From the NCBI GenBank assembly GCA_964345075.1, contig CAYFPS010000011.1, positions 13,156-77,155 on the forward strand: a stretch of DNA of 64,000 nt, written 5' to 3'. How positions within the stretch are numbered: position 1 is the stretch's first letter; every line of letters begins with the position of its first letter. The position numbers were made by a program, and so were the translations under genes. The stretch comes from an uncultured Bacteroidaceae bacterium. Lineage in GTDB: Bacteria > CAIWAD01. Positions 1-64,000 of this stretch are shown here, piece by piece. The notes beneath the pieces were generated by a model. That model worked only from the letters and a program-made list of their open reading frames with translations, was not told where the DNA came from and made no database searches.

Positions 1-1316
1 TTCAGCTGACAGGCTCCAACATTGCCAATGTGAACACCGAGGGCTACTCGCGCCAGCGTCTGGATCTGGCCTCCCGTGCCGGGCAGCGGCTGGGCGGGAT
101 CGGTGCAGGTGTCGAGCCCGTGGCTGTCAGACGTCTGCGCATGGAGAGTTTCGATCGCAGCTTCCGTAGCGAGCAATCAGGGCTGGGCATGGCCAATATG
201 CGCGACCTGCATCTGGCTGGCCTTGAATCCGTGATGGGCGAACCCGGCAGCTCTGGTCTGGGTGATGCCCTAAATGCCTTCTGGACAGCCTGGAGCGATC
301 TTTCCAACGAACCCACCGAGTCTTCCTATCGCCAGACCGTGATCGAGGCGGGTCATCAGCTGGCGGGACGCTTTCACCAGTTGAATGGACAGATTGCCGC
401 CCAGCAGCAGGACATCAATAACGAAGTGGAACGCACCGGTTCCGAAATCAACCGTCTGGCCACTTCCATCGCTGACTTGAACCAAGCCATTCGACAGTCG
501 GAACTGGCCGGAGATTCGGCTGCGGATCTTCATGACCAGCGTGATCTGCTGGTGGATGAGCTTAGCATGCTGGTGGATCTGGATGCCGCCGAAGACGAGC
601 AGGGGACCTTTCGCGTCTGGGTAGGCGGACGGGCCCTGGTTGATGGCAACCATGTATCACAGGTTGAAACTTCTACAAGCACGGATGAAGCCGGCACTGT
701 GCGCACCGAACTTCTCTGGACCGATACCGGCAGTCTGCTGCGAACTCCTTCCGGTGAGCTGGCCGGCCTCTATGATGTGCGCGATCGCGTGCTGGCCGAG
801 CGACTTGTTCAGCTGGATGAGCTGGCTGATGCGCTTGTGAGACAAGTCAACGAACTGCACGCGGAAGGCTACGATCTGAATGGAAATTCGGGTGTGGCCT
901 TTTTCGATGCAGGTAGTGGTGGCGCCGCCGGGATCGCCGTGCGTGCGCTGCTATTGGAGGATCCCGACCGCCTGGCAGCCAGCGTGGATGGGGGAAGCGG
1001 CAATGGCGACCAGGCTGCCCGCATTGCCGAACTGGCCAGTCAGGGGCTGGATGCCTTAAGCGGGCATAGTCTTGAGGAAGCCTGGAGTCTGATGGTTAGT
1101 GCGACGGGTGCAGAACGCCGCAGTGCCAGTCTTGAATTTGAAGCGCAGCAGAGTTTCGTCAGCAACCTGGACAGCCGCCGGCAAGCCGTTAGCGGTGTGA
1201 ATCTGGATGAGGAACTGACTCTGATGATGAGTCAGGAACAGGCCTATGCCGCCGCTGCCCGAGTGGTTTCGGTGGCGGATGAACTGATGCAGACCGTGCT
1301 TGGACTCGTCAGCTAG
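1..1316 (+). CDS. flgK: Flagellar hook-associated protein 1 FlgK (5' end lies outside the window)
   Basis: The reading frame is open from base 3. Upstream of the GTG at 30 it reads QLTGSNIANVNTEGYSRQRL, the conserved FlgK N-terminal helix motif. The C-terminal region (..QEQAYAAAARVVSVADELMQTVLGLVS) is flagellar-rod/hook family-like. Confidence 0.85.
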   Translation, partial: QLTGSNIANVNTEGYSRQRLDLASRAGQRLGGIGAGVEPVAVRRLRMESFDRSFRSEQSGLGMANMRDLHLAGLESVMGEPGSSGLGDALNAFWTAWSDLSNEPTESSYRQTVIEAGHQLAGRFHQLNGQIAAQQQDINNEVERTGSEINRLATSIADLNQAIRQSELAGDSAADLHDQRDLLVDELSMLVDLDAAEDEQGTFRVWVGGRALVDGNHVSQVETSTSTDEAGTVRTELLWTDTGSLLRTPSGELAGLYDVRDRVLAERLVQLDELADALVRQVNELHAEGYDLNGNSGVAFFDAGSGGAAGIAVRALLLEDPDRLAASVDGGSGNGDQAARIAELASQGLDALSGHSLEEAWSLMVSATGAERRSASLEFEAQQSFVSNLDSRRQAVSGVNLDEELTLMMSQEQAYAAAARVVSVADELMQTVLGLVS

Positions 1317-1325
1317 GAGGCGATC

Positions 1326-2249
1326 ATGCGTGTTACAGATCAATCTCGCATCAATATGAGCCTGCTGAACATCGAGCGTCGCTCAAGAAGCTTCGCCGAT
1401 GCCCAGCGCCAGGTCAGCACCGGCTACCGTGTGCAGAAGGCTTCCGACGATCCGGCAGCCAGTGCGCGCATTGTGAAGTTGCGCGGTGCCATGGCCCGCA
1501 ATGTGCAGTTCCAGCGCAACATGGATACGGCTCGAATACGACTGGGTCACGCAGAGCTCAGTCTTTCCCGGGTCAGCGATCAGCTGGATGAAGTCCGCGC
1601 CTTTGCCGTACAGGCCGCAACGGATACTTACACGCCTGAGGACCGCATGCTGCTGGCCGATGAAATCGATCAGCTGCTGGAAAGCCTTGTTTCCGAAGGC
1701 AACCGGCGCTTTCTGGGGAACAGCCTTTACGCAGGCAGCCGCGTGGATGGCGATGCCTTCGCTGTAACACGAGATGATGCTGGTCAGATTGTTTCCGTAA
1801 TGCCCACGGTCAGTGGCGCTCCCGGCAGCATTAACATTCAGCTGGATGAAAATGAAAGCGTCGAAGTTTCCTTTGCTGGCCGGGATGTCTTTCAGGGTGG
1901 CGAGCCGGGCGGGGATGAAGATCTCTTTCGTGTGCTGATCGACCTGCGGGACGGACTGGCCGCAGGCAGTTCGGAAGCACCGGAAGTGGCGCTTGAATAC
2001 ATCGATGCCGCCATTTCAAACGTGAACAGTGCTCGAGCTGCTCTTGGTACCCGTATGAACCGTGTGGAGCAGGTAGAAATCCAGCTCTTTGCCCGGGAAG
2101 AGACCCTTACCGAGAACCTCTCCGTGGAAGAGGATGCGGATCTGGCCGAAGCGGTGATGAAGCTCAACCTCGAGCAGGTTGGCTATCAGGCGGCCCTGCA
2201 GTCTGTAACACAGCTGATGAGTACCAACCTGCTGCAGTTCCTGAGCTGA
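1326..2249 (+). CDS. flgL: Flagellar hook-associated protein 3 FlgL (flagellin-like)
   Basis: 307 aa. Flagellin-type N- and C-terminal helices (TGYRVQKASDDPAASARIVKLR ... LSVEEDADLAEAVMKLNLEQVGYQAALQSVTQL). Immediately follows flgK with an RBS-like GGAGG before the ATG. Confidence 0.8.
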   Translation: MRVTDQSRINMSLLNIERRSRSFADAQRQVSTGYRVQKASDDPAASARIVKLRGAMARNVQFQRNMDTARIRLGHAELSLSRVSDQLDEVRAFAVQAATDTYTPEDRMLLADEIDQLLESLVSEGNRRFLGNSLYAGSRVDGDAFAVTRDDAGQIVSVMPTVSGAPGSINIQLDENESVEVSFAGRDVFQGGEPGGDEDLFRVLIDLRDGLAAGSSEAPEVALEYIDAAISNVNSARAALGTRMNRVEQVEIQLFAREETLTENLSVEEDADLAEAVMKLNLEQVGYQAALQSVTQLMSTNLLQFLS

Positions 2250-5200
2250 TCATTCCACCGAGAAGTATTTGGCTTCTGGATGATGTACCACAATGGCGGA
2301 CGTGCTCTGTTCAGGCTCGATCTGCCATTCTTCACTCAGGCTGCAACCAATGCGTGATACATTCAGCATCTCGGCCAATACGCGCTGATCTTCCAGATGT
2401 GGACAGGCCGGATAACCAAAACTGTAGCGGCTGCCCCGGTAGCCTTGCCTGAGGATCCGGTGCAGGTCGGTGGCATCCTGATCGGCAATGCCCAGATCCT
2501 CACGCATCAGGCGATGGGTGTATTCCGCCAAGGCCTCGGCCGTTTCCACACCCAGTCCATGAACATAGAGGTACTGGCTGTAGGCATCCTGAGACAGCCG
2601 GCGCTGCGCTTCCAGCGTGGCCTGCTGCCCGACGGTCACCCACTGAACACCCAGAACATCAAAGTCTGCTTCATCAACAGATCGAAAGAAGTCGCTGATT
2701 GAGCGCCACGGTGCGTCCAGCTGGCGGGGGAAGTCCAGATGCCACTTCGGTTCTGCGGCATCAGGGCTTTCCCAGATCCAGAGGCGGCGTCCCTCTGACT
2801 TTACAGGATACCAGCCACGTATCACAGCCGGCTTCAGCCAGCCCTTTTCTTCCGCTTCCTGCTTGAGTTCGCTTAAGAGCGGCATGATCGTTTCCTCTTC
2901 GACCTTTCGCCAGGCGGCCTCATCCATTCGGCCACGCTTGAAGCCCCACTCGCCTCTGACAAGGGTCTGCAGATTCAGCCAGGGCCAGATCTTGTTCAGG
3001 GATGGATGCTCCACGCGGTTGCCCCAGAAGGGAGGCCTTAGCAGGCCAGCAGGCTCTGGCAAGCTGTCACCCGGGGCTTTGTCCTTAAGAGGATCCGTGC
3101 TGCTTGTCACACGAACAGGCTCAGTCGCCTGCTCTGTTGTTTGCAGCTCGGCGGGTGCTTGTTCGTCCATCGTGCGTGCAGGTGCAGCTTCGCCGGAGCG
3201 AATAGCCGCCAGCAGACTCAAACCCTCAAAGGCATCACGGGCATAGTAGACATCACCGTGATACAGGTCGCGCAGTTCTCCTTCCACAAAGCGACGATTC
3301 AGCGCCGCACCGCCCAGAATGACGGGCAGCTTGATGTCTTCCGCATTGAAGACATCGAGATTCTCGCGCATCACGAGCGTGGACTTGACCAGCAGGCCAC
3401 TCAGTCCAAGGGCGTGGGGCTTATGCTCGCGAATGCCTTCGATCAGTTTTTCGACCGGCACCTTGATGCCCAGATCGATGACTTCATAGCCATTGTTCCT
3501 GAGCAGAATGGCCACAAGGTTTTTACCGATGTCGTGGACATCACCCCGGACGGTTGCCAGCAGCAGACGGCCGCGGTTCTGCCATTCACCCGAGCTGGCT
3601 TTCTTGATTTCCGGCTCCAGCACACCAACCGCGCGCTTCATGGTTTCGGCGCTCTTCAGAACAAAGGGCAGCTGCAACTTGCCTGCACCAAAAAGATCCC
3701 CCACCTCGCGCATGCCTTCCAGCAGGAACTGATTGATGATTTCGAAGGGGCCACATTCGCTCAAGGCTTCAGCCAGATCGCCCTCAATCCCCGGCGTGCG
3801 GCCCTTGATGATGCGCTGCCTTAAGCGCTCGCCCACGGGCAGCTTTTCAGCCTCGCGCTGTAAGGCGTCTTCACTTGGGCCCTTTGGCATACCGCGCCGT
3901 AACAGAGCAGCCAGCGGATCGCCTTCATCATGATTGCCGGCAATCAGTCTTTCACAGAGCTGGCGCAGTTCTGGATCGATCTCCGAGGGATGCAGAATGC
4001 GTCCGGCATGCAGAATGGCCGCATCGAGGCCGTGTTGCAGGGCCTTGTCCAGAAAGACCGAGTTGAGCACACGCCTGAGTGCCGGTTTAAGTCCGAAGCT
4101 CACATTGCTTAAGCCCAGCATGGTGCGGGCGCCGGGCAGCTCCTGCTTGATGCGTTCAATTGCCTCAAGCGTGTGACAAGCACTGTGCCGGTACTGTGTA
4201 TCACCGGATCCCAGTGTGAATGTCAGGGGGTCGATCAGCATGTCTGAAGGCTTAAGGCCGTACTCGGCAGCAAGATTGACCAGACGATGCGCCACGGCCA
4301 GTTTGCGCTCGACCGAAAGCGCCATGCCTTCTTCGTCGATGCAAAGCGCCACAACCGCGGCACCGTGCTCGCAGCAGAGTTCAAGCAGTTCGCGGGCGCG
4401 CGCTTCGCCGTCTTCCAGATTGATCGAGTTGACAATGGCTCGCCCGCCCAGCAGCTCCAGCGCGATGCGAACCGTTTCCGGATCTGTGGAATCGATCATC
4501 AGGGGCAGGGTGCACTCGCTGCGCAGCCGCTGCAGGTAGGCCTGCATGTCTGCCTTTTCGTCCCGTGATACAGCTGCCACGCAGACATCCAGTACGTGGG
4601 CGCCCTCGCCTTCCTGACTGCGGGCGATTTCAATCAGCTCATCCCAGTTTTCTTCTTCCAAAGCCTTGCGGAACGCACGACTGCCATTGGCATTGGTGCG
4701 TTCGCCAATCAGGAGCGGGCCGGGCTTTTGCTCCAGCGGCGTTGCGTGATACAGGCCGCTGACTGCGTCCTCGGTCTGGGGGCTGCGCCGGGCTGGCTGT
4801 GTGCCACGCTTGCTCAGTTCACGGCAAAGGGCCTCCAGATGAGCTGGCCGTGTGCCACAGCAGCCACCAAGTACTCGTACACCCAGATCCTTGACGAAGC
4901 GCAGCTGCCAGCGGGCGAACTCTTCCGGCTCCAGATCATAGATCATGCGGCCGCCTTCGGTCCTGGGGAGGCCAGCATTGGGCTGAACGCTAATCGGGAA
5001 GGGGCTTCTTCGGGCCAGCACCTGTAGATGTGGCAGCATGGCATCCGGCCCGGTGGCACAGTTGAGGCCGAAGAAAGCGGGCTTTTGACCGGCAAGGGCG
5101 GCCAGAGCAGCCTGCACTTCAGTTCCCAGCAACATTGTACCGGAACTTTCCACCGTCACCTGAATCGCAATCGGCAGGCGGCTCCCCAGTTCTTCCTGTA

Positions 5201-5708
5201 CTTCCGCACAGGCCCTGGCTGCGGCCCGGACCTGCAATGGATCCTGACAGGTTTCAATCAGCAGAAGATCAGCACCGCCGCGAATCAGGCCGCGGGCGAG
5301 GGGTTTGTAAGAGGCCTTCAGCTCCTGATAGGGAATGTGGCCCAGACTGGGCAGGCGGGTTCCCGGACCCATGCTGCCTGCGACAAAGCGGCCGGGCTTT
5401 TCATCGGCAACCTTGCGTGAAATTGCTGCCGCGCTTGCCGCCAACTCTTCAGCCATATGCCCGACACCAAACTCATCCAGCACCACAGGAAAAGCGCCGA
5501 AGCTGTTGGTTTCCACAATGCGGCAGCCCGCATCAAAATAGGCGCGATGCAGGTCTGCAATCAGTTCCGGACGCGTCAGACAGAGCCATTCATTCAGGCC
5601 TTCGTGGCCCTCAAAATCGTCCACGCCTGGAGCGGCCTGCTGAATGCCCGTACCCATTGCACCATCAAAGAGAAGCACGTCATGCTGAATCAGGTCATGG
5701 AGCTGCAT
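2250..5708 (-). CDS. metH: Cobalamin-dependent methionine synthase MetH
   Basis: 1152 aa with the expected domain order: Hcy-binding, pterin-binding, B12-binding (DVHDIGKNLV, Rossmann) and C-terminal AdoMet-activation domain. Its stop abuts the flgL stop (2249/2250). Confidence 0.9.
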   Translation of the reverse strand: MQLHDLIQHDVLLFDGAMGTGIQQAAPGVDDFEGHEGLNEWLCLTRPELIADLHRAYFDAGCRIVETNSFGAFPVVLDEFGVGHMAEELAASAAAISRKVADEKPGRFVAGSMGPGTRLPSLGHIPYQELKASYKPLARGLIRGGADLLLIETCQDPLQVRAAARACAEVQEELGSRLPIAIQVTVESSGTMLLGTEVQAALAALAGQKPAFFGLNCATGPDAMLPHLQVLARRSPFPISVQPNAGLPRTEGGRMIYDLEPEEFARWQLRFVKDLGVRVLGGCCGTRPAHLEALCRELSKRGTQPARRSPQTEDAVSGLYHATPLEQKPGPLLIGERTNANGSRAFRKALEEENWDELIEIARSQEGEGAHVLDVCVAAVSRDEKADMQAYLQRLRSECTLPLMIDSTDPETVRIALELLGGRAIVNSINLEDGEARARELLELCCEHGAAVVALCIDEEGMALSVERKLAVAHRLVNLAAEYGLKPSDMLIDPLTFTLGSGDTQYRHSACHTLEAIERIKQELPGARTMLGLSNVSFGLKPALRRVLNSVFLDKALQHGLDAAILHAGRILHPSEIDPELRQLCERLIAGNHDEGDPLAALLRRGMPKGPSEDALQREAEKLPVGERLRQRIIKGRTPGIEGDLAEALSECGPFEIINQFLLEGMREVGDLFGAGKLQLPFVLKSAETMKRAVGVLEPEIKKASSGEWQNRGRLLLATVRGDVHDIGKNLVAILLRNNGYEVIDLGIKVPVEKLIEGIREHKPHALGLSGLLVKSTLVMRENLDVFNAEDIKLPVILGGAALNRRFVEGELRDLYHGDVYYARDAFEGLSLLAAIRSGEAAPARTMDEQAPAELQTTEQATEPVRVTSSTDPLKDKAPGDSLPEPAGLLRPPFWGNRVEHPSLNKIWPWLNLQTLVRGEWGFKRGRMDEAAWRKVEEETIMPLLSELKQEAEEKGWLKPAVIRGWYPVKSEGRRLWIWESPDAAEPKWHLDFPRQLDAPWRSISDFFRSVDEADFDVLGVQWVTVGQQATLEAQRRLSQDAYSQYLYVHGLGVETAEALAEYTHRLMREDLGIADQDATDLHRILRQGYRGSRYSFGYPACPHLEDQRVLAEMLNVSRIGCSLSEEWQIEPEQSTSAIVVHHPEAKYFSVE

Positions 5709-5808
5709 GGATTTCCTTTCCCCCGCTGCGGCTGCTCTACATTCGGCGAGAGCTTCCCATATTAACGCATTCCCGCTTGAAGAAGCTCAGATTGCCGAAA
5801 GGAAAGAC

Positions 5809-6756
5809 ATGCTGGTACCTGAACTGATTGCCGGGCGCAAGAAGCCGCTTTTCAGTTTTGAACTGATTCCGCCCAGACGCGGTGGCGGAATGGGTCACGT
5901 GCATGCAGTGATTGAAGCGCTCAAGCCTTTCGACCCTGCCTGGGTGGACGTTACAAATCACGCCGCAGACAGCTGGTTTGAAGAGCGTGAAGACGGTAGC
6001 TGGCACCGGCACATTCTGCGCAAACGTCCCGGCACGCTTGGCTTGTGCGCTGCGATCAAATACCGTTATGGCATCGAAACAGTACCGCACCTGCTCTGCG
6101 TGGGCTTCACCAGAGAAGAGACGGAAGATGCGCTGATTGAGCTCTCCTACCTGGAAATCCACAATGTGCTTGTGATACGCGGTGACCAGACCGACTGGAA
6201 GGATCTGCGTCCGGGCACGCGCAATGAATACGCGCTGGATCTGGTGAACCAGGTTCGCGCCATGAATGAAGGGCGCTTTCTGCATGACATGGCCGAGCGC
6301 AGCCCGACACACTTCAGCGTTGGAGTGGCTGGCTACCCGGAGAAGCACATTGAGGCGCCCAATCTGCAGTACGACCTGAACTGGCTCAAGGCGAAGGTGG
6401 ATGCCGGTGCTGACTGGGTTGTAACACAGATGTGTTTCACAGCTGAAACCTGGCTGGCCTATGAGCGGCGTTGCCGGGAAGCCGATATTCACATTCCGAT
6501 CATCCCCGGGATCAAGCTGCTCAGTCGCCAGCATCAGCTGGCCAGCCTGCCGCGCCACTTTCAGGTGGATCTGCCCGAAGAGCTGGTCTCGGAGTTCATG
6601 GCGGCCAAAACGCGGGAGGCTCGCGAAGAGGTGGGCATTCGTCACGCGGTTGAAGAGTGTCGCAAGCTGCTGGAAGGTGGCGCGCCGGGCTTGCACTTCT
6701 TTGTAACACAGGATGCGGAGCTGGTTGCCAAGGTGATGAAGCGGGTGGGGGTCTGA
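5809..6756 (+). CDS. metF: 5,10-methylenetetrahydrofolate reductase MetF
   Basis: FSFELIPPRRGGG N-terminus. ATG at 5809 preceded by AAAGGAAAG. The track ORF from 5707 is a 5' extension overlapping metH. Confidence 0.8.
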   Translation: MLVPELIAGRKKPLFSFELIPPRRGGGMGHVHAVIEALKPFDPAWVDVTNHAADSWFEEREDGSWHRHILRKRPGTLGLCAAIKYRYGIETVPHLLCVGFTREETEDALIELSYLEIHNVLVIRGDQTDWKDLRPGTRNEYALDLVNQVRAMNEGRFLHDMAERSPTHFSVGVAGYPEKHIEAPNLQYDLNWLKAKVDAGADWVVTQMCFTAETWLAYERRCREADIHIPIIPGIKLLSRQHQLASLPRHFQVDLPEELVSEFMAAKTREAREEVGIRHAVEECRKLLEGGAPGLHFFVTQDAELVAKVMKRVGV

Positions 6757-7029
6757 GGGCTGTCTGTTCGTGTAACTGAATAGCTGCGCCCACCCACTAA
6801 CCCCCCGCCCACCCCTCAAGGGTTTTCCGGGGGCCCGTCTTTCAAACGGCAAAGTGTATTTCAGGTTCCCGCGTCAAATCGGCTTATCCACGGCTTTTTT
6901 CGCGCAGTGTCCAGATTGCCTGACCTTGCCGAGACATTTCCAACCGCGCCGATTTCCTATCTTCAGCGGGTGAAACGAGTCACTTCGCCCCGTCAATGAC
7001 GGAGACCCAAGCCTGTGGAAAGGGAAATC

Positions 7030-7719
7030 ATGAAGCAGATACTGCTCGGCCTGCTGCTGGCCAGCGCAATCAGCGCTTCCGCCGCCTATCAGGGAAGCGT
7101 CAAGGAAACCATGAACAGCGGTGGCTACACCTATGTTCTGCTTGAGACGGCCGAGGGGGACCTCTGGTTCGCCGGTCCCGAGGCCAGCGTCAGCGTAGGC
7201 CAGACATTGACTGTGGAGCAGGCGATACCGATGCAGAACTTCACGGCACGCAGCCTCGATCGCACCTTCGACACCATCTATTTTGCAGGCGCTCTGGGTG
7301 CCGCGCCCGCTCCTGCAGCCAGTTCCAGCGATCCCCATGCCAACGTGCCGGGCTACAAGTCCGCCATGGCCGGCAAGGCCAATCGCCCCGAGGCCGGATC
7401 CATCGAGAAGGCCGATTACACGGTCAGCGAGCTCTTCTTTCAGCCCCGTCTTCTGGCTGGCAAGGAAGTTTCCGTGCGCGGTCAGGTGACCAAGTACAAC
7501 AGCGGCATTCTCGGTTCCAACTGGATTCATCTGGTTGATGGAACGGGCGAAGCCGGCAAGGACGATCTGGTCGTCACCACCAGCGGTGAGTGCAGTGTGG
7601 GCGACATCATCGTGGCCAAGGGCACGCTGGCCGTTGACAAGGATCTTGGCAGTGGCTACTTCTTCCCGGTGATCCTGGAGCAGGCGGCCCTTACCGTGGA
7701 GCAGAAGAAGGCGAAGTAA
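7030..7719 (+). CDS. Hypothetical secreted protein with two tandem OB-fold-like repeats
   Basis: Signal peptide MKQILLGLLLASAISASAAYQ. Two similar ~90-aa halves; no catalytic motif recognised. Confidence 0.55.
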   Translation: MKQILLGLLLASAISASAAYQGSVKETMNSGGYTYVLLETAEGDLWFAGPEASVSVGQTLTVEQAIPMQNFTARSLDRTFDTIYFAGALGAAPAPAASSSDPHANVPGYKSAMAGKANRPEAGSIEKADYTVSELFFQPRLLAGKEVSVRGQVTKYNSGILGSNWIHLVDGTGEAGKDDLVVTTSGECSVGDIIVAKGTLAVDKDLGSGYFFPVILEQAALTVEQKKAK

Positions 7720-8322
7720 ATGGCCGGAATCGGCAATTTTGCCCGTTACCGTATCGCATTCAGCCGGCTGGTGGCCCTCGGGCTGCTGGCCGCGCTGCTT
7801 TTCAGCGATCTCCCCGTCTGGCAGCATCCACTTGTAACACGCGTCCTCTACTGGGCGGGCTTCGTCTTGATGATGGTCTGCGCGCTGGGCCGACTCTGGA
7901 GTCTGCAGTATTTAAGCGGATACAAGACACGGACGATTGTCGAGTCCGGACCTTTCAGTGTTGTGCGCAATCCGCTCTATCTGTTCTCCTTTCTGGGAGC
8001 GCTCGGAGCAGCGCTGGTGGCCAATCACCTTGTGCTGCTGCTCGTGCTCGTAGTCGCCTACATCGCCTACTATCCTTTTGTGGTGGTGAGCGAAGAACGC
8101 GGTCTGGAGCGCGAACTGGGCGAAGCCTACATGGCGTACAAGGCGCGGGTACCCCGCTTTCTGCCGAAGTTCTCCTTGTATCTCAATCCTGATGAATACA
8201 CCATTCTCAGCCGCAAGTTCACGCAGGCCTATCTGGATGCCATCTGGTTTCCACTGGCTTTCATGCTGCTGACACTGCTGCTTGAGCTTAAGGCAAGCGG
8301 CGTTTTGCCACTGGGCTCATGA
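7720..8322 (+). CDS. Isoprenylcysteine carboxyl methyltransferase (ICMT/PEMT) family membrane protein
   Basis: Multi-TM protein with the C-terminal motif VRNPLYLFSFLGALGAALV..EERGLERELGEAYMAYKARVPRF, typical of the ICMT family. Confidence 0.6.
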   Translation: MAGIGNFARYRIAFSRLVALGLLAALLFSDLPVWQHPLVTRVLYWAGFVLMMVCALGRLWSLQYLSGYKTRTIVESGPFSVVRNPLYLFSFLGALGAALVANHLVLLLVLVVAYIAYYPFVVVSEERGLERELGEAYMAYKARVPRFLPKFSLYLNPDEYTILSRKFTQAYLDAIWFPLAFMLLTLLLELKASGVLPLGS

Positions 8323-8975
8323 TTAGTCAGCTGATCATTGTTCTGCCGGTCCTGCTCTTCAGCGTGATCGTACACGAGGTGGCGCACGGCTGGGCGGCGC
8401 TGAAACTGGGTGATCCCACCGCCGCACGCGAAGGCCGTCTGACGCTGGATCCGCGCCCGCATATCGACCCCGTGATGAGTCTGCTGGTTCCGGCCATGTG
8501 CCTGCTCTCCGGCGCGCCCATTTTCGGCGGCGCCCGTCCCGTGCCCGTTAATCCCTGGTATTTTCGCCATCCCAGTCGCGACATGGCTCTGGTGGCGGCT
8601 GCCGGCCCTGTCTCCAACATTCTGCTGGCCCTGATTGCCGGTATGCTGATCAATCTCGTGCTGCCCTTGCCCGATCTCAACTGGAGTTTCCAAGCCTACC
8701 TGACACTGGTCATGTCTTCAGGTGTTGTGGGCAACATTCTGGCTTATGCCGTGATGATCAACCTGGTGCTGGCGGCCTTCAACTTTCTGCCGATTCCGCC
8801 ACTGGATGGAAGCCGGGTTGTGGCACATTTCCTGCCTGAAGATCTCTCACAGCGCTATCGCGAACTGGATCGCTTCGGCATCCTGATTGTCTTTGGCGTG
8901 ATCTTTTTCTTTGGCGGTGTCCTGCACGCGTACATCGGCTGGTTTCTGCGTGTGGTCGGCTCACTGGTCCTGTGA
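8319..8975 (+). CDS. Site-2 protease family (M50) zinc metalloprotease
   Basis: HEVAHGWAA (HExxH) in TM1 and a later NFLPIPPLDG motif. Polytopic membrane protein. Confidence 0.75.
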   Translation: MISQLIIVLPVLLFSVIVHEVAHGWAALKLGDPTAAREGRLTLDPRPHIDPVMSLLVPAMCLLSGAPIFGGARPVPVNPWYFRHPSRDMALVAAAGPVSNILLALIAGMLINLVLPLPDLNWSFQAYLTLVMSSGVVGNILAYAVMINLVLAAFNFLPIPPLDGSRVVAHFLPEDLSQRYRELDRFGILIVFGVIFFFGGVLHAYIGWFLRVVGSLVL

Positions 8976-8982
8976 GGGCAGC

Positions 8983-9279
8983 ATGCTGGGCTTTCGCAAA
9001 CCACCACGCCGCGAATTCAATTACACACCCTTCTACCTGAAGGAGCCCGAGAAAGACCTGAAGGAGCGCCTGCGCATTCCGCGAGAGGATGACTACTTCA
9101 GAAAGCGCCGCAGCACCTTGAACTGGGTGATTCTGCTGGTGCTTATTCTGGGACTTTTCGAGTTCCTCTTTCCGGGAATTGTGAGACAATGGTTTCAACC
9201 GAATGTGACCATCGAGATGCACGAAAGCATTGAGCGCCTGCGACCGGAGCAGGGTGAAGCGAGGAAGGATCGTCCATGA
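8983..9279 (+). CDS. Hypothetical small protein with one TM helix
   Basis: ATG at 8983 just after the M50 gene. Basic N-terminus and one hydrophobic helix (WVILLVLILGLFEFLF). Overlaps the mutL start by 4 nt. Confidence 0.4.
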   Translation: MLGFRKPPRREFNYTPFYLKEPEKDLKERLRIPREDDYFRKRRSTLNWVILLVLILGLFEFLFPGIVRQWFQPNVTIEMHESIERLRPEQGEARKDRP

Positions 9280-11210
9280 GCGCTCCGCGCGGGGGCATCA
9301 AGCGACTGCCCGAGGATCTGATCAACAAGATTGCCGCTGGTGAAGTCATCGAACGCCCGGCCTCTGTGGTCAAGGAGCTGGTTGAAAACAGTCTGGATGC
9401 TGGTGCCACACGAATTGAAGTGGCTGTGGAAGCGGGCGGAAAGAACTTCATTCAGGTTCTGGACAATGGATCGGGCATGAGCCCGGAGGATGCCGGACTT
9501 GCGCTGGAGCGACACGCTACCAGCAAGCTGGATTCGCTGGAAGGCCTTGAACATGTCCTGACCATGGGCTTTCGCGGAGAGGCGCTGCCCACCATTGCTG
9601 CCGTCAGCCGGTTTGAACTGCGGACACGCCGCAAGCAGGATGCAGAGGGGCTGCAGATCTGGGTGGCCGATGGCGTGATACAGGAGCAGGCTCCCTGGAC
9701 AGGGCCCGCCGGAACGCGCATCATCGCCCGCAATCTGTTTTTTTCAACGCCTGCCAGGCGCAAGTTCCTTTCGACCAACCGCAGCGAGATGAAACACATC
9801 CTGCAGGTGCTAAGGCGCATCGCGCTGGCCAATCCCCACGTGCACATTCAGCTGATTTCTGACGGACAGGAAGTGGGTGACTGGACAGCGACGGATCTGG
9901 CCGGCCGCATCTCCCAGCTATTTGGCGAAGAGCGGCTGCATCAGTTGCTTGAAGTCAATCTCTTTGAAGGCGGCGTTCGTGTCCGCGGATACGCAGGCAA
10001 AATCAACACCTTCAAGCGCGGTTATGGTGATCAGTACCTCTTCGTCAACGGCAGGCCGATCACGAGCCGCATGATCAACCATGCGATCTTTTCGGCCTAC
10101 GGACACACCTTGCAGCGCGAGCAGGTGCCCTTCTATGTGATCTTCCTCGAACTTGATCCGCGCGTGCTGGATGTCAATGTGCATCCGGCCAAGCGTGAAG
10201 TTCGCTTCGAGGACGAGCGCTTCATTCACAAGGTGGTGGGCGGAGCCGTCAGACTTGCCATGAGTCGCGAACCTGTGATCAACCTCGACCTGAATCGTGC
10301 GCCTTCCGCTGATGCACCCGCTCCGGCAGACGAAGCGCGACAGGCCTTTCCCGCAGGATCGGGCCTTTTCGCTGAATCATCCGGATCACGGGAAGATGCC
10401 CCCCAGCGCAGCTGGACGCGCCAGGAGCGCTTGTTCAGTGGTTCGGCCATGTCACACGAAGGTCCGCGCGAGCTGATGGACAGTGCACGACTGGCCCGGG
10501 AGCGCTTTTCGCCTGCCGATGATCGTCCCTGGCCAACGACAACTGGCAGTGCGCGCCTTGATTATGCCGAAGAGGCGGAACCTGGTAGCGAAATTGTGGC
10601 CTTCCATGAATTAGCGCCTCTGCTGTTGGCCGATGACGAAGGCCGCCGGCCGACACCCATTCTGCAATTTCAGAACACCTACCTCTTTGCCCCCGTGCAG
10701 AGCGGCATGCTGATTATTGACCAGCATGTAGCACACGAACGGATTCTCTACGAACGTTGCCTGCGGGTCCTCGAACAGCAGCGCGGCAACAGCCAGCGCC
10801 TGCTTTTTCCTCATGCTCTGGATCTGGACGAGCAGGATCAACTGGTCTTTGAGGAAGTCCTCGATCAACTGCTGGCGCTGGGTTTTGAAATGGAGATGGA
10901 AAATGGCCAGCCTGTGCTGACCGGAATTCCAGTCGAGCTCTCGGACGTACATCCCGAAGATCTGGTCCCGGAAATTCTGTCCCAGTTCCGCGTATACGCT
11001 GGCAGTCTGGCCGAGCCCGCTCAGGCTCTGGCCGCTTCGGTGGCCTGCAAGGCAGCGATCAAGGCCGGGCAGCCGCTCAAGCAGGAAGAGATGCGTCGCC
11101 TGCTGGCTGATCTTTTTGCCTGTGAACAGCCCTTCACCTGTCCCCATGGTCGTCCGGTCGTGATACAACTTGGCCTGAAGGAACTACATCGCCGCTTCGA
11201 GCGGGCTTGA
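9276..11210 (+). CDS. mutL: DNA mismatch repair protein MutL
   Basis: N-terminal GHKL ATPase motifs (LINKIAAGEVIERPASVVKELVENSLDAGAT). C-terminal dimerisation domain with a QPFTCPHGRP-type endonuclease-family motif. Confidence 0.9.
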   Translation: MSAPRGGIKRLPEDLINKIAAGEVIERPASVVKELVENSLDAGATRIEVAVEAGGKNFIQVLDNGSGMSPEDAGLALERHATSKLDSLEGLEHVLTMGFRGEALPTIAAVSRFELRTRRKQDAEGLQIWVADGVIQEQAPWTGPAGTRIIARNLFFSTPARRKFLSTNRSEMKHILQVLRRIALANPHVHIQLISDGQEVGDWTATDLAGRISQLFGEERLHQLLEVNLFEGGVRVRGYAGKINTFKRGYGDQYLFVNGRPITSRMINHAIFSAYGHTLQREQVPFYVIFLELDPRVLDVNVHPAKREVRFEDERFIHKVVGGAVRLAMSREPVINLDLNRAPSADAPAPADEARQAFPAGSGLFAESSGSREDAPQRSWTRQERLFSGSAMSHEGPRELMDSARLARERFSPADDRPWPTTTGSARLDYAEEAEPGSEIVAFHELAPLLLADDEGRRPTPILQFQNTYLFAPVQSGMLIIDQHVAHERILYERCLRVLEQQRGNSQRLLFPHALDLDEQDQLVFEEVLDQLLALGFEMEMENGQPVLTGIPVELSDVHPEDLVPEILSQFRVYAGSLAEPAQALAASVACKAAIKAGQPLKQEEMRRLLADLFACEQPFTCPHGRPVVIQLGLKELHRRFERA

Positions 11211-12172
11211 TCGTGTCCGCGGCACCGCCCATCCTGCCGATTCTTACCGGTCCAACCGCTTCAGGCAAGACCGCGCTGGCAATTGAAGTTGCTCAAAAGC
11301 TGGGCCTGGAGATCCTGAGTGGGGACAGTCGCCAGGTTTACCAAGGGCTTGAAGTCGCAACCGCTGCCCCGTCGCCTGAAGAGCTGGCCAGCGTGCCGCA
11401 TCACCTGATCTCCCATGTATCACCCTTTGAGGAGTACAGCGCCGGGCGCTTCTGCCGGGAGGCGCGCGCCGTGCTGGGGCTGCCCGAAGAAGGTGCTTCG
11501 CCCGCTTCCGACCTTCCCGAGCGCCTGCCCTACCTGGTCTGCGGAGGAAGCGGCTTTTACCTTCGAGCCTTTCTTGATCCTGTTCATCCTGATCTTGGAT
11601 CACGACCCGAACTGCGCGACAAGGTAAAGGCACTTGGCCAGCAGCTGGGGGATGAGGGTCTTAGGGCCGAGCTACTTCGTCTGGATCCGGAGGCTGAATG
11701 GATTCCGGCTGCCGATCGCACAAAAATCGAGCGCTATCTGGAAATCAGTCTGGCCAGCGGCATGCCTGCCAGCAGGGCCATGCGGGAGCTGATCTTGCCG
11801 CGGCCTGTAACACCGCGCATCTTTGCCCTGCATGCTCCCATCAACTGGCTTTCCAGTCGCATTCGCAAGCGGGCCTGGTGGATGCTCAGGCATGGCATGG
11901 TAGAGGAGATACAGCGCGCGCTTGAGGCGGGTGTATCACCTGAAGGCAACGCGCTGAAAAGCGTTGGCGTCAAGGAAGTGCGGCAGCTGCTGGATGGCCG
12001 GGCTGACCTGCCCTTCTGTCAGGAGCTGCTTTCACGCAGCACGCGCCAGTACGCCAAGAAGCAGCTCACCTGGATTCGTTCAATGGCCATCAAGGAAGAA
12101 CTGGTGCTGCTGGATGCGAGCCAGCCAATGGAGCTGCTTGTCACACAGATCGTCGAAGGTCTGAAGCTATGA
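11207..12172 (+). CDS. miaA: tRNA dimethylallyltransferase MiaA
   Basis: P-loop LTGPTASGKTALAIEVA followed by DSRQVYQGLEVATAAP. mutL-miaA synteny as in many bacteria. Confidence 0.85.
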   Translation: MIVSAAPPILPILTGPTASGKTALAIEVAQKLGLEILSGDSRQVYQGLEVATAAPSPEELASVPHHLISHVSPFEEYSAGRFCREARAVLGLPEEGASPASDLPERLPYLVCGGSGFYLRAFLDPVHPDLGSRPELRDKVKALGQQLGDEGLRAELLRLDPEAEWIPAADRTKIERYLEISLASGMPASRAMRELILPRPVTPRIFALHAPINWLSSRIRKRAWWMLRHGMVEEIQRALEAGVSPEGNALKSVGVKEVRQLLDGRADLPFCQELLSRSTRQYAKKQLTWIRSMAIKEELVLLDASQPMELLVTQIVEGLKL

Positions 12173-14394
12173 TCTACTTCCTTGCGTTGCTGCTATTTGT
12201 GCCCTTTTCCGACGCGCGCCTGCCGGCTGATCGTGTAACACAGGCAGGGGCCTTTCAGCTGGAGCTTGCGCTGGAAGATGCGGCCCTTCACAGCGAGCGT
12301 GCCTGGCTGCTGGAGTGGCTGGGTGAGGGTACTCCGCCTCGCGAGGCGGGGATTCGCTGGCGTGGCCAGAAGCTGGCCGTGTACCGTGGAAGCCCTGATG
12401 CCCTGGCAGAATGGCTTGAAGAACACGACTCGTGGCGTCTACAGCCAAACAATCGCCTCGAGCCTTCTCTGGATCTTGCCCTGCCACTTACAGCTGTCGA
12501 TCAGATCCATCTAAACAGCAGCGGGCTGGGGCAGGCTTATACTGGCCGCGGCGTGCTGATCGGACTGATTGACTCAGGCATCGACGTGATGCATGGCGAT
12601 TTCTGGGAGGGTGAAGAGTGCCGGATTATGGCTCTTTGGGATCAGAATGCCGATCGCTACTGGACGAAAGCTGATATTGAGGCAGGCCGTGTAACACAGC
12701 GGGATGCCAATGGACACGGGACCCATGTGGCCGGGATTGCTGCAGGGAATGGTCTTAGTGCGGGAGGAAGCGTCGCCGGTGGGCCTTTCATTGGCCACGC
12801 ACCGGAAGCATCCATTGCCATGGTGGCCGGAAGCCTCTTTGAAAGTGACATCCTGGAGGGCGCCGAGTGGATCTTCAGTCAGGCCGAAGCGCTGGGCATG
12901 CCCTGTGTCCTCAACCTCAGTCTGGAAAGCCATCTGGGTGCCCATGACGGCAGCAGCCTGTTTGAAGAAGAGCTGGAAGCAATGAGCGGGCCGGGGCGCA
13001 TGATCGTCTGCGCTGCCGGCAACACGGCGGAAGACGGCCGTCACACTTTGCTCGAGAATAGCCTGCCGCTGAACCTGCTGCCCTTTGCGAGCACGGAGGG
13101 GGAAGACCTCTTCATCGACTGCTGGATCGAAGGCGATGGCAGCACCGTGGCCGAGCTGCTTCTGCCCGATGGCAGCACGCTTCTGCCCAGCACAGGCAGT
13201 GTGCAGCGGGCCGGCTGGCGCATTTCCTTTTCAGGTCCTGAGAGTGCCGGTGGCAAAACACGCGTGCTGATCCTGCTTGGCGAAGGCCGCGCGGGGGACT
13301 CCTTTGAGCTGTGTTTATCACACAATTCGGTGGCTCCCCGCACGGTTCATGCCTGGTCCCGTGGCGCTGCTTTTGCCAATCCATCAGGCGACTACACGGT
13401 GGGAATTCCGGCAACCGGCGACAGCATGCTGGTGGCAGGCTCCTACGTCCACCGCAGCAGCTGGACGGACGCTTCAGGCAGCAGCTGGTATTACCCGAAT
13501 GAAGTCACTGGTCAGGCCAGCAGCTTTTCGGCAGTGGGTCCGCGAGTTGATGGACGCGAGATACCTCACCTGCTGATGCCGGGCCAGGGTGTCTTCAGCA
13601 GCCTGAGCCACGACCTGGCCGACATGGATGCCTATGCATCACGCCTGCACGCCGATGGCCAGCACCTGCTGCTGCAGGGGACAAGCATGGCCTCACCCGC
13701 GCTGGCTGGCTTGATTGCCCTATGTCTTGAGCGCAAGTCAGATCTTGGTCCTTCACAGCTGGATGCCCTGCTGCGTGATACAAGCCTGCATCCATGGCAC
13801 GAGAAGCGCGGACACGGGCTGCCCGATGCGCGGATTCTGCTTGCAGCAATTGAAAGCTGGTTCCTTGCCTTTGAGCTTGAGCCGGGCTTTGATGCAATGG
13901 GCATCCGCTGGCAACTGGCAACAGGCTTGCCCGGCGGCACGCAGCTACTGAAGCGCCTGCGCGGGGAAGCAGACGAGCTGGTTGCCCAGTTTGATGCATC
14001 AGCAGGAGAACGGTCCTGGCAGGACGAAGGACTGCTTCCGGGCGAAAGTGTCCGCTATCAACTGATCCTGCTGGATGAGCTGGGCGCGGTACAGGCCACG
14101 CGCGAAAGTGAAAGCACCAGCCTGCTGCAGAGCAGGGGCCTCAGCATCAGCAGGCTGCATCCCAACCCCTTTGCTGCTGGTCCCGTCTATCTGGAACTCC
14201 TGTCCGAAAAGTCCGGTGAAGCAAACTGGCGTATTGTCAACCTGCGCGGCGCACGTCTTGCAGGCGGAAGCTGCTATCTTGAGCGGGGACAAAACCAGCT
14301 TGTGATACAAACGGGAGCGCTTGCGAGCGGAACCTGTCTGTTTGTGATCAGGCAGGGAGATCAACAGGCCAGCATGGCCCTGACAAGGCGATAG
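12169..14394 (+). CDS. S8 family subtilisin-like serine peptidase with T9SS-like C-terminal domain
   Basis: Catalytic triad motifs GLIDSGIDVMHGDF (Asp), HGTHVAGIAAG (His) and GTSMASPALAGL (Ser). The C-terminal ~85 aa contain LHPNPF..G.Y, resembling the Por_Secre_tail sorting domain. Confidence 0.8.
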   Translation: MIYFLALLLFVPFSDARLPADRVTQAGAFQLELALEDAALHSERAWLLEWLGEGTPPREAGIRWRGQKLAVYRGSPDALAEWLEEHDSWRLQPNNRLEPSLDLALPLTAVDQIHLNSSGLGQAYTGRGVLIGLIDSGIDVMHGDFWEGEECRIMALWDQNADRYWTKADIEAGRVTQRDANGHGTHVAGIAAGNGLSAGGSVAGGPFIGHAPEASIAMVAGSLFESDILEGAEWIFSQAEALGMPCVLNLSLESHLGAHDGSSLFEEELEAMSGPGRMIVCAAGNTAEDGRHTLLENSLPLNLLPFASTEGEDLFIDCWIEGDGSTVAELLLPDGSTLLPSTGSVQRAGWRISFSGPESAGGKTRVLILLGEGRAGDSFELCLSHNSVAPRTVHAWSRGAAFANPSGDYTVGIPATGDSMLVAGSYVHRSSWTDASGSSWYYPNEVTGQASSFSAVGPRVDGREIPHLLMPGQGVFSSLSHDLADMDAYASRLHADGQHLLLQGTSMASPALAGLIALCLERKSDLGPSQLDALLRDTSLHPWHEKRGHGLPDARILLAAIESWFLAFELEPGFDAMGIRWQLATGLPGGTQLLKRLRGEADELVAQFDASAGERSWQDEGLLPGESVRYQLILLDELGAVQATRESESTSLLQSRGLSISRLHPNPFAAGPVYLELLSEKSGEANWRIVNLRGARLAGGSCYLERGQNQLVIQTGALASGTCLFVIRQGDQQASMALTRR

Positions 14395-14395
14395 A

Positions 14396-15571
14396 ATGAG
14401 CTTTTTGCAGGAGTATCACCCGGACAGTCGCTCGCGTTTTCCATTAAGGCCAACGCGTGTGATCGTCCATCAGGCAGCGCTTAAGCGTAATCTGCAACTT
14501 CTGGCCGCCGCCACCGGGCGTGATCCTTCCAGCCTGATGCCTGTGGTCAAGGCGAACGGTTACGGCCACGGTATCCTCAACGCTGCCCGCAGCTTCCTCG
14601 ATGCGGGGGCGGGCATGCTGGCTGTCGGTTTTGTGGAAGAGGGCATTCACTTGCGCCGCGAAGGCATTGACTGCCCGATCCTGGTGCTGGGCGGCCTGGT
14701 TGCCGAGCAGATTCCGCTCTTCCTTGATTACGACTTGCAGGTGACGGTCAGCAGCCTGCGCAAGGCCGAGCAGGTTGAAGGCCTTGTCAGTGTTTTTGCG
14801 CCGGGCGCCCGCCTCGCCGTTCATCTGAAGGTGGACTGCGACATGGAACGCATCGGTGTGCATGTGGCTGGGGCGGGGGCTTTTGTGCGTAGCGTTGCAG
14901 CCATGTCACACATTCATATTGCCGGCATTTACAGTCATTTCGCCATGGCTGATGCCGGAGCGGAAGAAGCCATTCGCCAGCCACTGGAGCGCTTTCTTCA
15001 GCTGAAGCGCGAGCTGCCGGAGGGCCTGTTGCCCGCCGATTGCCGCTGGCACATGGCCAATTCCGCCGCAGCCATCAGGCTACCGGAAAGCAGACTGGAC
15101 ATGTTGCGTCCTGGTATGCAACTCTATGGTATTGATCCGGCCGGGGATGAAAAGCGAAATCTTCTGCCGGGTAGCCAACCTGCCCTTAGCTGGCTTAGCT
15201 CGGTGGTTTATTTCAAGGTTGTGCCTGCCGGCGCGGGAATCAGCTACGGCCATTTGTATCACACCACGCGCCAGACACGCATTGTGACAGTGCCGGTTGG
15301 CTATGGCGATGGTTATGCACGGGCCATGACTGGCAAGGCGGAAGTGCTGATTCGAGGCAGGCGATATCCGGTTGTCGGTGCTATCTGCATGGATCAGTTG
15401 ATGGTGGATATCGGCCCCGATGGCACCGCCTACAATGGTGATGAAGTTGTCCTCATCGGCCGTCAGGGGGAAGAGCAGATTCGCGTGGAAGATCTGGCCC
15501 GCTGGCAAAACACCATTCCTTATGAGATCCTGACCTCAATTGCCGAGCGAGTTCCCCGTGAAGTGGACTAG
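14396..15571 (+). CDS. alr: Alanine racemase
   Basis: PLP-binding motif VVKANGYGHG and the C-terminal beta domain. Confidence 0.85.
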   Translation: MSFLQEYHPDSRSRFPLRPTRVIVHQAALKRNLQLLAAATGRDPSSLMPVVKANGYGHGILNAARSFLDAGAGMLAVGFVEEGIHLRREGIDCPILVLGGLVAEQIPLFLDYDLQVTVSSLRKAEQVEGLVSVFAPGARLAVHLKVDCDMERIGVHVAGAGAFVRSVAAMSHIHIAGIYSHFAMADAGAEEAIRQPLERFLQLKRELPEGLLPADCRWHMANSAAAIRLPESRLDMLRPGMQLYGIDPAGDEKRNLLPGSQPALSWLSSVVYFKVVPAGAGISYGHLYHTTRQTRIVTVPVGYGDGYARAMTGKAEVLIRGRRYPVVGAICMDQLMVDIGPDGTAYNGDEVVLIGRQGEEQIRVEDLARWQNTIPYEILTSIAERVPREVD

Positions 15572-15970
15572 TTCCTGATTTTCAGCTACTGACTTCCGCT
15601 TTTTAGACAGTGTCTGCTTTTGACCTTCCGGGAAGGCTTCAAGAGGCAGATTCACGCGATAACGCACATATTACAGTATGCACTTGTCTTGAATACCATA
15701 CAATAACAGCTCCATGTGGCCGCATACGATCCTTTTCTGTGAGAAAACCAAGAAACAGGCGTGTAAAAAAGCTCATACACCACAACCGTGGCGAAGCTCG
15801 AATGAAAGCTCATTCAGGAATCGACCATGAATTGTGTCAGATCCTTGACAAAATGGCCTGTCTGAAGGGCCTTACTGTTAGACTTTTTTACGAACCTGTA
15901 AAAAGATCTGGACTCATTGCCCTCATCCACCTAGATTGTCCGCCAACGAAACAAAGCCTCGGAGGGCCTT

Positions 15971-16255
15971 ATGTCGCGAATTCTTCAACTTACTCTGCTG
16001 CTCGGGCTGGTTGCCAGTCTGAACGCGGACTTCAGTGCCGGAAGCGACGACGACGACCTGCAGCCCGGCGACAGCGGCAAGCCCGTTATCGTCAATCCTA
16101 TTCCGGGTGTGGTCGAAAATCCGTGGCGTCTTGATGATCCGGACATTGTCGTGGACGATGACGAACCTTCAGACGAAGACGAGGGACTGGTTTACACCAA
16201 GCGCTACTTCATGGCGCCCTGGTCGACGCCTTCTGCCAAGGCGATTTCGAACTAG
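15971..16255 (+). CDS. Small acidic secreted protein, hypothetical
   Basis: Signal peptide MSRILQLTLLLGLVASLNA followed by Asp/Glu-rich sequence. Lies in a locally AT-rich stretch. Confidence 0.4.
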   Translation: MSRILQLTLLLGLVASLNADFSAGSDDDDLQPGDSGKPVIVNPIPGVVENPWRLDDPDIVVDDDEPSDEDEGLVYTKRYFMAPWSTPSAKAISN

Positions 16256-16291
16256 TTTCCTTATCCCCTCTCTCTGGAGACCTGATCTCAC

Positions 16292-18334
16292 ATGAAATGT
16301 CTTCGATACAATACGGGCTTCTTTGAGCACTCCGCTGGCTGGCGCCTCTTTGAGGATCGTCAGTTCAGAAAGGCGCTCGAGCACTTCGAAAGCGAGATCC
16401 AGAAGAGTCAGGATCGCCGCGATCGCGAGTTTGCCCGCTTCTACGCTGCCAAGTGCTGCTATGTGCTGGGGCAGTATCCCCGCGCCAAGCGTTATCTGCT
16501 GCTGGCCAACAAATGGGCTGGCAAGAATGAGGAACGCCCGCTGCGCATGGCCTGTGTCTTCACCCTGGCCACGCTTGAAGTTGCCATGGGTAACCACGAA
16601 AAGGGCCTGGGCGTCTATCAGAAATTCCGTCAGCTCTACGAATCGCGACTCGATCCCTACGACCACACACTCCTGCTGCTCAACCTGGCGCTGACCCATG
16701 TCCGTCTCCGCACGCTGGATGAAGCGGCCATGATGCTGGATCAGGCTGAGGAGAAGGCGCGCATCGCCGATGATCGCCACCTGGACATTCATGTTCATTA
16801 CAATCGCGCACTGCTGGCCAACAAGCAGGGACAGGTGGCCGTGGCCCTCGAGCATCTGGAAGCCGGGCTGGCACTGGCCGAGGCGGGTGATGATCCCTAC
16901 GATACGGCCCGCTGCTACTGGCAGCTTGGCAACTACTGGCTGCATCGGGAGAAGTACGACAATGGCCTGAAGGCCCTCAAGAAGGCGATTCGCATTGCCA
17001 AGAAGTCCGGTTTTACCGTGACCGCGGCCAAGTGTCTGAACGACTACGCCTGGACCTATTTCCGCAAAGGCAAGCTGAGCGAAGCCCGCAGCTACGCTGA
17101 AGAGGCAATCCTGATGGGCCGTGAGGCCGGGCAGGACACCAGCCGCTTCATCTCCACGATGGAGCACATCAACGCCCACATCAACGACTTCTACGAGGAA
17201 GAAAAGCTGATCGCCGAACTCGAGCGCGAGAGCGCCCGTGAGTTCGAGTTGGTAGGCTACAGCGATTCCATGGTGCAGCTGACCGATGCGGTCAAGACCT
17301 TTGCCATCTGTAACGACCCCGTGCTGATTTTTGGCGAGACGGGAACGGGCAAGGAACTGGTGGCGCGTGCCGTGCACCTGACATCCATGCGTCGCGACAT
17401 GCCCTTCATCAAGCGAAACTGCGCGGCCATTCCCGAGAACCTGATCGAGAGTGAGCTCTTCGGCCATGTGAAGGGTGCCTTTACCGGCGCAACCATGGAT
17501 CGCAAGGGTATTTTCGAAGAAGCCGACGGTGGAACGCTCTTCCTGGACGAAATTGGTGAAATGCCCCCCAGCCTGCAGTCCAAGCTGCTGCGCGTGCTGG
17601 AGTACGGCGAGTTCTACCGGGTTGGCTCATCGGAGCTGATTCAGGTGAACGTCCGCGTGATCGCGGCGACCAACCGTCATCTGGCCACCGAAGTCAGCAA
17701 GGGGACCTTCCGCGAGGATCTCTTCTTCCGTTTGAATACGGTCAGGCTCGATATTCCGGCGCTGCGTGATCGCAAGGATGATATCAGCGTGCTGGTGAAC
17801 CACTTCCTTTTCGGCCTGAATGAAGAATACGACAAGTATTACAAGGTCCTGAGCGAAGATGCCCTGCATCTGCTGGAGAACTATCACTTCCCCGGTAATG
17901 TGCGCGAGCTGAAGAACATCGTGCGTGCCGCCTACCTTATTTCCAAGGGACGGCAGATTCTGGCCAGCGATATCAGCCGCTTCCTGCAGCAGGGGCTTTC
18001 CACTCCCGCCCAGCGTCCGCTTCCTGCGGTCAATCCAGAGGTTGTGGAGCACGCGCCGCCCGCGGCCGCCTGGAATCCTCCGGCCGAGCCCGAGGCAAGC
18101 ACTGCTTCCAGCGAAGACAACGAAGGCGTCGTGCCTTTTGAAGGCAATGAGCTTTTGGACAGGGTCAGCCTCAAGGAGTACGTCCAGTCCGCCGAGCGTC
18201 GCTACCTGCTGAGTATCCTCAAGCACTGCGACAGCGTGAACAAGGCCTGCAGTGTGCTGAAGATTTCGCGCCCCACCTTCTATCAGAAGTTGAAAGTGCA
18301 CGGTATCAGCCTTTCCAACAAGCGCCTGGTCTGA
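16292..18334 (+). CDS. Sigma-54-dependent transcriptional activator with N-terminal TPR domain
   Basis: AAA+ sigma54-interaction domain ([21 protein letters not shown] in [15 protein letters not shown]). C-terminal Fis-type HTH ([19 protein letters not shown]). The N-terminal ~300 aa are TPR-like repeats, with no receiver or GAF domain. Confidence 0.85.
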
Positions 18335-18354
18335 GCCATCACGAAGTCAAACAC

Positions 18355-18388
18355 AAAGCGTCCCGATTGGTCGGGACGCTTTTTTTGT
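18355..18388 (+). terminator. Rho-independent terminator after the sigma54 activator gene
   Basis: Hairpin gcgtcccga-ttgg-tcgggacgc followed by TTTTTTTGTT. Confidence 0.75.
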
Positions 18389-18402
18389 TGGTGGGTTTGT
18401 CA

Positions 18403-18478
18403 GGCTGGTCCGACTGCTGGTCCGACCAGTGGTCGGACCAGCAGTCGGAGCAATGGTCGGAGCAATAGTCGGACGAGT
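18403..18478. repeat. 41-bp near-perfect palindrome (18409-18449) within six 12-bp periodic GGTCSGAS repeats
   Basis: tccgactgctggtccgaccaGtggtcggaccagcagtcgga is its own reverse complement except for the central base. The 12-bp periodicity is ggtccgactgct / ggtccgaccagt / ggtcggaccagc / agtcggagcaat / ggtcggagcaat / agtcggacgagt. It lies between convergent genes. Confidence 0.8.
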
Positions 18479-18595
18479 CACCTGTGCTTGACAGACCAAA
18501 GCTGAATGCAGGTCGAACAAGGGAAACAGGCAAAGGAATTTTCTGAGGTATTGGACGAATGGCGAGAGGTGCTGGTCGGACCAGTAGTCCAACAG

Positions 18596-19045
18596 CTATC
18601 TCCCCCTGTTCTTCTCGATATCCCTGCGATCCCGCTTGGTCGGGCGGCCCAGGCCTTTGCGACTGGCCTGCATGGCGCGATCCATCGCCCGCATGGCCCG
18701 CAGGGTCTCAATCTGGTCGGGGCTAAGGTCATCCAGCCGATCGACTTCTTCGCGGACTTCAAGCAGTTCGCGGGCTTCCTGAGCGGGAATGGGCTTGGCG
18801 GCCAGCCCCTTGACGGTTATGTAGAGCCGTCTGGCACCCTTGGTGACTTCAATTTCGTCACCAGGCTTGACCACATGAGAGGCCTTCGCCCGTCGACCTT
18901 CCATCTTGACATGGCCGGCATCCAGGGCTTCGGTCGCCTGACTGCGTGTCTTGTAGACGCGAGCCACCTGTAACCACTTGTCCAGCCGGACGGACAGGCC
19001 GCCTGCCTCAGCAGTCCCTCGGTCGCCATTGTTTGCCCTGGCCAT
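18596..19045 (-). CDS. S4-domain RNA-binding protein (Hsp15/HslR-like, ribosome-associated)
   Basis: S4 motif LDKWLQVARVYKTRSQATEALDAGHVKMEGRRAKASHVVKPGDEIEV. ATG at 19045 preceded by GGGAGG; the track ORF up to 19231 is a 5' extension. Basic C-terminal tail. Confidence 0.7.
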   Translation of the reverse strand: MARANNGDRGTAEAGGLSVRLDKWLQVARVYKTRSQATEALDAGHVKMEGRRAKASHVVKPGDEIEVTKGARRLYITVKGLAAKPIPAQEARELLEVREEVDRLDDLSPDQIETLRAMRAMDRAMQASRKGLGRPTKRDRRDIEKNRGR

Positions 19046-19134
19046 ATGGACCTCCCGCATCCTCTTGCAAAGCTGGAACCTTAGTTCGTCATTCCTGATA
19101 TTGTAAGGCTTCTTTGCAGCAAAATGGAACTCTG

Positions 19135-20115
19135 ATGAAAGCCATTCTCCCTGTCGCCGGCAAGGGCACGCGTCTGCGGCCGCTGGCACATACATATCCG
19201 AAGGCGCTGATTCCGATTGCCGGGCGGCCAATGATCGACTGGATCATGAACCCGATGATCGAAGCCGGTCTGCAGGAAGCCGTCTTCATCGTGGGCTGGC
19301 TGGGTGCGGAGATCGAAGAACATGTTCGCCGCAGTTACCCGGACCTGAAGCTCTCCTTTGTCCCGCAGGGGCAGATGCTCGGCCTGGGCCACGCTATTTC
19401 GCTGGGCCTGGATGACAGGGATGAAGATGTCTTCATCATTCTTGGTGATACACTCTTTGACGCCGACGTCAAGGCCATTCGCGCCGCGAAGCGCAGTGTG
19501 CTGGGCGTAAAGGAAGTTGCCGATCCCAGGCGTTTTGGTGTGGCTGAAACCGCAAATGGTTGTATCACGAAACTGGTGGAAAAGCCTGCCGAACCCAAAA
19601 GCAATCTGGCCCTGATCGGTCTCTACAACATTCAGGAAGCCGGGCTTTTGAAAAGCACGCTGGATCGCATGATTCGCGATGACATCCGCACACGCGGCGA
19701 ATACCAGATTACCGACGCCCTGCAGATGATGATTGACGAAGGCGTAATCTTTGAACCCTGGGGCATCGATGGCTGGTATGACTGTGGCAAGAAGGAAACC
19801 CTTCTGGCCACCAATCGCCATTACCTGGCCCAGCGTGATACAAGGCGGGAGGCGGTCATGGTCGGCGACAGCCTGATTATTCCGCCCGTTCATCTTGGCG
19901 AAAATGTTCGTCTGCGCCGCAGCGTGGTCGGACCTTTTGTCAGCGTGGGGGATGGTGCCGAGATCACCGATTCGGTGGTCAAGGATTCCCTCTTCTGCGA
20001 CGCTTCACAGGCGAGCGGTGTTGTGTTACAGGAAGCTGTCCTGGGTCGCGAATCCCGCATCAGCCAGCCTGCGCGCACGCTGCATATCAGTGATCACACG
20101 GAAATAGCCGGCTAA
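19135..20115 (+). CDS. Sugar-phosphate nucleotidyltransferase (glucose/mannose-1-phosphate NTP-transferase family) with C-terminal left-handed beta-helix
   Basis: N-terminal motif [36 protein letters not shown] (the G-x-G-T-R-L nucleotide-binding signature). C-terminal hexapeptide-repeat-like region. Confidence 0.75.
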
Positions 20116-20140
20116 GCTGGTCGTAATACAAGGAGCAAAA

Positions 20141-21322
20141 ATGTCGACGCATCTTTTCACCAGTGAAAGTGTCACCGAAGGACATCCGGACAAGCTCTGT
20201 GACCGCGTCAGCGACAGCATTCTTGATGCCTGCCTGACGGTCGATCCCCGTGCCCGCGTCGCCTGCGAGACCTTCGTCAAGGGTTTTGAAGATTCCAGCC
20301 ACCTGATTATCGGTGGTGAGATCACACTAAACGGTGATACACCCGATTACGAACATATCGCCCGCCAGGCTGCTGCCGACATCGGCTACACTAGCAAGGA
20401 ACTGGGCATGGACGCCAGCACGGCACACGTGCAGGTTCTGGTCAGCACGCAGAGCAGTGACATCTCGCAGGGCGTGGACAAGGACAGTGGCCTCCATCAG
20501 GAGCAGGGCGCTGGCGATCAGGGCTTGATGTTCGGCTACGCGGCCAACGAGACGAAGAGCCTGATGCCCTTGCCCATCGATCTGGCCCACCGCCTGACCC
20601 ATCGTCTGGCTCAGGTGCGCAAGGAAGGCATTCTGCCCTGGGTTCGCCCGGATGGCAAGAGCCAGGTGAGCGTGCGCTATCAGGATGATCGCCCCGTTGC
20701 CGTCGAAACCGTTGTGCTCTCCACGCAGCATGACGACAACCTGGGCAAGGATGAGGACGAGACGCTGGCAATCGTGCGCGAAGGCCTCGGCCGCGAAGTG
20801 GTCGATGCCGTGATTCCGGACGACCTGCGCGCTGAGAACATGATCATCCACGTGAATCCGACCGGCAAGTTTGTGATCGGCGGTCCCTGGGGCGATGCCG
20901 GTCTGACAGGCCGCAAAATTATTGTTGACACCTACGGCGGCATGGGCCGTCACGGTGGCGGCGCGTTCTCAGGCAAGGATCCCAGCAAGGTGGATCGCTC
21001 CAGCGCTTATGCCTGCCGCTGGGTGGCCAAGCATATCGTGGCTGCAGGACTGGCCCGTCGCTGCGAGATTCAGGTAGCCTACGCCATTGGTGTGGCGCAG
21101 CCCGTCTCCATTTCAGTCAACAGCTTCGGCACCGGCAGCCAGCCCGATGAGAACCTGGACAAGCTGGTGCGCGAGCACTTCGACCTGAGGCCGGAGGCCA
21201 TCATCGAGCGCCTCGACCTGTTAAGGCCCGTCTATTCGCAGACGGCTGCCTATGGACACTTTGGACGTGAGGAATTCAGCTGGGAGCAGCTCGACAGTGC
21301 GCTTCTGGCCAAGCTTGGATAG
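20141..21322 (+). CDS. metK: S-adenosylmethionine synthetase
   Basis: [20 protein letters not shown]-terminus, then the [19 protein letters not shown]-type motif. 393 aa. Confidence 0.9.
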
Positions 21323-21333
21323 AAAGGGGAACC

Positions 21334-22743
21334 ATGCAGGACTTCAAAGTCAGGGATATGAACCTGGCGGCCTTTGGTCGCAAGGAAATCGAGATTGCCG
21401 AAAAGGAAATGCCGGGACTGATGTCCTTGAGGGTCAAGTACGGCGATGCCAAGCCGCTCAAGAGCCAGCGCATCATGGGCAGCCTGCACATGACAGTGCA
21501 GACAGCCGTCCTGATCGAGACGCTGGTGGCGCTTGGTGCGGAAGTGCGCTGGGCATCGTGCAACATTTTCTCCACGCAGGATCATGCCGCGGCGGCCATC
21601 GCCGAGGCGGGCGTGCCTGTCTACGCCTGGAAGGGCGAGACACTGGCCGAGTACTGGTGGTGCACGCGCATGGCCCTGACCTTCACAGGGGGCAAGGGTC
21701 CGACGCTGATCGTCGATGATGGCGGTGATGCCACGCTGATGCTGCACATGGGCGTCGAACTGGAGAAGGCACTTGCCAGCGGCGAAAAGGCTCCCGAATG
21801 GGCTGCCAGCTGCGAGGACGAGCGCTGCCTGCAGGCCGAGATTCATGCTGCCCGCGAAGGTGCCGAAAGCTTCTGGACCACGCTGGCCAAAGAGATTCGC
21901 GGCGTAAGCGAAGAGACGACCACGGGCGTCCATCGCCTTTATCAGCTGATGGAAGAAGGCAAGCTGCTCTTCCCGGCCTATAACGTGAACGACTCGGTGA
22001 CCAAGAGCAAGTTCGACAACCTCTACGGCTGTCGCGAAAGCCTGGCCGATGGCATCAAGCGCGCCACCGATGTGATGGTGGCGGGCAAGACCGTGCTGGT
22101 CTGCGGCTATGGCGATGTGGGCAAGGGCTGCGCCCAGTCCATGCGCGGTTTCGGCGCGCGCGTGCTGATCACGGAGATCGATCCGATCTGCGCCCTGCAG
22201 GCCGCCATGGAAGGCTACGAGGTTGTCACCGTCGAGCAGGCACTGGCCGAAACCGACATCTTCGTGACCGCCACCGGCAACAAGGATGTGATCACCGCCG
22301 AACACATGCTGGCCATGAAGGACCAGGCGATTGTCTGCAACATTGGTCACTTCGACAACGAGATCCAGGTTGCCCAGCTGGAAGCCACCGCCGGCGTCAG
22401 CAAGGTCAACATCAAGCCGCAGGTGGATCGCTACGAATTTGAAAACGGCAAGGGCATCTACATGCTGGCCGAAGGCCGCCTTGTCAATCTTGGCTGTGCG
22501 ACCGGTCACCCCAGTTTTGTGATGTCAAACAGCTTTACAAATCAGACACTTGCCCAGATTGCGCTTGCTGAAAGGGAACACGAGCTTGGCGTCTACATGT
22601 TGCCCAAGCATCTGGATGAAGAGGTTGCCCGCCTGCATCTTGCTCATCTGGGCGTGACCCTGACGGAGCTGACGCCCGAGCAGGCTGCCTACATTGGCGT
22701 AGCGAAGAACGGTCCTTACAAGCCCGAGCATTATCGCTATTAG
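21334..22743 (+). CDS. ahcY: Adenosylhomocysteinase
   Basis: 469 aa. [27 protein letters not shown]-terminus. NAD-binding [10 protein letters not shown] motif. C-terminal KPEHYRY. Confidence 0.9.
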
Positions 22744-22818
22744 TACAGCCTGACAGCGAAGATTCCGATACTGAAGGGCGATGGTTCTCCATCGCCTTTT
22801 TCAAGAACGGGGAGATGA

Positions 22819-24762
22819 ATGAAACGTAGTGCCGCATTTGTGCTTGCAGGTCTGGTCTTTGCCGCCTGCAGCATAGAGGATCCTGCCGGTACCCGCTGGG
22901 AGACGACTTTCCAGCTGGTGGCCGCGCCCGAGACCCTCTTCGTCAATCAGGCCGGAGAGAACGACCAGCTCTACTTTGATCCGGATTCGATGTTGATCTT
23001 CTCGCAGGAGGTTGACACGATCACGGCCCACGTTGGTGACAGTCTGCGCTGGCGCGATGTCAGTGGCAGTTTCAACATTCAGCTGGCAAATCTGGTCTTT
23101 GAAGATCAGGGTAGCGTAGAGCAGAATCTCCCCTTCTATGCCGCCTATCCGCAGTATCTGCCCTTTGACGGGACCCAGCAGCAGATCACAGAGAGCAGCG
23201 AATTCGCGCTTGAGCTGACCTTTCCTGACTGGCCGGATCTGGAGTGGATTGCGCTTTCCGGTGGTGAATACCTGCTGGACATCAGCCATTCATGGCCCTT
23301 CGATATGGAGTGGGTCGAGCTGGCCATTTACAACAGCTTTGGCGAAACGCTGGGTAGCCAGCGGGTTGAGCCGGCTGGTGGACTGCCTGCCGGCGAGCTG
23401 TGGCAGGGACAGATGCCCATGAGCGGCCTGTTGACAGCCAGTCTCAGTCTGGGCATTTCCGGCAATAACCTGCCAATGGACGCGCCCGGTCTGATTGAAA
23501 ACAGCGGAATGGCCATTCAGCTGGTGCAGGTCTACAGCGAGGCTGACAGCGCGCGCGCACTGATTCCCGCCCAGCACTTCCTGCTGGAAGACAGTCTCCT
23601 TTCCGACGACCGCCTGCGGATTGTGGAAGCCTTGAGTGGCCCCAGCACCCTGACAATCAATTCGACAGAAAACATCGGTCTGCCCATCGGCATGGAAATC
23701 GTCTTTCCGCAGTTCCTCGGCGTTGAGAGCAGCGATCCCCTGACCCTCGCCTTCGATCTTGACGGCAGCGGTGGGGAAAGCCAGACCATCAATGAGCTGG
23801 AAGCCCTGCACTTCCTGGATGAAGACGGCTCGGGCCTGCAGTATTTCCCGATTCTTTTTGCCGCCTCTACACCGGAAAGCGATGGCATGCAGACCCTGAT
23901 CAGTGGTGGCAGTGTCAGCATCAACCTGAGCTTTTCGGAAGCCTCGCTCGAAACCTTTACCGGCTATTTTCTGCAAGACCTGATTGTACCCATCGAGGAT
24001 GAGGCCGCGCTCTTCGACCCCTGGCCAGCCGAGCTGGAACTGCTCGACATGAGCGACATGGCCATGCGCTTCCACATTCGAAACGATCTGGATGTGACCG
24101 TTGAGAGCACAATCACCCTGGATGTAACAGCAGGACCCAATGCCGCATACGGTGATACAAGCCTGGTGCTGACTCCACAGGTGACAGCGCAGGATACGCT
24201 GATTCGCCTGACAGGTGTGGGTCGCATCGCTTCGCGCCTGCCCGAGAGCATCATGGTTGGTGGTGAACTGGTGCTGCCCAGCAACAATCTTTTTAACCTG
24301 GACCAGAGCAGCATCATGGGGATCACGGCTATCGAAATGGCTGCGCGCTTCAGGCTTTCCGGCTTCCAGTGGGCTTCCACACCTGATGAAGTTACCGAGG
24401 AGATTCCTCAGGAAGTGCTTGAGGTCGCGCTGGAGAGCTGGATCGACAATCGCATTCCCGTGGGCGGTTACCTTCGTGGTTATGTATCACAGAGCATGAG
24501 CGGGCCGGGTGTGGAGCTCTACAATATCGAGCTTGATCCTGCTATCTGGATGGAAGATTCGGCTCTGGCCGTCCGTGATACAATCCGCGTAGAACTGAAT
24601 GGAGAGGCGCTGGATGTTACCCACGCCAATCCCTGGTACATCTGGTACGAGTTTGAAGCCATCGCGCCTGAGGACGTTGTAGAACTTAGAAGCCACCAGT
24701 GGATGCGCGTACAAACGAGTTTTCAGGCCACGATTGATGTCGATCTGGAGGGCAATGACTGA
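22819..24762 (+). CDS. Hypothetical acidic lipoprotein
   Basis: Signal peptide with lipobox (LVFAAC). 647 aa, no recognisable catalytic motif. First gene of a tightly overlapping four-gene unit. Confidence 0.5.
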   Translation: MKRSAAFVLAGLVFAACSIEDPAGTRWETTFQLVAAPETLFVNQAGENDQLYFDPDSMLIFSQEVDTITAHVGDSLRWRDVSGSFNIQLANLVFEDQGSVEQNLPFYAAYPQYLPFDGTQQQITESSEFALELTFPDWPDLEWIALSGGEYLLDISHSWPFDMEWVELAIYNSFGETLGSQRVEPAGGLPAGELWQGQMPMSGLLTASLSLGISGNNLPMDAPGLIENSGMAIQLVQVYSEADSARALIPAQHFLLEDSLLSDDRLRIVEALSGPSTLTINSTENIGLPIGMEIVFPQFLGVESSDPLTLAFDLDGSGGESQTINELEALHFLDEDGSGLQYFPILFAASTPESDGMQTLISGGSVSINLSFSEASLETFTGYFLQDLIVPIEDEAALFDPWPAELELLDMSDMAMRFHIRNDLDVTVESTITLDVTAGPNAAYGDTSLVLTPQVTAQDTLIRLTGVGRIASRLPESIMVGGELVLPSNNLFNLDQSSIMGITAIEMAARFRLSGFQWASTPDEVTEEIPQEVLEVALESWIDNRIPVGGYLRGYVSQSMSGPGVELYNIELDPAIWMEDSALAVRDTIRVELNGEALDVTHANPWYIWYEFEAIAPEDVVELRSHQWMRVQTSFQATIDVDLEGND

Positions 24763-26030
24763 TGAGAACCCTCTTTGCCCTGCTGATTGCACTGTGTCTG
24801 CCTTTTACTGCCACCGAAGCACGCCTGCTTGATGGTGCCGGACGCATGCTGGATGCCGACATGGGAGCCGCCGAGCTCTCGCCGGCTATCCCTTACAACG
24901 ACAGTTACAAACTGGTGGTCGGTCTCGACTCCTGGTTCACTGTGAGAAACGATCGCCTCTCCATTGGTACCTGGAATGACCATGTGGGTCATTTCCTTGA
25001 CGACGAAGAGAAGCGGGCCATTCTGGATGAGATGGGCGGTGTGATGGGCGCCCATCAGCGAATGATTCTGCGTCCGCTGGCTCTGATTGTGCCCTTCAAG
25101 GACAAGCGTCAGAGCATGTTCGGTATGTCGCTGGAGCTTGTATCACAGGCCCATTTGCAGATGGATACCGAGCTCTTTGAGCTGGCCTTTTTTGGAAACG
25201 ACCCCAACCGTGAAATCGTGATTGACCACGCCGATCTGGATGCTGAGCTGACAGCGCAAGTCCGCCTGACCTTCAGCCGTGTATACGGCATGCCTGCCAG
25301 CTGGCCGGCATGGATTGCGGGCCGGCCGGTGCGCTTCGGAATTGGCTTGCAGCTTGAGCGACTTGGGCTGCGCAGCTCTACAGAGAGCTTTGACAATTCG
25401 ATTCAGCCGGTAGTGGGCGAGTTCGAAGCCTGGTTCAGGCATACCCAGAAGACAGCTGACACAGGCTTTGGCAAGTCCTTTGACCTTGGCGCGCAGACCG
25501 AGCTCGAACTGCTCGACCGACCGCTGCTGGTGGATGTCGCCTTGCGCGGCCTTTTGCACAGCCGCGACTGGCGTCATGTCGAAGAAGAGCTGCGAGTCTT
25601 TGAAGTTCCGGAAACGGGCATCGACACGGATTTCGATGAAGAGATCTTCAGCGATGCGATCATGGACACGACCATTACCACCGATCTGGGTGCCAGCAAG
25701 GTTCGCTTGAGCCCGGGCTGGACGCTGGGCCTGCGCTGGGAGCAGACGAAGACCATTCATCATGCTTTCCTTATTGAAGAACTGCCCGAGACATCCATTG
25801 ATGTGACACAGCGCAGGGCCTCCTGGTATACGCGCTGGAATCCCAAGAACAGCATTCTTTATCTGGGTGCGGAGCTTTCCGGCGGAATGGGACGTGGCCC
25901 CGGTATCGGCGGCGAATTGCAGCTGAAGGGGCGCTTCTTTGAATTCGGCATCGGGCTTAAAGGATACGCCGGTATCGGCAATTCATCCCGCGGTATCACA
26001 ACAGGCATCATGGCGCGCTTCCGATTGTGA
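24762..26030 (+). CDS. Hypothetical exported protein (possible outer-membrane beta-barrel)
   Basis: Signal peptide MRTLFALLIALCLPFTATEA. Alternating amphipathic segments, C-terminal ..GIMARFRL. Start overlaps the upstream stop (ATGA). Confidence 0.45.
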   Translation: MRTLFALLIALCLPFTATEARLLDGAGRMLDADMGAAELSPAIPYNDSYKLVVGLDSWFTVRNDRLSIGTWNDHVGHFLDDEEKRAILDEMGGVMGAHQRMILRPLALIVPFKDKRQSMFGMSLELVSQAHLQMDTELFELAFFGNDPNREIVIDHADLDAELTAQVRLTFSRVYGMPASWPAWIAGRPVRFGIGLQLERLGLRSSTESFDNSIQPVVGEFEAWFRHTQKTADTGFGKSFDLGAQTELELLDRPLLVDVALRGLLHSRDWRHVEEELRVFEVPETGIDTDFDEEIFSDAIMDTTITTDLGASKVRLSPGWTLGLRWEQTKTIHHAFLIEELPETSIDVTQRRASWYTRWNPKNSILYLGAELSGGMGRGPGIGGELQLKGRFFEFGIGLKGYAGIGNSSRGITTGIMARFRL

Positions 26031-26737
26031 AAGGCGAGCTCTTAAGGCTTGAGGCTGTAACACGCCACTATCATGTCGGCAGCGAAACCGTGCGTGCGCT
26101 GGATGGTGTGGATCTGGTGCTGGGCCGGGGCGAATACCTGGCCATCATGGGACCATCTGGCAGCGGCAAATCCACCCTGATGAATTTGCTGGGCTGCCTG
26201 GAACGACCCGGCTCCGGCAAGTATCTGCTGGATGGCGAAGATGTCGGATCGCTTGAGGACGATGCCCGGCTTTCCCGCTTGCGAGGCAGTCTGATCGGTT
26301 TTGTCTTTCAAACCTTCAACCTGCTGCCCAGGCTGGATGCAACCGACAATGTGGCCCTGCCGCTGGTCTATCAGGGCCTTCCCGCACCTGTTCGCACCGA
26401 GCGCGCGCTTAATGCCTTGAAGCGTGTCGGTCTGGAAAACCGCGCCAGCCATCGCCCGGCCGAAATGTCCGGTGGTCAAAGGCAGCGTGTCGCCATTGCC
26501 CGTGCGCTTGTCACACAGCCCAGCCTGATTCTGGCCGACGAACCCACCGGCAATCTGGACTCCAGAACCAGCGCTGAGATCCTGGACCTTTTCGACAGCC
26601 TTCATCAGGAAGGCCATAGCCTGATCGTTGTCACACATGAAGACGATGTGGCCGCCAGAGCGCAGCGCGTGATACATTTGCTGGACGGCAAGGTCGAGCG
26701 TGAGACAAGGCCGCGGAAGGAACTGGAGAAGGCATGA
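26027..26737 (+). CDS. ABC transporter ATP-binding protein, LolD/MacB-like
   Basis: Walker [11 protein letters not shown], signature [15 protein letters not shown], Walker [13 protein letters not shown]. No cognate permease gene in the unit. Confidence 0.85.
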
Positions 26738-27483
26738 ATTCCCGTCGCGTACTTGTAACCGGAGGCAGTCGCGGGATTGGCGCAGCCATCTCCCTGCTAC
26801 TGGCCAAGCGCGGTCATCAGCTGGCCGTGCACTATGGTCATGACAGCCAGGCCGCGGAGAAGCTCCTGCAAAAGCTGGAGGGCGAAGGGCATGTCCTGCT
26901 CAGGGCCGACCTGTCCGATGCGAAGGCGGTCAGGGGGCTGGCAAAGGAGGCCCATGAGGCACTTCATGGACTTGACGCCATCGTCAACAATGCCGGCATT
27001 CACCAATACCATCCACCCCTGGAAACCGATGCAGACACGTGGGAGAAGCTCTGGCGTGATACACTGGAGGTGAATCTGCTGGCTCCCATGCTGCTGGCTC
27101 ATGGAGCCATTCCCTTTCTCAAGGCATCCGGCTCCGGGCGAATTGTCAACATCGGATCGCGGGGCGGCTATCGCGGCGAGCCCGGTGGCCCGGCCTACGG
27201 TAGCGCGAAGGCGGGCCTGCACGCTGGCATGCAGTCCATGGCCCAGGCGCTGGCACCGGCTGGCATTCATGTCTTCAGCATTGCGCCCGGATTTGTGGAA
27301 ACAGAAATGGTCGCCGAGCACTTGGCTGGCCCGGCCGGTGATGCGATCAAGGCGCAGAGTCCGCTTAATCGCGTGGCCCAACCCGGCGAGATCGCCCGCA
27401 TCGTGGCCTTTCTGCTTTCCGGCGAAGGCGACTGGATGACCGGCAGCGTGCTGGACGCCAACGGCGCCTCCTATTTGCGCTAG
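26734..27483 (+). CDS. SDR family NAD(P)-dependent oxidoreductase (FabG-like)
   Basis: VLVTGGSRGIGAAI (TGxxxGxG) and the catalytic YGSAKAG (YxxxK). Confidence 0.8.
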   Translation: MNSRRVLVTGGSRGIGAAISLLLAKRGHQLAVHYGHDSQAAEKLLQKLEGEGHVLLRADLSDAKAVRGLAKEAHEALHGLDAIVNNAGIHQYHPPLETDADTWEKLWRDTLEVNLLAPMLLAHGAIPFLKASGSGRIVNIGSRGGYRGEPGGPAYGSAKAGLHAGMQSMAQALAPAGIHVFSIAPGFVETEMVAEHLAGPAGDAIKAQSPLNRVAQPGEIARIVAFLLSGEGDWMTGSVLDANGASYLR

Positions 27484-27551
27484 ACCTGCAAAATCACTCC
27501 GATTCTTCCTTCAAAATCAAGCTGATCAGGGCCTTCCAGTGTCAGCTCCAC

Positions 27552-27608
27552 TTGACTCTTTGCCCCGCTCGCTGTTACTTGTTAGCACTCATGGCACGCG
27601 AGTGCTAA
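27552..27608 (+). promoter_or_regulatory. sigma70-like promoter plus CIRCE operator (HrcA site) upstream of groES
   Basis: TTGACT-N17-TTACTT, followed by TTAGCACTC-atggcacgc-GAGTGCTAA at 27582-27608. This is a perfect match to the CIRCE consensus TTAGCACTC-N9-GAGTGCTAA. Confidence 0.9.
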
Positions 27609-27663
27609 CAGCTCTTGAACAACACAGTTTTTCAATTCAATTCAATCCCAAAAGGAGGATTCC

Positions 27664-27951
27664 ATGAAGCTGAAGCCCATGGATGACAGGGTGATTGTGA
27701 CCCGCATGGACGATTCCGTCGAGAAGAGCGCTGGCGGCATCATCATTCCCGATACCGCCAAGGAAAAGCCCCAGATGGGCAAGGTGATCGCCGTTGGAAC
27801 CGACGCTCCTGAAGGCCGCACGCCGCTCCAGGACCTGGTGAAGGAAGGCGACACGGTCGTCTTTGCCAAGTACGGCGCGACCGAAGTCAAGGTGGAAGGC
27901 GAGACCTTCCTGATCCTTGGCCGCAGTGACATTCTGGCGATCGTGGGTTAA
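27664..27951 (+). CDS. groES: Co-chaperonin GroES
   Basis: 95 aa: MKLKPMDDRVIVTRMDDSVEKSAGGIIIPDTAKEKPQMGKVIAVG. AGGAGG RBS. Confidence 0.95.
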   Translation: MKLKPMDDRVIVTRMDDSVEKSAGGIIIPDTAKEKPQMGKVIAVGTDAPEGRTPLQDLVKEGDTVVFAKYGATEVKVEGETFLILGRSDILAIVG

Positions 27952-27965
27952 GGAGAAGGAGCTAA

Positions 27966-29606
<1,641 letters not shown>

Positions 29607-29633
29607 GCCTTTCGGCTCATCAACGACCCGATC

Positions 29634-29671
29634 AACCGGCTTGTCCCTTTGGGGCAGGCCGGTTTTTCTTT
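29634..29671 (+). terminator. Rho-independent terminator after groEL
   Basis: aaccggc...gccggtt hairpin followed by TTTTCTTT. Confidence 0.65.
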
Positions 29672-29809
29672 GCCCGGCTGGCAGGGCAAGTGACCTATCC
29701 TTAGATTGATGTCCTTGGCATACAGGAGGATTAACCTTCCTGTCACATGCCCGATGGACGGAAGCCCCCGTCTTTCCTTCATTAGGCCCTGTTTTTAAAT
29801 GGAGGTCTC

Positions 29810-30310
29810 ATGTTTCATCCCATGATTGTTCATCTGCCGCTTGGTCTGGCCGCGATTCTACCGCTTGTGGGCCTGTGGCTCGTCTGGTTGTCGCGTAAAG
29901 AGAGCATTCAGCGCCCGGTCTGGATTCTGCTGCTTCTGTTGCAGCTGGTCATGACAGCCGGTGCCTTCATGGCTGTGCAGAGTGGCGAAAAGGAAGAACA
30001 CCGCGTGGAAGATCTTTTGCCTGAAGCAGGCCTGCACGAACACGAAGAGCGCGCTGAACTATTACAAAGTTTCAGCCTGCTGGTGCTGGCCGCTGCCGGT
30101 CTGGCGCTCTTTCTGGGCAGCCGCGGTGTGCTGGCAAAAGTGATGCCCCTGATTCTGCTGCTGCTCTTTTTGCTTCAGGCCGGATTGGCGGTGGCCACGG
30201 GCAAGGCCGGGGGCGAGCTCGTCTGGGACAGCGCTTCCGGGCTGACACCGCTGGAAAAGGGGCGAAGCGTGGAGAAAATCCGCGGCAGGCATGGCGAAAG
30301 GGAGGACTAA
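29810..30310 (+). CDS. Hypothetical integral membrane protein (about 4 TM)
   Basis: 166 aa, four hydrophobic helices. Precedes the TlpA/DUF4266/DUF3570/ApbE genes on the same strand. Confidence 0.5.
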   Translation: MFHPMIVHLPLGLAAILPLVGLWLVWLSRKESIQRPVWILLLLLQLVMTAGAFMAVQSGEKEEHRVEDLLPEAGLHEHEERAELLQSFSLLVLAAAGLALFLGSRGVLAKVMPLILLLLFLLQAGLAVATGKAGGELVWDSASGLTPLEKGRSVEKIRGRHGERED

Positions 30311-30364
30311 CCATCGAATCTGGCTCTGATTTTTGCATACTGCAAGCGAAGAACAGGAGATTCA

Positions 30365-30844
30365 ATGAAGCATGTTTTGATGGCGGCAAGCCTGCTGCTG
30401 GCGGGGGCTCGACTGGGCCACTCGCTGCCTGAAGCAGGTTCGCCGGCTCCCGCCCTGCCCGAGGGACAGGATCTTTCGGGCAAGATTGTCCTGCTTGATT
30501 TCTGGGCCAGCTGGTGCGAACCCTGCGCCCAGAGTTTTCCCTGGCTGGACTCCCTTCAGATCGCCCTGAAGGAGCACGCCTTTACCGTCATTGCCGTCAA
30601 TGAAGACCGCAAGTGGGCCAAGGCCGAACGCTTCCTGAAAGAAGGCGCTTACACCCTTCCCGTCGTCCATGACAAGGGCGGGAAACTGGCAGCAGCCTGG
30701 GGGCTTGAAGGCATGCCTTCGAGCATTCTGATTGATGAAACAGGCACCGTGCGCTTCAGCCATGTGGGCTTTCGAGAGGGTGACAGCCAGCTCTTCGAAA
30801 AGGAAATTGACGCTTTGCTGAAAGCTGTGGAGGCTGGCCAATGA
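30365..30844 (+). CDS. TlpA/ResA-family periplasmic thiol-disulfide oxidoreductase
   Basis: Signal peptide, then LLDFWASWCEPC (thioredoxin-fold CxxC). Confidence 0.85.
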   Translation: MKHVLMAASLLLAGARLGHSLPEAGSPAPALPEGQDLSGKIVLLDFWASWCEPCAQSFPWLDSLQIALKEHAFTVIAVNEDRKWAKAERFLKEGAYTLPVVHDKGGKLAAAWGLEGMPSSILIDETGTVRFSHVGFREGDSQLFEKEIDALLKAVEAGQ

Positions 30845-31053
30845 AAAGGCTGTTTTGCTGTGGCTTGCTGCTGGCCCTCAGTCTGGGCTGTGTCAGGCGC
30901 GTGCAGCCCTGGGAGCGCGACCTGCTGGCCGATCCGCAGATGAGCGCCCAGCCCGATGCTGTGGAAGCCGGACTGGACGAGCATGTTTACTTTTCCAAGG
31001 AAGCCGCACACGGCGGTGATGGCGTCGGTGGAGGAGGCTGCGGATGCAATTGA
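30841..31053 (+). CDS. Small lipoprotein, DUF4266-like
   Basis: 70 aa. MKRLFCCGLLLALSLGC lipobox and a Gly/Cys tail (GGGGCGCN). This is the size and position expected for DUF4266, which pairs with DUF3570. Start overlaps the upstream stop. Confidence 0.6.
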   Translation: MKRLFCCGLLLALSLGCVRRVQPWERDLLADPQMSAQPDAVEAGLDEHVYFSKEAAHGGDGVGGGGCGCN

Positions 31054-32360
31054 AGCATGTGCAGCCAGTGATGGCTGGTGGCGGCCTGCTGGCTGCGGCT
31101 GCCCTTTCGCTACTGGGATCCGCCCCCGGCAAGGCCGAGGCTGTTTCCGGCCGCTCTGGCAGCTGGACGATGGAGCAGGCCACGCTTGTATACAAGGAAG
31201 TCGATCAGGTTCAGGTCATCGAGCCTGTCTTGCGACTTAAGCGTCAACTGGCCGGCGATCGAGAGATTGCCCTGCGCTTCGGTTTTGATGCGATGAGTGG
31301 CGCCTCGCCCAATGGCGGAACCTCCTCAAACACGCATCAGATATTCACTTCCCCCTCGGGCAACAGCTATTCCGCCCAGCCCGGCGAGCTTCCACGGCGC
31401 ACCTTTCACGACGAGCGCTTCAGCGGTGGACTTGAATACACAACGCCCATGAAGCCACAGTTGAAGCTGACCAGTGGTGCCAATTTCAGTGTAGAGACGG
31501 ACTACCTGAGCCTGGGGCTTTCCAGCTCCATCGCCTGGGAGTTCAATCAAAGACACACCACGCTGAATGCAGGCATCAGCCTGAATCAGGACACTGTCTC
31601 GCCGGAAGGCGGCCTGCCCGTGGGGCTTGAACATGTATCACAGCGCGAGGAAAACAGCGACAGCGATTCCAAAACGCTGGTGGACGGCCTGATTGGTGTG
31701 ACACAGGTGATGAATGAACGCTGGCTGCTGCAGGTGAATCTCGGCATGGGGCACGATTCCGGCTACATGACCGAGCCCTACAAGGGAGTCAGCGTGCTGG
31801 ATGCTGATGGAGTTCCCGACACCGAAGCAGGCGGTGACCCGCTGATGCTCAACGAACGCCGTCCGGACTCGCGTAGCCGCAGCACTCTTCTGGTGCGGAA
31901 CATGCTGCATCTGGGGCGTGATGTGGTGCACCTTGCCTGGCGCATGTATCACGATGACTGGGGCGTTGACAGTCACTCGCTGGATCTGAAGTACTGGCTC
32001 AAGCCCGACAGCTTTCTCGGTCGTCACGACTGGAGCTTTCGCCCGCACCTGCGCTGGGCCACGCAAAGTGCCGCGGATTTCTACAAGCCCTGGCTTTCCA
32101 GCGATGAGCTTGCCGCCTATAGCCCCGGCAGTTCGCTTGATCTAAGCTCCGACCATCGTCTTGGCGAAATGCAGAGCCTGACCGCCGGCCTGCGCGTGGA
32201 CTTTCCCGAGACCGCATTTGGCCGCTTCTGGTTGAAACCCGAGTACATGGTGCAGAGCTGGACGCTGGGAGAAGCCATTCCTGCGGGCCTGGGCAGCAAT
32301 GATCCCATTCCGGATCTCAAGGTGATGATGGTGACCTTTGGCTTTTCAAGGAGCTTCTGA
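31044..32360 (+). CDS. DUF3570-like exported protein
   Basis: 438 aa, signal peptide. The DUF3570 assignment rests on gene context and size; beta-rich composition. Contains DAMSGAS at about aa 82-88. Confidence 0.55.
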   Translation: MQLKHVQPVMAGGGLLAAAALSLLGSAPGKAEAVSGRSGSWTMEQATLVYKEVDQVQVIEPVLRLKRQLAGDREIALRFGFDAMSGASPNGGTSSNTHQIFTSPSGNSYSAQPGELPRRTFHDERFSGGLEYTTPMKPQLKLTSGANFSVETDYLSLGLSSSIAWEFNQRHTTLNAGISLNQDTVSPEGGLPVGLEHVSQREENSDSDSKTLVDGLIGVTQVMNERWLLQVNLGMGHDSGYMTEPYKGVSVLDADGVPDTEAGGDPLMLNERRPDSRSRSTLLVRNMLHLGRDVVHLAWRMYHDDWGVDSHSLDLKYWLKPDSFLGRHDWSFRPHLRWATQSAADFYKPWLSSDELAAYSPGSSLDLSSDHRLGEMQSLTAGLRVDFPETAFGRFWLKPEYMVQSWTLGEAIPAGLGSNDPIPDLKVMMVTFGFSRSF

Positions 32361-33273
32361 ACCACCGCGTGAAGTGACTATCGAAGCGGGTCAGTCCGAA
32401 TGGCTGGCCCGCTTTTCCTGCTTTGCCGGCCCCTGTGAAATTCATCTTCCGGGCCTTTCGCGCAGCAGGGCCACGCGTGTATCACAGCAGATCGCCAAGG
32501 AAGCCTGGAGAATCGAATCGACCTACAGCCGCTACTTAAGCGCGAGCTGGCTGGGGCGGCTCAATGCCTTAAGCGGCCAGCGCATGGAGCTTCCGGAAGA
32601 AGCGGCCCGGCTCTTTTCCTTTGCCCAGGCCGGTTGGGAGGTCAGCGGCGGTGCTTTTGACATCAGCTCGGGTATTCTGCGGCGGGCCTGGAACTTTCAG
32701 GCAACAGAAGGGGAACTGAAGCCGCCGGCAAAGGCCGAGCTGAACGCCCTGATCGAGCGCGTGGGTTGGCAGAAGATTCGCTGGTCTTTGGAAGAAGGCT
32801 GGGTCGAAGTTCCTGAAGGCATGGAACTGGATCTAGGCGGACTGGGCAAGGAATATGCCGTGGATCGCGCCATTGCCATGCTTAACGCCAATGGCTTGTC
32901 GCATGCCTTGGTCAACTTCGGGGGCGATCTGGCTGCGACAGGGGCCATGCCCGGCGGTCGGCCCTGGTCGGTGGGGATCGATAATCCCGCCGCCACAGGG
33001 AGCGCCATGGCAGAAAGCATCGAGCTTTCCAGAGGGGCTCTTGCCACAAGTGGGGATGCCAGACGCTTCCTTTCCTATCGCGGCCGCCGCTATGGACATC
33101 TGCTTGACGCAAGAACCGGCTGGCCACCGCCCGACGCGCCGCGCTCGGTCAGTGTGTTGGCCGACACTTGTTCGGAGGCCGGCCTTCTGGCCAGCATCGC
33201 CCTCCTGATGGGTCCGGATGCCGAAGCCTTCCTTGAGGAGCAGGGCCGCAAGGCCTGGATCGTGCGCGACTGA
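32338..33273 (+). CDS. apbE: FAD:protein FMN transferase (ApbE family)
   Basis: ApbE signatures: ..GAFDISSG.., LDLGGLGKEYAVDRA, and GGDLAATG (metal/FAD site). Confidence 0.8.
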   Translation: MAFQGASEPPREVTIEAGQSEWLARFSCFAGPCEIHLPGLSRSRATRVSQQIAKEAWRIESTYSRYLSASWLGRLNALSGQRMELPEEAARLFSFAQAGWEVSGGAFDISSGILRRAWNFQATEGELKPPAKAELNALIERVGWQKIRWSLEEGWVEVPEGMELDLGGLGKEYAVDRAIAMLNANGLSHALVNFGGDLAATGAMPGGRPWSVGIDNPAATGSAMAESIELSRGALATSGDARRFLSYRGRRYGHLLDARTGWPPPDAPRSVSVLADTCSEAGLLASIALLMGPDAEAFLEEQGRKAWIVRD

Positions 33274-33377
33274 TTGTGCCCGCCTGCATTGGCCCCAATG
33301 CAGACCCGCGCCTGAAGCGTGCTGCTGGTGTGCTGATCAAGGCGTTGTGTTAGCTTTACGCATCAAAGGGAGGCAGC

Positions 33378-33593
33378 ATGATCCGCATCACCTATTGCCA
33401 GGTTTGAAACTACGAACCTCGCGCCGCCGGTCTGGCGGACTTTTTAAGAAAGCAGGGATATGAAGCCATCGAGCTGGTGGCCGGCAGTGGTGGCATCTTT
33501 GATGTTGAGCTGAACGGCAAAATGATTTACAGCAAGTTCGATGAAGGGCGCTTTCCCATGCACGAGGAAATTCTCAGCCTGCTTCAGGCCTGA
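33378..33593 (+). CDS. selW: SelW/Rdx-family selenoprotein with in-frame UGA (Sec) at 33405-33407
   Basis: Translation MIRITYCQV[U]NYEPRAAGLADFLRKQGYEAIELVAGSGGIFDVELNGKMIYSKFDEGRFPMHEEILSLLQA. CxxU redox motif. The GGIFDV..NG..IYSK...GRFP core aligns with SelW. RBS AAAGGGAGG precedes the ATG. A hairpin CCGCC-GGUCU-GGCGG lies 16 nt after the UGA. The gene is absent from the ORF track because of the TGA. Confidence 0.75.
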
Positions 33594-34657
33594 ATACCCC
33601 ATTCGACCAGCAGCTTTTCAAGCTCGGCGATGACCCGTTCTGGCGAAATCTCGGCCAGACTTCGCACCGGCTCGCAGGAGCCCTTCGCTGGCTGCTGGCG
33701 AGTGTCCGAGGCTGTGGCCAGCCAGCGCTGATTGGGCTGTGTCGGGTCGGTCCATGATTCCGGATGCACGTGCCCAAAGAGGGCGAGGCTGGGCGTGCCG
33801 GAAAGCGAGGCCAGATGTTTGGGGCCGCCATCATTGCCCACAAACAACGCGCACCTTGCCAGGATTTCCTTTAGCTGGGCGAAGGTAGGCATTTCATAAT
33901 CCACCAGCGCCTTCTGGCCGATTCGTCCGGCCAGCTCCCGCGCGGCGTCTTCTTCACCCGGTCCGTAGACCAGCATGGGCTTCAGTCCCCGCTCAGCCAG
34001 CCAGCGCCCAACTTCTGCCAGATGTTCCGGCGGCCAGACCTTGTAGGCCCGCCGGCTGACGCCAAAAAGCGCCGCCACACGATATCGCTGCTGGCCATCT
34101 GGCTGCCCGGCCTTCAGCAGGCCCGCACTGGCAAAGTGCTTCTGGCAGAAGGCCTCGGCCCATTGCCTGTCCTGTTCTGACGTGGAAAAGTCCAGTGCAA
34201 GCGCGCCATGATCCAGGGGCGAATCCAGAGCGCTGGCCGCCATTTTCAACTTGTCCAGCGCACTGTAATCGCTGTTGAAGCGTTCATAGAGCCGATTGTA
34301 GCCAAGGCCTCGCCACCATCTTCCGCCAAAGCCCGAGCGAAGAGCCGCGCCGGATAGCCGCGTGAGCAGGGCAGTCTTGGGCAGGGCCTGCGCATCGATC
34401 ACCCAGTCCGGCTGCCAGTTTCGGATCTGTTTCAGGCAGTCGACAAGCTGCCCGGCGCCAGAATGTTTGGGCAGAATGATTGGCGCTTCCAGATAGGGAT
34501 TATGCTCGAGCAGCTGCCTGCCGATGCCTTCGCAAAGGACACGAATGGATGCCGCGGGAAAGCGCTGCTGCAGCTGACGGGCAAGGGGCGTGATCATCAG
34601 AATGTCGCCCAGCTGGCGAAGTTGAATAATCAGGATGCGTCTTGGGGAAGCAGGCAT
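33584..34657 (-). CDS. Glycosyltransferase family 9 (ADP-heptose:LPS heptosyltransferase-like)
   Basis: RILIIQLRQLGDILMITPLARQL N-terminal motif typical of RfaF/RfaC/RfaQ. The track ORF up to 34750 starts at TTG; an internal ATG near 34657 is a more plausible start. Confidence 0.75.
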   Translation of the reverse strand: MPASPRRILIIQLRQLGDILMITPLARQLQQRFPAASIRVLCEGIGRQLLEHNPYLEAPIILPKHSGAGQLVDCLKQIRNWQPDWVIDAQALPKTALLTRLSGAALRSGFGGRWWRGLGYNRLYERFNSDYSALDKLKMAASALDSPLDHGALALDFSTSEQDRQWAEAFCQKHFASAGLLKAGQPDGQQRYRVAALFGVSRRAYKVWPPEHLAEVGRWLAERGLKPMLVYGPGEEDAARELAGRIGQKALVDYEMPTFAQLKEILARCALFVGNDGGPKHLASLSGTPSLALFGHVHPESWTDPTQPNQRWLATASDTRQQPAKGSCEPVRSLAEISPERVIAELEKLLVEWGIQA

Positions 34658-34813
34658 TTGGGGGCTCAGGAGAGTTCTGAATTGTGAACAGCGCAGCCCA
34701 CCCACTGACCCCCCACCCGCCCGCCCGGCGTACCGGGGGCGAGCATCCAAACGGAAAACGGAAGGTCCGGGTTCCCGCTTTTCACAGACTTTCCAAGGAA
34801 AATCACTTGAGCG

Positions 34814-35218
34814 TCAAGCAGGCTTGTCACCACCGGCCGCCTTGTAGTCCACGTACTCTTTTTCTTCCACCAGCGTGCTGCCAAAGTGCGTGTTCAGTTC
34901 TCGCTTGGCATCGGCGCGCTCATCATTGGTGTAATACACGGCGCGGGCCAGTTCGATAAAACGCGGACCAAAGTCCTGTTTTGTCTCCAGCACACGCAGC
35001 TCATCCTCAATATCCCAGAGGCGGCCATTGATCTCGTCCAGCCGGCCTTCCAGCTCCGGATGGCGCAGACCTTTAGCCTCGGCGACCTTGTCCAGCTCGC
35101 TCAGCTCCAGCCGCACATTGGCCTTGCGCGCCTCATCCCTGAAGTTCTTCAGCTTGATGCGCAGGATGGACATCTTGTCGAGCATTTCGCCCACAGACAC
35201 GGGCACTTGAATGATCAC
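34814..35218 (-). CDS. Hypothetical cytoplasmic protein (coiled-coil)
   Basis: 134 aa, charged and helical. Overlaps the start of the downstream ABC exporter gene by 4 nt. Confidence 0.4.
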   Translation of the reverse strand: MIIQVPVSVGEMLDKMSILRIKLKNFRDEARKANVRLELSELDKVAEAKGLRHPELEGRLDEINGRLWDIEDELRVLETKQDFGPRFIELARAVYYTNDERADAKRELNTHFGSTLVEEKEYVDYKAAGGDKPA

Positions 35219-37093
35219 GCCTGCTCCTTCGTCTTGAACTGCAGCTCGTAGAGCTTGCGGTACTCGTCACTTGTTTTCAGCAGCTCTTCGTGCGGGCCGA
35301 TGCCCACAATCCGGCCTTCCTTCATGCAAACGATCCGGTCTGCGCGTATCACGGTGCTCAGGCGATGGGCAATCACCAGCGCCGTGCGTGAACCAACACT
35401 GCGGTCCAGGGCTTCCTGCACCAGCTGCTCGCTTTCCGTGTCCAGTGCCGATGTCGCTTCATCCAGCACCAGAATTCGCGGTTGCCGTGATACAGCGCGG
35501 GCAATGGCCAGACGCTGCCGCTGGCCGCCGCTCAGGTTGCTGCCGCCTTCCAGAACCATGGCTTCAAGGCCACCCATGGTTTCAACAAAGTCGTGCGCAT
35601 TAGCCATTTCAAGACTGGCCCTGACCCGCTCCAGCTGAGGCTGCTCATCCGGGTAAGCCACATTTTCGGCCACGCTCAAATTGAAGAGCCAGGTTTCCTG
35701 CCCAACCACACCGAAGAGACGCCGGTAGCTGCCCAGATCCAGCTGGCGAATGTCCTGGCCATCCAGCTCGAGATGCCCGCTGGATGGGTCCACCAGCCGT
35801 AATACAAGATTGGCCAGCGACGTCTTGCCAGATCCGCTTGCCCCTACCAGCGCAATGAATTCACCCTTACGTACACAAAGATCCACGCTGTCCAGCGCCT
35901 TGTGATCGCCGTATACGAGGCTCGCTGCCTTCAGGCAGATTGTATCACGGAAGTCATCAATCAGAGCAGCGTTCTCGATTTCCACCAGTGAGCTGCGGGT
36001 TTCCAGCAGCTCGATCAGACGATCACCCGCGCCCGTCCCCTTTTGCAGGTCGTTCCAGGTGCGTGCGACAATCTTCAGGGGATGCAGCATGGAAAGCAGA
36101 GCCGCCAGAAAGGTCAGAAAAGCCGGTCCGGAAAGGGCGGCATCGGTAGCGAGCACACGGCTTCCACCGTACCACAACATGAAGACTGCCACCAGTGTGC
36201 TGGCCCACTCGCCAAAGGGGCCGGAGAGCGCGCTGACAAACTCTAGCTTGCGCACACGCCGGAAGTAGCCTTCTGTCGCCTCTTCAAAACGATGCACCTC
36301 GCGTTCGCGGGCAAAGAAGGCCTGCACCACGCGAAAACCCTGCAGGTTCTCGGCCAGTCGGTCGCTCACGCGGGAGATGTGCTCCTGCGCGCGCCGGCTG
36401 TACTTTCTGAGCTTCTGCCCGATGAACTGAAAACTGGCCACAGCAGGTGCCAGCACCAGGACGCTGAGCAGCGTGAGCCGCCAGTCGATCCAGAGCGCCA
36501 GCGCGAAGTAGACCATGCTCTGCAGCAGATTCATCGCCAGATCGGCGATTTTGGTAATGGTCAGGCTGCGCACAACCATCACATCGTTGATCACGCGCGA
36601 AATCAGCTCGCCCTGCTTGAAGCGCTGGATCACATCCAGGCTGAGCGTCTGGATATGGCTGAAGAGATGATTGCGCAATTTGCGGATCAGCGTTTGTTCC
36701 ACATGCACAAAGGCGATGCGGTAGAGATAAAGGCTGATGATTTTCAGTGTAGCACCGCCCACAGCCAGCCCGCAGAGCAGGAGCATGATGGAGAAGGGCT
36801 GATGTCGGCCCAGAAAGGCATCAAAGGCGGCGGCCAGACCTTCGCGGGCGCTGTCACTCTTCAGCGCGCTCAGCAGCTCAGCCAACAGCTGCATGATGCT
36901 TGGCCCCATGGCGTGCTCGATTCCTTCCGGAGTGGCTGAGCCGCGCAGGAAGACCCCTTCAAAAAAGGGATAGATCAGGCTGATGTTCGCCCCGGCCAGC
37001 AGGCTGGCGAAGACCATCATGATCAGACCGAGCAGGGCGGTCAGACGGACGCCCTTCATATAGGGCAGGAACATGCGGATCATGCGTAGCATT
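35215..37093 (-). CDS. ABC exporter, fused permease/ATPase (MsbA/lipid A exporter-like)
   Basis: Six-TM domain plus NBD (GASGSGKTSL, LSGGQRQRLAIARA, ILVLDEATSALD). Likely start is MLRMIRMFLPYMKG at 37093. The track ORF up to 37560 is an unsupported N-terminal extension. Confidence 0.8.
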
Positions 37094-37155
37094 CGTGCAA
37101 TATAGCGGATTTGGCTCCAGACAGCATTTTCTGACCTTTGAAGAAAGGAGGTCAC

Positions 37156-37773
37156 ATGATTGAATGGAATATCGCCACAGGCAATCCGGACAAGCTGCGA
37201 GAATTCAGGCAGATGCTGGAGGAACGCTATTCTGCCGGCATCAGGCTCTACTCGCTTGAGGATTATCCTGAACTGCCGGAGCCGGTTGAAGACGGTGATA
37301 CACTGGAAGCCAACGCACTGATCAAGGCCCGCGCCCTGTTTGCGCATAGCGGCAAGCCTTCCATTGCCGATGACACAGGCCTGATGGTGGACGCCCTGAA
37401 AGGCGAGCCGGGCGTCTACTCGGCGCGCTGGGCCGGTCCTGACTGCAGCTATCGCGACAATGTGGAGAAGATGATTCGCCTGATTCGTCCGGTGCCGGCC
37501 GATCAGCGGCAGGCCTGCTTCGAGACGGTGATCGCCTTTGTCGGGCCCGATGGTGAACACACCGTCAAGGGCCGCTGCGAGGGGATCATTCTGGATGAAG
37601 CACGAGGTGCAGGCGGCTTTGGCTACGATCCCGTCTTCTATCTGCCTGAGTTGGAGCGAAGTTTCGCTGAGCTAAGTTCTGCAGAGAAGAGCCGTGTCAG
37701 CCACCGGGGCCGCGCCATGCACGCTTTCATGGACTGGTTGGCTGAAAGTGGCGGGGCTGTCAATCAAGCCTGA
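37156..37773 (+). CDS. rdgB: Non-canonical purine NTP pyrophosphatase (RdgB/Ham1 family)
   Basis: MIEWNIATGNPDKLREF..., the SIADDTGLMVDALKGEPGVYSARWAG motif, and C-terminal SHRGRA. GGAGG RBS. Confidence 0.85.
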   Translation: MIEWNIATGNPDKLREFRQMLEERYSAGIRLYSLEDYPELPEPVEDGDTLEANALIKARALFAHSGKPSIADDTGLMVDALKGEPGVYSARWAGPDCSYRDNVEKMIRLIRPVPADQRQACFETVIAFVGPDGEHTVKGRCEGIILDEARGAGGFGYDPVFYLPELERSFAELSSAEKSRVSHRGRAMHAFMDWLAESGGAVNQA

Positions 37774-37857
37774 CGCAGCCTCCATTTTTTTCTTCACTTT
37801 CCGTGTTACACGGGAACGAAGCTGCCTGTTTTTGTGTTCGGCAGACAGGAGGTCTGC

Positions 37858-39405
37858 ATGTACACACACGTCTGGACAGCCGCATTAAGCGGTGTCGATG
37901 CTCTGCCCGTCAAGGTTGAATGCCACGCGGCCAAGGGCCTGCCCAAGATCCTCATCACCGGACTGCCTGACAGCGCCATTCGCGAAGCCGTGCCGCGTGT
38001 GCTTTCTGCAGCGCGCCTAAGCGGCTTCAAACTCAAGCTCGAACAGCGGGTTGTGGTCAATCTTGTACCGGGTGACCTGCGCAAGAGCGGCTCGAGCTTC
38101 GACCTGCCGATTGCCCTTGGTATGCTGGGAGCCATGGAGCTCATTCCGCAGGAGCTATTGCGTGATACACTCGTGCTGGGCGAGCTCGCGCTGGATGGAC
38201 GAGTCGAAGCGGTCAGGGGCGTGCTCTCCCTTGTGCAGGCAGCGCGCGAAGAGGGCTTCAGCCGAATCATGGTACCGGCCGAAAACAGGGAAGAAGCACT
38301 GGCCGGTACGCGCCTGCCGGTTGCCTCGCCCGCGAGCCTGGGTGAAGCCATTCTTGCCCTGGGTCGTCCGGGGGCCTGGGAGCTGGAGCGCCCCGATGTG
38401 GAACTGCGAGCTCCATCGGCTGTCAACATGGACCTGAAAGTCGTCAGGGGACAGACGCTGGCCAGACGCGCACTGGAGATTGCCGCAGCCGGTGGACACA
38501 ACCTGCTGATGGTGGGAAGTCCTGGATCCGGGAAAACCCTGCTGGCCCGCTGCATGCCCGGTATCCTGCCACCCATGAATCACAGCGAACAGTTGGAGGC
38601 CAGTCGCATTCACTCAGTTGCCGGCCTGCTCCCGGCGCGGCGAGGTTTGCTTGGCGGGCGGCCCTTCCGTGCCCCCCATGCCACCATCAGTGACGCTGGA
38701 CTGATCGGCAGCGGTCGCCCGCCGCATGTGGGCGAGATCAGTCTGGCGCATCACGGTGTGCTCTTTCTGGACGAGCTGCCCCAGTTCCGGCGCACGGTTT
38801 TGGAGCAGTTAAGGCAGCCGCTCGAAGATGGCCATGTGCTTGTATCACGGGCCAGCCTGCGGCTTGAGCTGCCCAGCCGCTTCTGCCTGCTGGCAGCCAT
38901 GAATCCCTGCCCCTGCGGCATGTATGGCGATCCCAGACGGGAATGTGGCTGTTCGCCTCTGGAAAGACAGCGCTATCTGGCGCGGCTCTCGGGGCCTGTG
39001 CTGGACCGGATTGATCTGCAGGTGCAGGTGGCTTCGCTGGATCAGGCCGAACTTCTGGGCGCGCATGCGGCGGAGGATTCGGCTGCTGTGGCAGCGCGAG
39101 TGCTGGTAGCTCACAAAAGGCAACTTGAACGCAATCAAGCTCTGACCGGTGGCCGGGCCCTGCCCAATGCGGCTCTGGCCGGTCCGCTTGCCCGGCAGGC
39201 CTGCCCGCTGGATGCGGCTTCACGCAGGCTGCTGGAAAAGGCCATCACGCAGAACCAGCTCAGTGGGCGCAGTCTGGACCGTGTCTTCAAGGTGGCGCGC
39301 ACGGTGGCAGATCTGGCCGGTCGCGAAGAAGTTGTCTCACAGGATCTGGCGGAAGCCCTGCTGCTGCGTACGGGCCGGCTGGTGCCGGAGGATGCCCTGG
39401 CATGA
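37858..39405 (+). CDS. comM: YifB/ComM family Mg-chelatase-like AAA+ ATPase
   Basis: N-terminal Lon-like domain MYTHVWTAALSGVDALPVKVECH. Walker A MVGSPGSGKTLLA. GVLFLDELPQF. C-terminal Mg-chelatase subunit ChlI-like domain. Confidence 0.85.
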   Translation: MYTHVWTAALSGVDALPVKVECHAAKGLPKILITGLPDSAIREAVPRVLSAARLSGFKLKLEQRVVVNLVPGDLRKSGSSFDLPIALGMLGAMELIPQELLRDTLVLGELALDGRVEAVRGVLSLVQAAREEGFSRIMVPAENREEALAGTRLPVASPASLGEAILALGRPGAWELERPDVELRAPSAVNMDLKVVRGQTLARRALEIAAAGGHNLLMVGSPGSGKTLLARCMPGILPPMNHSEQLEASRIHSVAGLLPARRGLLGGRPFRAPHATISDAGLIGSGRPPHVGEISLAHHGVLFLDELPQFRRTVLEQLRQPLEDGHVLVSRASLRLELPSRFCLLAAMNPCPCGMYGDPRRECGCSPLERQRYLARLSGPVLDRIDLQVQVASLDQAELLGAHAAEDSAAVAARVLVAHKRQLERNQALTGGRALPNAALAGPLARQACPLDAASRRLLEKAITQNQLSGRSLDRVFKVARTVADLAGREEVVSQDLAEALLLRTGRLVPEDALA

Positions 39406-39469
39406 CCTGCCAGCCTGGTGAAAAGAAAAAGGGCGATGCTTCGCCCTTTTTGATTGATGTCAAAACGCT

Positions 39470-41728
39470 CTATTTCAGGAGCAGGGCCTTGGATGTATCA
39501 CGCCAGTTCCCGGCTTCAATCGTGTAGAAGTATACGCCAGCAGGCAGCTGATCGGCGGACCAGCTAATCGAATGTGTTCCCGGGCCCATCAGTCCAAGGG
39601 CTTCGTCATGAACCCGCCTCCCCGACAGATCGTGCACCAGAAAGCGCACGGGCGAGGCAGTTCTTTGCTTCCAGTTGATTGTCGTTGAAGGATTGAAGGG
39701 GTTGGGATGATTGGGTAGAAGTTCAAAAGCAGCCGGAGCGGCGGTATCAACACCGATGGTGATTTCGCCCAGCTGCAGGCTGAAAGGATGGCTCTCACCA
39801 AAACCGGCAAAATCAGCGACAATCCAGTAGATGCCAGCTGGCAGGCCGATTGCTTCCAGCGCTTCGCCATCCGGACCTGCCCCCAGCTCGTTTTGGGCCA
39901 GACCACAGCTGCCCACAGGGTTTGCACAGTCACCATAGACCAGAATCACCTCATCGGCATCGCCTTCGCCAGTCAGTTCGACAAGCAGATTGGTCGCATC
40001 AGTCAGCTCCACCCTGAAGACCTGGTCCAGTCCGGGACTGCTGATCTCATTCGGGCAGCTGCTCCCGTCCACATGGGCCATTGAGGGAGCTTGTTCAACA
40101 TCGATCGAGTAGGTCCCTTCCAGAACGCCGATATCCGTGTAATCGCTGCACATTTCGCCCTCTGGCAGCTGGGCTGTTAAGGACAGCGCGTAATTCTGTG
40201 CCTCTGGAAGATCACCGGGCGCGTTGTGTGTGACAACCACGAAGTAGCTGCCGGCCGGCAGCAGTTCCACACTCAAGGTTTCGGGGTGGCAGGCCGGGGC
40301 ATCATCCACTGCATGGAGCACGGCGCCGTCCGTGGCGAAGTCCGTGATGTAGAGGGCGGCATCCAGCGCGTCTACATCGCAATGAAGCTCCAGAGCCATG
40401 GCGCTTTCAAGTTCGAGCAGGAACCAGTCCTGATCGCGCTCTCCGCCCTCGGCCCAGAGCGTTCCACAGACGAGATCGCCGGGCTGTATCACATCATAGC
40501 TTGAATTGGGCGGATCAGCACTCCAGCCTTCATTGGGCTCCACCTCGGGCTGGCCATCACAGCTGATTGCCTCGTGACCGGCGCAGGGGTCGCCACTGCA
40601 GGCAAGCTCCAGAGAATAGTCGATGGCTGTCAGACCGGAGGGTTCCGATCCGTGATCCACCACGATGTAATAGCTGCCTGAGGGAAGGGCTTCCACGCTG
40701 AAGGATTCGTTGTAACACGCGGGCAGGCCGTTTGCTTCTGCAAGCTGGGCACCATCCACTGCCTGCTCCATCAATCTTAGTCTGCCGTCAAAACCGCTGA
40801 CAGTAAGATTCACTTCGATGTTACCACCAAAGTGCGTGTAGAGGTACCAGTCGCCTGTTGTATCACCGTCTTCAAGTGTGCCGCAGATCAGCTCTCCACA
40901 GCGCAGGAGAGTGTGGCTGCCATCTTCCCAGCCCTGATTCGGCTCTGTTTCCGGCAGACCGACACAGTCTATGGCATCACATTCCGCTGGAGGATAGATG
41001 GAAATGGCTACTTCGTCTTCAAGCTGCAAGCCCGCGCCATTCAATCCGATTTGCAGGCCAACGGTGCCGGACTCATTTTCAACACCGACCGTAGCTGAGT
41101 TTACCCCACCCGGATCCAGATCCAGATACTGGAATGTGATCACGCCGAAAGGGCTCAGGATGGCCTGAAAACTGTGATGCTGCGAGTTGTTGTCGTAGCG
41201 GGGAACATCATCCCATTCGATGATGAAGAGATTGCGCTCCTCGTCATGCCAGGTCAGAATCGCGCCGCCCGCGTCAATCAGGATATCGTCCCACATCGGG
41301 CAGATGCAGTTGTTGGGCTGCACTGTCGAAGGAATGTTCGTGTTGATCCAGACCAGACCGTTGCCGTCAAAGGTCATGTAACCGTTGGTGGAGACCATGA
41401 TGCTGCTGTATTCATTCCCGTAAAAGGGAAAGGACCAGGGCAGATTCACTGTTTCCGCATCATCCAGTCCGCTCAGATTAAGCTGATCGCCAACCTGGTT
41501 GATTTCGATCCAGTCGAATTCGGGGCCGCCGGCCGTGCTGTTGCTGATCCAGAAATAGCCGAAACTGTCCGGCCCGCCACTGTCCCGTGTATCACGAAGG
41601 CTGGCCTCTTGCTGAATGTCGCTACTGTCAGGTGCAGGATCCCCCGGGCGTGCAGTGGCCGGGTGGATAATGGTCAATGTCGCCAGAGTGAGGCCGACCG
41701 GGCAAAGGCGTGAAAAGCGATGCTTCAT
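39470..41728 (-). CDS. T9SS cargo protein A (752 aa): one NIDO-like module, two PPC-like Cys modules, Por_Secre_tail CTD
   Basis: Signal peptide MKHRFSRLCPVGLTLATLTIIHPATA. GGPDSFGYFWISNS..GPEFDWIEI..VSTNGYMTFDGNG..CPMWDDIL..GG.I.. (NIDO-like). Two EPN..W..D.DWY-type modules. C-terminus LLPNHPNPFNPSTTINW...KALLLK. Confidence 0.8.
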   Translation of the reverse strand: MKHRFSRLCPVGLTLATLTIIHPATARPGDPAPDSSDIQQEASLRDTRDSGGPDSFGYFWISNSTAGGPEFDWIEINQVGDQLNLSGLDDAETVNLPWSFPFYGNEYSSIMVSTNGYMTFDGNGLVWINTNIPSTVQPNNCICPMWDDILIDAGGAILTWHDEERNLFIIEWDDVPRYDNNSQHHSFQAILSPFGVITFQYLDLDPGGVNSATVGVENESGTVGLQIGLNGAGLQLEDEVAISIYPPAECDAIDCVGLPETEPNQGWEDGSHTLLRCGELICGTLEDGDTTGDWYLYTHFGGNIEVNLTVSGFDGRLRLMEQAVDGAQLAEANGLPACYNESFSVEALPSGSYYIVVDHGSEPSGLTAIDYSLELACSGDPCAGHEAISCDGQPEVEPNEGWSADPPNSSYDVIQPGDLVCGTLWAEGGERDQDWFLLELESAMALELHCDVDALDAALYITDFATDGAVLHAVDDAPACHPETLSVELLPAGSYFVVVTHNAPGDLPEAQNYALSLTAQLPEGEMCSDYTDIGVLEGTYSIDVEQAPSMAHVDGSSCPNEISSPGLDQVFRVELTDATNLLVELTGEGDADEVILVYGDCANPVGSCGLAQNELGAGPDGEALEAIGLPAGIYWIVADFAGFGESHPFSLQLGEITIGVDTAAPAAFELLPNHPNPFNPSTTINWKQRTASPVRFLVHDLSGRRVHDEALGLMGPGTHSISWSADQLPAGVYFYTIEAGNWRDTSKALLLK

Positions 41729-41751
41729 GCAAACTCCATGCTTGGGAGCTT

Positions 41752-41787
41752 CAAAGTAAAAGAAAAGGGTGACCCTTGGGCCACCCT
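41752..41787 (-). terminator. Intrinsic terminator after T9SS gene B
   Basis: Minus-strand hairpin aagggtggcc-caag-ggtcaccctt followed by ttcttttac. Confidence 0.55.
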
Positions 41788-41810
41788 TGATTGTCTAAAT
41801 CCAGCTGCTA

Positions 41811-44800
41811 CTACTTAAGCAGCACGGCCTTGCGCGTCGCCTGCCACTCGCCGCTTGACAGCGTGTATACATAGACGCCGCTGGGCAAGCTCGCTGCATT
41901 CCATGTGAAAGTATGGCTCCCCGGGCCGCGCAGCCCGAGATCTTCCTGCATCACACGCTCACCCTTCAGGTTGTAAATGCTGATTTCAGCCTTTGCCATT
42001 TCGGGCTGAATCCACTGCACGGTCGTGACCGGGTTGAAGGGATTGGGATAGTTCTGCCTGAGTTCGAAACTGAGCTCGCGCCCTTCCAGCAGGCCGCTGT
42101 TCATGTCGATCACCTGCATCACAAAGGGGTGACTTTCACCGTATCCGGCAAAGTCCGCCACCAGCCAGTAATCACCGGCAGGCAGACCCATGAACTCAAG
42201 CACTTCGCCTTCGGTGCCGGGGCCGTGATCGTTTGCGGCAGCACCACAGCTGATCGCGGGCGTCGCGCAGTTGCCAACCAGCAGAATCACTTCGTCGGCA
42301 TTGCCTTCGCCAGTCATGGCCACATGCAGGTCCATCGGTTCGGCCAGCACCACACGCAGCGTGTAATCCAGACCCGGGCTGGAAACATCACCCGGGCAGC
42401 CGGTGCCGCTGTGATGTGCGTACTCGGGCGCCGTGTCCGCGACCACCGTCCAGATGTCGTGGAAGTCGGGCACATCTTCGTAACCGTCACACATGTCCTG
42501 CGTGGGCAGGCTGCCGGAGACGGTCAGCGCATAGGCCTGCTCCTCGGGCACGCCGTTCATCTCGTTGTGGCCGATCACGATGAAGTAACTGCCAGCGGGC
42601 AGGGACTCAACCGAAATGCTTTCCGGGTGACAGGCCGGCGCGTCGTCCACCTCGTAAAGTACGCCGCCTTCAGGATTCATGTCCGTGATGAAGAGGGCTG
42701 CATCAAAGCCGTCAATTTCGCAGGAGACCACCAGCTCGGTCGCACTTTCCAGCTCCAGCAAGAACCAGTCCATGTCACGCTCGCCGGCATCGGCCCAGAC
42801 CGTACCACAAATGGTTTCGTCCAGAGCGATCACGCCATAGTTGCTGTTGGGCGGATCGGCGTTCCAGCCTTCGTTGGGTTCGGCTTCTGCCGTGCCACTG
42901 CAGTCGATGGGCTCGTGTCCGGCGCAGGGATCGCCCGAGCAGTTCAGCATCAGGGCATAACTCTGCGGGCCTTCCAGATCCGGATCACCGTCATGCTCCA
43001 CAACGATGTAATAGGAACCACTCTCCAGCTCGCTCAAGCTGAAGGCTTCGCCGAAGCAGCGCGGGAAGGTGTTGGCATCGGCCAGGATATCACCGCCCGG
43101 CGCACTTTCGCGCAGTGTGAGACGGGCATCAAAGTCGCTCACATCCACGATGACTTCGATGTTGCCGCCAAAGTGGGTGTAGAGGTACCAGTCGCTGTCG
43201 GTTGTGGTGCCGTCGCTTTCCAGTTCGCCACAGATCACATCGGCACAGCGAATGCTGTTGTAGCTACCGTCTTCCCAGCCCTGATTGGGCTCTACCTCGA
43301 CGATGCCCGTGCAATCAACCGGCTCACAGCTGGACTGGGGCAGATAGACCACCATCGTCTCGTCGGCCACGGAGCCGCCTTCACCCTGATAGCGATAACC
43401 CAGACCACCGGAAGCGTCTGCATTCTCGATACCGACATTGGCATTGGCCACATCGCTCTGATCCATTTCATCATAGGCAACTTCGATGATGCCGCTGGGA
43501 TAAAGGATGATCTCAAAGGTGAAGGGACCGCCCGAGCTGTAAGCCATGATGCCGTCGAACTGCACGATGAAGCGCTGCTCGTCTTCATCGTACTCGTAAT
43601 ACACGGTGCCGCCATTGTTCGGATTCAGGTCGTCCCAGAAGGGAGCGATCATGTTGTCCGGCGACCAGCCATCCCCATTGTAGAAGGGAATCGGGTTGGT
43701 GCTCCAGTAGCCTGTGTAACCCTGACCGAAGCTGATGTAACCGTTTGAAGCGATGTAGACTTCTGACTCGATGCCACCATACCAGGGGAAGTCGAAACCG
43801 ATATCGAAGGGACCATCGAAACTGTCGTCGCTCAAGGACGCAGCACTTCCACTGCCACTGATATCAACCCACTCGAAATCGGGACCAGTAGGATGATCGC
43901 TATTGACCCACGTGTAGCCATAGGCATCGGGGCCGCCGAAGCTGGGCGGACTGCCCCAGTAGCCGCTGTCCGTGTTGGAGGGATCCGACTCGCCCGCGTC
44001 GAAACTGGCGGTCACGTGATAATCATAGATGACATCCGCTTCCGAATCGTAGGAGCTGTCATCGGTGAAGTTCAGGCCCGTGGTCGTGGCAATCAATTCG
44101 CCATCACGGTAGACATTGTACTCGATGAAGACACGCTCATTCAGGTGGAAGATCTCGTTCACCCGGTTGACGGCTTCGTCCTTGCTCAAGCCGCGCTGCT
44201 GCAGCAGGTAAATGGCTTCTGTATCACAGGAGGGCGACACGCCGCCAAACCAGCGGGCCAACAGTCCGGGATTGACAGGTGGCATCCAGCTCAGGCCCGT
44301 ATACGACAGGAAGCCATCCGTTGCCACCAGCCCAACCGGCGGCCAGGTGTAACTGACAATGTTGAAGCTGTACGTCGGTGATACACGCGTGTTGGCGTTT
44401 TCCGAATTGTCCGTTGCCTCAACCCACCAGCTGATCATGCTGCCGGCATCCTGGTGGGGAATGTCCCCCTCGTATGTATCACCGCCAGCATTGTCCATGG
44501 CAACTTCCTGCGAAGCGCCACCGTTGATCTGATAAAACAGGCTGACCGAATCGATACCGGTCAGGTCGGTGATCTCGGCGGAAATGGTGTAATCGCCTTC
44601 CAGCTCGGTTTCCATGTCCACAGGCAGATCGTTCAGCACAATCATCGGAGGCTGGAAATCCCCTTCAAGGGCTTCCACACGAATGGCCAGTTCATCCACC
44701 AGCGCACCACCATCGCCATTGTAGTTGACCAGCAGGCCAATGGTGCCGTCACTGTTCTCGATACCAACCGTGGCAAAGGCCAGAGCGCCTTCTTCCAGGT

Positions 44801-47684
44801 CCAGATACTGGAAGTCCATGTCACCAGTGGGATGGAGGATGGCCTGGAAGGTCTGGTGCCAACCGTTGTTCTGATAAAGCGGAACTGCGTCCCACTGGAC
44901 AATGAAGCGATCATTATCGGTGTCGTGATACGAATAGACGCCACCTCCGGCTCCCAGATTGTAGTCATCCCACATCGGGTAAATGGAATCATTGGGCTCG
45001 AAGCCATCAGGGATCGATCCGTTGGTCCAGGCCAGACCATTGATGCCAAAGGTCATGTAGCCGTTGGACGAAACCGTGATAGTCGTGTAGGTCCAGTCGT
45101 AGAAGGGGAACTGCCAGGGCAGGTCGATGGTGACCATGTCGTCCAGGCTGAAGAGGCCCAGGTTGGTGCCCACATCGCTGATCTCAACCCAGTCGAAGGT
45201 CGGGCCTTCGGGGTCATGGCTGTTCGTCCAGGCATAGCCCATCTCATCCGGGCCACCGCTTGTCGGGCGGGCGCCACGCGATCCGGTGTCGCTATTGGAA
45301 AGATCCGACTCACCGGCATCAAACTGAGCCGTGACATGATAGCTGTACTCGACATTGGGGTCGGCCCCGCCGCCGGGCAGGTCGTAATAGATCGGATCGC
45401 TGGTCGTCCCGATCAGGACATCATCACGGTAGACATTGTAATTCAGGAAGGAGCGCTCACCGCCCTCTGCCAGCAGTTCCAGCCAGATGGCCTTGGCCTC
45501 TTCGCGGTCAAGCCCGTGCTCGCGGGTCAGGCGCAGCATGGCTTCATCAAAACTGTTGGGCATTTCCGTGCCGAACCAGCGGGCTGCCAGTAGCGGCTCG
45601 ACCGGGGCAAACCAGGTGATCAGGCAGTAATCCAGCAGGCCGTCGCTGGCGACAAGCCCAAAGGGCGGCCAGGTGTAGCTGACCACTTCAAAGGAATAGT
45701 TGGCTGTAACACGAAGGTTCTGGCGTTCGCTGGTATCCACCGCCTCGATGCGCCACACGATCAGGCTGCCCATTTCCTGATGGGGAATGCCTGCCTCGTA
45801 TGTATCACCGTCCGTGTTCGTCATGACGACTTCAAACTCTTCGCCATTGTTCACGCGGTAGAACAGGCTGGCGGAGCCTACACCGGTGTCATCGGTAATG
45901 GTGGCTTCCACCATGTGATCACCGGGCAGCTCGGCTTCAACGGTCTCGGGCAGATTGGTGAAGCTGACGATGGGGGCCAGGAAGTCGCCGTCCAGCTGAC
46001 CGAAGAGGATGGCCGTGCCGTCTGCCAGGATGCCGCCCTCGCCATTGTAGTTGTACTCGAGGCCTATTGTGCCGTCCATGTTCTCGATGCCCACGCTTGC
46101 GCCCAGCAGGTCACCTTCGTCCAGATCCTGATGAACAATGATGATCTGGCCGCTTTCATAGAGCTGCGCTTCAAAGGAGAAGGGCACGCTGCCACCAAAG
46201 GCCGGAACCTGTTCGAACTGCACAATGAAGGCGCCACTGCTTTCGTCAAGACCGTAATACACGCTGCCGCCGGAACTGGGGTTCATGTCGTCCCAGAACA
46301 TGGCGATCATGTCGTTGGGCGTGCTTGTGCTGGGCATGATTGTGTTACCCAGACTTCCACTTCCCACACCAAAAGAGATGAAACCGTTGGAGCCGATGTA
46401 GAGCTCGTCCCAGGTGTTCTCGTAGAAGGGGAAGGTAAAGCCGATATCGACCGGCCCGAAACTGCTGTCGTCGGAAAGCCCGGCGATTTCGCCGGTGGCA
46501 CTGATATCGATCCACTCGACTCCGGGGCCTTCGGGATCCAGACTGTTCATCCAGGCATAACCCATTTCGTCCGGTCCTCCGGCCGTCGGGCGACCGGGTG
46601 TGGGATCGATGCTGACTTCATAGTCACCAACCTGTGTCCCCTCGTCGCCGATCAGCAGGTGATAGCTTCCGGCGGCCAGATTGAGCTCGCGCATACGCGC
46701 GGCGCCGGGCATGATGCTGCAGTCGCTCCAGCCCTGTGAGGCCACCAGCATGCCACCGTCGCAGGGATCGCCATCAAAGAGGTAGAGATCCAGGGCGTAG
46801 CTGGTACCGGAGAAGCAGGCGTCAAAATCATAGAAGCCGTCTTCCTCAATGGTGACGATGTAGCCGTGATCAGCGCCATCACCGCCAACCACACTCACGC
46901 CATCCGCATTGTTGCCAATCAGGAGCGCGGGCGCTGTAACGGTGGCCTCCGGGGCGTACTCTTCACAGGGCGTGAGGCACTCATCATCGCTGAAGGTCAC
47001 GGTCAGGTCGTAGTTACCACTGTCGCCGCCATAGGCATCGATCACCAGATAGTAGGTGCCGGCCTGCAGGCAGCAGGGAGGCAGATCGGACGACCAGTTT
47101 GCACAGTCAGCGCCATCGTCATTGGCGGCAATCAGCACCATGTTTTCATCAAAGATGCCGATGCAGCTGTCATAGTCGGCCGTGTTACAAACACTGGCCG
47201 CAACCTCGTAGGAAGCCTCCAGCGTAAAGGTGTACCAGGCGTCGGGACCGTCGAAACTGCTTGTGGTATAGAAGCTGCTGTTGCATTCAGTCGGTGTGGC
47301 CTGACCAACCGGAACCGTGTCGCTGAAACCGACAGTCGTTCCCGTATCCGTAAAACTGCCGCCTGCGGCAAAGGTGATTTCCACCGCGTCTTCCGGTGTA
47401 TCACCGCCATCGCGCTGATTCTGCTGTGTTACACCGCGATTTGGAAATAGTCGATCCTTCAGCCATTCCGGCGCGGGCTGGCCGATCGACTTGTAATAGG
47501 CGTAGAGAGCCTGATCATCAACCGTCGCGGGAAGTCCCAGTTCAGCCTTGAGGCTGTTCAGTGATACACCGCCTGCATCGGCTTTTTGCTGCAGCTCGAC
47601 CTCGCTCAAAGCGAGCGCGCTGGATGCACCAAGCAGGAGACCGCCTGCGATCGCGGGCAGCCATCGAGAACTAACGTTGTACAT
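41811..47684 (-). CDS. T9SS cargo protein B (1957 aa): two N-terminal PPC-like modules, three [NIDO-like + Ig-like + Fn3-like] repeats, two PPC-like modules, Por_Secre_tail CTD
   Basis: Signal peptide MYNVSSRWLPAIAGGLLLGASSALA. Three repeats of ..RPT.GGPD.MGYAW.NS.DP.GP...W..IS..G ... SSNG[FY].[ST]FG ... [PM][FM]WDD.NP..GG.VYY ... RFIVQ[FW]. C-terminus NYPNPFNPVTTVQW...KAVLLK. Confidence 0.85.
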   Translation of the reverse strand: MYNVSSRWLPAIAGGLLLGASSALALSEVELQQKADAGGVSLNSLKAELGLPATVDDQALYAYYKSIGQPAPEWLKDRLFPNRGVTQQNQRDGGDTPEDAVEITFAAGGSFTDTGTTVGFSDTVPVGQATPTECNSSFYTTSSFDGPDAWYTFTLEASYEVAASVCNTADYDSCIGIFDENMVLIAANDDGADCANWSSDLPPCCLQAGTYYLVIDAYGGDSGNYDLTVTFSDDECLTPCEEYAPEATVTAPALLIGNNADGVSVVGGDGADHGYIVTIEEDGFYDFDACFSGTSYALDLYLFDGDPCDGGMLVASQGWSDCSIMPGAARMRELNLAAGSYHLLIGDEGTQVGDYEVSIDPTPGRPTAGGPDEMGYAWMNSLDPEGPGVEWIDISATGEIAGLSDDSSFGPVDIGFTFPFYENTWDELYIGSNGFISFGVGSGSLGNTIMPSTSTPNDMIAMFWDDMNPSSGGSVYYGLDESSGAFIVQFEQVPAFGGSVPFSFEAQLYESGQIIIVHQDLDEGDLLGASVGIENMDGTIGLEYNYNGEGGILADGTAILFGQLDGDFLAPIVSFTNLPETVEAELPGDHMVEATITDDTGVGSASLFYRVNNGEEFEVVMTNTDGDTYEAGIPHQEMGSLIVWRIEAVDTSERQNLRVTANYSFEVVSYTWPPFGLVASDGLLDYCLITWFAPVEPLLAARWFGTEMPNSFDEAMLRLTREHGLDREEAKAIWLELLAEGGERSFLNYNVYRDDVLIGTTSDPIYYDLPGGGADPNVEYSYHVTAQFDAGESDLSNSDTGSRGARPTSGGPDEMGYAWTNSHDPEGPTFDWVEISDVGTNLGLFSLDDMVTIDLPWQFPFYDWTYTTITVSSNGYMTFGINGLAWTNGSIPDGFEPNDSIYPMWDDYNLGAGGGVYSYHDTDNDRFIVQWDAVPLYQNNGWHQTFQAILHPTGDMDFQYLDLEEGALAFATVGIENSDGTIGLLVNYNGDGGALVDELAIRVEALEGDFQPPMIVLNDLPVDMETELEGDYTISAEITDLTGIDSVSLFYQINGGASQEVAMDNAGGDTYEGDIPHQDAGSMISWWVEATDNSENANTRVSPTYSFNIVSYTWPPVGLVATDGFLSYTGLSWMPPVNPGLLARWFGGVSPSCDTEAIYLLQQRGLSKDEAVNRVNEIFHLNERVFIEYNVYRDGELIATTTGLNFTDDSSYDSEADVIYDYHVTASFDAGESDPSNTDSGYWGSPPSFGGPDAYGYTWVNSDHPTGPDFEWVDISGSGSAASLSDDSFDGPFDIGFDFPWYGGIESEVYIASNGYISFGQGYTGYWSTNPIPFYNGDGWSPDNMIAPFWDDLNPNNGGTVYYEYDEDEQRFIVQFDGIMAYSSGGPFTFEIILYPSGIIEVAYDEMDQSDVANANVGIENADASGGLGYRYQGEGGSVADETMVVYLPQSSCEPVDCTGIVEVEPNQGWEDGSYNSIRCADVICGELESDGTTTDSDWYLYTHFGGNIEVIVDVSDFDARLTLRESAPGGDILADANTFPRCFGEAFSLSELESGSYYIVVEHDGDPDLEGPQSYALMLNCSGDPCAGHEPIDCSGTAEAEPNEGWNADPPNSNYGVIALDETICGTVWADAGERDMDWFLLELESATELVVSCEIDGFDAALFITDMNPEGGVLYEVDDAPACHPESISVESLPAGSYFIVIGHNEMNGVPEEQAYALTVSGSLPTQDMCDGYEDVPDFHDIWTVVADTAPEYAHHSGTGCPGDVSSPGLDYTLRVVLAEPMDLHVAMTGEGNADEVILLVGNCATPAISCGAAANDHGPGTEGEVLEFMGLPAGDYWLVADFAGYGESHPFVMQVIDMNSGLLEGRELSFELRQNYPNPFNPVTTVQWIQPEMAKAEISIYNLKGERVMQEDLGLRGPGSHTFTWNAASLPSGVYVYTLSSGEWQATRKAVLLK

Positions 47685-47787
47685 AGGGGCTCCTATTTAG
47701 CCTGAGGCCAGATTCTTGGCAGGTTCCGCTTGCAGCTTACAAAGTGGGGGGCGTTGATTCGAGGAAAAAACCACTATACAGCAGCTT

Positions 47788-47828
47788 TAACAATGAAAGG
47801 GGCGGCCCTCGTGAATGGACCGCCCCTT
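47788..47828 (-). terminator. Intrinsic terminator after T9SS gene C
   Basis: Minus-strand hairpin aaggggcggtcc-attcacga-gggccgcccctt followed by tcattgtt. Confidence 0.5.
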
Positions 47829-47854
47829 GCTTGAATGCGATTGCTTGGGCTGAA

Positions 47855-50800
47855 TTACTTCAGCAGCACGGCCTTCTTTGTATCAACGTGGGCTCCGACT
47901 TTCAGCGTGTAAATGTACACACCACTGGAAAGGCTACTGGCATCCCACATGTAGTTGTGTGTGCCGGCATTTCGCAGACCCAGATCCTGCTGCATGACCA
48001 TTTCACCCATCAGGTTGTAGATGGCAAGCTCGGCCTTTTCCATCTCCGGTTGCGTCCAGCTGATGGACGTGACCGGGTTGAAGGGGTTCGGGTGATTCTG
48101 CTTCAGCTGGAAGCTCAGCTCGCGACCTTCTGCCAGGCTGGAGTTCATGTCGATGATCTCCATCACGAAAGGATGGGCTTCACCGTAGCCGGCAAAGTCG
48201 GCCACCAACCAGTAGTCACCGGCGGGCAGACCAGCAAAGGTCAGGGTTTCGCTCTCGGTGCCGGCGCCAAAGTCATCGACGGCCGCACCGCAGCTGATGG
48301 CAGGCGTTTCGCAGTTGCCAACCAGCAGAATGACTTCGTCAGCATTGCCGGCGCCGGTCATGGTTACCTGCAGGTCGGTCGTCTGGGAGAGCACGATGCG
48401 AACCGTGTAGTCCAGACCCGGACTGGAAACATCACCCGGGCAACCGGTACCCGAATGGTGGGCATACTGCGGGGCCGTGTCGGCCACGACGGTCCAGATA
48501 TCGTGGAAGTCGGGCACATCTTCGTAGCCTTCGCACATGTCCTGCTCGGCCAGGTTGCCGGAAACGGTCAGTGAATAGGCCTGCTCTTCGGGCACACCGT
48601 AAAGGTCGTTGTGACCGATCACGATGAAGTAGCTGCCGGAGGGCAGGGCTTCGTAACTGAGGCTTTCCGGTGCGCAGGCCGGCGCGTCGTCCACTTCCAG
48701 CAGCACGCCACCGGCGGGATCCATTTCCGTGAGGAAGAGGGCAGCATCAAAGGCATCCACCTCGCAGCTGATGGTCAGGTTGATCGCACTTTCCAGCTCC
48801 AGCAGGAACCAGTCCATGTCGCGCTCGCCGTTCTCGGCCCAGACCGTACCACAAATGGTTTCGTCCAGAGCGATCACGCCGTAGCTGCTGTTGGGCGGAT
48901 CGGCGTTCCAGCCTTCGTTGGGTTCGGCTTCCGCCGTACCTTCACAGTCGATGGGATTGTGTCCGGCACAGGGATCGCCCGAGCAGGTCAGGCTGAGCGA
49001 GTAGCTCTGCGCGCCTTCCAGATCCGGATCACCCACATGCTCGACCACGATGAAGTAGGAACCACCTTCCAGCTCCGTGACGGCAAAGGCCTCGTCAAAA
49101 CAGCGCGGGAAGACATCGGCTTCGGCAATTGTATCACCGCCGTTTTCAAACTCCACCAGACTGATGCGGCCGTCAAAGTCGCTCAGGTCGAGGCTGACTT
49201 CAATGTTGCCACCGAAGTGCGTGTAAAGGAACCAGTCGCTGTCGGTTGTGGTGCCGTCGCTTTCAAGCTCGCCGCAGATCACATCATCGCAGCGGATCAC
49301 ATTCCAGGTGTTGTCGGCCCAGCCACCATTTGGCTCGGCCTCGGCAATGCCATCACACTCAACCGGCTCGCAGTTGGAGGGCGGTGTCATGATCATGGTG
49401 ACTTCATTGCTGATCGCGCCACCTTCACCGTTCACATTGTAAGCCAGACCAATCGAGGCATCGCTGTTCTCGATACCGACCGTTGCATTTTGCAGGTCGC
49501 CGGGATACATGTCTTCCCAGCTGATCTGGATGATGCCGCTCTGGTAAAGCACGGCCTGGAAGGTGTTGGTGTATTCCGGCATGGCCAGATGGGGAACATC
49601 CTGCCACTGAATCACGACGCAGCTCTGGGCTTCGATGTATTCGTAGTAGATGACGCCGCCAACGGAGGTGTAAAGGTCATCCCAGAAGGGCGCGATCAGA
49701 TCGTTGGGATCATCGGCCGTGGGAATCGGGTCGCTCGTGTAATCGGTGCCGTCACCACCGAAGGTCAGGTAACCGTTGGAACTGACCAGCGCGCTGCTGT
49801 AAAAGCTTCCATAGAAGGGGAAGTCGAAGGGCAGGTTGATCTGACCACTTGTGTCGTCGCCGACGATCGCCAGATCCTGACCGCTACCACTGATGTCGAT
49901 CCACTCGTATTCGGGACCGGCCACATCCAGGCTGCTCACCCAGATGTAACCGAAGGCATCGGGACCGCCACTGGTGGGACGGCTGCCACGGAATCCGCTG
50001 TCCGTATTGGAAGCATCAGATTCACCACTGTCGAATTCGGCGGTCACATGGTAGTCGTACTCGACATCCTGCTCGGCGCCATCACCGGGCATGTCATAGT
50101 AGAAGAGCTCGGTCGTCGTGGCAATGTCTTCACCATCACGATAAACATGATAGGTGATGAACTCGCGGCTGGAGCCGGCCTGCATGCTTTCCCAGACTTC
50201 CAGCGCCTCGGTCTTGCTCAGGCCGTGCTCGCGGACCAGACGATCCAGCGCTTCTGTCTCACCGGCCGGCATGTCGCCACCGAACCAGGCAAGCGCCATG
50301 GTCGGCTCCACCGGAGCCATCCAGGTGATCTGCGTGTAATCCAGCAGTCCGTCGGTCGCGTCCAGTCCGAAGGGCGGCCAGGTGTAGCTGACCACTTCAA
50401 AGCTGTAGCTTTCCGTGATACGCACATTGGCCAGATCGGAAGCATCAACGGCCTCCAGCCACCAGACCACCGTGTTACCGGCATCCTGATGGGGAATCGC
50501 ACCCGTGTAGTCGTCGCCGGCCGTGTTCGTCAGCGCAACTTCAACGGCCGCGCCGCCATTCAGCGTGTAATACAAATTGGCGCTGGTCAGACCACTCTCG
50601 TCGGTGATGGTGGCTTCCACCACATAGTCACCGGTCAGTTCGGTTTCGATGGTCGTGGAAGGCATGGCGTCCAGCGTGATCAGCGGGGCAATGAAGTCGC
50701 CTTCCAGCTGCGTGAAGAGCACGGCCGTACCGTCAATGATGCTGCCGCCATCCGTGTTACAATTGTAGGAAAGACCAATGGTCCCGTCGGCATTTTCGAT

Positions 50801-52807
50801 ACCGATGGTGGCACTGGTCAGGTCGCCCTGCATGTCTTCCAGCTGAATCAGGATACTGCCATCGGCATTCATGATGGCCTGGAAGGTGTTGGGCGGACTG
50901 CTGGGGCCGGGGTAATCGGGCACGCCCGTGAACTGCACAATGAAGCGATCGTTGGCCGTGTCTTCCAGATAGTGCACGCTTCCGACGCCATCGCCCGGAT
51001 CCAGATCGTCCCAGAACATGGAAATCATGGCATTGGGCGAACCGGCATCGGGCAGACAGACATTGCCCAGACTGGAACTGGCGGCCTGGAAGTTCAGGTG
51101 ACCGTTGGAGCTGATGTAGATCTCGCTGTAGACACCCTCATAGAAGGGGAAGTCGATGCCCATGGGGAAGGGGCCGAGGCCCTGATCGTCACCAAGAGAA
51201 ACGAGCACGGCAGCGGGATCGCCCGAAATGTCCACCCAGCTGTACTCGGGGCCATCGGGATCCTGATTATTGACCCAGGCATAACCCATTTCGTCCGGGC
51301 CGCCGCTGGTCGGGCGCTCGGGCGTGGACTGAATCATGACCTCGTAGTTGCCCACGGTGGTCCAGTCGTCACCGATCAAGAGGTGATAGCTGCCGGGCTC
51401 CAGGGAGCGTTCCATCAGGCGCGCAGCACCCCAGGGGGCCGTGCAGCTGGAGGAGTTGCTTTCATAAAGCAGGGTGCCACCGTCGCAGGGGTCGCCATCA
51501 AAGAGGGAAAGGGTCAGGCTGAAATCGCTGCCCGGCATGCAGGCATCGAAGTCGTAAAGACCCGCTTCGTCAATGGTGACCACATAGCCGACATCCGGTG
51601 CGGCGCCCCAGTAGATGTCCACGCCATCGCCCGTGTTGCCCACAAGGGTCGTGGGAACGGAAACCGTTTCCAGCGGCTCATAGGCATCACAGGGTGAATA
51701 GACATTGATCGTGAAGGCACCTTCGCCCGAACCGGGACTGGCCACACGCATGTGGTAGGTGCCGGCTTCCAGCGCCTGATTGCCCAGCAGGCCCGGGAAG
51801 GCCGCGCCCCCTTCGGTGCAGCTGACGCCGCCCGACTGGGCCAGAATCACGCCGCCATCGCAGGGCGAAGCATCCATCAGGTAGAGAATGACATCAACTT
51901 CGGTGCCAGCGTCGCAGGCATCAAAGGAGTAGATGCCGGAAGTGCCCAGGGTCAGCGTGAAACCGCTGTCGCCCCAGCCATTGCCGTCCACATCCGCCGC
52001 GTCAACCGTGCTGCCGCTGAAGCTGCCGGGAATGGTGGCCTCGGCCAGTTCATCGGCGTACTGATCGCAGGGTTCCTGGCAGATTGCGTCACTGAAGCTG
52101 ACCGTCAGGTCGTAATCACCCTCGGCCGTGCCGTAGGAATCCACCACCACATAGTAGGTGCCGGCCGGCAGGCAGCAGGGAGGCAACAGGGAGGTCCAAC
52201 CGGTGCAATCGGCGCCATCATCGTTGACGGCAACCAGGTTGAGGTTTTCGTCCAGAATGCCCAGACAGCTGTCGTAGGTGGCCGCGTCACAGACGGTGGC
52301 CGAGACTTCGTAGCTGTCATCCAGCGTAAAGGTGTACCAGGCATCCGGCCCGTTGAAGCTGGATGTGGAATAATAGCTGGTGTTACAAGCGGTGGGCGGA
52401 GGCGTACCTACCAGCAGCACATCGCTGAAGCCGACGGTCGTTCCCGAATCGGTCCAGTCGCTGCCCGCTGTAAAGATGATTTCCACAGCTTCTTCCGGCG
52501 AATCACCACCATCGCGCTGGATGCGATCGGTCGTGCCAGCCAGCGGAAAGAGGCGGCTGATCAGCCATGCCGGGGCTTCTTCACCCTGTTGCTTGTACCA
52601 GGCGTAAAGGTCTTGGTCAGCCAGATTCCGCTCCGCGCCGGAATCCAGCAGGTGGCCGTATTCGGCCTCAAGCTCAGCCATGCTCTGTCCGCTGGTCCGG
52701 GACTTCTGCTCAAGGTCCTCGATGGACAGAGCAAAGCCTGCTGGGCAAGCAATGAACAGAGCAATCCACCCGGTCAATACGGGCACCAATCGTCCGATGT
52801 GTGACAT
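47855..52807 (-). CDS. T9SS cargo protein C (about 1650 aa), paralog of B with the same module order
   Basis: Probable start MSHIGRLVPVLTGWIALFIACPAGFALS at 52807, which has the same GGAGCCCCTATG context as gene B. The track ORF up to 52894 adds 29 aa with no signal-peptide character. N-terminal 200 aa show strong paralogy to B. C-terminus NHPNPFNPVTSISW...KAVLLK. Confidence 0.85.
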   Translation of the reverse strand: MSHIGRLVPVLTGWIALFIACPAGFALSIEDLEQKSRTSGQSMAELEAEYGHLLDSGAERNLADQDLYAWYKQQGEEAPAWLISRLFPLAGTTDRIQRDGGDSPEEAVEIIFTAGSDWTDSGTTVGFSDVLLVGTPPPTACNTSYYSTSSFNGPDAWYTFTLDDSYEVSATVCDAATYDSCLGILDENLNLVAVNDDGADCTGWTSLLPPCCLPAGTYYVVVDSYGTAEGDYDLTVSFSDAICQEPCDQYADELAEATIPGSFSGSTVDAADVDGNGWGDSGFTLTLGTSGIYSFDACDAGTEVDVILYLMDASPCDGGVILAQSGGVSCTEGGAAFPGLLGNQALEAGTYHMRVASPGSGEGAFTINVYSPCDAYEPLETVSVPTTLVGNTGDGVDIYWGAAPDVGYVVTIDEAGLYDFDACMPGSDFSLTLSLFDGDPCDGGTLLYESNSSSCTAPWGAARLMERSLEPGSYHLLIGDDWTTVGNYEVMIQSTPERPTSGGPDEMGYAWVNNQDPDGPEYSWVDISGDPAAVLVSLGDDQGLGPFPMGIDFPFYEGVYSEIYISSNGHLNFQAASSSLGNVCLPDAGSPNAMISMFWDDLDPGDGVGSVHYLEDTANDRFIVQFTGVPDYPGPSSPPNTFQAIMNADGSILIQLEDMQGDLTSATIGIENADGTIGLSYNCNTDGGSIIDGTAVLFTQLEGDFIAPLITLDAMPSTTIETELTGDYVVEATITDESGLTSANLYYTLNGGAAVEVALTNTAGDDYTGAIPHQDAGNTVVWWLEAVDASDLANVRITESYSFEVVSYTWPPFGLDATDGLLDYTQITWMAPVEPTMALAWFGGDMPAGETEALDRLVREHGLSKTEALEVWESMQAGSSREFITYHVYRDGEDIATTTELFYYDMPGDGAEQDVEYDYHVTAEFDSGESDASNTDSGFRGSRPTSGGPDAFGYIWVSSLDVAGPEYEWIDISGSGQDLAIVGDDTSGQINLPFDFPFYGSFYSSALVSSNGYLTFGGDGTDYTSDPIPTADDPNDLIAPFWDDLYTSVGGVIYYEYIEAQSCVVIQWQDVPHLAMPEYTNTFQAVLYQSGIIQISWEDMYPGDLQNATVGIENSDASIGLAYNVNGEGGAISNEVTMIMTPPSNCEPVECDGIAEAEPNGGWADNTWNVIRCDDVICGELESDGTTTDSDWFLYTHFGGNIEVSLDLSDFDGRISLVEFENGGDTIAEADVFPRCFDEAFAVTELEGGSYFIVVEHVGDPDLEGAQSYSLSLTCSGDPCAGHNPIDCEGTAEAEPNEGWNADPPNSSYGVIALDETICGTVWAENGERDMDWFLLELESAINLTISCEVDAFDAALFLTEMDPAGGVLLEVDDAPACAPESLSYEALPSGSYFIVIGHNDLYGVPEEQAYSLTVSGNLAEQDMCEGYEDVPDFHDIWTVVADTAPQYAHHSGTGCPGDVSSPGLDYTVRIVLSQTTDLQVTMTGAGNADEVILLVGNCETPAISCGAAVDDFGAGTESETLTFAGLPAGDYWLVADFAGYGEAHPFVMEIIDMNSSLAEGRELSFQLKQNHPNPFNPVTSISWTQPEMEKAELAIYNLMGEMVMQQDLGLRNAGTHNYMWDASSLSSGVYIYTLKVGAHVDTKKAVLLK

Positions 52808-52911
52808 AGGGGCTCCCAAATCCTTGAGCCAGTGTGATGTTAAAGGCAGGTTCCGAAGGGCTAGAGTAGCAAATCCCAAGCTGGAATCATGCATTTGGGA
52901 CCTTGTGCAAT

Positions 52912-52939
52912 AAAAAAGGGTCCCGCCTGCGCGGGACCC
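52912..52939 (-). terminator. Intrinsic terminator after T9SS gene D
   Basis: gggtcccgc-gcag-gcgggaccc hairpin followed by TTTTTT on the minus strand, directly after the gene D stop. Confidence 0.8.
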
Positions 52940-52961
52940 TGTTGCTTCTGATAAAGCTGGA

Positions 52962-55900
52962 TTACTTCAGAAGGACGGCCTTCTTGGTATCCGTGAAGTC
53001 GCCAACGGTCAGCGTGTAGATGTACACACCGCTGGAAAGGCTGCTGGCATCCCAGACAAAGCTGTGGCTACCGGCGGCGCGGCTACCGAGCTCGACGCTC
53101 TGAACCTTTTCACCCATGATGTTGAAGACCGTCAGGTTGGCCTGGGCCAGCTCGGGCTGGTTCCAGCTGATGGTCGTCGTCGGGTTGAAGGGGTTCGGGT
53201 AGTTCTGCTCGAGGCTGAAGCTGGCCACGATGGTCGGGTCAACATCGATGTCATAACCGAAGCAGAAGTTCAGGTCATAGGCATCGCTGCCCCAACCGGC
53301 ACCGCTGTCCAGCAGGCTGGTCATGTCGGCACCCGTCGAGCTGCTGCCCCAGAGGAACCAGCAGCTGGCGTCGCCGGCACCCTGAACACCGATCCAGCCT
53401 TCGGCCATTTCCAGCGGAGCGGGCAGGTCGAAGGTGAAGGTCATGCTCTCGTAAACACCGGCGTAGAGGTTGCCCGTCGGGACACCACTCAGGCTGACGT
53501 CGAAGGACTCAACCTCGTTGCCCGGCAGGTTGCCGGCTTCGTAGAAGGTGATGTAGAAGGGCGTGGGATCTTCGGTACAGGCATTCCAGGCGGCACCGTC
53601 GTTGAAGAGGGCCAGACCGTCAAAGCTGACGCTCGTGATGGCCTGCGGCACGTTGCCAAAGGCTTCTGCGCGGTTGTAGAAAGTACCGGCGCCGTCGGTG
53701 TCAAATTCGGAAACGCCGAAGCTCCAGCTGTCATCCACACCGGCAACCGTCTGGCAGTCAACATACTCGATCGTGCCACCGCAGGTGGTCTCAAGCGTGA
53801 AGGTGTAGTCACCACCGGTCCAGGCGTAGCAGTCAACCACCACATAGTAGGTGCCGGCGTCGTAGCTGCCCGTGATCGATTCGTCGGAACCGACGGCCCA
53901 GGGCATGTCAAGGCAATCCAGCGGATCGCAGCTGCCGAGCAGAACCAGATCAAGGTCTTCTGCATCCGGGGAGCTCATCGTGATGGTCATCAGACCGCCA
54001 GCGTGCTCGAGCTCGTACCAGACTTCCGGTCCGTCTTCACCGCCGAAGCAGTAGTCTTCGTACATGTTGCCAACCTGGCTGTCGGCGTTGGAACCCATCA
54101 TGAGGCCATTGCACTCGAGGGTGATGGTGGCATCGCAGGGATCGGTGAATTCACAGGGAACACAGTCCACGAAGAGGCTGTAGGCCTGCTCGTCAACAAC
54201 ACCTTCAAAGCCGTTGTGACCCATCCACACGTAGTAGATACCGGCGGGCAGGCACTGGCTCATGGCCTCGCCATCATAGCTCTCGGGCTCGCAGAAGCCG
54301 GCGTTGTTGACGGTGGCGATGATGTTGTAAGCGTCGTCCATGATGAAGACCAGACCGTCGAACATTTCGACATCGGCGCTGATCGTCATGTAGGTGTCAC
54401 CCAGCGTGAAGACCTCGAACCAGTCGGCATCACGGAAGCCACCATCGGCCCAGACGGTACCGCAGGTGGTCGTGCCGCATTCGATCGTGCCGAAGGTGTC
54501 GTCGCCACCAAAGTCCACCGGACCATTGTTGGGCTCGCCTTCGTCCAGGCCGTCGCACTCGATGGGCTCGCAGCTGCCACAGGAGATGTTCAGGCTGAAG
54601 TTACCTTCGCTAGAACTGTAACCATCGACAACCAGCCAGTAGGTACCGGCATCCAGGGCCATCACAATCTGGCTCTGCAGGCCGCAGCTGTCGTCGTTGG
54701 AGGCGATCATGGTGCCGCCACTGACCGGGCAACCATCCCACAGGGTCAGGTAGCTGTCGTAGTCCGTGCCGCCGTCGCAAAGGTCGAAGGTCACAGGGGC
54801 GGTGGCATCGACGTCAATCTGGAAGAAGAAGTCGCCGGAAGCATTGTTCACGTAATTGAACATGCCGACGGTGCTACCCGCGTAGCTGTCACCGCAGCCA
54901 AGCACAACGGGATCCACGCAGGGATCGTCGATGTTGCAGGCTTCGGCCACGACAGTCAGGCCATAGTTGGCAGGAATGTCAACACCCGTGAAGCCATTGG
55001 GGCCAACCCACACATAGTAGGTGCCGGCAAAGAGGCAGGCGGAGACAATCTGCTCGTCACCACAGATACCGGCGTTGTCAGCCGTGTAGAGGATGGTGGC
55101 GGCGTCGCTGTCGATGATGAACATCAGAGCGTTGAATTCTTCCACGGCGAGGTCGGCGGTAATGATCGAGTTCTCGGTCACGACCAGCTCGAACCAGTCC
55201 GTGTCGCGGGAATCGAAGCCCGTCTCGTCATCGAAGTAGGTGTAAACCGTACCGCAGACGGTTTCGCCACTGGTGATGGAACCGAAGGTGCCGTCGCCAT
55301 TGGGGCCGTCATTGGGCTCGACTTCAGCCGTGCCGTCGCAGTTGATGGGATCGCAGCTGTTGCAGGTCACGTTCAGGCTGAAGTTACCTTCGCTGGCACT
55401 GTAACCGTCCACAACCAGCCAGTAGGTGCCGGCGGTCAGGGTGGCGTCAATCTGGCTCTGCAGGCCGCAGCTGTCGTCGTTGTTGGCGATCATCGTGCCG
55501 CCGTCGGTTGGGCAGGCATCCCACAGGGTCAGGTAGCTGTCATAGTCCGTGCCGCCGTCGCAAAGGTCGAAGGTCACGGGGCCGTCGGAGGCCAGATCAA
55601 TCTGGAAGAAGAAGTCGCCAGCAGCGTTGTTGACATAGTTGAACATGCCAACCGTGCTGCCCACATAGTTGTCACCACAGCTGAGGACAACCGGATCGAT
55701 GCAGGGATCGTCACCGGCCTGGCCTTCTTCTGCGGTAAAGGCTACGTTGCCACCTTCGCCGTAGTAGTCCGTGATGGCGATGATGTAGTCAACGCCCGTC
55801 TCGAAGACGAAATCGCCCTGCGTCAGGTAGGTGGCCCAGGCTGCGACGGCGCAGCCACTGTCGCCGTCACGATAGAAGAGCTCAACCATCGTGTCACAGG

Positions 55901-56354
55901 CGTCGAAGATGTACAGGTCGGTGTCACAGTCGGTGCCATCAACACAGGTGTCGATGTTCAGGCCAACGCCCGTACCCGTCCAGGCAAAGTACTGGAAACC
56001 GCCAGCGGGAATCGCCCAGGTGGTTCCCGCTGAAGCGAGAATGTCTTCGGCAGAAGCACAGTCTTCGTTACGGTTCTCGAGGCTGGGCGTGACGCGGTTG
56101 GCCGTGCGGAGGTGGGCTTCCACCTTGGCCAGCTGTTCGGCACTCAGTTCGCCCGTGCTACCGAGATTGCCCCTCAGGGCTTCGTTCTCAACCACATCCT
56201 TGACAACGAGCTCGGCCGAGTTGCCGAAAGGAACGTTCTCGAGGTTCTGGTTGCTGTTTGCCTTGCTGCTCGTGGAAGCCGCGGAAATGCCCAGCGAAGC
56301 ATAGGCGCTACCCGCGACGGCCAGGACGAGACCAGCCGTAAGCAATTTCTTCAT
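52962..56354 (-). CDS. T9SS cargo protein D (1130 aa) built of repeated PPC-like Cys-containing modules with Por_Secre_tail CTD
   Basis: Signal peptide MKKLLTAGLVLAVAGSAYA. Repeats of ..EPN.GP...G....CGTV......D.DWFE..... and DLCDGGTDYDSYLTLWD.CP..GGTMIA.NDDSCGLQSQI (two near-identical copies). C-terminus NYPNPFNPTTTISW...KAVLLK. Confidence 0.85.
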   Translation of the reverse strand: MKKLLTAGLVLAVAGSAYASLGISAASTSSKANSNQNLENVPFGNSAELVVKDVVENEALRGNLGSTGELSAEQLAKVEAHLRTANRVTPSLENRNEDCASAEDILASAGTTWAIPAGGFQYFAWTGTGVGLNIDTCVDGTDCDTDLYIFDACDTMVELFYRDGDSGCAVAAWATYLTQGDFVFETGVDYIIAITDYYGEGGNVAFTAEEGQAGDDPCIDPVVLSCGDNYVGSTVGMFNYVNNAAGDFFFQIDLASDGPVTFDLCDGGTDYDSYLTLWDACPTDGGTMIANNDDSCGLQSQIDATLTAGTYWLVVDGYSASEGNFSLNVTCNSCDPINCDGTAEVEPNDGPNGDGTFGSITSGETVCGTVYTYFDDETGFDSRDTDWFELVVTENSIITADLAVEEFNALMFIIDSDAATILYTADNAGICGDEQIVSACLFAGTYYVWVGPNGFTGVDIPANYGLTVVAEACNIDDPCVDPVVLGCGDSYAGSTVGMFNYVNNASGDFFFQIDVDATAPVTFDLCDGGTDYDSYLTLWDGCPVSGGTMIASNDDSCGLQSQIVMALDAGTYWLVVDGYSSSEGNFSLNISCGSCEPIECDGLDEGEPNNGPVDFGGDDTFGTIECGTTTCGTVWADGGFRDADWFEVFTLGDTYMTISADVEMFDGLVFIMDDAYNIIATVNNAGFCEPESYDGEAMSQCLPAGIYYVWMGHNGFEGVVDEQAYSLFVDCVPCEFTDPCDATITLECNGLMMGSNADSQVGNMYEDYCFGGEDGPEVWYELEHAGGLMTITMSSPDAEDLDLVLLGSCDPLDCLDMPWAVGSDESITGSYDAGTYYVVVDCYAWTGGDYTFTLETTCGGTIEYVDCQTVAGVDDSWSFGVSEFDTDGAGTFYNRAEAFGNVPQAITSVSFDGLALFNDGAAWNACTEDPTPFYITFYEAGNLPGNEVESFDVSLSGVPTGNLYAGVYESMTFTFDLPAPLEMAEGWIGVQGAGDASCWFLWGSSSTGADMTSLLDSGAGWGSDAYDLNFCFGYDIDVDPTIVASFSLEQNYPNPFNPTTTISWNQPELAQANLTVFNIMGEKVQSVELGSRAAGSHSFVWDASSLSSGVYIYTLTVGDFTDTKKAVLLK

Positions 56355-56540
56355 ACAATTCTCCCTTGCTGTGGTCGGAGCGATCGCCCGTACCGCGACC
56401 CTGCGGTAGCCGGACAGGCAGCTGCGCCCAGAGAGCGACAGCCAAGCCCTTCGGCATGGGTTCCAAGCACCGACTGTTCCTGAAATGATGAGTGATGGTT
56501 TGCCAATTCGTGTCTATACCTGTTGAAAGGACACCTGCTC

Positions 56541-56580
56541 ATTATAGAAAGACAGGGGGAGACTTCACAACGACAAAGCT
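56541..56580 (-). promoter_or_regulatory. sigma70-like promoter of T9SS gene D with a ~180-nt 5' UTR
   Basis: Minus strand TTGTGA-N18-TATAAT. ATG at 56354 preceded by AAGGGAGA. Confidence 0.5.
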
Positions 56581-56629
56581 GCAGCAAGAAAAAAAAGTAG
56601 CGTACAGTTCTACCTGCTGGCGTGCAGTT

Positions 56630-57757
56630 TCATGCACGGATGCTCGCTTCATAGAGCTGGACGTACACAGGAAGGATTTTGTCGATGGCAAAGCGGTCGC
56701 AGGCGCTGTCCCGGGCAGCCCGCGCAATCATGTCGTAATGCCGGGCATCGGAGAGCAGTTCAAGAGCCGCCTGCGCCATCGCCCCAGTATCACCCTTGTC
56801 GCACAAGTAGCTGTTCTGGCCCGAGTCAATCAGCTCCGGCAAACCGCCCACACGGCAGGCAACAACCGGTACACCACAGCTCATCGCCTCCAGCGCGGCC
56901 AGCCCGAAACTTTCCGATTCACTTGGCAGCAGAAAGACGTCGGCAACGTTCATCAGATCGACGATGTTCTCGTTGTTGCCAATGAAGTGGACGCGTGATT
57001 CAAGCTCCAGCTCTCGCACCAGTTCTTTCATGCCGTTGCGCTCAGGCCCCAGACCAGCCAGAATCAGCCGGGCGGGCAGCTTCGCCTGCACATTGGCGAA
57101 GGTTTGTATCACATCCTGAACCCGCTTGACCGGCCGGAAATTGGAAACGTGCAGCAGCAGCTTTTCATCCGGATTGGCGTAACAGCAACGCAAGTCGGCC
57201 AGGCAAAGGGGCCTGAACTCATCGGTATCCACGAAGTTGTGAATCCGTGTGACATTCAGATCCTGGCCAAAGACGCGCAGGGTTTCATCCTTGAGCCAGT
57301 CACTGACGCTTGTGATCGCATCGCTCTGCTTGAGCGTGAATTGTGTCACGGGCAGGTAGCCGGGATCCTGCCCGACCAGAGTGATGTCCGTTCCGTGCAG
57401 GGTAGTGACCAGGGGCAGCCGGTCATCTTCCAGCATGCGACTGGCCATCCAGGCGCTGATTGTGTGCGGAATCGCATAGTGGGCATGGATCAGATCCAGC
57501 CGCTCGCGCTTGTGGATTTCCAGAATCTTGCTGGTCAGTGCCAGCGAATAGGGGGGATATTCAAACAGGGGATAACTGGAAACTTCCACCTGATGAAAGT
57601 GCACGCCCGGATACATGCGATCCAGCCGAAAGGGTTTGCGGTAGCTGATGAAGTGCACCTGATGGCCGATCTTGGCCAGCTCCAGCCCGAGTTCCGTTGC
57701 GACAATGCCGCTTCCACCCTGCGTTGGGTAACAGATGATGCCGATATGCATGCTCAT
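56630..57757 (-). CDS. bshA: Bacillithiol biosynthesis glycosyltransferase BshA (GT4)
   Basis: MHIGIICYPTQGGSGIVATELGLELAKIGHQVHFISY, matching the BshA N-terminus. GT-B fold, with the C-terminal E-x7-E region. Confidence 0.8.
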   Translation of the reverse strand: MSMHIGIICYPTQGGSGIVATELGLELAKIGHQVHFISYRKPFRLDRMYPGVHFHQVEVSSYPLFEYPPYSLALTSKILEIHKRERLDLIHAHYAIPHTISAWMASRMLEDDRLPLVTTLHGTDITLVGQDPGYLPVTQFTLKQSDAITSVSDWLKDETLRVFGQDLNVTRIHNFVDTDEFRPLCLADLRCCYANPDEKLLLHVSNFRPVKRVQDVIQTFANVQAKLPARLILAGLGPERNGMKELVRELELESRVHFIGNNENIVDLMNVADVFLLPSESESFGLAALEAMSCGVPVVACRVGGLPELIDSGQNSYLCDKGDTGAMAQAALELLSDARHYDMIARAARDSACDRFAIDKILPVYVQLYEASIRA

Positions 57758-58473
57758 TGTCCCTCGCCTGCAAAGTGCTGCAGCGGATCTGCAATTTCCA
57801 GCATACCCTCGTGCCAGAAAGCCTCGCCATAGCGCTTGCCGATCAGCTGTCCGTAATACATGGCTCTGGCCTCAATGAAATGCCAGAAATCCGGGGAAGA
57901 AATAGGAGTGAGAGGTTCTGTGCTTTCCGGATTGTAGAACTGACTTTTGTAACACATGGCAGCTTTTCTGCGCACTTCCCACTGGGCCGTGATGTCCACA
58001 ACAAAACTGGGTGTGAACTCGCGTCTGCCGGGGTAGAAAAGGATGCTGCGCGGGCGGAAGTGCTCCTGGGCCGTGTCCACTTTTGCCATGCCCGACAGGT
58101 AGCAGGCCTTGCGCACAAGTTGAGCGGCAGCTTCGTGATCCGGATGGTCATCTCGCTCCCAGGGGGCAAGCACAATTCCGGGCCTGTACCGGCGGATCAT
58201 GCGCACCAGCTCTATTGCCTGATCACGCCCGGCCTCCAGCCTGCCATCACCAAGATCCAGACAATGGCGGAAGTCCAGACCCAGCAGAGCAGAGGCGGCG
58301 CGGCTTTCCTCGGCACGAATCTCCCTGCTGCCGCGGGTTCCCATCTCGCCTGCCGTCAAGTCCACGATGCCGATGCTGTGTCCGGCGGCTTTCATCTTGA
58401 GCAGGGTTCCCGCCGCACAGATCTCCACATCATCGGGATGGGGCCCGAAAGCCAGAACGGTTTGTGTGCTCAT
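57754..58473 (-). CDS. bshB: N-acetyl-alpha-D-glucosaminyl L-malate deacetylase BshB (LmbE/PIG-L family)
   Basis: VLAFGPHPDDVEICAAGTLLK...GIVDLTAGEMG (LmbE zinc-binding HPDDE motif). Confidence 0.8.
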   Translation of the reverse strand: MSTQTVLAFGPHPDDVEICAAGTLLKMKAAGHSIGIVDLTAGEMGTRGSREIRAEESRAASALLGLDFRHCLDLGDGRLEAGRDQAIELVRMIRRYRPGIVLAPWERDDHPDHEAAAQLVRKACYLSGMAKVDTAQEHFRPRSILFYPGRREFTPSFVVDITAQWEVRRKAAMCYKSQFYNPESTEPLTPISSPDFWHFIEARAMYYGQLIGKRYGEAFWHEGMLEIADPLQHFAGEGQ

Positions 58474-59918
58474 GCCTTTATCCCCGCTTCTGTGAGTTCC
58501 CCGTTCGATTCCACAATAAAGCGCTGCTGCTCATGCTTCAGCGGATCAATCTTCTTGAGCAGACGATCCACAAGCCCCAGGCCGCCCATGCGTCCCAGCA
58601 GGGCAAGACTGTTGACCCGCCGCTCCTGCGCACCACGACTTCCATCCTGCCAGATGCCTGCAGAGTGCAGGTCCTTCAGGCCAGCGCGATGTGTAGCCTT
58701 GTGTCGCGCCAGCAGCTGATCGGCAAGCTGTGTTACAAGATCACTGATGCGCCCACTACGCTTTTCCAGATATGCAGCTGATGGATCTGTCAGGTAGGGC
58801 TCAATGACCTTCACGATTGTATCACGGGCGTGTGTGATGGTCTGCATGTCGTGTTCACAAGCTTCTCCGCCAGGGAGTTGCCTTAGAAATTCCACTGACC
58901 ACGGATCACCGGGATGCGGGGCATGCCATGGGTTAAGGCCACGCTCGCTGAATTGGATCACATCGCTGCGTCTGGCCAGCTGCAGGCGCGGGCGCGCAAA
59001 CTCCAGCGGGCGATCCAGCCCCAGCACTTCCCGGGCGGACAAAAGCTGCTGATGATAGGCGCGCTCGGTTGGTCCCAGAATCACGGCGGCTGGCTTAAGC
59101 AAGGCATCCTGCAGCAGGACACGGCCCAGGGCATTTGGACTCAGCTTTTCCGGATCAGGACTCGCCTGCCATTCCTGCATTCGCTGCCGGTTGCCGGCCT
59201 CATCCTCGAGGAACCAGAGCGGGCGATCATCCACCGCAACAGGTGCCTTCATGCCCTTTGCTATCAGCGTGGATGTATCACGGGCAATGGCTTCAGAGAG
59301 TTTATGCCCATGAGCCTTCATCGCTTCGTATACGGGCAGACTGAGTTCGCGAAACTCGGGATCGGAAGGATCGAGCAAAAGCAGCTCGGCCTTCGGTAAA
59401 AGGGTCCGAAGCACTCTGGCAAAGGCCTCTACAAGAGTCGTGCTGCTCGCAGGATTCAAGTGCTGCCTTTCCTGTGGAGCAAGCAGAGATAGAACTGACT
59501 CAAGCAGCTCTGTCTGTTTCAGCCACCAGTCTGCGGAAAGCGCGACCTGCCCCACGCTCCATGAGCCTTCTCTGGGCGCTGCAAGCGGGGCTGTCAAAGG
59601 GTAGCCGGCCGCAGCCGCCTCTTTCCAGTCGTGATCGTTGCTTTCCATCCAGAAGAGGCAGAGGGGGCGTGGCTGTCCAGCGGCTTCCAGCTTGTCGGCC
59701 AGAGCCAGCATGCCAAGCAGCTTCCAGAGTGTTAGCGCCGGACCACCAAAAAGCCCGCACTGCTGTCCGGTCACCAATAGGGGCGTGCCATCAATCAGCC
59801 GCTGCTGGTGTTCAGGCGAAAGGACCCCACCAAAGCGCTTCTGCTGGCGAAGAAGCAGCTCGACCAGCCTTGTATCACGCTGGACATTCTGCTCGCAGGC
59901 TTCCTGCAGGGTCTTCAT
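58470..59918 (-). CDS. bshC: Bacillithiol biosynthesis cysteine-adding enzyme BshC
   Basis: 482 aa. VTGQQCGLFGGPALTLWKLL and FWMESNDHD, which correspond to the TGQQ.GLF.GP / FW...EDHD hallmarks of BshC (YllA). Confidence 0.7.
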   Translation of the reverse strand: MKTLQEACEQNVQRDTRLVELLLRQQKRFGGVLSPEHQQRLIDGTPLLVTGQQCGLFGGPALTLWKLLGMLALADKLEAAGQPRPLCLFWMESNDHDWKEAAAAGYPLTAPLAAPREGSWSVGQVALSADWWLKQTELLESVLSLLAPQERQHLNPASSTTLVEAFARVLRTLLPKAELLLLDPSDPEFRELSLPVYEAMKAHGHKLSEAIARDTSTLIAKGMKAPVAVDDRPLWFLEDEAGNRQRMQEWQASPDPEKLSPNALGRVLLQDALLKPAAVILGPTERAYHQQLLSAREVLGLDRPLEFARPRLQLARRSDVIQFSERGLNPWHAPHPGDPWSVEFLRQLPGGEACEHDMQTITHARDTIVKVIEPYLTDPSAAYLEKRSGRISDLVTQLADQLLARHKATHRAGLKDLHSAGIWQDGSRGAQERRVNSLALLGRMGGLGLVDRLLKKIDPLKHEQQRFIVESNGELTEAGIKA

Positions 59919-60670
59919 TAGTGGCTCCCCCGCTCAAGCACCAGCAGGCTGCGAGCGGATTGCGCTGTCCAGCTCTCAGCTGCCAGATTTCCCCAATGGG
60001 CTTTCAGCCGGTAACCTGCCTTGATGGCCGGAGCCAGAAACCACTCCGGCTCGTAGAGTTTGACCTGCTCTTCAATCACCCTTCTGCCGCTTGGCCTTTC
60101 CAGCGTGATACGTTTGCAGACCATGTTGCGCGAAGCGTCGATTCTGCGCTCTTCCAGCACATGAATTTCACCCACTGTGCGTTCGCTGGTGGCAATCAGG
60201 TTTTCTTTCAGACTCTGTGGATTGAGGTAATCGAAGACGATCCTGCCGCCAGCGCCGGGCAGCTGCAAATAGCGCTCCCAGCAGGCCATGTTGACCCGAT
60301 CGTCCTCGTGGTAACCGAAGCTGGAGAAGAGGCTCATAACCAGGTCTGCGCCGGGTCTGATGGGCATTTGATTCAAATCCCCGCGAAGGAAGAGGGGATT
60401 GTTTTCCGTTGCATTTGCAGCACGCACCGCTTCTTCAAGGAGACTGAGCGACCAGTCCAGCGCGATCACGCGATAGCCTCTGGCAGCCAGCTGCAGACTG
60501 TGGCGGCCAGCTCCGCAGCCAAGATCCAGTACACGGGCTCCGGGAGCGGGAAGCAGCCCGGCGAGCCTCAACTTCTCGAGCAGGCCGGCGGCCTCCTCGG
60601 GGCTGCGATGCTGATAGAGTGCCAGATAATCCTGGTCAAACCAGGTGCGGTGCCAGTCATTGCTTTGCAT
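59918..60670 (-). CDS. Class I SAM-dependent methyltransferase (candidate bacillithiol N-methyltransferase NmbA-like)
   Basis: VLDLGCGAGRHSLQLAARGYRVIALD (motif I) and DLVMSLFSSFGY (post I/II). Its stop overlaps the bshC start, and it is the first gene of the bsh operon. Confidence 0.6.
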   Translation of the reverse strand: MQSNDWHRTWFDQDYLALYQHRSPEEAAGLLEKLRLAGLLPAPGARVLDLGCGAGRHSLQLAARGYRVIALDWSLSLLEEAVRAANATENNPLFLRGDLNQMPIRPGADLVMSLFSSFGYHEDDRVNMACWERYLQLPGAGGRIVFDYLNPQSLKENLIATSERTVGEIHVLEERRIDASRNMVCKRITLERPSGRRVIEEQVKLYEPEWFLAPAIKAGYRLKAHWGNLAAESWTAQSARSLLVLERGSH

Positions 60671-60708
60671 TGGAATAAAATGGGGATTCGCGGGCGACTG
60701 CCAAAGAC

Positions 60709-62715
60709 TCAGGCGGCTGTGTCTTCCAGCTCCTGCAGCAGGGCTTTGAGCCGATCAAGCTTGAAGGGTTTGGCCAGTGCGCGATCCACCTTGTGCTGGC
60801 TCAAGTCTTCCTGCCTTATTTGTGCGCCCCAGCCGCTAACCATGACAATGTGTGCCGCTGAAAGGCCGCGATCGGATTCCGATTGCCTTAGCCGATCGGC
60901 AAACTCCCAGCCATTCATGCCGGGCATGCCCAGATCTGTGAAAATCAGATCCTGTGCTTCACGCTGCCAGATATCCAGCGCCTCCTGAGCAGCTTCCGCG
61001 CTGCTGACTTCGTGTCCCATCATTTTCAGGATGTCACACAGCACATTGCGAACATCGGGTTCGTCGTCCACCACCAGGATTCTGCGGGAACGAAGTCCGC
61101 GAAGAGCCTCCTTCTGGGGCGTGCGCTTTTCAGTGCTTGTTTCAGCCGGTGGCAGATCCAGTGGCAGCGTGATACGAAAGCTGCTTCCGGATCCCAGATG
61201 GCTGGTGGCCTGGAGCTCGCCCTGATGGCGTTGAATGATACCCTGCGCCATGCTGAGCCCCAGTCCGTTTCCGCGCTTGCCTTTTGTTGTAAAGAAGGGA
61301 TCAAAGAGGCGCTCGAGGACTTCCGGCGTCATGCCGTGTCCGCTGTCCTTAACTTCCAGCACTGCACGCTCGTCTTCCGTGATACACGAAATGCCAATTT
61401 CACCCCCGGTTGGCATGGCGTCCAGCGCATTTTGAAAGAGGTTATGCAAAACCTCGCGCAGCTCACTGGCGTTGCCCCTGACCCAGATGTCATTCGCGCC
61501 TTCAAGCGATACGCTGTAGGTGATTCCAAGCCGGTTGGCCCGGTCCTTCCAGATGGGCCGCATCATTTCAATGACTTCACTCATCAACTCGCGCGCGTTG
61601 AGTGGGCTGAAGTCGGTCTCCTGTGTGACACGGCTGAAGTCCTGGATGCGCTTGACAACAGCCGCCCCGTCCAGAGCGCTGCGATGAATCAGATCCAGAC
61701 CACTTCGCAGATCGGGCGCGAGTTCTTCCAGCTGAAGAAGCTCGGTGCGTGCCACAATGGAGCCGAGGACATTGTTGAAATCGTGCGCTACGCCACTGGC
61801 CAACTGACCCATGGCCTTCATCTTTTCCGATTGCACCAGGCTCTTGCGGGTGCGCAAAAGTTCTTCGTTAAGGTCTTTCAAACTTTGGTTGACCTGTGCA
61901 ACTTCCAGGGACCTGGCCTTCAGGCTATTCTGATTCTCGCTAAGCTCTTCATTCAAGCGGGCAAGTTCCCGGTTCCCTTCTTCCAGTTCCTGACGCTGCT
62001 CGGCAAGCTGCCTGTTGGCCACTTGCACTTCGGCCAATCGTCGCAGGTAAGAGTAGACCCAGCCCAGCGGGATTGCGCTAAGCAGAAATCCCATCCAGCC
62101 GAATTGCAGGTAGAGGTAGGCAAGCAGAGCACCCAGATAGAAGAGAATCAGGTTGCTCCAAAGTTCGAAGTAATGCCCTTGACTGAACTGTTTGCGAAAA
62201 GGTGTACCCAATTGCAGGCGGATGGCGAGTGAGATCAGACTCAGATTGACCAGCGTGAAAGCCACGAAGGGCAGGATGAGCATTGGCAGAACCATGGGAT
62301 GGCTCAGGTCGGGCATCTGACCGCTCTTTCCACCCAGCGCATGATAGACCAGATTCGCCGCATTGACGGCCAGTACAGTCTGGCTCACATTGAACAGGCT
62401 GCGATACCAGACGGTCTTTCGCTGCAAGGCGTTGTAGCGCAGGCTGTTGATGGCGACCGCAGGCCCGGCAAAGGGTGCGCCAAAGACCAGGATCAGACAG
62501 TAATTAAGGGCCGAGTTGAGCGTGCTGGTACTTGTGCCTTCACTGCTGGCAACGTGAAAACTGCCGACCCAAAGCAGGATAGCCAGCCAGATGGCATACG
62601 TAAGCCAGGCTTCGCTGCCTGGCTGTGTGGCGAGCAATTGCTGCAGGTTCCAGAAAACGGCCGCGAGGCCTGCCAGAATGGTTAAGCTGACATGAATCAG
62701 GAGGGGCCTGTTCAT
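60709..62715 (-). CDS. Hybrid sensor histidine kinase/response regulator with N-terminal multi-TM sensor domain
   Basis: About 7 TM helices, a coiled coil, HisKA (SGVAHDFNNVLGSI), HATPase (NLFQNALDAM..GLGLSMAQGI), and a C-terminal receiver (ILVVDDEPDV..DLIFTDLGMPGMNGWEF). Confidence 0.85.
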   Translation of the reverse strand: MNRPLLIHVSLTILAGLAAVFWNLQQLLATQPGSEAWLTYAIWLAILLWVGSFHVASSEGTSTSTLNSALNYCLILVFGAPFAGPAVAINSLRYNALQRKTVWYRSLFNVSQTVLAVNAANLVYHALGGKSGQMPDLSHPMVLPMLILPFVAFTLVNLSLISLAIRLQLGTPFRKQFSQGHYFELWSNLILFYLGALLAYLYLQFGWMGFLLSAIPLGWVYSYLRRLAEVQVANRQLAEQRQELEEGNRELARLNEELSENQNSLKARSLEVAQVNQSLKDLNEELLRTRKSLVQSEKMKAMGQLASGVAHDFNNVLGSIVARTELLQLEELAPDLRSGLDLIHRSALDGAAVVKRIQDFSRVTQETDFSPLNARELMSEVIEMMRPIWKDRANRLGITYSVSLEGANDIWVRGNASELREVLHNLFQNALDAMPTGGEIGISCITEDERAVLEVKDSGHGMTPEVLERLFDPFFTTKGKRGNGLGLSMAQGIIQRHQGELQATSHLGSGSSFRITLPLDLPPAETSTEKRTPQKEALRGLRSRRILVVDDEPDVRNVLCDILKMMGHEVSSAEAAQEALDIWQREAQDLIFTDLGMPGMNGWEFADRLRQSESDRGLSAAHIVMVSGWGAQIRQEDLSQHKVDRALAKPFKLDRLKALLQELEDTAA

Positions 62716-62729
62716 GGGGGCAAGTCCTG

Positions 62730-63083
62730 TCAGTTGCTTCCCATGACCCAGAGAATGCGGTCGCCCAGAGTTTCCATCAGATTCGTATTAAAGTAGTCCT
62801 GCTGCCGGACGCGCTCTCTTAGCGAACCCAGTGCTTCCGGGCTGTGCGTGGCCGCTTTGGAGAGGTCCTCGCCGGAGAGCTGATCAAAAAGCTGGGCGGA
62901 AAAGGCACGGTCGAAGACCAGCTCTTCTTTTTTCAGGGATTCCATCAAATGATCGAGGATCTGATCGCGGCGCTCTTCCCACTCGGCCTGGGGAACCTGC
63001 TCCATGTGCTGCACGAGCAGTCTGCACAGCTGAACGAAGTGAGGGGCTGTCGTATGCATGGCTCTCCCAAAGCTTGCTGTCAC
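62730..63083 (-). CDS. Hypothetical protein
   Basis: 117 aa, helical/charged. Immediately upstream of the hybrid kinase and co-oriented with it. Confidence 0.35.
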   Translation of the reverse strand: MTASFGRAMHTTAPHFVQLCRLLVQHMEQVPQAEWEERRDQILDHLMESLKKEELVFDRAFSAQLFDQLSGEDLSKAATHSPEALGSLRERVRQQDYFNTNLMETLGDRILWVMGSN

Positions 63084-63335
63084 CGGCCTGAACCGACGCT
63101 ACTATCGGCTAAAGTTCGGAAGTTCTGAAGCTGTTTGCATGCAAAAACATGCACGCTGGAGCTTTTTGCCCCTTTTCCTGCAATGAACTCTTTTTGCCCC
63201 GTCTGATTCTTGACACCCCGCATTTCAGATTTTTCGTGCAGGAATCGAATCCTAAGTTCATCCCATCAGGCCAGACACGGCCAGACTGCCATCAGAACAG
63301 CCGCTTTTGCGAAAAAGCCAATTCCGGAGGTCATC

Positions 63336-63767
63336 ATGCTTGTCAGACATCTGCTGGGCCAGAAAGGCAATGAAGTTCAGACCACGACTCCTGCTGCTAC
63401 CGTGCAGGAAGCCCTCGATGCCATGATCACCCATCGCGTGGGTTCGCTGCTGGTGATGGATCAGGGCACCTTGACCGGCATTGTCACCGAGCGGGATGTT
63501 TTACGCCGCGGCCTGGCTGATGTGCGAAAACTGCGCGAGCAGCAGGTGCATGAGGTGATGAGCACGGATCTGGTGATCGCCACACCCGATGACAGCCTGC
63601 AGTACCTGATGGGTCTGATGACCCGCAACAAGATTCGCCATGTGCCGGTCTTTGAGGATGGTAGCCTCTGCGGTGTGGTCAGTATTGGCGATGTGGTTTT
63701 CGCGCTGGTGGAAGAGCACGCCACGGAAAACCGCTATCTGCGCGACTACATTCAGGGCAGCTATTGA
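63336..63767 (+). CDS. CBS-pair domain protein
   Basis: MLVRHLLGQKGNEVQTT... with two CBS motifs. ATG at 63336 preceded by GGAGG; the track ORF from 63210 is a 5' extension. Confidence 0.75.
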   Translation: MLVRHLLGQKGNEVQTTTPAATVQEALDAMITHRVGSLLVMDQGTLTGIVTERDVLRRGLADVRKLREQQVHEVMSTDLVIATPDDSLQYLMGLMTRNKIRHVPVFEDGSLCGVVSIGDVVFALVEEHATENRYLRDYIQGSY

Positions 63768-64000
63768 TGAAACCTTCAGCCCGCGAGCAGTTTGAACAGG
63801 AGCGCGCGCGGCTTCAGGAGCGCTTGCAGGAGCGGGGAAACCGTAACCTCAAGCGCTTTCTTTCCGTGGATCACGCCTGCTATCAGGATGGCGCGCTTAA
63901 GGCCGGCACCAAGGAACTGTTGGGGCTGGTGGCCAGTCTGGTGCTTCGCTGCGATGATTGCATCAGCTACCATGTGATACAAAGCCACAAGGCCGGTTGG
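63767..64000 (+). CDS. Carboxymuconolactone decarboxylase/AhpD-like protein (3' end lies outside the window)
   Basis: MKPSAREQFEQERARLQERL...LRCDDCISYH with the AhpD-type CxxCxxxH motif. Start overlaps the CBS gene stop (TGATG). Open to the window edge. Confidence 0.6.
   Translation, partial: MKPSAREQFEQERARLQERLQERGNRNLKRFLSVDHACYQDGALKAGTKELLGLVASLVLRCDDCISYHVIQSHKAGW

What the first reader, a model, noticed from the sequence alone, without database searches (positions are those of the whole stretch)
39470..56354. Tandem array of four co-oriented giant paralogous T9SS cargo genes (17 kb)
Four consecutive minus-strand genes of 752, 1957, 1679 and 1130 aa each carry a signal peptide and a type-A T9SS C-terminal sorting domain (N[YH]PNPFNP.TT..W ... 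KA[VL]LLK). They are built from the same modules in different copy numbers: 1 versus 3 NIDO-like repeats, and 2 to many PPC-like modules. B and C are full-length paralogs; for example, their N-termini share RDGGD[TS]PE[DE]AVEI.F.AG...TD[TS]GTTVGFSD and GPDAWYTFTL..SYEV.A.VC. This looks like a lineage-specific expansion of surface or secreted adhesin-like or sequestering proteins. Modular architecture and divergence between copies are typical of accessory, fast-evolving loci.
Basis: partly seen in the sequence, partly recalled or inferred. Interest (0 to 1): 0.85.

Follow-up and report, generated by a model that had tools for sequence, protein, structure and literature searches.

The report
Tandem T9SS surface-protein gene array
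Four neighbouring genes in an uncultured Delongbacteria-lineage bacterium encode large, very acidic secreted proteins built only from binding-type modules; they are probably surface adhesins or substrate-capture proteins, an ordinary kind of locus but an uncharacterised family.

Summary
Four co-oriented minus-strand ORFs (752, 1957, 1679 and 1130 aa) all carry a T9SS type-A sorting domain above curated cut-offs and are real, diverged paralogues, not an assembly artefact. Corrections: NIDO-like copies are 1/3/2/0; PPC-like modules are 3/5/6/6; gene C most likely starts at 52807 (1650 aa).

No catalytic domain was found. Everything assignable is a β-sandwich binding-type module:
- PPC / collagen-binding-domain-like
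- NIDO-like (confident model, no solved relative)
- weakly CBM56-like, and Fn3-like by eye
- a lectin/CBM-type jelly roll in D

The proteins are extremely acidic and cysteine-rich.

The array sits at a conserved position (bshCBA … convergent Mg-chelatase-like gene) in related Delongbacteria-lineage contigs, with at least 2 to 4 genes and recurring layouts. Against a strain 89% identical in DNA, dN/dS is 0.05–0.13, like the housekeeping control. It is therefore not fast-evolving, although gene A is a nonsense pseudogene in that strain and B and C share a gene-conversion tract.

Best reading: non-enzymatic, probably Ca2+-stabilised T9SS surface adhesins or substrate-capture proteins. This is a new member of a known kind, of modest interest.

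The parts
39470..41728 (-). Gene A (752 aa): signal peptide, 1 NIDO-like module (40991-41590), 3 PPC-like modules (40592-40993 and 40166-40588 with the E-x-EPN motif; 39761-40153 without it), T9SS type-A CTD (39473-39706)
   Evidence: An A-type short gene also ends the array in L008. A close strain carries a nonsense allele.
41811..47684 (-). Gene B (1957 aa): signal peptide; conserved helical N-terminal region (47415-47606); 2 PPC-like modules (46596-47411); NIDO (45996-46592), spacer unit (45267-45992), NIDO (44670-45269), spacer unit (43947-44666), NIDO (43338-43949); 3 PPC-like modules (42102-43340); CTD (41814-42050)
   Evidence: Pfam NIDO 77.8 bits (3 stretches) and CBM_56 32.6 bits in the second spacer.
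47855..52807 (-). Gene C (ORF runs to 52894; probable true start 52807, 1650 aa): signal peptide; helical region (52523-52726); 3 PPC-like modules (51320-52522); NIDO (50708-51316); spacer unit (49979-50704); NIDO (49382-49981); 3 PPC-like modules (48146-49384); CTD (47858-48091)
52962..56354 (-). Gene D (1130 aa): signal peptide; 6 PPC-like modules (53781-56093, two with E-x-EPN); unassigned X domain (53220-53777) predicted as a lectin/CBM-type jelly roll; CTD (52965-53201)
52917..52940 (-). Terminator-like hairpin plus T-run after D
   Evidence: 10 pairs, 8 GC
47797..47828 (-). Terminator-like hairpin after C
   Evidence: 12 pairs, 9 GC
41765..41788 (-). Terminator-like hairpin after B
   Evidence: 10 pairs, 6 GC
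42690..42962 (-). Gene-conversion tract in B; its partner in C is 48734-49006
   Evidence: Synonymous divergence trough, pS 0.19-0.23 against ~0.6-0.75 upstream. 84% DNA identity over 300 nt and 93% over 54 nt.
48734..49006 (-). Gene-conversion tract in C (partner of 42690-42962)
56541..56570 (-). Sigma-70-like promoter match upstream of D (weak evidence only)
   Evidence: 10 of 12 positions; such sites are fewer than in shuffles across the region
56630..59918 (-). Upstream syntenic anchor: bshA-like GT4, bshB (PIG-L), bshC
   Evidence: The same genes flank the array in L002.
37834..39405 (+). Downstream syntenic anchor: convergent Mg-chelatase/YifB-like AAA+ gene
   Evidence: It flanks the array in L002, L003/L004, L005, L007, L008 and the 31.6-kb JGI contig.

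Best explanation
The locus encodes four separately terminated genes for non-enzymatic T9SS cargo proteins of a Delongbacteria-lineage bacterium.

Proposed mechanism:
1. Each protein is exported by Sec via its N-terminal signal peptide.
2. It is recognised through its type-A C-terminal domain by a type IX secretion system.
3. It is then displayed on, or released from, the cell surface.

The mature proteins are long strings of 4 to 13 β-sandwich modules, made up as follows:
- PPC / collagen-binding-domain-like modules. Two per protein keep an E-x-EPN...D-x-DW motif that resembles the double Ca2+ site of the ColG collagen-binding domain.
- NIDO-like supersandwich modules.
- A spacer unit that is weakly CBM56-like in its first half and Fn3-like by eye in its second.
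- In D, a lectin/CBM-type jelly roll.

They most likely act as Ca2+-stabilised multivalent adhesins or polymer-capture proteins that bind protein or glycan substrates or surfaces. The paralogues would offer different module numbers and reach.

The array is maintained by purifying selection. It is remodelled by module gain and loss, gene conversion between paralogues, and occasional gene loss.

Shown here: ORFs, CTDs, paralogy, module map, absence of detectable catalytic domains, synteny, selection regime, conversion tract.
Inferred: actual secretion, Ca2+ binding, the binding function and its ligands.
For: CTD above curated cut-offs in all four.

Sec-type N-termini and Shine-Dalgarno contexts.

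Twenty modules form one family. Their profile hits ColG/ColH collagen-binding domains at E = 5e-7. The ColG/ColH PPC domains are collagen-binding domains, and ColG CBD binding to collagen is inhibited by EGTA, i.e. Ca2+-dependent (PMC6168687).

E15, E17, P18, N19, D54 and W55 are invariant in the 8 EPN-type modules. They align to ColG s3a EMEPND...DDADTF (weak).

The X-domain model (pLDDT 86.6) matches phage tail-spike and baseplate domains, the Cwp84 lectin-like domain and many CBMs, with no enzyme fold.

No Pfam or NCBIfam catalytic family was found in any of the four proteins or their unassigned segments.

Composition is extreme: D+E 15-16%, K+R 1.6-2.8%, Cys up to 3.7%, unlike the neighbouring genes.

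dN/dS is 0.05-0.13.

The syntenic array is conserved in relatives.

Taxon: GroEL is 89% identical to a Candidatus Delongbacteria MAG. T9SS is reported as probably present in other FCB phyla (PMC11285876).
Against: No T9SS machinery gene lies in the window, and I could not check the rest of the genome.

No ligand is identified.

Single PPC-like modules fall below the Pfam threshold. The profile of the 8 EPN-type modules alone finds nothing in the PDB.

The Ca2+-site mapping rests on a 9-bit alignment and on a ColG linker sequence that I recalled from memory.

The 'Fn3-like' label is by eye only, and the CBM56 support is weak.
Confidence: 0.6

Rival explanations
1. The proteins are non-catalytic partners or scaffolds of secreted peptidases. 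This would be analogous to P. gingivalis HagA, which is built from the same adhesin modules as the gingipains. Here the NIDO-like and PPC-like modules are those otherwise fused to giant S8 and C25 peptidases, and they would target or assemble a surface proteolytic complex.
For: Beyond the 13 close family members, most remaining hits to B are S8 or C25 peptidases that share only the NIDO-like module at ~40% identity, 1-5 copies each. PPC domains classically sit at peptidase C-termini (Pfam definition; PMC6168687). An S8 peptidase gene lies in the window at 12169-14394.
Against: The window's S8 peptidase has no NIDO-like, PPC or CTD match and lies 25 kb away. No peptidase gene is conserved next to the array in any related locus. 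There is no evidence of module-module interaction.
Confidence: 0.15
2. The proteins are motility adhesins of the RemA/SprB type, moved along the cell surface by a T9SS-linked gliding machinery.
For: The NIDO-like profile matches the N-terminal region of RemZ, a RemA homologue (E = 1.6e-9). They share the type-A CTD and a large repetitive architecture.
Against: No SUEL/lectin domain of RemA was found. The window encodes flagellar FlgK and a flagellin-family protein, pointing to swimming. Gliding genes were not seen, though only 64 kb was examined. The homology covers a single module that occurs in tens of thousands of proteins.
Confidence: 0.08
3. A module with no assigned function carries a cryptic enzymatic or autoprocessing activity. 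The main candidate is the NIDO-like supersandwich, with its invariant W-D-D and G-I-E-N motifs. The proteins would then be enzymes rather than binders.
For: The NIDO-like model is very confident (pLDDT 95.2). It resembles, weakly, the mutarotase-like supersandwich domains of glycoside phosphorylases, polysaccharide lyases and aldose epimerases. Polar positions are strongly conserved across 36 diverse copies.
Confidence: 0.07
4. The array is an antigenic-variation or diversity-generating cassette system in which gene conversion shuffles surface epitopes to evade phages or grazers.
For: A gene-conversion tract lies between B and C. Module relationships are mosaic. Gene number is variable and one gene is a pseudogene in some populations.
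Against: Every copy has its own SD sequence, signal peptide, CTD and terminator, so there are no silent cassettes. dN/dS is 0.05-0.13, with no domain above 0.33 apart from the short signal-peptide/linker segment of A at 0.80. No recombinase or invertible element lies nearby. Outside the tract, synonymous sites between B and C are saturated, so conversion is rare.
Confidence: 0.05
5. The four ORFs are an assembly artefact of one collapsed or mis-joined repeat.
For: The content is repetitive and modular, and the source is a metagenome-assembled contig.
Against: The copies are at most 84% identical over 300 nt and mostly saturated at synonymous sites. An independent assembly is identical over the A/B junction. 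A second strain has the same gene order. Related genomes have equivalent arrays.
Confidence: 0.01

Closest known systems
T9SS type-A CTD cargo proteins of Bacteroidota / FCB bacteria (TIGR04183 / PF18962), often encoded as tandem paralogues
   Same: Signal peptide plus a C-terminal ~75-aa type-A sorting domain ending K-A-[VL]-L-L-K. Large multi-domain β-sandwich passengers. Tandem paralogy.
   Different: The host is an uncultured Delongbacteria-lineage bacterium, not Bacteroidota. Secretion is unproven. The passenger architecture (NIDO-like plus PPC-like strings, no enzyme) is, as far as I could find, undescribed.
Clostridial collagenase ColG/ColH collagen-binding domains (PPC fold; PDB 5IKU, 1NQD, 4HPK)
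   Same: The 20-module profile matches them at E = 5e-7 to 1e-3. Both occur in tandem. Eight modules keep an E-x-EPN...D-x-DW motif resembling the Ca2+ site.
   Different: There is no attached peptidase. The modules are Cys-rich (up to 7 Cys each) and ~130 aa long. Twelve of the 20 lack the EPN motif. Collagen binding is not implied for an environmental bacterium.
Flavobacterium johnsoniae RemA/RemZ gliding adhesins
   Same: They are type-A T9SS substrates with an N-terminal region homologous to the NIDO-like module (PMC10994853).
   Different: No RemA-type lectin domain is present. Only one module is shared. The organism appears flagellated.
Porphyromonas gingivalis HagA versus the gingipains RgpA/Kgp (my own knowledge)
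   Same: HagA is a non-catalytic T9SS cargo built from repeats of the adhesin modules that are otherwise fused to secreted peptidases. Here the NIDO-like and PPC-like modules are shared with giant S8/C25 peptidases.
   Different: The module families are unrelated: no Cleaved_Adhesin domain is present. This is an analogy of logic only.
Metazoan NIDO domain (PF06119; nidogen, MUC4, SNED1, alpha-tectorin)
   Same: The Pfam NIDO HMM matches B and C at 72-78 bits. The S-N-G-[YF]-x-x-F and F-W-D-D motifs are shared.
   Different: The context is bacterial, with 1-3 copies here and up to 18 elsewhere. The function is unknown in both. Fold equivalence could not be tested because AFDB was unavailable.

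Membership tests
T9SS type-A cargo | C-terminal type-A sorting domain (TIGR04183 / PF18962) at the extreme C-terminus | tested here: met
   All four are above the curated cut-offs: PF18962 33.6-44.4 bits (cut-off 27) and TIGR04183 34.2-40.6 bits (cut-off 23). The domain ends within 5 residues of the stop codon.
T9SS type-A cargo | N-terminal Sec signal peptide | tested here: met
   By inspection only, since no predictor was available. A, B and D have a basic n-region, a hydrophobic core and an A-x-A-like site. C has one only from M30, the start that also has the SD context.
T9SS type-A cargo | T9SS machinery (SprA/Sov, PorV, PorU, PorK/L/M/N) encoded in the same genome | not testable with these tools
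   None was found among the window ORFs scanned. The genome-collection scan did not recover the source genome. The literature reports probable T9SS in other FCB phyla (PMC11285876).
T9SS type-A cargo | Experimental secretion with CTD removal | not testable with these tools
   This needs proteomics or genetics.
NIDO (PF06119) | Match to the family HMM above the gathering score | tested here: met
   B 77.8 bits, C 72.3 bits, A 25.6 bits (cut-off 25, borderline), D none. A self-built HMM finds 6 full-length copies.
NIDO (PF06119) | Same fold as metazoan NIDO domains | not tested
   The AFDB library was unavailable. No NIDO structure exists in the PDB to compare with.
PPC / collagen-binding domain (PF04151; ColG s3) | Match to the family HMM above the gathering score | tested here: inconclusive
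   Whole proteins score 27.1-34.4 bits against 25.9, but these are summed weak matches. The best single module scores 15.8 bits. A profile of the 20 modules hits ColG/ColH CBDs at E = 5e-7 to 1e-3, which supports homology at the superfamily level.
PPC / collagen-binding domain (PF04151; ColG s3) | Double Ca2+ site (E-x-E-[PN]-N-D ... D-x-x-D) and Ca2+-dependent ligand binding | tested here: inconclusive
   The motif is invariant in 8 of 20 modules and aligns with ColG s3a, but the score is 9.3 bits and the ColG linker sequence was recalled from memory. Binding itself is not testable here.
CBM56 (PF22184) | Match above the gathering score | tested here: inconclusive
   One copy in B scores 32.6 bits against 27. 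The first copy scores 15.2 bits. The three-copy profile hits bglH at E = 0.05.
RemA/SprB-type gliding adhesins | Homology beyond the shared N-terminal module (RemA lectin domain), plus gliding machinery | tested here: not met
   Only the NIDO-like module matches RemZ residues 60-191. No lectin domain hit was found. Flagellar genes are present in the window. Gliding genes elsewhere in the genome cannot be tested.
HagA/gingipain adhesin family | Cleaved-adhesin domain repeats | tested here: not met
   No such Pfam family appeared in any of the four proteins. The comparison is a functional analogy only.

The most novel reading that the evidence does not exclude
The NIDO-like module is a widespread assembly or recognition module. 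It is confidently folded, has no solved structural relative, and is present in about 40,000 protein clusters, including giant S8 and C25 peptidases of FCB candidate phyla. On this reading the array proteins would be non-catalytic scaffolds that recruit NIDO-bearing peptidases, or capture their substrates, in a cellulosome-like surface proteolytic complex exported by a T9SS outside Bacteroidota.
Probability: 0.07. Interest if true: 0.6.

Novelty: new member of a known kind. Interest (0 to 1): 0.3.

Why it matters
If the reading is right, the locus adds an uncharacterised family of large non-enzymatic surface proteins to the T9SS cargo repertoire of a poorly known FCB-group candidate phylum. That would give a handle on how these uncultured bacteria attach to or harvest polymers.

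The more general point is the NIDO-like module. It is abundant in bacterial secreted giants (39,700 cluster representatives), folds confidently, and has no solved structure or known function. A structure and ligand for one of these copies would annotate tens of thousands of proteins and might inform the metazoan NIDO domain.

The array is also a clean small example of paralogue evolution by module gain and loss, gene conversion and pseudogenisation under overall purifying selection.

None of this is very surprising to a T9SS specialist.

Tried and rejected
- Genome-collection scan with B: it returned only an unrelated Saprospiraceae CTD match, so there is no species-level presence/absence survey.
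- AFDB fold search: the library was unavailable.
- Foldseek of the NIDO model against the PDB: nothing significant.
- Profile of the 8 EPN-type modules against the PDB: no hit. Literature searches for the ColG Ca2+ ligands found no residue-level statement. The Ca2+-site mapping therefore stays an inference.
- Pfam on isolated unassigned segments (N-terminal helical region, X domain, spacer): nothing meaningful.
- Profile of the X domain against PDB sequences: nothing.
- Shared promoter or operator motif: no k-mer is shared by three or more upstream regions. A GGAACC (ECF-like -35) element upstream of B, C and D is not conserved in related loci apart from the close strain, and it occurs at 0.3 per kb per strand in the window. 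Rejected.
- Compositional island: GC is flat at ~0.59 across the window.
- tRNA and Rfam sweep: nothing.
- Literature on bacterial NIDO domains or Delongbacteria surface proteins: nothing relevant.
- Collapsed-repeat artefact: rejected.


Full report
OBSERVATION

The four ORFs exist exactly as described: A 39470-41728, B 41811-47684, C 47855-52894 and D 52962-56354, all on the minus strand, 752/1957/1679/1130 aa (translations). Each ends in a type-A T9SS sorting domain. Pfam Por_Secre_tail scores 33.6-44.4 bits (cut-off 27), and TIGR04183 scores 34.2-40.6 bits (cut-off 23).

BLASTP shows paralogy far beyond chance. A aligns to the C-terminal ~710 aa of B and C at 47-48% identity. B and C are colinear at 60% over 1163 aa. 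D shares only ~130-aa modules (29-37%) and the CTD (58-66%).

GC content is flat at ~0.59 across the window, so there is no compositional island.

IS IT AN ARTEFACT?

No. The best DNA identity between copies is 84% over 300 nt. Most of the B/C alignment is saturated at synonymous sites. An independent ENA assembly (L001) is 100% identical over window 38267-42369, which spans the A/B junction. A JGI contig from a related strain (L007, 89.3% nucleotide identity over 11.8 kb) has the same C-B-A-Mg-chelatase order.

ANATOMY

Self-built HMMs started from two different seeds converge on the same 20 'P' modules of ~115-145 aa: 3 in A, 5 in B, 6 in C and 6 in D. They also find 6 NIDO-like modules of ~200 aa (A 1, B 3, C 2, D 0) and a two-part spacer unit between NIDO copies (B 2, C 1).

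The layouts are (h = N-terminal helical region, p = P module without the EPN motif, E = P module with it, N = NIDO-like, I and F = the two spacer halves, X = D's jelly roll):
- A: SP-N-E-E-p-CTD
- B: SP-h-p-p-N-I-F-N-I-F-N-E-E-p-CTD
- C: SP-h-p-p-p-N-I-F-N-E-E-p-CTD
- D: SP-p-p-E-p-E-p-X-CTD

Single P modules do not reach the Pfam PPC threshold (best 15.8 bits). The whole-protein PPC scores of 27-34 bits are sums of weak matches. However, a profile of all 20 modules hits the collagen-binding domains of clostridial collagenases ColG and ColH: 5IKU at E = 5e-7, and 4HPK, 1NQD and 1NQJ at ~1e-3. 'PPC-like' therefore holds at the superfamily level.

Eight modules, two per protein, have invariant E-x-E-P-N and D-W residues. 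These align on ColG s3a 'EMEPND...DDADTF'. From my own knowledge that motif is the double Ca2+ site of the domain. The alignment is weak (9.3 bits), and part of the ColG sequence was recalled from memory, so this is an inference. ColG/ColH PPC domains are collagen-binding domains, and ColG CBD binding to collagen is inhibited by EGTA, i.e. Ca2+-dependent (PMC6168687).

The NIDO-like modules match Pfam NIDO well in B and C (77.8 and 72.3 bits) and marginally in A (25.6 bits). Their profile hits one PDB sequence, 8GL6 chain D residues 60-191, at E = 1.6e-9. That chain is RemZ, a homologue of the F. johnsoniae gliding adhesin RemA and a type-A T9SS substrate. Only its CTD is resolved (PMC10994853).

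The module is very common. It matches 39,700 cluster representatives at E <= 1e-3 and 5,952 at E <= 1e-30, with up to 18 copies per protein. In the hit set for B it occurs 165 times in 66 proteins, mostly giant S8 and C25 peptidases from Krumholzibacteriia, Polarisedimenticolia, Cloacimonetes and others.

The first half of the spacer is weakly CBM56-like: 32.6 bits in one copy and bglH at E = 0.05. The second half looks like an Fn3 domain with a helical insert, by eye only.

No catalytic family was detected anywhere in the four proteins.

All four proteins are extremely acidic (D+E 15-16%, K+R 1.6-2.8%, pI at or below 4.05, the lower limit of the calculation) and cysteine-rich (1.4-3.7%). Their neighbours are not.

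GENE STRUCTURE

Each of the three intergenic gaps holds a strong minus-strand hairpin with a T-run. Each gene also has its own GGAG-type ribosome-binding site. The genes therefore look like separate, or at least attenuated, transcription units.

C's first ATG (52894) has no SD sequence and lies 23 nt after D's terminator. The ATG at 52807 has the same GGAGCCCCT-ATG context as B and yields a normal signal peptide. C is therefore probably 1650 aa. Consistently, the 1679-aa sequence is absent from the protein collection.

CONTEXT AND TAXON

The window is ordinary chromosome: MetH, MutL, Alr, SAM synthetase, AdoHcyase, GroEL, FlgK and a flagellin-family gene, among others. No T9SS machinery gene was found among the ORFs scanned.

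GroEL is 89% identical to a 'Candidatus Delongbacteria bacterium' MAG protein. The next named phyla (Calditrichota, KSB1) are at ~73-76%. The closest named array homologues are also from Delongbacteria. T9SS is thought to occur in several non-Bacteroidota FCB phyla (PMC11285876).

COMPARATIVE GENOMICS

The array lies in the same slot in every related contig I could fetch, immediately upstream of a convergent Mg-chelatase/YifB-like gene. In L002 it lies downstream of bshC-bshB-bshA-hisS. The window lacks hisS at this position.
- L002: 2 genes (D-type 1482 aa and B-type 1983 aa).
- L003/L004: 4 genes (1307, 1497, 1666 and 2092 aa).
- L005: at least 3 genes.
- A 31.6-kb JGI contig: at least 3 genes.
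- L008: at least 2 genes, including a 733-aa A-type gene at the end.

The C-type layout recurs in at least five genomes and the B-type in at least three. The family and its layouts are therefore ancestral to this lineage and not a recent private expansion.

Nevertheless, a tree of the last 510 aa groups the NIDO-bearing paralogues by genome. N-terminal regions, in contrast, pair across genomes (window C with P0002), and NIDO modules intermix. Per-domain identities show B-C at 82-83% in the last two P modules against 64-79% to the nearest foreign homologues.

A sliding window of synonymous divergence between B and C gives:
- saturated values (pS 0.6-0.75) upstream;
- 0.4-0.55 across the E-E-p region;
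- a trough of 0.19-0.23 at B residues ~1575-1665.

This trough coincides with the 84% and 93% DNA repeats. B and C are thus old paralogues with gene conversion in their 3' halves.

SELECTION

Against strain L007 (dS ~0.45-0.5), dN/dS is 0.077 for B (domains 0.005-0.15), 0.049 for the last 791 aa of C, and 0.13 for A. The flanking Mg-chelatase-like control gives 0.052.

These genes are under strong purifying selection. 'Fast-evolving' is not supported at this timescale.

Gene A is relaxed. In L007 it carries a single TGG-to-TGA nonsense change at W172, inside the NIDO-like module, with no indels. The protein collection holds the same 171-aa and 557-aa split products on a second JGI contig, and the 557-aa piece also in a Logan assembly. 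Other assemblies have intact 752-aa alleles.

INTERPRETATION

The best-supported reading is a set of non-enzymatic T9SS cargo proteins. They would be multivalent, probably Ca2+-stabilised strings of binding-type β-sandwich modules displayed on or released from the cell surface, acting as adhesins or polymer-capture proteins. Secretion, Ca2+ binding and ligands are all inferred.

The main rival is a HagA-like role as non-catalytic partners of NIDO/PPC-bearing secreted peptidases. This is a refinement of the main reading more than a contradiction of it.

The other rivals are less likely, for the reasons listed with each: a gliding adhesin, a cryptic enzyme in the NIDO-like module, and an antigenic-variation cassette system.

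NOVELTY AND VERDICT

Tandem paralogous T9SS cargo genes with modular passengers are a well-known kind of locus. This family (NIDO-like plus PPC-like, Delongbacteria lineage) carries only generic names in the sources searched ('hypothetical protein' or 'T9SS type A sorting domain-containing protein'), and I found nothing about it in the literature.

I rate it a new member of a known kind, interest about 0.3. The one lead of general interest is the abundant, confidently folded but structurally and functionally uncharacterised bacterial NIDO-like module.

Noticed in passing
window 52807-52894: Gene C's longest-ORF start (ATG 52894) is probably wrong. It has no Shine-Dalgarno sequence, lies 23 nt after D's terminator, and gives no signal peptide. 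The ATG at 52807 has the same GGAGCCCCT-ATG context as gene B and gives a normal signal peptide.
   Followed up: yes
L007 8501-10759 (orthologue of window 39470-41728): In a strain 89% identical in DNA, gene A carries a single TGG-to-TGA nonsense mutation at W172, inside the NIDO-like module. The protein collection holds the same 171-aa and 557-aa split products on a second JGI contig, and the 557-aa piece also in a Logan assembly. Other assemblies keep the intact 752-aa allele.
   Followed up: yes
window 42690-42962 and 48734-49006: There is a local trough of synonymous divergence between B and C (pS ~0.2 against ~0.65 elsewhere). This marks a gene-conversion tract inside otherwise ancient paralogues.
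   Followed up: yes
window 56630-59918; L002 75-4860: Bacillithiol biosynthesis genes (bshC, bshB, bshA) lie immediately upstream of the array, both here and in L002. The relatives L002, L003 and L004 have hisS directly upstream of the array, but the window does not. Any functional link between a low-molecular-weight thiol pathway and these cysteine-rich secreted proteins is unknown and may be coincidental.
   Followed up: partly
window 22819-26737: Three co-directional genes: a very acidic 647-aa predicted lipoprotein (lipobox FAAC, no Pfam or NCBIfam match), a 422-aa protein with no family match that looks like an outer-membrane β-barrel, and an ABC ATPase. Possibly an uncharacterised envelope system.
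   Followed up: no
window 12169-14394: A 741-aa S8 subtilase with no T9SS CTD, NIDO-like or PPC match. It is unlike the NIDO-bearing giant S8 peptidases found as distant homologues of B.
   Followed up: partly
proteins P0080 and P0088-P0098 (homologues of D): Many D-type homologues share the X jelly-roll domain but lack the T9SS CTD. They end instead in an Fn3-like segment with a conserved terminal Cys (…VCxE). This suggests a different anchoring or export route in other lineages.
   Followed up: no
[not shown]
   Followed up: partly
window 47415-47606 and 52523-52726: B-type and C-type proteins share a ~65-aa helical N-terminal region with a conserved [L]Y-x-x-YK-x-x-G-x-x-AP-x-WL-x-x-RLFP motif. 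It is found only within this family and has no Pfam match. It could be a propeptide or a docking segment.
   Followed up: partly
window 30-2249: Flagellar hook-associated FlgK and a flagellin-family (FlgL-like) gene show that the organism is probably flagellated. This bears on the gliding-adhesin alternative.
   Followed up: partly
window 31044-33273: A DUF3570 protein is followed by an ApbE-family flavin transferase. The pair has no link to the array that I could see.
   Followed up: no
window 47685-47854, 52808-52961, 56355-56629: A GGAACC element (CGGAACCTGCC in B and C) lies upstream of B, C and D and resembles an ECF-sigma -35 box. It is conserved only in the close strain L007 and not in more distant arrays, and it is not rare in the window.
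   Followed up: yes

Follow-up and report, generated by a model that had tools for sequence, protein, structure and literature searches.

Four tandem genes in an uncultured Bacteroidaceae bacterium encode large proteins, three of which carry a module reminiscent of the NIDO domain of animal extracellular proteins. Are these modules true relatives of metazoan NIDO, how exceptional is such an array in a bacterium, and what might the proteins that carry it do? We address these questions in a window of 64,000 nucleotides (contig CAYFPS010000011.1, positions 13,156 to 77,155), and find that while the relationship to NIDO is well supported by profile comparisons, neither the presence of the domain in a bacterium nor its repetition is out of the ordinary.

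Layout of the four genes and their modules

The four paralogues, A to D, have the following layout, where CTD stands for the C-terminal sorting domain and PPC for the pre-peptidase C-terminal type of beta-sandwich domain.

39470..41728, minus strand: gene A, 752 aa; putative signal peptide, one NIDO-like module, three PPC-like domains, T9SS CTD
41811..47684, minus strand: gene B, 1957 aa; putative signal peptide, two PPC-like domains, two successive units of NIDO-like module, Ig-like domain and split Fn3-like domain, a further NIDO-like module, three PPC-like domains, T9SS type A CTD
47855..52807 (open reading frame to 52894), minus strand: gene C; three PPC-like domains, one unit of NIDO-like module, Ig-like domain and Fn3-like domain, a further NIDO-like module, three PPC-like domains, CTD
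52962..56354, minus strand: gene D, 1130 aa; paralogous T9SS cargo with PPC-like domains only
39488..39706, minus strand: T9SS type A CTD of gene A (TIGR04183, 34.2 bits)
41823..42050, minus strand: T9SS type A CTD of gene B (TIGR04183, 40.6 bits against a cutoff of 23; PF18962)
47867..48091, minus strand: T9SS type A CTD of gene C (TIGR04183, 34.3 bits)
42090..43286, minus strand: gene B, three PPC-like domains that separate module B3 from the CTD (PF04151, 32.1 bits; paralogous to the gene D repeats)
41765..41788, minus strand: terminator-like hairpin just 3' of the gene B stop (consensus scan only)
47797-47828 and 52917-52940: similar terminator-like hairpins after gene C and gene D (consensus scan only)

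The proposal that the modules ride on T9SS cargo is borne out by the type A sorting domain, which scores above the TIGR04183 and PF18962 cutoffs in all four proteins (gene D reaches 39.6 bits for TIGR04183, cutoff 23, and PF18962 exceeds 27 bits throughout) and ends 3-5 residues before the stop. Type A substrates are handled by the PorV shuttle and may be either anchored at the surface or released (PMC12618676). A putative signal peptide, with a hydrophobic N-terminus and an A-x-A/L-S site, can be discerned by eye in A, B, D and, when read from Met30, C. Gene C likely starts at this Met30 (52807), since the signal peptide then looks normal, and the longer form (open reading frame to 52894) is absent from the protein collection searched. 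No T9SS machinery (SprA/PorV/PorU/GldKLMN) was recognised among the scanned ORFs of the window. Scans of A-D with Pfam, TIGR and S8 HMMs returned no match to a known catalytic family, and full-length gene B returned none in a phmmer search of PDB sequences.

A six-frame HMM scan finds exactly six NIDO-like modules in the whole window, three in gene B, two in gene C and one in gene A.

45975..46613, minus strand: NIDO-like module B1 (gene B aa ~358-580; Pfam NIDO 28.7 bits; 270 bits with the HMM of the bacterial modules)
44616..45305, minus strand: NIDO-like module B2 (gene B aa ~799-1022; Pfam NIDO 31.7 bits)
43257..43976, minus strand: NIDO-like module B3 (gene B aa ~1239-1466; Pfam NIDO 36.7 bits), the copy that was modelled
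50615..51337, minus strand: NIDO-like module C1 (gene C aa 520-746; Pfam NIDO 34.1 bits)
49370..50008, minus strand: NIDO-like module C2 (gene C aa 965-1188; Pfam NIDO 50.8 bits)
40931..41614, minus strand: NIDO-like module A1 (gene A aa 40-260; Pfam NIDO 30.5 bits)

The first-pass annotation had placed three modules in each giant protein, which holds for gene B, where they recur with a period of 441 aa, but not for gene C, which has only two; motif and HMM scans ruled out a hidden third. The single-module gene A lies beyond the interval considered there (41811-52807), and gene D has no NIDO-like module in either the six-frame HMM scan or a motif scan. The repeat motifs first noticed do belong to a real module of ~200 aa, marked by GGPDxxGYxW, SNG..F, [FM]WDD, G.VYY, RFIVQ and VGIEN, and are far beyond chance, with whole-protein Pfam NIDO matches of 77.8 bits (E 1.3e-21) for B and 72.3 bits (E 7e-20) for C.

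Each module was also thought to be followed by Ig-like and Fn3-like segments. This is so for the internal copies B1, B2 and C1, but not for B3, C2 and A1, the last module of each protein, which lead directly into Cys-flanked PPC-like domains.

45684..46007, minus strand: Ig-like domain after B1 (CBM56-like / PPAD-IgSF-like; sequence profiles)
44355..44678, minus strand: Ig-like domain after B2 (CBM56-like; Pfam CBM_56 27.5 bits against a cutoff of 27)
50396..50719, minus strand: Ig-like domain after C1 (CBM56-like; sequence profiles)
45270..45683, minus strand: Fn3-like domain with helical insertion, after the Ig-like domain of B1 (sequence profiles)
43950..44354, minus strand: Fn3-like domain with helical insertion, after the Ig-like domain of B2 (sequence profiles)
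49985..50395, minus strand: Fn3-like domain with helical insertion, after the Ig-like domain of C1 (sequence profiles)

Both identities come from sequence profiles, the AF2 model of the linker (built on a three-sequence alignment) having a pLDDT of 36. Against the PDB, the Ig-like profile matches the IgSF domain of the Porphyromonas gingivalis peptidylarginine deiminase PPAD (E 2.3e-6), likewise a T9SS cargo, and the CBM56 of the beta-1,3-glucanase BglH (E 2.9e-4); this likeness is limited to the spacer domain and does not extend to the NIDO-like module. Pfam CBM_56 (PF22184, cutoff 27) matches 11 of 18 copies of the Ig-like family at E<=0.01, and the copies in the window are marginal, the best reaching 27.5 bits (25.8 bits, E 1.2e-5, in a scan of the complete linker between modules) and the other two 15.2 and 16.7; the orthologue P0043 scores 40.7 bits. 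The Fn3-like domain appears to be a split Fn3 with a helical insertion of ~45 aa, and matches titin Fn3 in two pieces (E 1e-5).

Relationship to the metazoan NIDO domain

The resemblance to NIDO withstands closer comparison. When scanned singly, all six modules pass the PF06119 gathering cutoff (28.7-50.8 bits against 25), the hmmscan check that had been suggested for them. The Pfam alignments span only model positions 2-56 and/or 78-145 of 186. In a profile-profile comparison with hhalign, the bacterial module matches a set of 14 metazoan SNED1/tectorin-like NIDO domains (from vertebrates, amphioxus, a mollusc, an annelid and a cnidarian) with 98.8% probability and E 7.4e-17 over 128 columns, which cover bacterial module residues 41-172 and leave the first ~40 and last ~50 residues unaligned. 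In the reverse direction, the bacterial profile retrieves all 15 Pfam NIDO domains of a frog protein (Rana temporaria XP_040182910.1). The residues invariant in the bacterial set (F61, N76, G77, F81, P95, D114) and those invariant in the metazoan set (N75, G76, F80, P89, W105, D107, G114) align to each other in the hhalign comparison. Taken at the level of sequence, these results indicate that the modules are homologous to the metazoan NIDO domain. For the conserved polar residues of the module (N of SNG, D of WDD, E/N of GIEN), a place in a metal site or in an active site is just as conceivable.

The bacterial modules share a core of ~130 residues with metazoan NIDO (PF06119 / SM00539; found in nidogen-1/2, MUC4, alpha-tectorin, SNED1, Drosophila mesh and C. 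elegans DEX-1), including the motifs DD..(G).I.(F/L).FPF(F/Y)G, (S/N)NG..SF, a P, FW.D.D and G.VYY, and after the last of these FIV/FVA..W and TFQ..L. Both are extracellular and mostly beta, as predicted on the bacterial side, and both can form tandem arrays. They differ at the N-terminus, where the bacterial module is longer by a conserved stretch of ~40 aa, GGPDxxGYxW...W(V/I)(D/E)IS, and in that the bacterial module lacks the ~25-residue helical insertion and glycine-rich loop of metazoan NIDO. Their partners differ as well: T9SS CTD, PPC, dockerin and subtilase domains accompany the bacterial module, whereas EGF, AMOP, vWD and G2F domains accompany metazoan NIDO.

The AF2 model of module B3 is all-beta, with a pLDDT of 86 and a pTM of 0.86. 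A Foldseek search of this model against the PDB gave no match with E < 0.1, and the nearest folds are non-catalytic sandwich domains with low Z. A relation of the module to the lectin PllA/PA-IL family was considered and set aside, the profile match (E 0.043) being too weak.

Distribution in bacteria and age of the repeats

NIDO-like domains had been considered rare in bacteria and a triple tandem on T9SS cargo unusual; our searches contradict both. A search with the module profile gives matches in 38,799 protein clusters (50% identity), of which 23,223 reach E<=1e-10, and two exact peptide patterns alone, from a search built on a five-sequence alignment, recover at least 578 loci, all confirmed, in genomes that represent species of many bacterial phyla. 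Three or more copies are present in 87 of the top 150 representatives, and arrays of 3-14 occur in other metagenomic proteins. The largest array that is not known to be eukaryotic has 14 copies (P0040, a JGI metagenome protein whose taxon is unverified), and the single 15-copy match is the frog protein. Some bacterial arrays escape Pfam entirely (P0016). A full-text literature search found no paper discussing bacterial NIDO.

The domain context of the module elsewhere is largely that of secreted enzymes and adhesins. It shares an ORF with an S8 subtilase in 39 of 80 genome loci and in 48 of the top 150 representatives, and small proteins that have a dockerin or T9SS tail also contain it. Among S8 subtilases that carry NIDO-like modules on the C-terminal side (for example, those of Gracilimonas mengyeensis DSM 21985, L068; Allocoleopsis sp., L035; and Cloacimonetes, L018), the module is 40-47% identical. 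These proteins often also contain HYDIN/ASH-type Ig, Fn3, CarboxypepD_reg or BACON-like domains, together with T9SS, dockerin or RTX tails, but they possess a fervidolysin-type prodomain and a subtilase catalytic domain, both of which are missing from the window proteins. Another relative is RemZ of Flavobacterium johnsoniae (a RemA-family gliding adhesin, Fjoh_0803; PDB 8gl6 chain D sequence), likewise a large T9SS type A cargo, in which residues 51-191 of the N-terminal region match the module profile with E 1.4e-15. Unlike genes B and C, RemZ has one N-terminal copy only; PDB 8gl6 resolves its CTD alone, and its NIDO-like part has been recognised from the sequence. In RemA, lectin activity has been attributed to a separate lectin domain.

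It had further been suggested that the locus contains ~1.4-kb DNA repeats prone to recombination. The repeats exist, with a period of 1.32 kb, but they do not look recombination-prone. Between units of one gene, identity is ~65% in DNA and 38-46% in protein, and the longest exact runs in common are 19 nt (B1/B2) and 18 nt (C1/C2), only modestly above the 9-13 nt seen in shuffled sequence. Module-to-module BLASTP E-values are as low as 1e-61. In orthologues at 42-49% identity, the three modules are found at unchanged positions, and the orthologue of gene C still has two. The repeats are ancient, diverged and stable. We therefore give hardly any credence to a recently expanded array through which a surface protein would vary in copy number or antigenicity; the tandem arrangement of four paralogues would be compatible with it, as would the likeness between genes B and C (71% identity over 2.5 kb, with up to 47 nt of exact identity in the C-terminal PPC region), but the divergence of the intragenic units and the constancy of module number and position in orthologues argue against it. 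With a domain so widespread in bacteria and repeats of such age and stability, the case is an ordinary one.

Possible roles of the NIDO-bearing proteins

What, then, might these proteins do? We consider it probable that the products of genes A-C are multivalent surface binding proteins, similar to adhesins, whose surface location, binding and ligand we infer. A-D would be large secreted proteins, each with a predicted Sec signal peptide, a type A C-terminal sorting domain and no recognisable catalytic domain, and between these export signals would run strings of beta-sandwich modules, with PPC-type domains flanking the NIDO-like array. The NIDO-like modules may serve as ligand-binding units and the Ig/Fn3 pairs as spacers between their internal copies, and their repetition could raise avidity for an extracellular polymer, either a glycan or an insoluble protein. 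The domain context of the module elsewhere, as an accessory to subtilases and in proteins with dockerin or T9SS tails, suggests extracellular binding, and it is from this context that we infer the binding role. The kinship of the Ig-like spacer with CBM56 and with the IgSF domain of PPAD, and the architecture preserved in orthologues, also speak for this reading.

The frequent fusion to subtilases also allows a different reading, in which A-D are protease-associated targeting scaffolds, non-catalytic paralogues of the widespread NIDO-bearing subtilases. Instead of attaching cells, they would bind the same insoluble protein as those enzymes do, or serve to dock and present secreted proteases. 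The sharing of an ORF with Peptidase_S8 in roughly half of the genome loci, the preponderance of PPC domains in the window proteins and the presence of an S8 subtilase gene in the same window (12169-14394) are in line with this. However, neither Pfam nor an HMM built from four NIDO-bearing subtilases detects Peptidase_S8 in A-D, a scan that also rules out a degenerate protease domain, and the subtilase of the window lies 25 kb away on the opposite strand without a NIDO module or a matching CTD, and we regard this reading as unlikely. Still less likely, in our estimate, is that the four paralogues form a structural surface coat or biofilm matrix through self-assembly of the NIDO-like modules as in animal extracellular matrix. 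Animal NIDO proteins are indeed matrix components (bioRxiv 10.1101/2020.07.27.223107), the proteins are composed of repeated beta-sandwich domains, and each of the four tandem genes has its own terminator-like hairpin, but elsewhere the module is mostly an accessory domain of enzymes and adhesins. Could the module instead be an enzyme in disguise, or a domain that processes itself? Even for animal NIDO, no function has been established (bioRxiv 10.1101/2020.07.27.223107). In the bacterial set, the N of SNG and the second D of WDD never vary and conservation is strong at the E/N of GIEN, and the metazoan sequences compared are likewise without variation at N-G and W-x-D. Yet the nearest folds are non-catalytic, the module is usually added to proteins that are already catalytic, and tandem repetition is typical of binding modules, all of which make an enzymatic role very improbable.

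The NIDO-bearing proteins of the window are further examples of multi-domain T9SS cargo, carrying a domain that Pfam already detects. The wider interest lies in the family. In the literature, NIDO figures as a domain of the animal matrix, yet its bacterial relatives are numerous, often in tandem and frequently fused to subtilases. We tentatively raise the possibility, which we hold with some doubt, that animal NIDO is a small branch of a very large family of bacterial extracellular modules (tens of thousands of clusters, many below the sensitivity of Pfam), whose bacterial members bind substrate or matrix for secreted subtilases and for adhesins anchored through T9SS or dockerin. If this is true, the single-module gene A, at 752 aa, would offer a tractable way to obtain the first structure and ligand of a NIDO domain and to trace where metazoan NIDO came from. 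Simple bacterial proteins of this kind may thus be useful for structural and ligand studies of a domain whose context suggests a role in binding.

NIDO homologues in a row of T9SS cargo genes

The interval 41811-52807 comprises two minus-strand genes, B and C, which belong to a head-to-tail row of four paralogues in the order D, C, B, A. A six-frame scan of the whole window with an HMM of the NIDO-like module (NIDO, Pfam PF06119, being a domain of animal matrix proteins such as nidogen, MUC4, tectorin and SNED1) recovered exactly six copies, numbered from N- to C-terminal: three in gene B, two in gene C and one in gene A, with none in gene D. The first-pass annotation had given both B and C three modules, which is wrong for C, and gene A lay beyond the interval it considered.

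Features of the gene row (modules from the six-frame HMM scan; terminator-like hairpins from a consensus scan only)
39470-41728, minus: gene A, 752 aa, T9SS cargo, directly downstream of gene B
40931-41614, minus: module A1
41765-41788, minus: terminator-like hairpin after gene B
41811-47684, minus: gene B, 1957 aa
43257-43976, minus: module B3
44616-45305, minus: module B2
45975-46613, minus: module B1
47797-47828, minus: terminator-like hairpin after gene C
47855-52894, minus: gene C ORF, likely true start Met30 at 52807
49370-50008, minus: module C2
50615-51337, minus: module C1
52917-52940, minus: terminator-like hairpin after gene D
52962-56354, minus: gene D, 1130 aa

The gene C reading frame extends 29 codons (52807-52894) upstream of the methionine that opens a normal signal peptide; as this extended version is missing from the protein collection searched, the annotated start is probably 52807. 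The previously quoted motifs were confirmed in genes B and C and also found in gene A: GGPDxxGYxW lies at residues 369, 810 and 1250 of B, 531 and 976 of C, and 51 of A, and every copy is followed by SNG..F, [FM]WDD and VGIEN. The description as T9SS cargo holds for A-D, all of which end in a type A sorting domain (TIGR04183, 34-41 bits, cutoff 23; PF18962 also above its cutoff) and begin with what reads as a signal-peptide-like N-terminus.

The assignment to the NIDO type was right at the level of sequence homology, by Pfam, profile-profile comparison and reciprocal retrieval. PF06119 matches gene B with E 1.3e-21 and gene C with E 7e-20, and all six modules singly exceed its 25-bit gathering threshold (28.7-50.8 bits). 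A bacterial profile, built from the six window modules and 13 metagenomic homologues, was aligned by hhalign with a profile of 14 animal NIDO sequences (SNED1 and alpha-tectorin-like proteins from vertebrates, amphioxus, Lottia, Lamellibrachia and Exaiptasia) at a probability of 98.8% (E 7.4e-17, 128 columns), pairing the bacterial DD..GP.DIGF.FPFYG, SNG..SF, FWDD, G.VYY, FIVQF and TFQ.IL with SNED1 residues 39-194. Reciprocally, a search with the bacterial profile finds Rana temporaria XP_040182910.1 (E 1.5e-141) and matches all 15 of its domains, which Pfam names NIDO (2609 bits). Compared with the animal domain, the bacterial module has an additional conserved N-terminal segment of ~40 residues with the GGPD.GY.W motif and lacks the helical insertion, and its Pfam alignment is partial (model positions 2-56 and/or 78-145 of 186). 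We are almost certain that the modules are NIDO homologues carried on T9SS cargo.

Spacers, repeat age and recombination

The modules share 30-51% pairwise identity and recur every 441-445 aa (1.32 kb). A spacer of ~245 aa follows B1, B2 and C1 only, whereas the final module of each protein (B3, C2, A1) runs directly into Cys-flanked PPC-like (pre-peptidase C-terminal) domains; the Ig-like and Fn3-like segments that the first-pass annotation placed after each module are thus present behind the non-terminal modules and absent behind the last. The spacer begins with an Ig-like half, whose profile, built from 18 copies of the window and related proteins, matches two solved domains: the Ig-like one of the Porphyromonas gingivalis peptidylarginine deiminase (E 2.3e-6), which is also T9SS cargo, and the CBM56 of the beta-1,3-glucanase BglH (E 2.9e-4). 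Pfam CBM_56 matches 11 of the 18, and the best window copy reaches 27.5 bits (cutoff 27). The other half is Fn3-like, its 15-sequence profile matching titin Fn3 domains (E 1e-5) and, less strongly, many further Fn3 domains. The titin match falls in two pieces, strands A/B and strands F/G, which, together with helices predicted in an otherwise poor structure model, fits an Fn3 domain split by a helical insertion of ~45 residues.

The repeats had been called recombination-prone, which their sequences contradict. The intragenic DNA repeats are ~65% identical (44244-44806 versus 45570-46132), and within one gene the units share uninterrupted identity over at most 19 nt (B1/B2) or 18 nt (C1/C2), compared with 9-13 nt in shuffled sequence; efficient RecA-dependent recombination requires an exact match of about 20-30 nt or longer. 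Copy number is also constant in orthologues: those of gene B (P0031, P0043 and P0058, at 49%, 47% and 42% end-to-end identity) keep three modules at the same positions, and that of gene C (P0121, 48%) keeps two; the module architecture is old and stable.

Sequences outside the NIDO modules are the region's best recombination substrates. Genes B and C have a 47-nt exact match (42790 / 48834) in their C-terminal PPC-like parts, which share 71% identity over 2.5 kb, and gene conversion between the two is possible there. Gene D contains an internal duplication (54529-54929 versus 55312-55712; 401 nt, 83% DNA identity, 35-nt exact run); this is the region's most similar direct repeat and surpasses every NIDO repeat as a substrate. 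Module A1 is closest to B2 (49-52% identity) and the remainder of the gene A protein is collinear with the C-terminal third of B and C, which suggests domain shuffling among these paralogues.

Neighbouring genes and host

B, C and D each have, 20-45 nt past the stop codon, a strong GC-rich hairpin with a T-run behind it, so each giant gene may form its own transcription unit. Directly upstream of gene D, on the same strand, are the bacillithiol synthesis genes bshC, bshB (PIG-L deacetylase) and bshA (GT4), in that order (56630-59918, minus), with a sigma-70-like promoter match at 56570-56541 between bshA and gene D. Genes for a ComM-like ATPase and an ABC exporter lie downstream of gene A, and no sign of a dedicated partner system was seen among the genes near A-D. 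Elsewhere in the window, an S8 subtilase gene (12169-14394, plus, 741 aa) has neither a NIDO-like module nor a match to the CTD profile from genes A-D; it is worth recording since, elsewhere, roughly half of the sampled NIDO-like modules occur as fusions with such subtilases.

The presence of flgK and flgL, for flagellar hook-associated proteins (30-2249, plus), places the host outside Bacteroidota proper. The GroEL of the window (27969-29606) shares 89% identity with its counterpart in a Candidatus Delongbacteria MAG and ~75% with Calditrichota and KSB1 sequences. From these genes, the host is a flagellated FCB-group bacterium near Candidatus Delongbacteria that uses T9SS-type sorting signals. 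The window also carries methyl-cycle genes (metH for B12-dependent methionine synthase, MTHFR, metK and ahcY, in 2250-6756 and 20141-22743), and two large ORFs of 647 and 422 aa (22819-26030, plus) that Pfam does not match at E≤1e-5. These ORFs directly precede an ABC ATPase gene (26027-26737), and their products may be uncharacterised membrane or periplasmic partners of the ATPase.

Spread of the family and possible roles

At E≤1e-3 the module profile finds 38,799 clusters (50% identity), a minority of them eukaryotic; 23,223 of the total reach E≤1e-10 and 6,569 reach E≤1e-30. A survey of bacterial assemblies, one genome per species, with two exact peptide patterns yielded more than 599 candidates, of which at least 578 loci were confirmed, in Zixibacteria, Krumholzibacteriota, Latescibacterota, Eisenbacteria, Ignavibacteria, Cloacimonadota, Calditrichota, Fibrobacteraceae, Bacteroidota, Rhodothermales, Clostridia/Bacillota, Cyanobacteria, Acidobacteriota, Anaerolineae and Deltaproteobacteria, including the cultured Gracilimonas mengyeensis DSM 21985. 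Such numbers are at odds with the earlier statement that NIDO-like domains are rare in bacteria. Nor is a triple tandem unusual: three or more copies occur in 87 of the 150 best representatives, a ranking by total score that favours multi-copy proteins, and two or more in 31 of 83 reading frames within 3 kb either side of 80 fetched genome loci. Leaving aside the 15-copy match, which is the frog protein, the longest array is one of 14 copies in the JGI metagenome protein P0040, which is not known to be eukaryotic. The metagenomic protein P0016 (2383 aa) has seven strong copies (193-208 bits each, local HMM) and no Pfam NIDO match at E≤0.001; database annotation therefore understates the bacterial family.

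Elsewhere the module is joined to a T9SS tail or dockerin in short metagenomic proteins, and a Peptidase_S8 subtilase shares its reading frame in 39 of the 80 genome loci and 48 of the 150 top representatives. These fusions, for example in Gracilimonas, Allocoleopsis, Cloacimonetes and Zixibacteria, have a fervidolysin-type prodomain and RTX, dockerin or T9SS-type tails. All these settings are extracellular or at the cell surface, the module being an add-on to an adhesin or enzyme. The products of A-C are modular beta-sandwich proteins with a T9SS type A signal and one to three modules, flanked by PPC-like domains and, between copies, spaced by Ig-like and Fn3-like domains. Cargo with a type A CTD is displayed on the surface or released (PMC12618676), and these proteins would be exported by Sec, translocated by the T9SS and then displayed or released, to act outside the cell as multivalent binding proteins whose NIDO-like modules would bind an extracellular polymer, repetition raising avidity.

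We moderately favour such an adhesin or binding-protein role for A-C. As for the ligand, the CBM56-like spacer and the sandwich fold would favour a glycan, and the frequent subtilase fusions and the PPC domains an insoluble protein substrate. A borderline match of the module profile (E 0.043) to PllA, a PA-IL-type galactose-binding lectin of Photorhabdus (PDB 5odu), would fit a lectin-like role and is too weak to use. The subtilase fusions could speak for a protease-associated scaffold, which we consider rather improbable; in contrast to NIDO-bearing subtilases, the window proteins lack the catalytic domain that defines those enzymes. A-C match no catalytic family in Pfam or NCBIfam, and gene B none among PDB sequences either. 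That the module is a cryptic enzyme is very unlikely. A structural surface coat would suit repeated sandwich domains and seems to us improbable; least credible is a variable antigen array, given the constant module number among orthologues.

Overall, the first-pass observation was real and miscounted, correct in its NIDO assignment and wrong on rarity, the unusual tandem and recombination. By sequence, the proteins belong both to the Pfam NIDO family and to T9SS type A cargo; because standard pipelines already tag such bacterial proteins PF06119, they add another example to what is known, not a new class. A full-text literature search found no paper discussing bacterial NIDO domains, and a study of SNED1 describes NIDO as lacking a clearly assigned function, a structure and any known interactor (bioRxiv 10.1101/2020.07.27.223107). 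Both the extent of the bacterial family and its connection with subtilases may thus be under-appreciated and, on the same basis, we tentatively raise the possibility, which we think on balance doubtful, that the NIDO domain of animals is a small branch of a big bacterial family.

What the first reader, a model, noticed from the sequence alone, without database searches (positions are those of the whole stretch)
47685..52961. Conserved upstream element (ECF-like GGAAC box) and identical RBS/start context shared by giant genes B and C; each gene has its own terminator
Upstream of both B (minus strand, + coordinates 47718-47728) and C (52845-52855) lies CGGAACCTGCC. It is followed 10-13 nt later by CTGGC(C)TCA(A)GG, and then by the identical GGAGCCCCT-ATG translation start context. 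The GGAAC-type box at this distance suggests an ECF sigma factor or a shared regulator. Intrinsic terminator hairpins follow D, C and B, so the four genes are separate transcription units despite the tandem layout. Gene A instead shares an ACTTTG.AAGCT.C.AAGC motif with the region upstream of B.
Basis: seen in the sequence. Interest (0 to 1): 0.55.

Follow-up and report, generated by a model that had tools for sequence, protein, structure and literature searches.

The report
Shared upstream boxes of two paralogous genes
Two neighbouring giant secreted-protein genes of an uncultured Delongbacteria-like bacterium share three short conserved blocks just before their start codons; the blocks are real and probably regulatory, but they fit a transcribed leader behind an older family promoter better than an ECF sigma-factor promoter, and the case is fairly ordinary.

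Summary
CGGAACCTGCC (box 1), CTGGCYYMAGG (box 2) and GGAGCCCCTATG occur only upstream of genes B and C in the window. A shared 11-mer arises in 21 of 5000 shuffles. The surrounding spacers and signal-peptide codons are randomised. An orthologue from another metagenome (L004) keeps all three blocks. One detail is wrong: box 2 lies 6 nt (B) and 12 nt (C) after box 1, not 10-13.

The ECF reading is weak but not excluded. Read as a sigmaE-like promoter, the spacers are 15, 16 and 20 nt. The motif is absent from genes A and D and from about 150 kb of related DNA. The window has no ECF sigma or anti-sigma gene.

A deeper-conserved promoter-like motif lies just upstream: cTTTyCyC-TCGCTY-N17-TAnnnT. 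It precedes 7 family genes in 4 genomes, 47-57 nt before the ATG in six of them. It puts box 1 at about +1 of the mRNA, and box 2 stays 5-7 nt before the Shine-Dalgarno sequence.

Best reading (0.45): a clade-specific leader or start-site element inherited with the 5' gene module. RNA-structure tests were negative or inconsistent. Terminators after D, C and B are confirmed. This is an ordinary lineage-specific element of modest interest.

The parts
39470..41728 (-). Gene A, 752 aa. T9SS type-A CTD cargo protein.
   Evidence: Por_Secre_tail / TIGR04183 hits.
41740..41757 (-). Block upstream of A, ACTTTGAAGCTCCCAAGC. It is shared with the -10/start-site region of B.
   Evidence: Sequence. It differs from B's block by one indel and two substitutions.
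41765..41788 (-). Intrinsic-terminator-like hairpin plus T-tract after gene B.
   Evidence: 10 pairs, 6 of them GC, tail TTCTTTTACT.
41811..47684 (-). Gene B, 1957 aa. T9SS cargo with NIDO, CBM_56, PPC and CTD domains.
   Evidence: Paralogue of C.
47682..47693 (-). B translation start: SD GGAG, spacer CCCCT, ATG.
47701..47711 (-). B box 2, CTGGCCTCAGG. It lies 7 nt before the SD.
   Evidence: Conserved in C and L004.
47718..47728 (-). B box 1, CGGAACCTGCC (the 'GGAAC box'). It starts 5 nt after the -10-like hexamer, so at about +1 of the predicted transcript.
47734..47739 (-). B -10-like hexamer TAAGCT of the family promoter motif M1.
   Evidence: The block GTAAGCTGYAAG is conserved in L004.
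47757..47770 (-). B T-tract plus -35-position element, TTTTTTCC-TCGAAT, of motif M1. It lies 17 nt from the -10-like hexamer.
47797..47828 (-). Intrinsic-terminator-like hairpin after gene C.
   Evidence: 12 pairs, 9 of them GC.
47855..52807 (-). Gene C, 1650 aa counted from the ATG at 52807. T9SS cargo.
   Evidence: A signal peptide follows the ATG at 52807, which has SD GGAG 5 nt upstream.
52805..52816 (-). C translation start: GGAG, CCCCT, ATG.
52822..52832 (-). C box 2, CTGGCTCAAGG. It lies 5 nt before the SD.
52845..52855 (-). C box 1, CGGAACCTGCC. It starts 7 nt after the TACTCT hexamer.
52863..52873 (-). C extended -10-like TTTGCTACTCT. C has no TCGCTY element at the -35 position.
   Evidence: Resembles L001 TTGGTACTCT.
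52917..52940 (-). Intrinsic-terminator-like hairpin after gene D.
   Evidence: 10 pairs, 8 of them GC, tail TTTTTTATTGC.
52962..56354 (-). Gene D, 1130 aa. T9SS cargo. It has no boxes.
56541..56570 (-). Sigma70-like promoter candidate of D, TTGTGA-N18-TATAAT. It implies a leader of about 180 nt.

Best explanation
B, C and the orthologue P0001 (locus L004) carry a homologous 5' regulatory module. It was inherited together with the N-terminal module of this mosaic family of giant T9SS cargo genes.

Proposed layout, 5' to 3':
- The family promoter-like motif M1: a T/C-rich tract, TCGCTY at the -35 position, exactly 17 nt, then TAnnnT, often preceded by TG. M1 is intact in B and L004. C keeps only the TG-TACTCT part.
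- The predicted transcription start.
- Box 1, (C)GGAA(A)CCTGCC, at about +1 to +12.
- A spacer of free length and sequence (6, 7 or 12 nt).
- Box 2, CTGGCyyMAG, 5-7 nt before the SD.
- GGAG-CCCC(T)-ATG.

The three blocks are held by purifying selection and are cis-regulatory. Most likely they act at the transcription start and inside the transcribed leader. I propose that box 1 is the recognition site of a clade-specific trans-acting factor, either a repressor or activator at +1 or an RNA-binding factor at the 5' end. I propose that box 2 plus the SD context is the translation-initiation region. On this reading they are not the -35 and -10 of an ECF promoter.

Shown: the blocks, their conservation, their geometry, and the M1 motif.
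Inferred: the transcription start, the RNA- or DNA-level action, and the existence of a trans factor.
For: 1. The blocks are islands of identity. Box 1 matches 11/11, box 2 about 9/11, and SD-ATG 12/12. The flanking spacers differ in sequence and length, and the first 90 coding nt are 38% identical. A shared 11-mer appears in 21 of 5000 shuffles.
2. L004, from another sample, has an N-terminal domain only 55-61% identical. It keeps tGGAAACCTGCC, CTGGCTTCAG and GGAGCCCC-ATG.
3. The M1 regex TCG[CA][TA][TC]-N16-18-TAnnnT hits 13 times in 315 kb of both strands. Seven hits, all with N17, lie upstream of B/C-family genes in 4 genomes. Six of these end 47-57 nt before the ATG. The expectation is 0.008 hits per 200-nt upstream window.
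4. Box 1 begins 5 nt (B), 7 nt (C) and 8-9 nt (L004) after the -10-like hexamer. Box 2 ends 7, 5 and 5 nt before the SD. The box 1 to box 2 gap is 6, 12 and 7 nt. The blocks are therefore anchored to the promoter and to the SD respectively, not to each other. This fits independent leader elements better than a rigid two-box DNA site.
5. Family members that lack box 1 (three genes in L002, and L001) still have M1 and leaders of the same length, so M1 is the ancestral promoter.
6. The groES promoter in the window, TTGACT-N17-TTACTT plus a CIRCE element, shows the organism uses ordinary sigma70-type geometry.
Against: - There are only three instances, all descended from one ancestral module, so conservation could overstate function.
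- C lacks the TCGCTY part of M1, so its upstream promoter is uncertain.
- No transcription-start data exist.
- No trans factor was identified.
- RNA folding gives no support for a structured leader: z-scores are +0.06 to +1.36, and there is no Rfam match.
- Three blocks laid out as -35 / -10 / SD is also exactly what a short-leader promoter would leave behind, which is the ECF rival.
- A near-identical C-like gene (L173) works with a completely different upstream region, so the module is dispensable for the protein.
Confidence: 0.45

Rival explanations
1. ECF (sigmaE-like) promoter. Box 1 would be the -35 (GGAACCT) and box 2 the -10 (TGGC.TCAnG). Transcription would start 5-6 nt later, right at the SD, giving a leader of about 10 nt. 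It could act as a second, stress-inducible promoter downstream of M1.
For: - The GGAAC / GAAAC core with AAC is the ECF -35 hallmark.
- E. coli sigmaE motifs are GGAACTT and (T/C)GGTCAAAA (PMC1312014). Box 2 of C, TGGCTCAAG, resembles the second one.
- The spacers are 15 nt (B) and 16 nt (L004) by the same definition (sequences).
- The pattern of conserved block, free spacer, conserved block, short gap, SD is typical of a promoter plus RBS.
Against: - The spacer in C is 20 nt, outside the 15-19 range of E. coli sigmaE, where 16 is strongly preferred. ECF sigmas are described as stringent on spacer length. Yet C keeps both boxes perfectly.
- There is no canonical CGT or GTC in the -10.
- There is no A/T-rich UP region upstream of box 1.
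- The motif is absent upstream of A and D and of all other T9SS genes and intergenic regions in about 150 kb of related DNA.
- The window has no ECF sigma or anti-sigma gene.
- The SD would sit 1-3 nt from the 5' end of the mRNA.
Confidence: 0.25
2. Leader RNA switch. Box 2 (GGCyyC...AGG) pairs either with the SD (GGAGCC), occluding it, or with the 3' half of box 1 (CCUGCC), freeing it. This would tune translation of the giant proteins.
For: - RNAalifold consensus of the three leaders gives a 6-bp box 2:SD helix at -6.45 kcal/mol.
- The CCUGCC / GGC-nnn-AGG helix can form in B (-5.5), C (-4.7) and L004 (-1.0 kcal/mol). Its variable positions fall in the bulge and the loop.
- Variable spacer length is harmless for an RNA loop.
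Against: - There is no covariation: 0 compensatory pairs and 2 broken cells.
- The leaders fold no better than shuffles, with z-scores of +0.06 to +1.36.
- SD accessibility against shuffled leaders is inconsistent. B is more open than most shuffles (369/400 at or below the observed value), C is average (190/400), and only L004 is occluded (14/400).
- The model does not explain why the unpaired CGGAA is conserved.
Confidence: 0.1
3. No present function. The blocks are leftovers of the duplication, or of patchy gene conversion, that created B and C.
For: - The family is mosaic and undergoes concerted evolution. The C-terminal 500 aa are 76% identical for B-C and 73% for P0001-P0003, against 66-69% between genomes.
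- The C-like gene in L173 has a wholly different 5' region.
- The orthologue in L001 has lost box 1.
Against: - Neutral decay or conversion tracts would not leave three 11-12-nt perfect islands separated by unalignable spacers of different length, next to signal-peptide codons at 38% identity.
- The islands also survive in L004, in a different genome.
Confidence: 0.12
4. One DNA-binding regulator contacts box 1 and box 2 together. An example would be an OmpR/PhoB-type response regulator on the direct repeats CTGCC...CTGGC. The alternative of a sigma54 promoter in box 2 belongs here too.
For: - The CTGCC and CTGGC half-sites are 11 bp apart in B and 12 bp in L004.
- The window encodes a sigma54 activator at 16292-18334.
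- Related loci L174 and L175 have TGGCAT-N5-TTGC promoters before T9SS cargo genes.
Against: - The half-site distance in C is 17 bp.
- Box 2 lacks the -12 GC in all three copies, and a sigma54 start would fall inside the ORF.
- TGGC-N7-TTGC has no match upstream of A-D.
Confidence: 0.05

Closest known systems
E. coli sigmaE (RpoE) and other ECF sigma promoters (GGAACTT-N16-TCAAA)
   Same: GGAAC/AAC core in box 1, a TGG..TCA(A/G) string in box 2, and two short conserved blocks separated by an unconserved spacer.
   Different: The spacers are 15, 16 and 20 nt rather than a tight 16-17. There is no GTC/CGT. No regulon-wide recurrence and no nearby ECF or anti-sigma gene was found. The leader would be only about 10 nt. 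The conserved part of box 1 extends 5-6 nt beyond GGAAC.
Extended -10 sigma70-type promoters with an upstream activator or UP-like tract
   Same: Motif M1 has TAnnnT, often preceded by TG, a fixed 17-nt spacer and a T-rich tract, and it sits 47-57 nt before the ATG.
   Different: The -35 position reads TCGCTY, not TTGACA. The groES promoter in the same window does read TTGACT. M1 may therefore need an activator or another sigma. This is untested.
PorXY-SigP control of T9SS genes in Porphyromonas gingivalis
   Same: A T9SS-related regulon controlled by an ECF sigma and a response regulator (PMC4800418, PMC8265659).
   Different: That system acts on por machinery genes. The published PorX sites are AT-rich and unrelated to the boxes here. 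The genes here are cargo genes in a different phylum.
SD-occluding leader hairpins (translational attenuators, RNA thermometers)
   Same: Box 2 is complementary to GGAGCC, and a consensus helix is predicted.
   Different: There is no covariation. Stability and SD occlusion are not above shuffled controls.
Phylogenetic footprints in upstream regions of paralogous surface-protein gene families
   Same: Short conserved islands are inherited with a duplicated 5' module in a recombining, tandemly arrayed gene family.
   Different: This is generic. It does not by itself name the mechanism.

Membership tests
ECF sigma-dependent promoter | -35 element with a GGAAC / AAC core | tested here: met
   CGGAAC in B and C, TGGAAAC in L004.
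ECF sigma-dependent promoter | -10 element at a near-fixed spacer (about 16-17 nt, +/-1) | tested here: not met
   TCAGG, TCAGA and TCAAG lie at 15, 16 and 20 nt by the GGAACTT/TCAAA convention (sequences). The reference range is 15-19 with 16 strongly preferred. ECF sigmas are stringent on spacer length.
ECF sigma-dependent promoter | Motif recurs across a regulon and usually before the sigma gene itself | tested here: inconclusive
   An nhmmer profile finds no other copy in the window plus related loci, about 150 kb. The motif is absent at A and D. The whole genome was not available. The GTDB-representative scan returned only chance hits in unrelated phyla.
ECF sigma-dependent promoter | Cognate ECF sigma / anti-sigma encoded nearby | tested here: not met
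   Pfam scans of about 40 window proteins found no Sigma70_r2/r4 or anti-sigma domain.
ECF sigma-dependent promoter | Transcription start 5-7 nt downstream of the -10 | not testable with these tools
   Needs 5' RACE, dRNA-seq or a metatranscriptome.
Sigma54 promoter | GG at -24 and GC at -12 (TGGCAC-N5-TTGCW), with the start upstream of the RBS | tested here: not met
   Box 2 has TGGC but no -12 TTGC in any copy. There is no TGGC-N7-TTGC match upstream of A-D. The start would fall at or after the ATG.
Sigma70-type promoter (motif M1) | -10 TAnnnT with a 17 +/-1 nt spacer to a -35 element | tested here: inconclusive
   TAnnnT and N17 are met in 7 family genes. The -35 position reads TCGCTY, not TTGACA. 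C lacks it.
Intrinsic (Rho-independent) terminator | GC-rich hairpin followed by a T-tract directly after the stop codon | tested here: met
   Sites after D, C and B. Function was not tested.
Known cis-regulatory RNA family (Rfam) | Match to a curated covariance model | tested here: not met
   0 matches with E-value up to 1 in 39000-57000.
SD-sequestering leader / RNA thermometer | Conserved helix occluding the SD, supported by covariation or by stability above background | tested here: not met
   A consensus helix is predicted but has 0 compensatory pairs. z-scores are at or above 0. SD occlusion is inconsistent.
T9SS type-A CTD cargo protein (genes A-D) | C-terminal Por_Secre_tail / TIGR04183 domain plus an N-terminal signal peptide | tested here: met
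   All four exceed the curated cut-offs. Signal-peptide-like N-termini are seen.

The most novel reading that the evidence does not exclude
The three blocks form a small leader RNA switch of a new kind. Box 2 would alternate between pairing with the SD (off) and with the 3' half of box 1 (on), with the conserved 5' CGGAA serving as the handle for a trans factor. Such a switch would set translation of giant T9SS adhesin-like proteins in an uncultured phylum. A less exotic reading that is also not excluded: the blocks are a bona fide ECF promoter, which would make T9SS cargo genes direct ECF targets outside Bacteroidota (probability about 0.25).
Probability: 0.1. Interest if true: 0.5.

Novelty: new member of a known kind. 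Interest (0 to 1): 0.25.

Why it matters
Nothing is known about gene regulation in Delongbacteria, or about how T9SS cargo genes are controlled outside Bacteroidota.

A verified shared element would mark co-regulated giant surface proteins. It would also give a handle, in box 1, for finding their regulator.

The more broadly conserved M1 motif may be the more useful product of this work. It predicts the promoters, and leaders of about 50 nt, for this gene family in at least four genomes.

As it stands, this is a lineage-restricted cis element with three known copies and no demonstrated mechanism. The practical importance is modest.

Tried and rejected
- **Pattern scan of 185,579 representative genomes** for AACCTGCC-N4-14-CTGGC-N6-18-GGAGCCCC. 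It returned 88 hits, all in unrelated phyla and consistent with chance. The window's own genome is not in that set.
- **Metagenome scan with the N-terminal protein alignment.** No close B/C relatives were found. Only D-like 5' ends turned up (L093, L094).
- **Two further protein searches** returned only P0027 and P0030. P0027 (L173) has a swapped 5' region without the boxes.
- **nhmmer profile of the three leaders.** No additional copy was found in about 150 kb.
- **RNA structure.** Single-sequence folds are no better than shuffles. The alifold helix has no covariation. SD occlusion is inconsistent. Rfam gives nothing.
- **Sigma54 reading of box 2.** Rejected on sequence and geometry.
- **Coding or leader-peptide explanation.** Rejected. 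The boxes fall in different frames relative to the ATG in B and C, and B has an in-frame TAA at -15.
- **Antisense or sRNA partner in the window.** No complementary copy of box 1 with 1 mismatch or fewer outside the two sites, apart from one copy in a coding region.
- **Look-ups to extend the genome.** B and the neighbouring glycosyltransferase are not on record. Gene A is found only on a 4.1-kb contig of the same organism.
- **Possible degenerate box-1-like strings.** These occur in D's leader (TGGAACCCATGCC) and in L002 (CCCGAACCCCTGAC). The profile search did not support them, and I treat them as chance.
- **Literature search** for a known T9SS-cargo promoter motif. Nothing relevant was found.
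Full report
**Setting.** The window has 59% G+C. Its best protein matches are named Candidatus Delongbacteria. Four tandem minus-strand genes all carry an N-terminal signal peptide and a T9SS type-A C-terminal sorting domain above the curated cut-offs:
- A, 39470-41728
- B, 41811-47684
- C, 47855-52807
- D, 52962-56354

B and C are paralogues. They are 60% identical over the C-terminal 1163 aa and 56% over residues 30-300. The ORF table starts C at an in-frame ATG at 52894. The ATG at 52807 has a GGAG 5 nt upstream and is followed directly by the signal peptide, so it is the real start.

**Check of the observation.**
- CGGAACCTGCC (box 1) is at 47718-47728 and 52845-52855 on the minus strand. 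These are the only exact copies in the window.
- GGAGCCCCTATG occurs exactly twice, at the two start codons.
- Box 2 is CTGGCCTCAGG (47701-47711) and CTGGCTCAAGG (52822-52832). Without gaps it reads CTGGCYYMAGG.
Box 2 begins 6 nt (B) and 12 nt (C) after box 1, not 10-13 nt. GGAAC begins at -43 and -47 from the ATG.
- Terminator-like hairpins with T-tracts follow D, C and B.
- The block shared by A and B is present.
- The similarity is not chance. A shared 11-mer appears in 21 of 5000 dinucleotide shuffles of the two 111-nt regions. The spacers are unalignable, and the first 90 coding nt are only 38% identical.

**Related sequences.** Homologues were retrieved from other assemblies.
- L004 comes from Logan SRR31146644 and encodes protein P0001. 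It is B-like, and its N-terminal domain is 55% identical to B and 61% to C. It keeps all three blocks: tTGGAAACCTGCC-caatcaa-CTGGCTTCAG-aaatga-GGAGCCCC-ATG.
- L001 encodes P0003, which is C-like overall but has an N-terminal module only about 43% identical. It keeps only CTTCAAAACC and ACACTGG remnants.
- More distant family members, three genes in L002 and two in L003, have no boxes.
- L173 carries a C-like gene whose N-terminal 281 aa are 87% identical to C. Its signal peptide is unrelated and its intergenic space is 15 nt, with no boxes.
- The boxes therefore travel with one type of 5' module in a mosaic family. The family also shows concerted evolution at its 3' ends: within-genome identity is 73-76% against 66-69% between genomes.
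- An nhmmer profile of the three leaders finds no further copy in the window plus related loci.
- A composite-pattern scan of the GTDB representative genomes gave only chance hits in unrelated phyla.
- A metagenome scan found no further close relative.

**A deeper-conserved promoter-like motif.** I call it M1. The string cTTTyCyC-TCGCTY-N17-TAnnnT, usually with TG before the hexamer, lies just upstream of box 1 in B and L004. It also lies upstream of L001, the three L002 genes and L003:16654.
- The regex matches 13 times in 315 kb of both strands. Seven of these, all with a 17-nt spacer, are in front of family genes. Six end 47-57 nt before the ATG. The expectation is 0.008 per 200-nt upstream window.
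- In B the elements are at 47757-47770 (T-tract plus TCGAAT) and 47734-47739 (TAAGCT).
- C keeps TTTGCTACTCT (52863-52873) but not TCGCTY.
- The window's groES promoter is a textbook TTGACT-N17-TTACTT followed by a CIRCE element. RNA polymerase geometry in this organism is therefore conventional. The TCGCTY tract is probably an activator site or the target of another sigma.
- If M1 is used, transcription starts about 7 nt after the hexamer. That is at about 47727 (B) and about 52856 (C), which are the first bases of box 1.

**Geometry.**
- Box 1 starts 5, 7 and 8-9 nt after the -10-like hexamer in B, C and L004.
- Box 2 ends 7, 5 and 5 nt before the SD.
- The gap between the boxes is 6, 12 and 7 nt.
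- The free spacer sits between a promoter-anchored block and an SD-anchored block. This fits independent elements of a transcribed leader, or an operator at +1 plus a translation-initiation region. It fits poorly with any rigid two-site DNA ligand.

**The ECF reading.** I applied the E. coli sigmaE conventions: -35 GGAACTT, -10 (T/C)GGTCAAAA, spacer 15-19 with 16 strongly preferred, discriminator 5-6.
- The boxes read GGAACCT-N15-TCAGG (B), GAAACCT-N16-TCAGA (L004) and GGAACCT-N20-TCAAG (C).
- The resemblance is real, and for B and L004 the geometry is acceptable. The start would fall at the SD, giving a leader of about 10 nt.
- Against it, C is out of range while keeping both boxes perfectly, and ECF sigmas are stringent on spacer length.
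- There is no GTC or CGT.
- The motif is absent from A and D and from every other T9SS gene examined.
- None of about 40 window proteins is an ECF sigma or anti-sigma.
- I rate this rival at 0.25, possibly as a second promoter inside the M1 leader.

**RNA-level tests.**
- Rfam gives nothing.
- The leaders fold no better than shuffles, with z-scores of +0.06 to +1.36.
- RNAalifold proposes a 6-bp helix between box 2 and GGAGCC at -6.45 kcal/mol. It has no compensatory change and two broken cells.
- An alternative CCUGCC/GGC-nnn-AGG helix can form, at -5.5, -4.7 and -1.0 kcal/mol.
- SD accessibility against shuffled leaders is inconsistent. B is open, C is average, and only L004 is occluded.
- A structural switch is therefore possible but unsupported.

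**Other readings rejected.**
- A sigma54 promoter in box 2 fails. There is no -12 GC, the start would fall inside the ORF, and there is no TGGC-N7-TTGC match upstream of A-D.
- Related loci L174 and L175 do show TGGCAT-N5-TTGC before T9SS cargo genes.
- The published PorX sites of P. gingivalis are AT-rich and unrelated to the boxes.

**Verdict.**
- The blocks are best read as a clade-specific cis-regulatory module inherited with the 5' end of a recombining gene family. It lies at the start of, and within, a leader of about 50 nt transcribed from an older family promoter (confidence 0.45).
- An ECF-type promoter remains a serious rival (0.25).
- Non-functional remnants (0.12) and an RNA switch (0.10) are less likely.
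- Separate transcription units for D, C and B are supported by the terminators and by promoter-like elements.
- A's own promoter is doubtful. Only 82 nt separate it from B, most of that is terminator, and A shares only B's -10/start block.
- The finding is a new instance of a familiar kind of feature and is of modest interest. Mapping of transcript 5' ends would settle it.

Noticed in passing
window 47734-47770 (-); L001:141, L002:4327/9424/14542, L003:16470, L004:2299: A promoter-like motif, cTTTyCyC-TCGCTY-N17-(TGn)TAnnnT, is conserved upstream of 7 B/C-family T9SS genes in 4 Delongbacteria genomes. In six of them it lies 47-57 nt before the ATG. The -35 position is not TTGACA-like, so it may be an activator site or the target of another sigma.
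   Followed up: partly
L173:1-1539 (JGI Ga0615128_044242): A C-like gene, 87% aa identical to C, has an unrelated signal peptide and only 15 nt of intergenic space after the preceding T9SS gene. The 5' module has been swapped by recombination. There is also an in-frame TAG at L173:985, which is either a pseudogene or a sequencing error.
   Followed up: partly
window genes B and C; L004 and L001: The C-terminal 500 aa are more alike within a genome (B-C 76%, P0001-P0003 73%) than between genomes (66-69%). The N-terminal modules group differently. This indicates concerted evolution or gene conversion in a mosaic family.
   Followed up: partly
window 27553-27610 (+): Canonical TTGACT-N17-TTACTT promoter followed by a CIRCE inverted repeat (TTAGCACTC-N9-GAGTGCTAA), upstream of groES-groEL (27665-29606).
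   Followed up: no
L174:~1086 and ~2695; L175:~10445: Sigma54-type TGGCAT-N5-TTGC promoters lie about 100 nt upstream of T9SS cargo genes in more distant relatives. No such sites occur upstream of A-D in the window.
   Followed up: partly
window 56352-56367 and 56541-56570 (-); L093, L094, L176: D-like genes share a conserved RBS context (CAAGGGAGA..ATGAAGA) and a far-upstream sigma70-like promoter, which implies a leader of about 180 nt. In relatives the promoter region reads TTGGACAAC...CAAGTCCTAACTT.
   Followed up: no
window 18404-18477 (+): Six units of a 12-nt periodic repeat (TGGTCCGACnnn) form nested palindromes. They lie in the intergenic region just after the sigma54-activator gene (16292-18334) and before a 155-aa ORF with no Pfam hit.
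   Followed up: no
window 56630-59918 (-): A cluster of GT4 glycosyltransferase, PIG-L deacetylase and BshC-like genes. It looks like a bacillithiol (bshA/bshB/bshC) biosynthesis cluster directly upstream of gene D.
   Followed up: no
window 47728-47745 and 47718-47728 (-): In B (and in L004) the -10/start block AAGCTGCAAG and box 1 AACCTGCCAAG look like an imperfect direct repeat. A carries one copy (AAGCTCCCAAG). The significance is unknown.
   Followed up: no
window 30-2249 (+): Flagellar hook-associated genes (flgK-like and flgL/flagellin-like) are present, so this T9SS-bearing organism is probably flagellated.
   Followed up: no

What the first reader, a model, noticed from the sequence alone, without database searches (positions are those of the whole stretch)
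56630..60670. Complete bacillithiol operon (bshC-bshB-bshA) headed by a SAM methyltransferase: possible N-methyl-bacillithiol locus
bshC, bshB and bshA are translationally coupled on the minus strand, with overlapping stops and starts. The first gene of the unit is a class I SAM-dependent methyltransferase whose stop overlaps the bshC start. In Chlorobi a dedicated methyltransferase (NmbA) converts bacillithiol to N-methyl-bacillithiol, and N-methyl-BSH was proposed to be widespread in the FCB group. Physical fusion into one operon would be strong contextual support for that function here. The nearby metK-ahcY-metH-metF genes supply and recycle the SAM.
Basis: partly seen in the sequence, partly recalled or inferred. 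Interest (0 to 1): 0.6.

Follow-up and report, generated by a model that had tools for sequence, protein, structure and literature searches.

The report
N-methyl-bacillithiol biosynthesis operon (nmbA-bshCBA)
Four tightly packed genes encode the three enzymes that make the protective thiol bacillithiol plus a credible relative of NmbA, the enzyme that N-methylates it; the reading is sound, but it adds an uncultured lineage to a known, widespread pathway rather than a new kind of system.

Summary
Four complete minus-strand ORFs run 60670 to 56630: a class I SAM methyltransferase, BshC, BshB1 and BshA. Their stops and starts overlap by 1, 4 and 4 nt.

The methyltransferase's best match among solved structures is 9RI2, the Chlorobaculum tepidum bacillithiol N-methyltransferase NmbA (CT1040): 120 bits and 38% identity, against 45 bits for the next hit. 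It carries the family's conserved motifs and falls in a tree clade with homologs from lineages where N-methyl-bacillithiol synthesis has been shown. The order MT→bshC(→bshB→bshA) recurs in 26 of about 76 evaluable NmbA-like loci from five other phyla.

Three corrections apply:
- The methyltransferase may not head the unit. A 109-aa ORF and a MASE9 hybrid histidine kinase lie upstream with 14- and 38-nt gaps, and the kinase precedes the methyltransferase in every relative recovered.
- BshC is a short, divergent, lineage-specific form that scores below NCBI's cut-off.
- metK/ahcY/metH/metF are 34–54 kb away and are housekeeping genes.

GroEL suggests Candidatus Delongbacteria. NmbA is already biochemically and structurally characterised and predicted in 1,765 species. 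This is a new member of a known kind, of modest interest.

The parts
59918..60670 (-). nmbA-like class I SAM-dependent methyltransferase (250 aa), predicted bacillithiol cysteine-N-methyltransferase
   Evidence: Best PDB hit is 9RI2 CtNmbA at 120 bits, against 45 bits for the next hit. BLASTP gives 38% identity over 211 aa. Motif I is VLDLGCGAGRH and the SSFGY motif is conserved. The AF2 model has pLDDT 93.3 and its top Foldseek hit is 9ri2_A.
58470..59918 (-). bshC, a short divergent form (482 aa) of the putative cysteine-adding enzyme
   Evidence: PF10079 scores 116.6 bits. TIGR03998 scores 161 bits, below its 265.8 cut-off. The match to 4WBD is 54 bits. The protein keeps the TGQQxGLxGGP, DHD, LDPSDP, GPxExAY and QER motifs but lacks about 55 N-terminal and about 30 internal residues. 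The 475-494 aa form is conserved in relatives.
57754..58473 (-). bshB1, GlcNAc-malate deacetylase (239 aa)
   Evidence: TIGR04001 scores 264 bits against a cut-off of 182.5. PIG-L scores 96.6 bits.
56630..57757 (-). bshA, N-acetyl-alpha-D-glucosaminyl L-malate synthase (375 aa)
   Evidence: TIGR03999 scores 508.8 bits against a cut-off of 273.7.
60671..60708 (-). 38-nt spacer between the kinase stop and the methyltransferase start
   Evidence: Sequence. No terminator-like or promoter-like site was called here, and the region shows no unusual folding. The equivalent gap is 10-42 nt in L082-L085 but 251 nt in L086/L087.
60709..62715 (-). Hybrid sensor histidine kinase (MASE9-HisKA-HATPase_c-REC, 668 aa); conserved upstream neighbour, possibly co-transcribed
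   Evidence: Pfam domains. An ortholog (52-89% identity) lies directly upstream of the methyltransferase in all six related loci recovered. It is absent upstream of the methyltransferase in 80 loci from other phyla.
62730..63059 (-). Conserved 109-aa hypothetical protein ending 14 nt upstream of the kinase (the ORF as listed starts at a GTG at 63083)
   Evidence: 59% identity to the equally placed 109-aa gene of L084. No Pfam or NCBIfam hit.
56541..56570 (-). Sigma-70-like promoter match downstream of bshA, positioned to serve the next gene (52962-56354)
   Evidence: TTGTGA-18-TATAAT, 10 of 12 matches. This is a consensus match only. It is the sole such site in 56300-63400, against 2.1 expected by chance.

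Best explanation
The locus is a co-directional, translationally coupled biosynthetic operon for N-methyl-bacillithiol.

The inferred pathway has four steps:
1. BshA joins GlcNAc (from UDP-GlcNAc) to L-malate.
2. BshB1 removes the acetyl group.
3. The short BshC adds cysteine to give bacillithiol.
4. The NmbA-type methyltransferase transfers a methyl group from SAM to the cysteine amino nitrogen.

The genes run in the reverse of pathway order (nmbA, bshC, bshB, bshA). Overlapping stop and start codons would favour balanced co-expression.

Shown here: gene identities, gene order, the overlaps, homology to the characterised NmbA, and recurrence of the gene order across phyla. Inferred: enzymatic activity, the product, co-transcription, and where the transcript starts. 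The host is probably a member of Candidatus Delongbacteria.
For: - Family assignments for BshA, BshB1 and BshC.
- Overlapping junctions read directly from the sequence.
- The methyltransferase matches CtNmbA (9RI2) at 120 bits, against 45 bits for the next structure. In the reverse direction, CtNmbA's own next-best structure scores only 62 bits.
- 38% identity over 211 aa.
- 9RI2 is the biochemically proven BSH N-methyltransferase.
- Conserved family residues (numbering of the window protein): Y15, Y19, D49, C52, G53, R56, H57, F115, S117, G119, Y120, D147, R175.
- An NJ tree places it with CtNmbA and with Paenibacillus, Bacteroidota and Ignavibacteria homologs, with 72.5% bipartition bootstrap.
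- MT→BshC adjacency occurs in 26 of about 76 evaluable NmbA-like loci. Twelve of these keep the full MT-C-B-A order, in Acidobacteriota, Planctomycetota and Anaerolineae; Hydrogenedentota keep MT-BshC, in one locus with BshB.
- All six close relatives keep the same order.
- The structural neighbours with a named function at the top of the Foldseek list are amine N-methyltransferases: CcbJ and CypM, then further down GNMT and TylM1. C-methyltransferases (SeMT, PsmD, SgMT) score between them, so this is only weak support for N-methylation chemistry.
Against: - There is no chemistry. N-Me-BSH has not been measured in this organism, which is known only from assemblies.
- An HMM built from NmbA homologs of the validated lineages scores the window protein at 192 bits. 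Unlinked homologs of unknown function score 130-217 bits, so the family boundary is not sharp.
- Deep tree nodes are weakly supported.
- Y134 of CtNmbA is kept but the adjacent F135 is His here.
- No experimentally validated NmbA lies in the sub-clade whose genes are linked to bshC.
- BshC is truncated and scores below NCBI's equivalog cut-off.
- No NCBIfam model for NmbA matched, so there is no curated threshold to pass.
Confidence: 0.8

Rival explanations
1. The transcription unit is larger and is not headed by the methyltransferase. A 109-aa protein and a MASE9 hybrid histidine kinase would be co-transcribed with nmbA-bshCBA, tying thiol synthesis to a membrane sensing pathway.
For: The gaps are 14 nt and 38 nt on the same strand. 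No terminator-like or promoter-like site was called between the kinase and the methyltransferase. The kinase lies directly upstream of the methyltransferase in all six related loci at 52-89% identity, and the 109-aa ORF is found in the three loci that extend far enough upstream. The methyltransferase start lacks a Shine-Dalgarno-like motif, whereas the three internal starts have one (read by eye).
Against: In the closest relative (L086/L087) the kinase-methyltransferase gap is 251 nt, which leaves room for an internal promoter. The kinase is absent upstream of the methyltransferase in all 80 loci from other phyla. The promoter scan covers sigma-70 consensus only. The kinase has no DNA-binding output domain. 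Conserved synteny within one lineage may simply reflect shared ancestry.
Confidence: 0.4
2. The methyltransferase is an NmbA paralog acting on another acceptor, for example a BSH precursor, a different atom of BSH, a second methylation to an N,N-dimethyl product, or an unrelated small molecule. The thiol made would then be plain BSH or a different derivative.
For: The family has no sharp score boundary. None of the validated enzymes lies in the bshC-linked sub-clade. F135 of CtNmbA is replaced by His. Several of the closest characterised folds are N,N-dimethyltransferases, namely CypM and TylM1, and DesVI by sequence. The 2025 paper notes that network singletons 'might methylate other acceptor molecules'.
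Against: Translational coupling to bshC, and the recurrence of that adjacency in at least five other phyla, argue for a role in the BSH pathway. CtNmbA branches at the base of the clade and the Paenibacillus homologs fall in the sister group, so the tested lineages bracket the linked clade. Of these sequences only CtNmbA has itself been assayed. Identity to CtNmbA is twice that to any other characterised methyltransferase.
Confidence: 0.12
3. The short BshC-like protein does not perform the canonical cysteine addition. The operon would then stop at GlcN-malate or make a variant thiol.
For: TIGR03998 scores 161 bits, below its 265.8 cut-off. The match to the C-terminal coiled-coil domain is 19.5 bits, below its cut-off of 27. 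About 55 N-terminal and about 30 internal residues are missing. The match to B. subtilis BshC is only 54 bits. BshC diverges faster than BshA and BshB among relatives.
Against: All the strongly conserved BshC motifs are retained. The short form is conserved as an intact ORF across at least ten clusters at 42-75% identity. It sits in the canonical operon position between nmbA and bshB, and no other candidate ligase lies nearby.
Confidence: 0.05

Closest known systems
NmbA (CT1040) of Chlorobaculum tepidum; N-Me-BSH synthase, PDB 9RI2 (Hiras et al. 2018, PMC6282198; Hammerstad et al. 2025, PMC12719100)
   Same: Class I SAM methyltransferase of about 250 aa with 38% identity over 211 aa. It shares motif I (VLDxxCGAGRH), the LFSSFGY motif, and a predicted cap domain of four beta-strands. 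bshA, bshB and bshC are present in the same genome.
   Different: In C. tepidum the four genes are scattered (CT0548, CT1419, CT1558, CT1040). Here they form one overlapping operon. F135 of CtNmbA is His here. The activity of the window protein is untested.
Bacillus subtilis bacillithiol genes (bshA-bshB1 in the mgsA operon; bshC with panE/ylbQ), reviewed in PMC5790435
   Same: The same three enzyme families and the same inferred pathway to BSH.
   Different: In B. subtilis bshC is transcribed separately and there is no nmbA. B. subtilis BshC is 541 aa with an extended coiled coil, whereas the window BshC is 482 aa with N-terminal and internal deletions.
MT-bshC-bshB-bshA clusters in Thermoanaerobaculia and other Acidobacteriota, Planctomycetota and Anaerolineae, MT-bshC(-bshB) in Hydrogenedentota, and MT-bshC pairs in Gemmatimonadota
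   Same: The same gene order on one strand, and the same methyltransferase sub-clade in the NJ tree.
   Different: Those BshC proteins are of canonical length (535-565 aa). None of those loci has the hybrid kinase upstream. Methyltransferase identity to the window protein is only 31-37%.
Mycothiol pathway (MshA/MshB/MshC/MshD)
   Same: An analogous GT4 glycosyltransferase, PIG-L deacetylase and cysteine-addition logic. The window BshA hits MshA weakly (90 bits).
   Different: All msh models score far below their cut-offs. There is no MshC- or MshD-type gene, and the acceptor is malate rather than inositol.

Membership tests
NmbA (bacillithiol N-methyltransferase) | Class I SAM methyltransferase Rossmann core with motif I VLDIAxGxG | tested here: met
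   The window protein has VLDLGCGAGRH at residues 47-57. Methyltransf_25 and Methyltransf_11 both match. The AF2 model has pLDDT 93.3 and shows a seven-strand core. The motif is described.
NmbA (bacillithiol N-methyltransferase) | Closer in sequence to characterised NmbA than to any other characterised methyltransferase (35% identity or more, as in the published similarity network) | tested here: met
   9RI2 scores 120 bits against 45 bits for the next PDB hit. BLASTP identity is 38%. NCBIfam hits to other methyltransferase families are at most 43 bits, all below their cut-offs.
NmbA (bacillithiol N-methyltransferase) | Falls in a clade with the validated enzyme (CtNmbA) and homologs from the other validated lineages (Paenibacillus, Flavobacteriia), to the exclusion of other methyltransferases | tested here: inconclusive
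   The NJ topology agrees and the bipartition bootstrap is 72.5%. Internal nodes are weak, and HMM scores form a continuum with homologs not linked to bsh genes. The PpNmbA and Polaribacter sequences themselves were not available. Congeneric or related homologs from genome loci were used instead.
NmbA (bacillithiol N-methyltransferase) | Co-occurrence with bshA, bshB and bshC in the same genome | tested here: met
   All four genes are in one overlapping operon.
NmbA (bacillithiol N-methyltransferase) | Aromatic pair Y134/F135, proposed to stabilise the adenine of SAM | tested here: inconclusive
   Y is conserved (Y120 here). F135 is replaced by H121.
NmbA (bacillithiol N-methyltransferase) | Narrow 'molecular basket' cap-domain topology seen in the crystal structure | not testable with these tools
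   The paper reports that AlphaFold mispredicts this topology even for CtNmbA. Foldseek TM-scores do not separate 9RI2 from CcbJ, 3D2L or CypM.
NmbA (bacillithiol N-methyltransferase) | SAM-dependent methylation of the cysteine nitrogen of BSH | not testable with these tools
   This requires an enzyme assay or thiol profiling.
BshA (TIGR03999) | Score above the curated equivalog cut-off | tested here: met
   508.8 bits against 273.7.
BshB1 (TIGR04001) | Score above the curated equivalog cut-off | tested here: met
   264 bits against 182.5.
BshC (TIGR03998 / PF10079) | Score above the curated equivalog cut-off, with full-length architecture including the C-terminal coiled coil | tested here: not met
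   TIGR03998 scores 161 bits, below 265.8. PF24850 scores 19.5 bits, below 27. The protein is 482 aa against about 540 aa.
BshC (TIGR03998 / PF10079) | Rossmann-like BshC domain and conserved motifs (GQQxGLxGGP, DHD, LDPSDP, GPxExAY) | tested here: met
   PF10079 scores 116.6 bits against 27. The motifs align with named BshC proteins. The only PDB hit is BshC 4WBD.

The most novel reading that the evidence does not exclude
In this Delongbacteria-like lineage, N-Me-BSH synthesis may belong to a six-gene unit: a 109-aa protein, a MASE9 hybrid histidine kinase, then nmbA-bshC-bshB-bshA. That would link low-molecular-weight thiol production to a two-component membrane sensor.

The lineage's trimmed BshC is always translationally coupled to NmbA. 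It could be a minimal form useful for solving the still-unreconstituted BshC reaction. One possibility is that NmbA or another operon product supplies the partner that has been missing in vitro.
Probability: 0.12. Interest if true: 0.5.

Novelty: new member of a known kind. Interest (0 to 1): 0.3.

Why it matters
The result extends predicted N-methyl-bacillithiol use to an uncultured candidate phylum. The 2025 survey did not cover that phylum, because it searched only validly published phyla.

It also shows something the N-Me-BSH papers held in the searchable library do not mention. In several phyla nmbA is physically fused into an operon with bshC, and often also with bshB and bshA. This is independent genomic-context support for NmbA's role.

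The arrangement gives a simple rule for separating true NmbA orthologs from look-alike class I methyltransferases. It also provides a compact four-gene cassette for heterologous production of N-Me-BSH.

The conserved short BshC may interest those trying to reconstitute the BshC reaction. None of this changes the known picture of the pathway.

Tried and rejected
- NCBIfam has no NmbA model. The methyltransferase hit only generic families, all far below their cut-offs, so this library could not decide the question.
The best locus was only 35-39% identical. Taxonomy was therefore inferred from GroEL.
- A Biopython bootstrap run timed out. It was replaced by a numpy distance and NJ bootstrap.
- Fold search does not discriminate NmbA from other cap-bearing N-methyltransferases.
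- I tested whether the 311-aa flavoprotein near the operon in relatives is the bacillithiol disulfide reductase YpdA. It is TrxB: TIGR01292 scores 386 bits against a cut-off of 343, while YpdA scores 73 bits against 340.
- I looked for a terminator or promoter between the kinase and the methyltransferase, and for a terminator after bshA. Nothing convincing was found.
- Rfam found no riboswitch or RNA element in 55000-64000.
- I rejected functional linkage to metK/ahcY/metH/metF. They are 34-54 kb away, on other strands or in other units, and are universal housekeeping genes.
- My first automated 'directly downstream' count failed because stop-to-stop ORF starts were used. The counts were taken from the printed offsets instead.


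Full report
**Observation**

The region 56630-60670 holds four complete ORFs on the minus strand: 59918-60670 (250 aa), 58470-59918 (482 aa), 57754-58473 (239 aa) and 56630-57757 (375 aa). The sequence shows the junctions directly:
- cacTAATGaag, a 1-nt overlap of stop and start.
- gcATGAgc, a 4-nt overlap.
- caATGAgcATG, a 4-nt overlap. A second ATG two codons downstream could be the true bshA start.

Curated models identify the last two genes unambiguously. BshA scores 508.8 bits on TIGR03999 against a cut-off of 273.7. BshB1 scores 264 bits on TIGR04001 against 182.5.

The second gene matches the Rossmann-like BshC domain at 116.6 bits against a cut-off of 27. Its only match among solved structures is B. 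subtilis BshC, 4WBD. It scores only 161 bits on TIGR03998, below the 265.8 cut-off.

The first gene is a class I SAM methyltransferase (Methyltransf_25 and Methyltransf_11).

**Identity of the methyltransferase**

This is the crux of the finding. NmbA is no longer only a genetic inference. Hammerstad et al. 2025 (PMC12719100) showed biochemically that CtNmbA and Paenibacillus polymyxa NmbA methylate the cysteine nitrogen of BSH, and solved the CtNmbA structure as PDB 9RI2.

Sequence evidence:
- Searched against all PDB sequences, the window protein hits 9RI2 at E 7.3e-34 (120.5 bits) over residues 3-233. The next hit, 1WZN, scores 44.8 bits.
- In the reverse direction, CtNmbA's own next-best structure scores 62 bits. 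The window protein is therefore closer to CtNmbA than any other solved methyltransferase is.
- BLASTP gives 38% identity over 211 aa. That is above the 35% floor of the published similarity network.
- Motif I (VLDLGCGAGRH), the LFSSFGY block and other family-invariant positions are present. The one noted difference is His in place of CtNmbA F135.
- UbiE, BioC, TehB and rRNA methyltransferase models all score 43 bits or less, far below their cut-offs.

Structural evidence is consistent but not decisive. An AlphaFold model (pLDDT 93.3) has 9ri2_A as its top Foldseek hit. CcbJ, 3D2L and CypM score almost equally. The paper reports that AlphaFold mispredicts the NmbA cap domain, so the fold agrees with the assignment without discriminating.

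**Phylogeny**

I built an NJ tree of 55 sequences. It included the window protein, its close relatives, methyltransferases translated from named GTDB genomes, CtNmbA, weaker homologs and two PDB outgroups.

The window protein falls inside a 39-member clade. That clade contains CtNmbA and homologs from Paenibacillus, Ignavibacteria, Bacteroidota and Waddlia. All weak homologs and both outgroups are excluded. The bipartition is recovered in 72.5% of 200 bootstraps, and internal nodes are weak.

An HMM trained only on homologs from the validated lineages scores the window protein at 192 bits, against 78-89 bits for the PDB outgroups. Unlinked homologs of unknown function score 130-217 bits, so the family has no sharp edge. 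Sequence alone therefore makes orthology likely but not certain.

**Genomic context**

Context supplies the independent evidence. A scan of one genome per GTDB species returned 80 NmbA-like loci. Searching their flanks with the window proteins and with a BshC HMM gave these results:
- bshC lies directly downstream on the same strand in 26 of about 76 evaluable loci.
- This holds in all 12 Gemmatimonadota loci and in 10 Thermoanaerobaculia or other Acidobacteriota loci. It also holds in one Planctomycetota, one Anaerolineae and two Hydrogenedentota loci.
- Twelve loci keep the full MT-bshC-bshB-bshA order.
- The genes are unlinked in Bacteroidota, Paenibacillus, Ignavibacteria and Holophaga. 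In C. tepidum they are scattered (CT0548, CT1419, CT1558, CT1040).

The papers on N-Me-BSH held in the library, and the 2025 supplement, never mention an operon, neighbourhood or synteny for nmbA.

**Close relatives and the true extent of the unit**

Six metagenomic loci were examined. Five carry methyltransferases 54-81% identical to the window's, and one (L001) is an identical fragment. All keep the order hybrid histidine kinase, methyltransferase, BshC, BshB, BshA, as far as each contig extends.

The upstream genes are as follows:
- The kinase (window 60709-62715) has MASE9, HisKA, HATPase_c and receiver domains. It ends 38 nt before the methyltransferase start.
- A conserved 109-aa hypothetical protein (62730-63059) is 59% identical to its L084 counterpart. 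It ends 14 nt before the kinase.
- Beyond it lies a divergent CBS-domain gene.

No terminator-like or promoter-like site was called between the kinase and the methyltransferase. The claim that the methyltransferase is the first gene of the unit is therefore doubtful.

Two points argue the other way. The closest relative has a 251-nt kinase-methyltransferase gap. The kinase is absent upstream in all 80 loci from other phyla. Its association may therefore be lineage-specific synteny rather than function.

**BshC**

The window BshC belongs to a small clade of 475-494 aa proteins at 42-75% identity. The next relatives are canonical BshC of 510-580 aa at about 28% identity.

Alignment shows a loss of about 55 N-terminal residues and an internal segment of about 30 residues. 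The TGQQxGLxGGP, DHD, LDPSDP, GPxExAY and QER motifs are retained. The C-terminal coiled-coil model matches only weakly.

The BshC reaction has never been reconstituted in vitro (review PMC5790435). A conserved minimal form is mildly interesting for that reason. I regard it as a functional, divergent BshC.

Among relatives, the methyltransferase and BshC diverge faster (54% and 44-49% identity) than BshB and BshA (68-78%).

**Met genes and host**

The met genes are all real: metK (20141-21322), ahcY (21334-22743), metH (2250-5708) and metF (5707-6756). They lie 34-54 kb from the operon and are universal housekeeping genes. They add nothing specific to the argument.

The window's GroEL is 89% identical to a protein named Candidatus Delongbacteria bacterium. 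The next named relatives, Calditrichota and KSB1, are about 75% identical. The window also carries flagellar genes and several giant proteins with T9SS sorting tails.

The 2025 census covered only validly published phyla. Its dataset has no Delongbacteria entry.

**Verdict**

The locus is most likely an N-methyl-bacillithiol biosynthetic operon (confidence about 0.8). Product chemistry and the transcript boundaries remain inferred.

NmbA is already characterised genetically, biochemically and structurally, and is predicted in 1,765 species. This is therefore a new member of a known kind.

The modest added value lies in three things:
- The recurrent nmbA-bshC operon fusion, which serves as contextual proof and as an annotation rule.
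- The extension of the pathway to a candidate phylum.
- The short BshC and the conserved upstream kinase.

Noticed in passing
window 60709-63059 (minus strand); L082-L087: A MASE9 hybrid histidine kinase is conserved directly upstream of nmbA-bshCBA in all six related loci, with a 38-nt gap in the window. A 109-aa hypothetical protein precedes the kinase (14-nt gap) in the three loci that extend far enough upstream. Neither is found upstream in other phyla.
   Followed up: partly
window 58470-59918: BshC is a lineage-specific short form (475-494 aa). It lacks about 55 N-terminal and about 30 internal residues and has only a weak coiled-coil match. It scores below NCBI's BshC cut-off but keeps all the core motifs.
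   Followed up: yes
L082-L087 compared with window 56630-62715: Within this lineage the methyltransferase (54% identity) and BshC (44-49%) diverge much faster than BshB and BshA (68-78%).
   Followed up: no
window 63336-63767 (+); L082 85-5272: A divergently transcribed CBS-domain protein is 78% conserved. In relatives it is followed by an AhpD-like CMD protein and SfsA, then a T9SS-tailed protein and thioredoxin reductase (TrxB, not YpdA). The neighbourhood has a redox theme, and most of it lies beyond the window end.
   Followed up: partly
window 39470-56354 (minus strand): Four tandem giant proteins (752, 1957, 1679 and 1130 aa). The two scanned (752 and 1130 aa) have T9SS Por_Secre_tail and PPC domains, and the 1679-aa protein ends in a near-identical tail sequence. 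Long GC-driven shadow ORFs (up to 1028 aa) lie on the opposite strand.
   Followed up: no
window 30-2249: The flagellar hook-associated genes flgK and flgL are present in an organism that also carries T9SS cargo. GroEL points to Candidatus Delongbacteria.
   Followed up: partly
window 2250-6756: metH (minus strand) and metF (plus strand) are divergent, and their listed starts overlap by 2 nt. The MTHFR match begins at residue 44, so the true metF start is probably further downstream.
   Followed up: no
window 29810-33273: A cluster of DUF2231, a ResA/TlpA-like thiol:disulfide oxidoreductase, DUF3570 and the ApbE flavin transferase. It may be an envelope redox module.
   Followed up: no
L004-L007 (Gemmatimonadota): In Gemmatimonadota the nmbA-bshC pair sits directly downstream of an RlmH-like gene. 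bshB and bshA are not within the 8 kb downstream.
   Followed up: no
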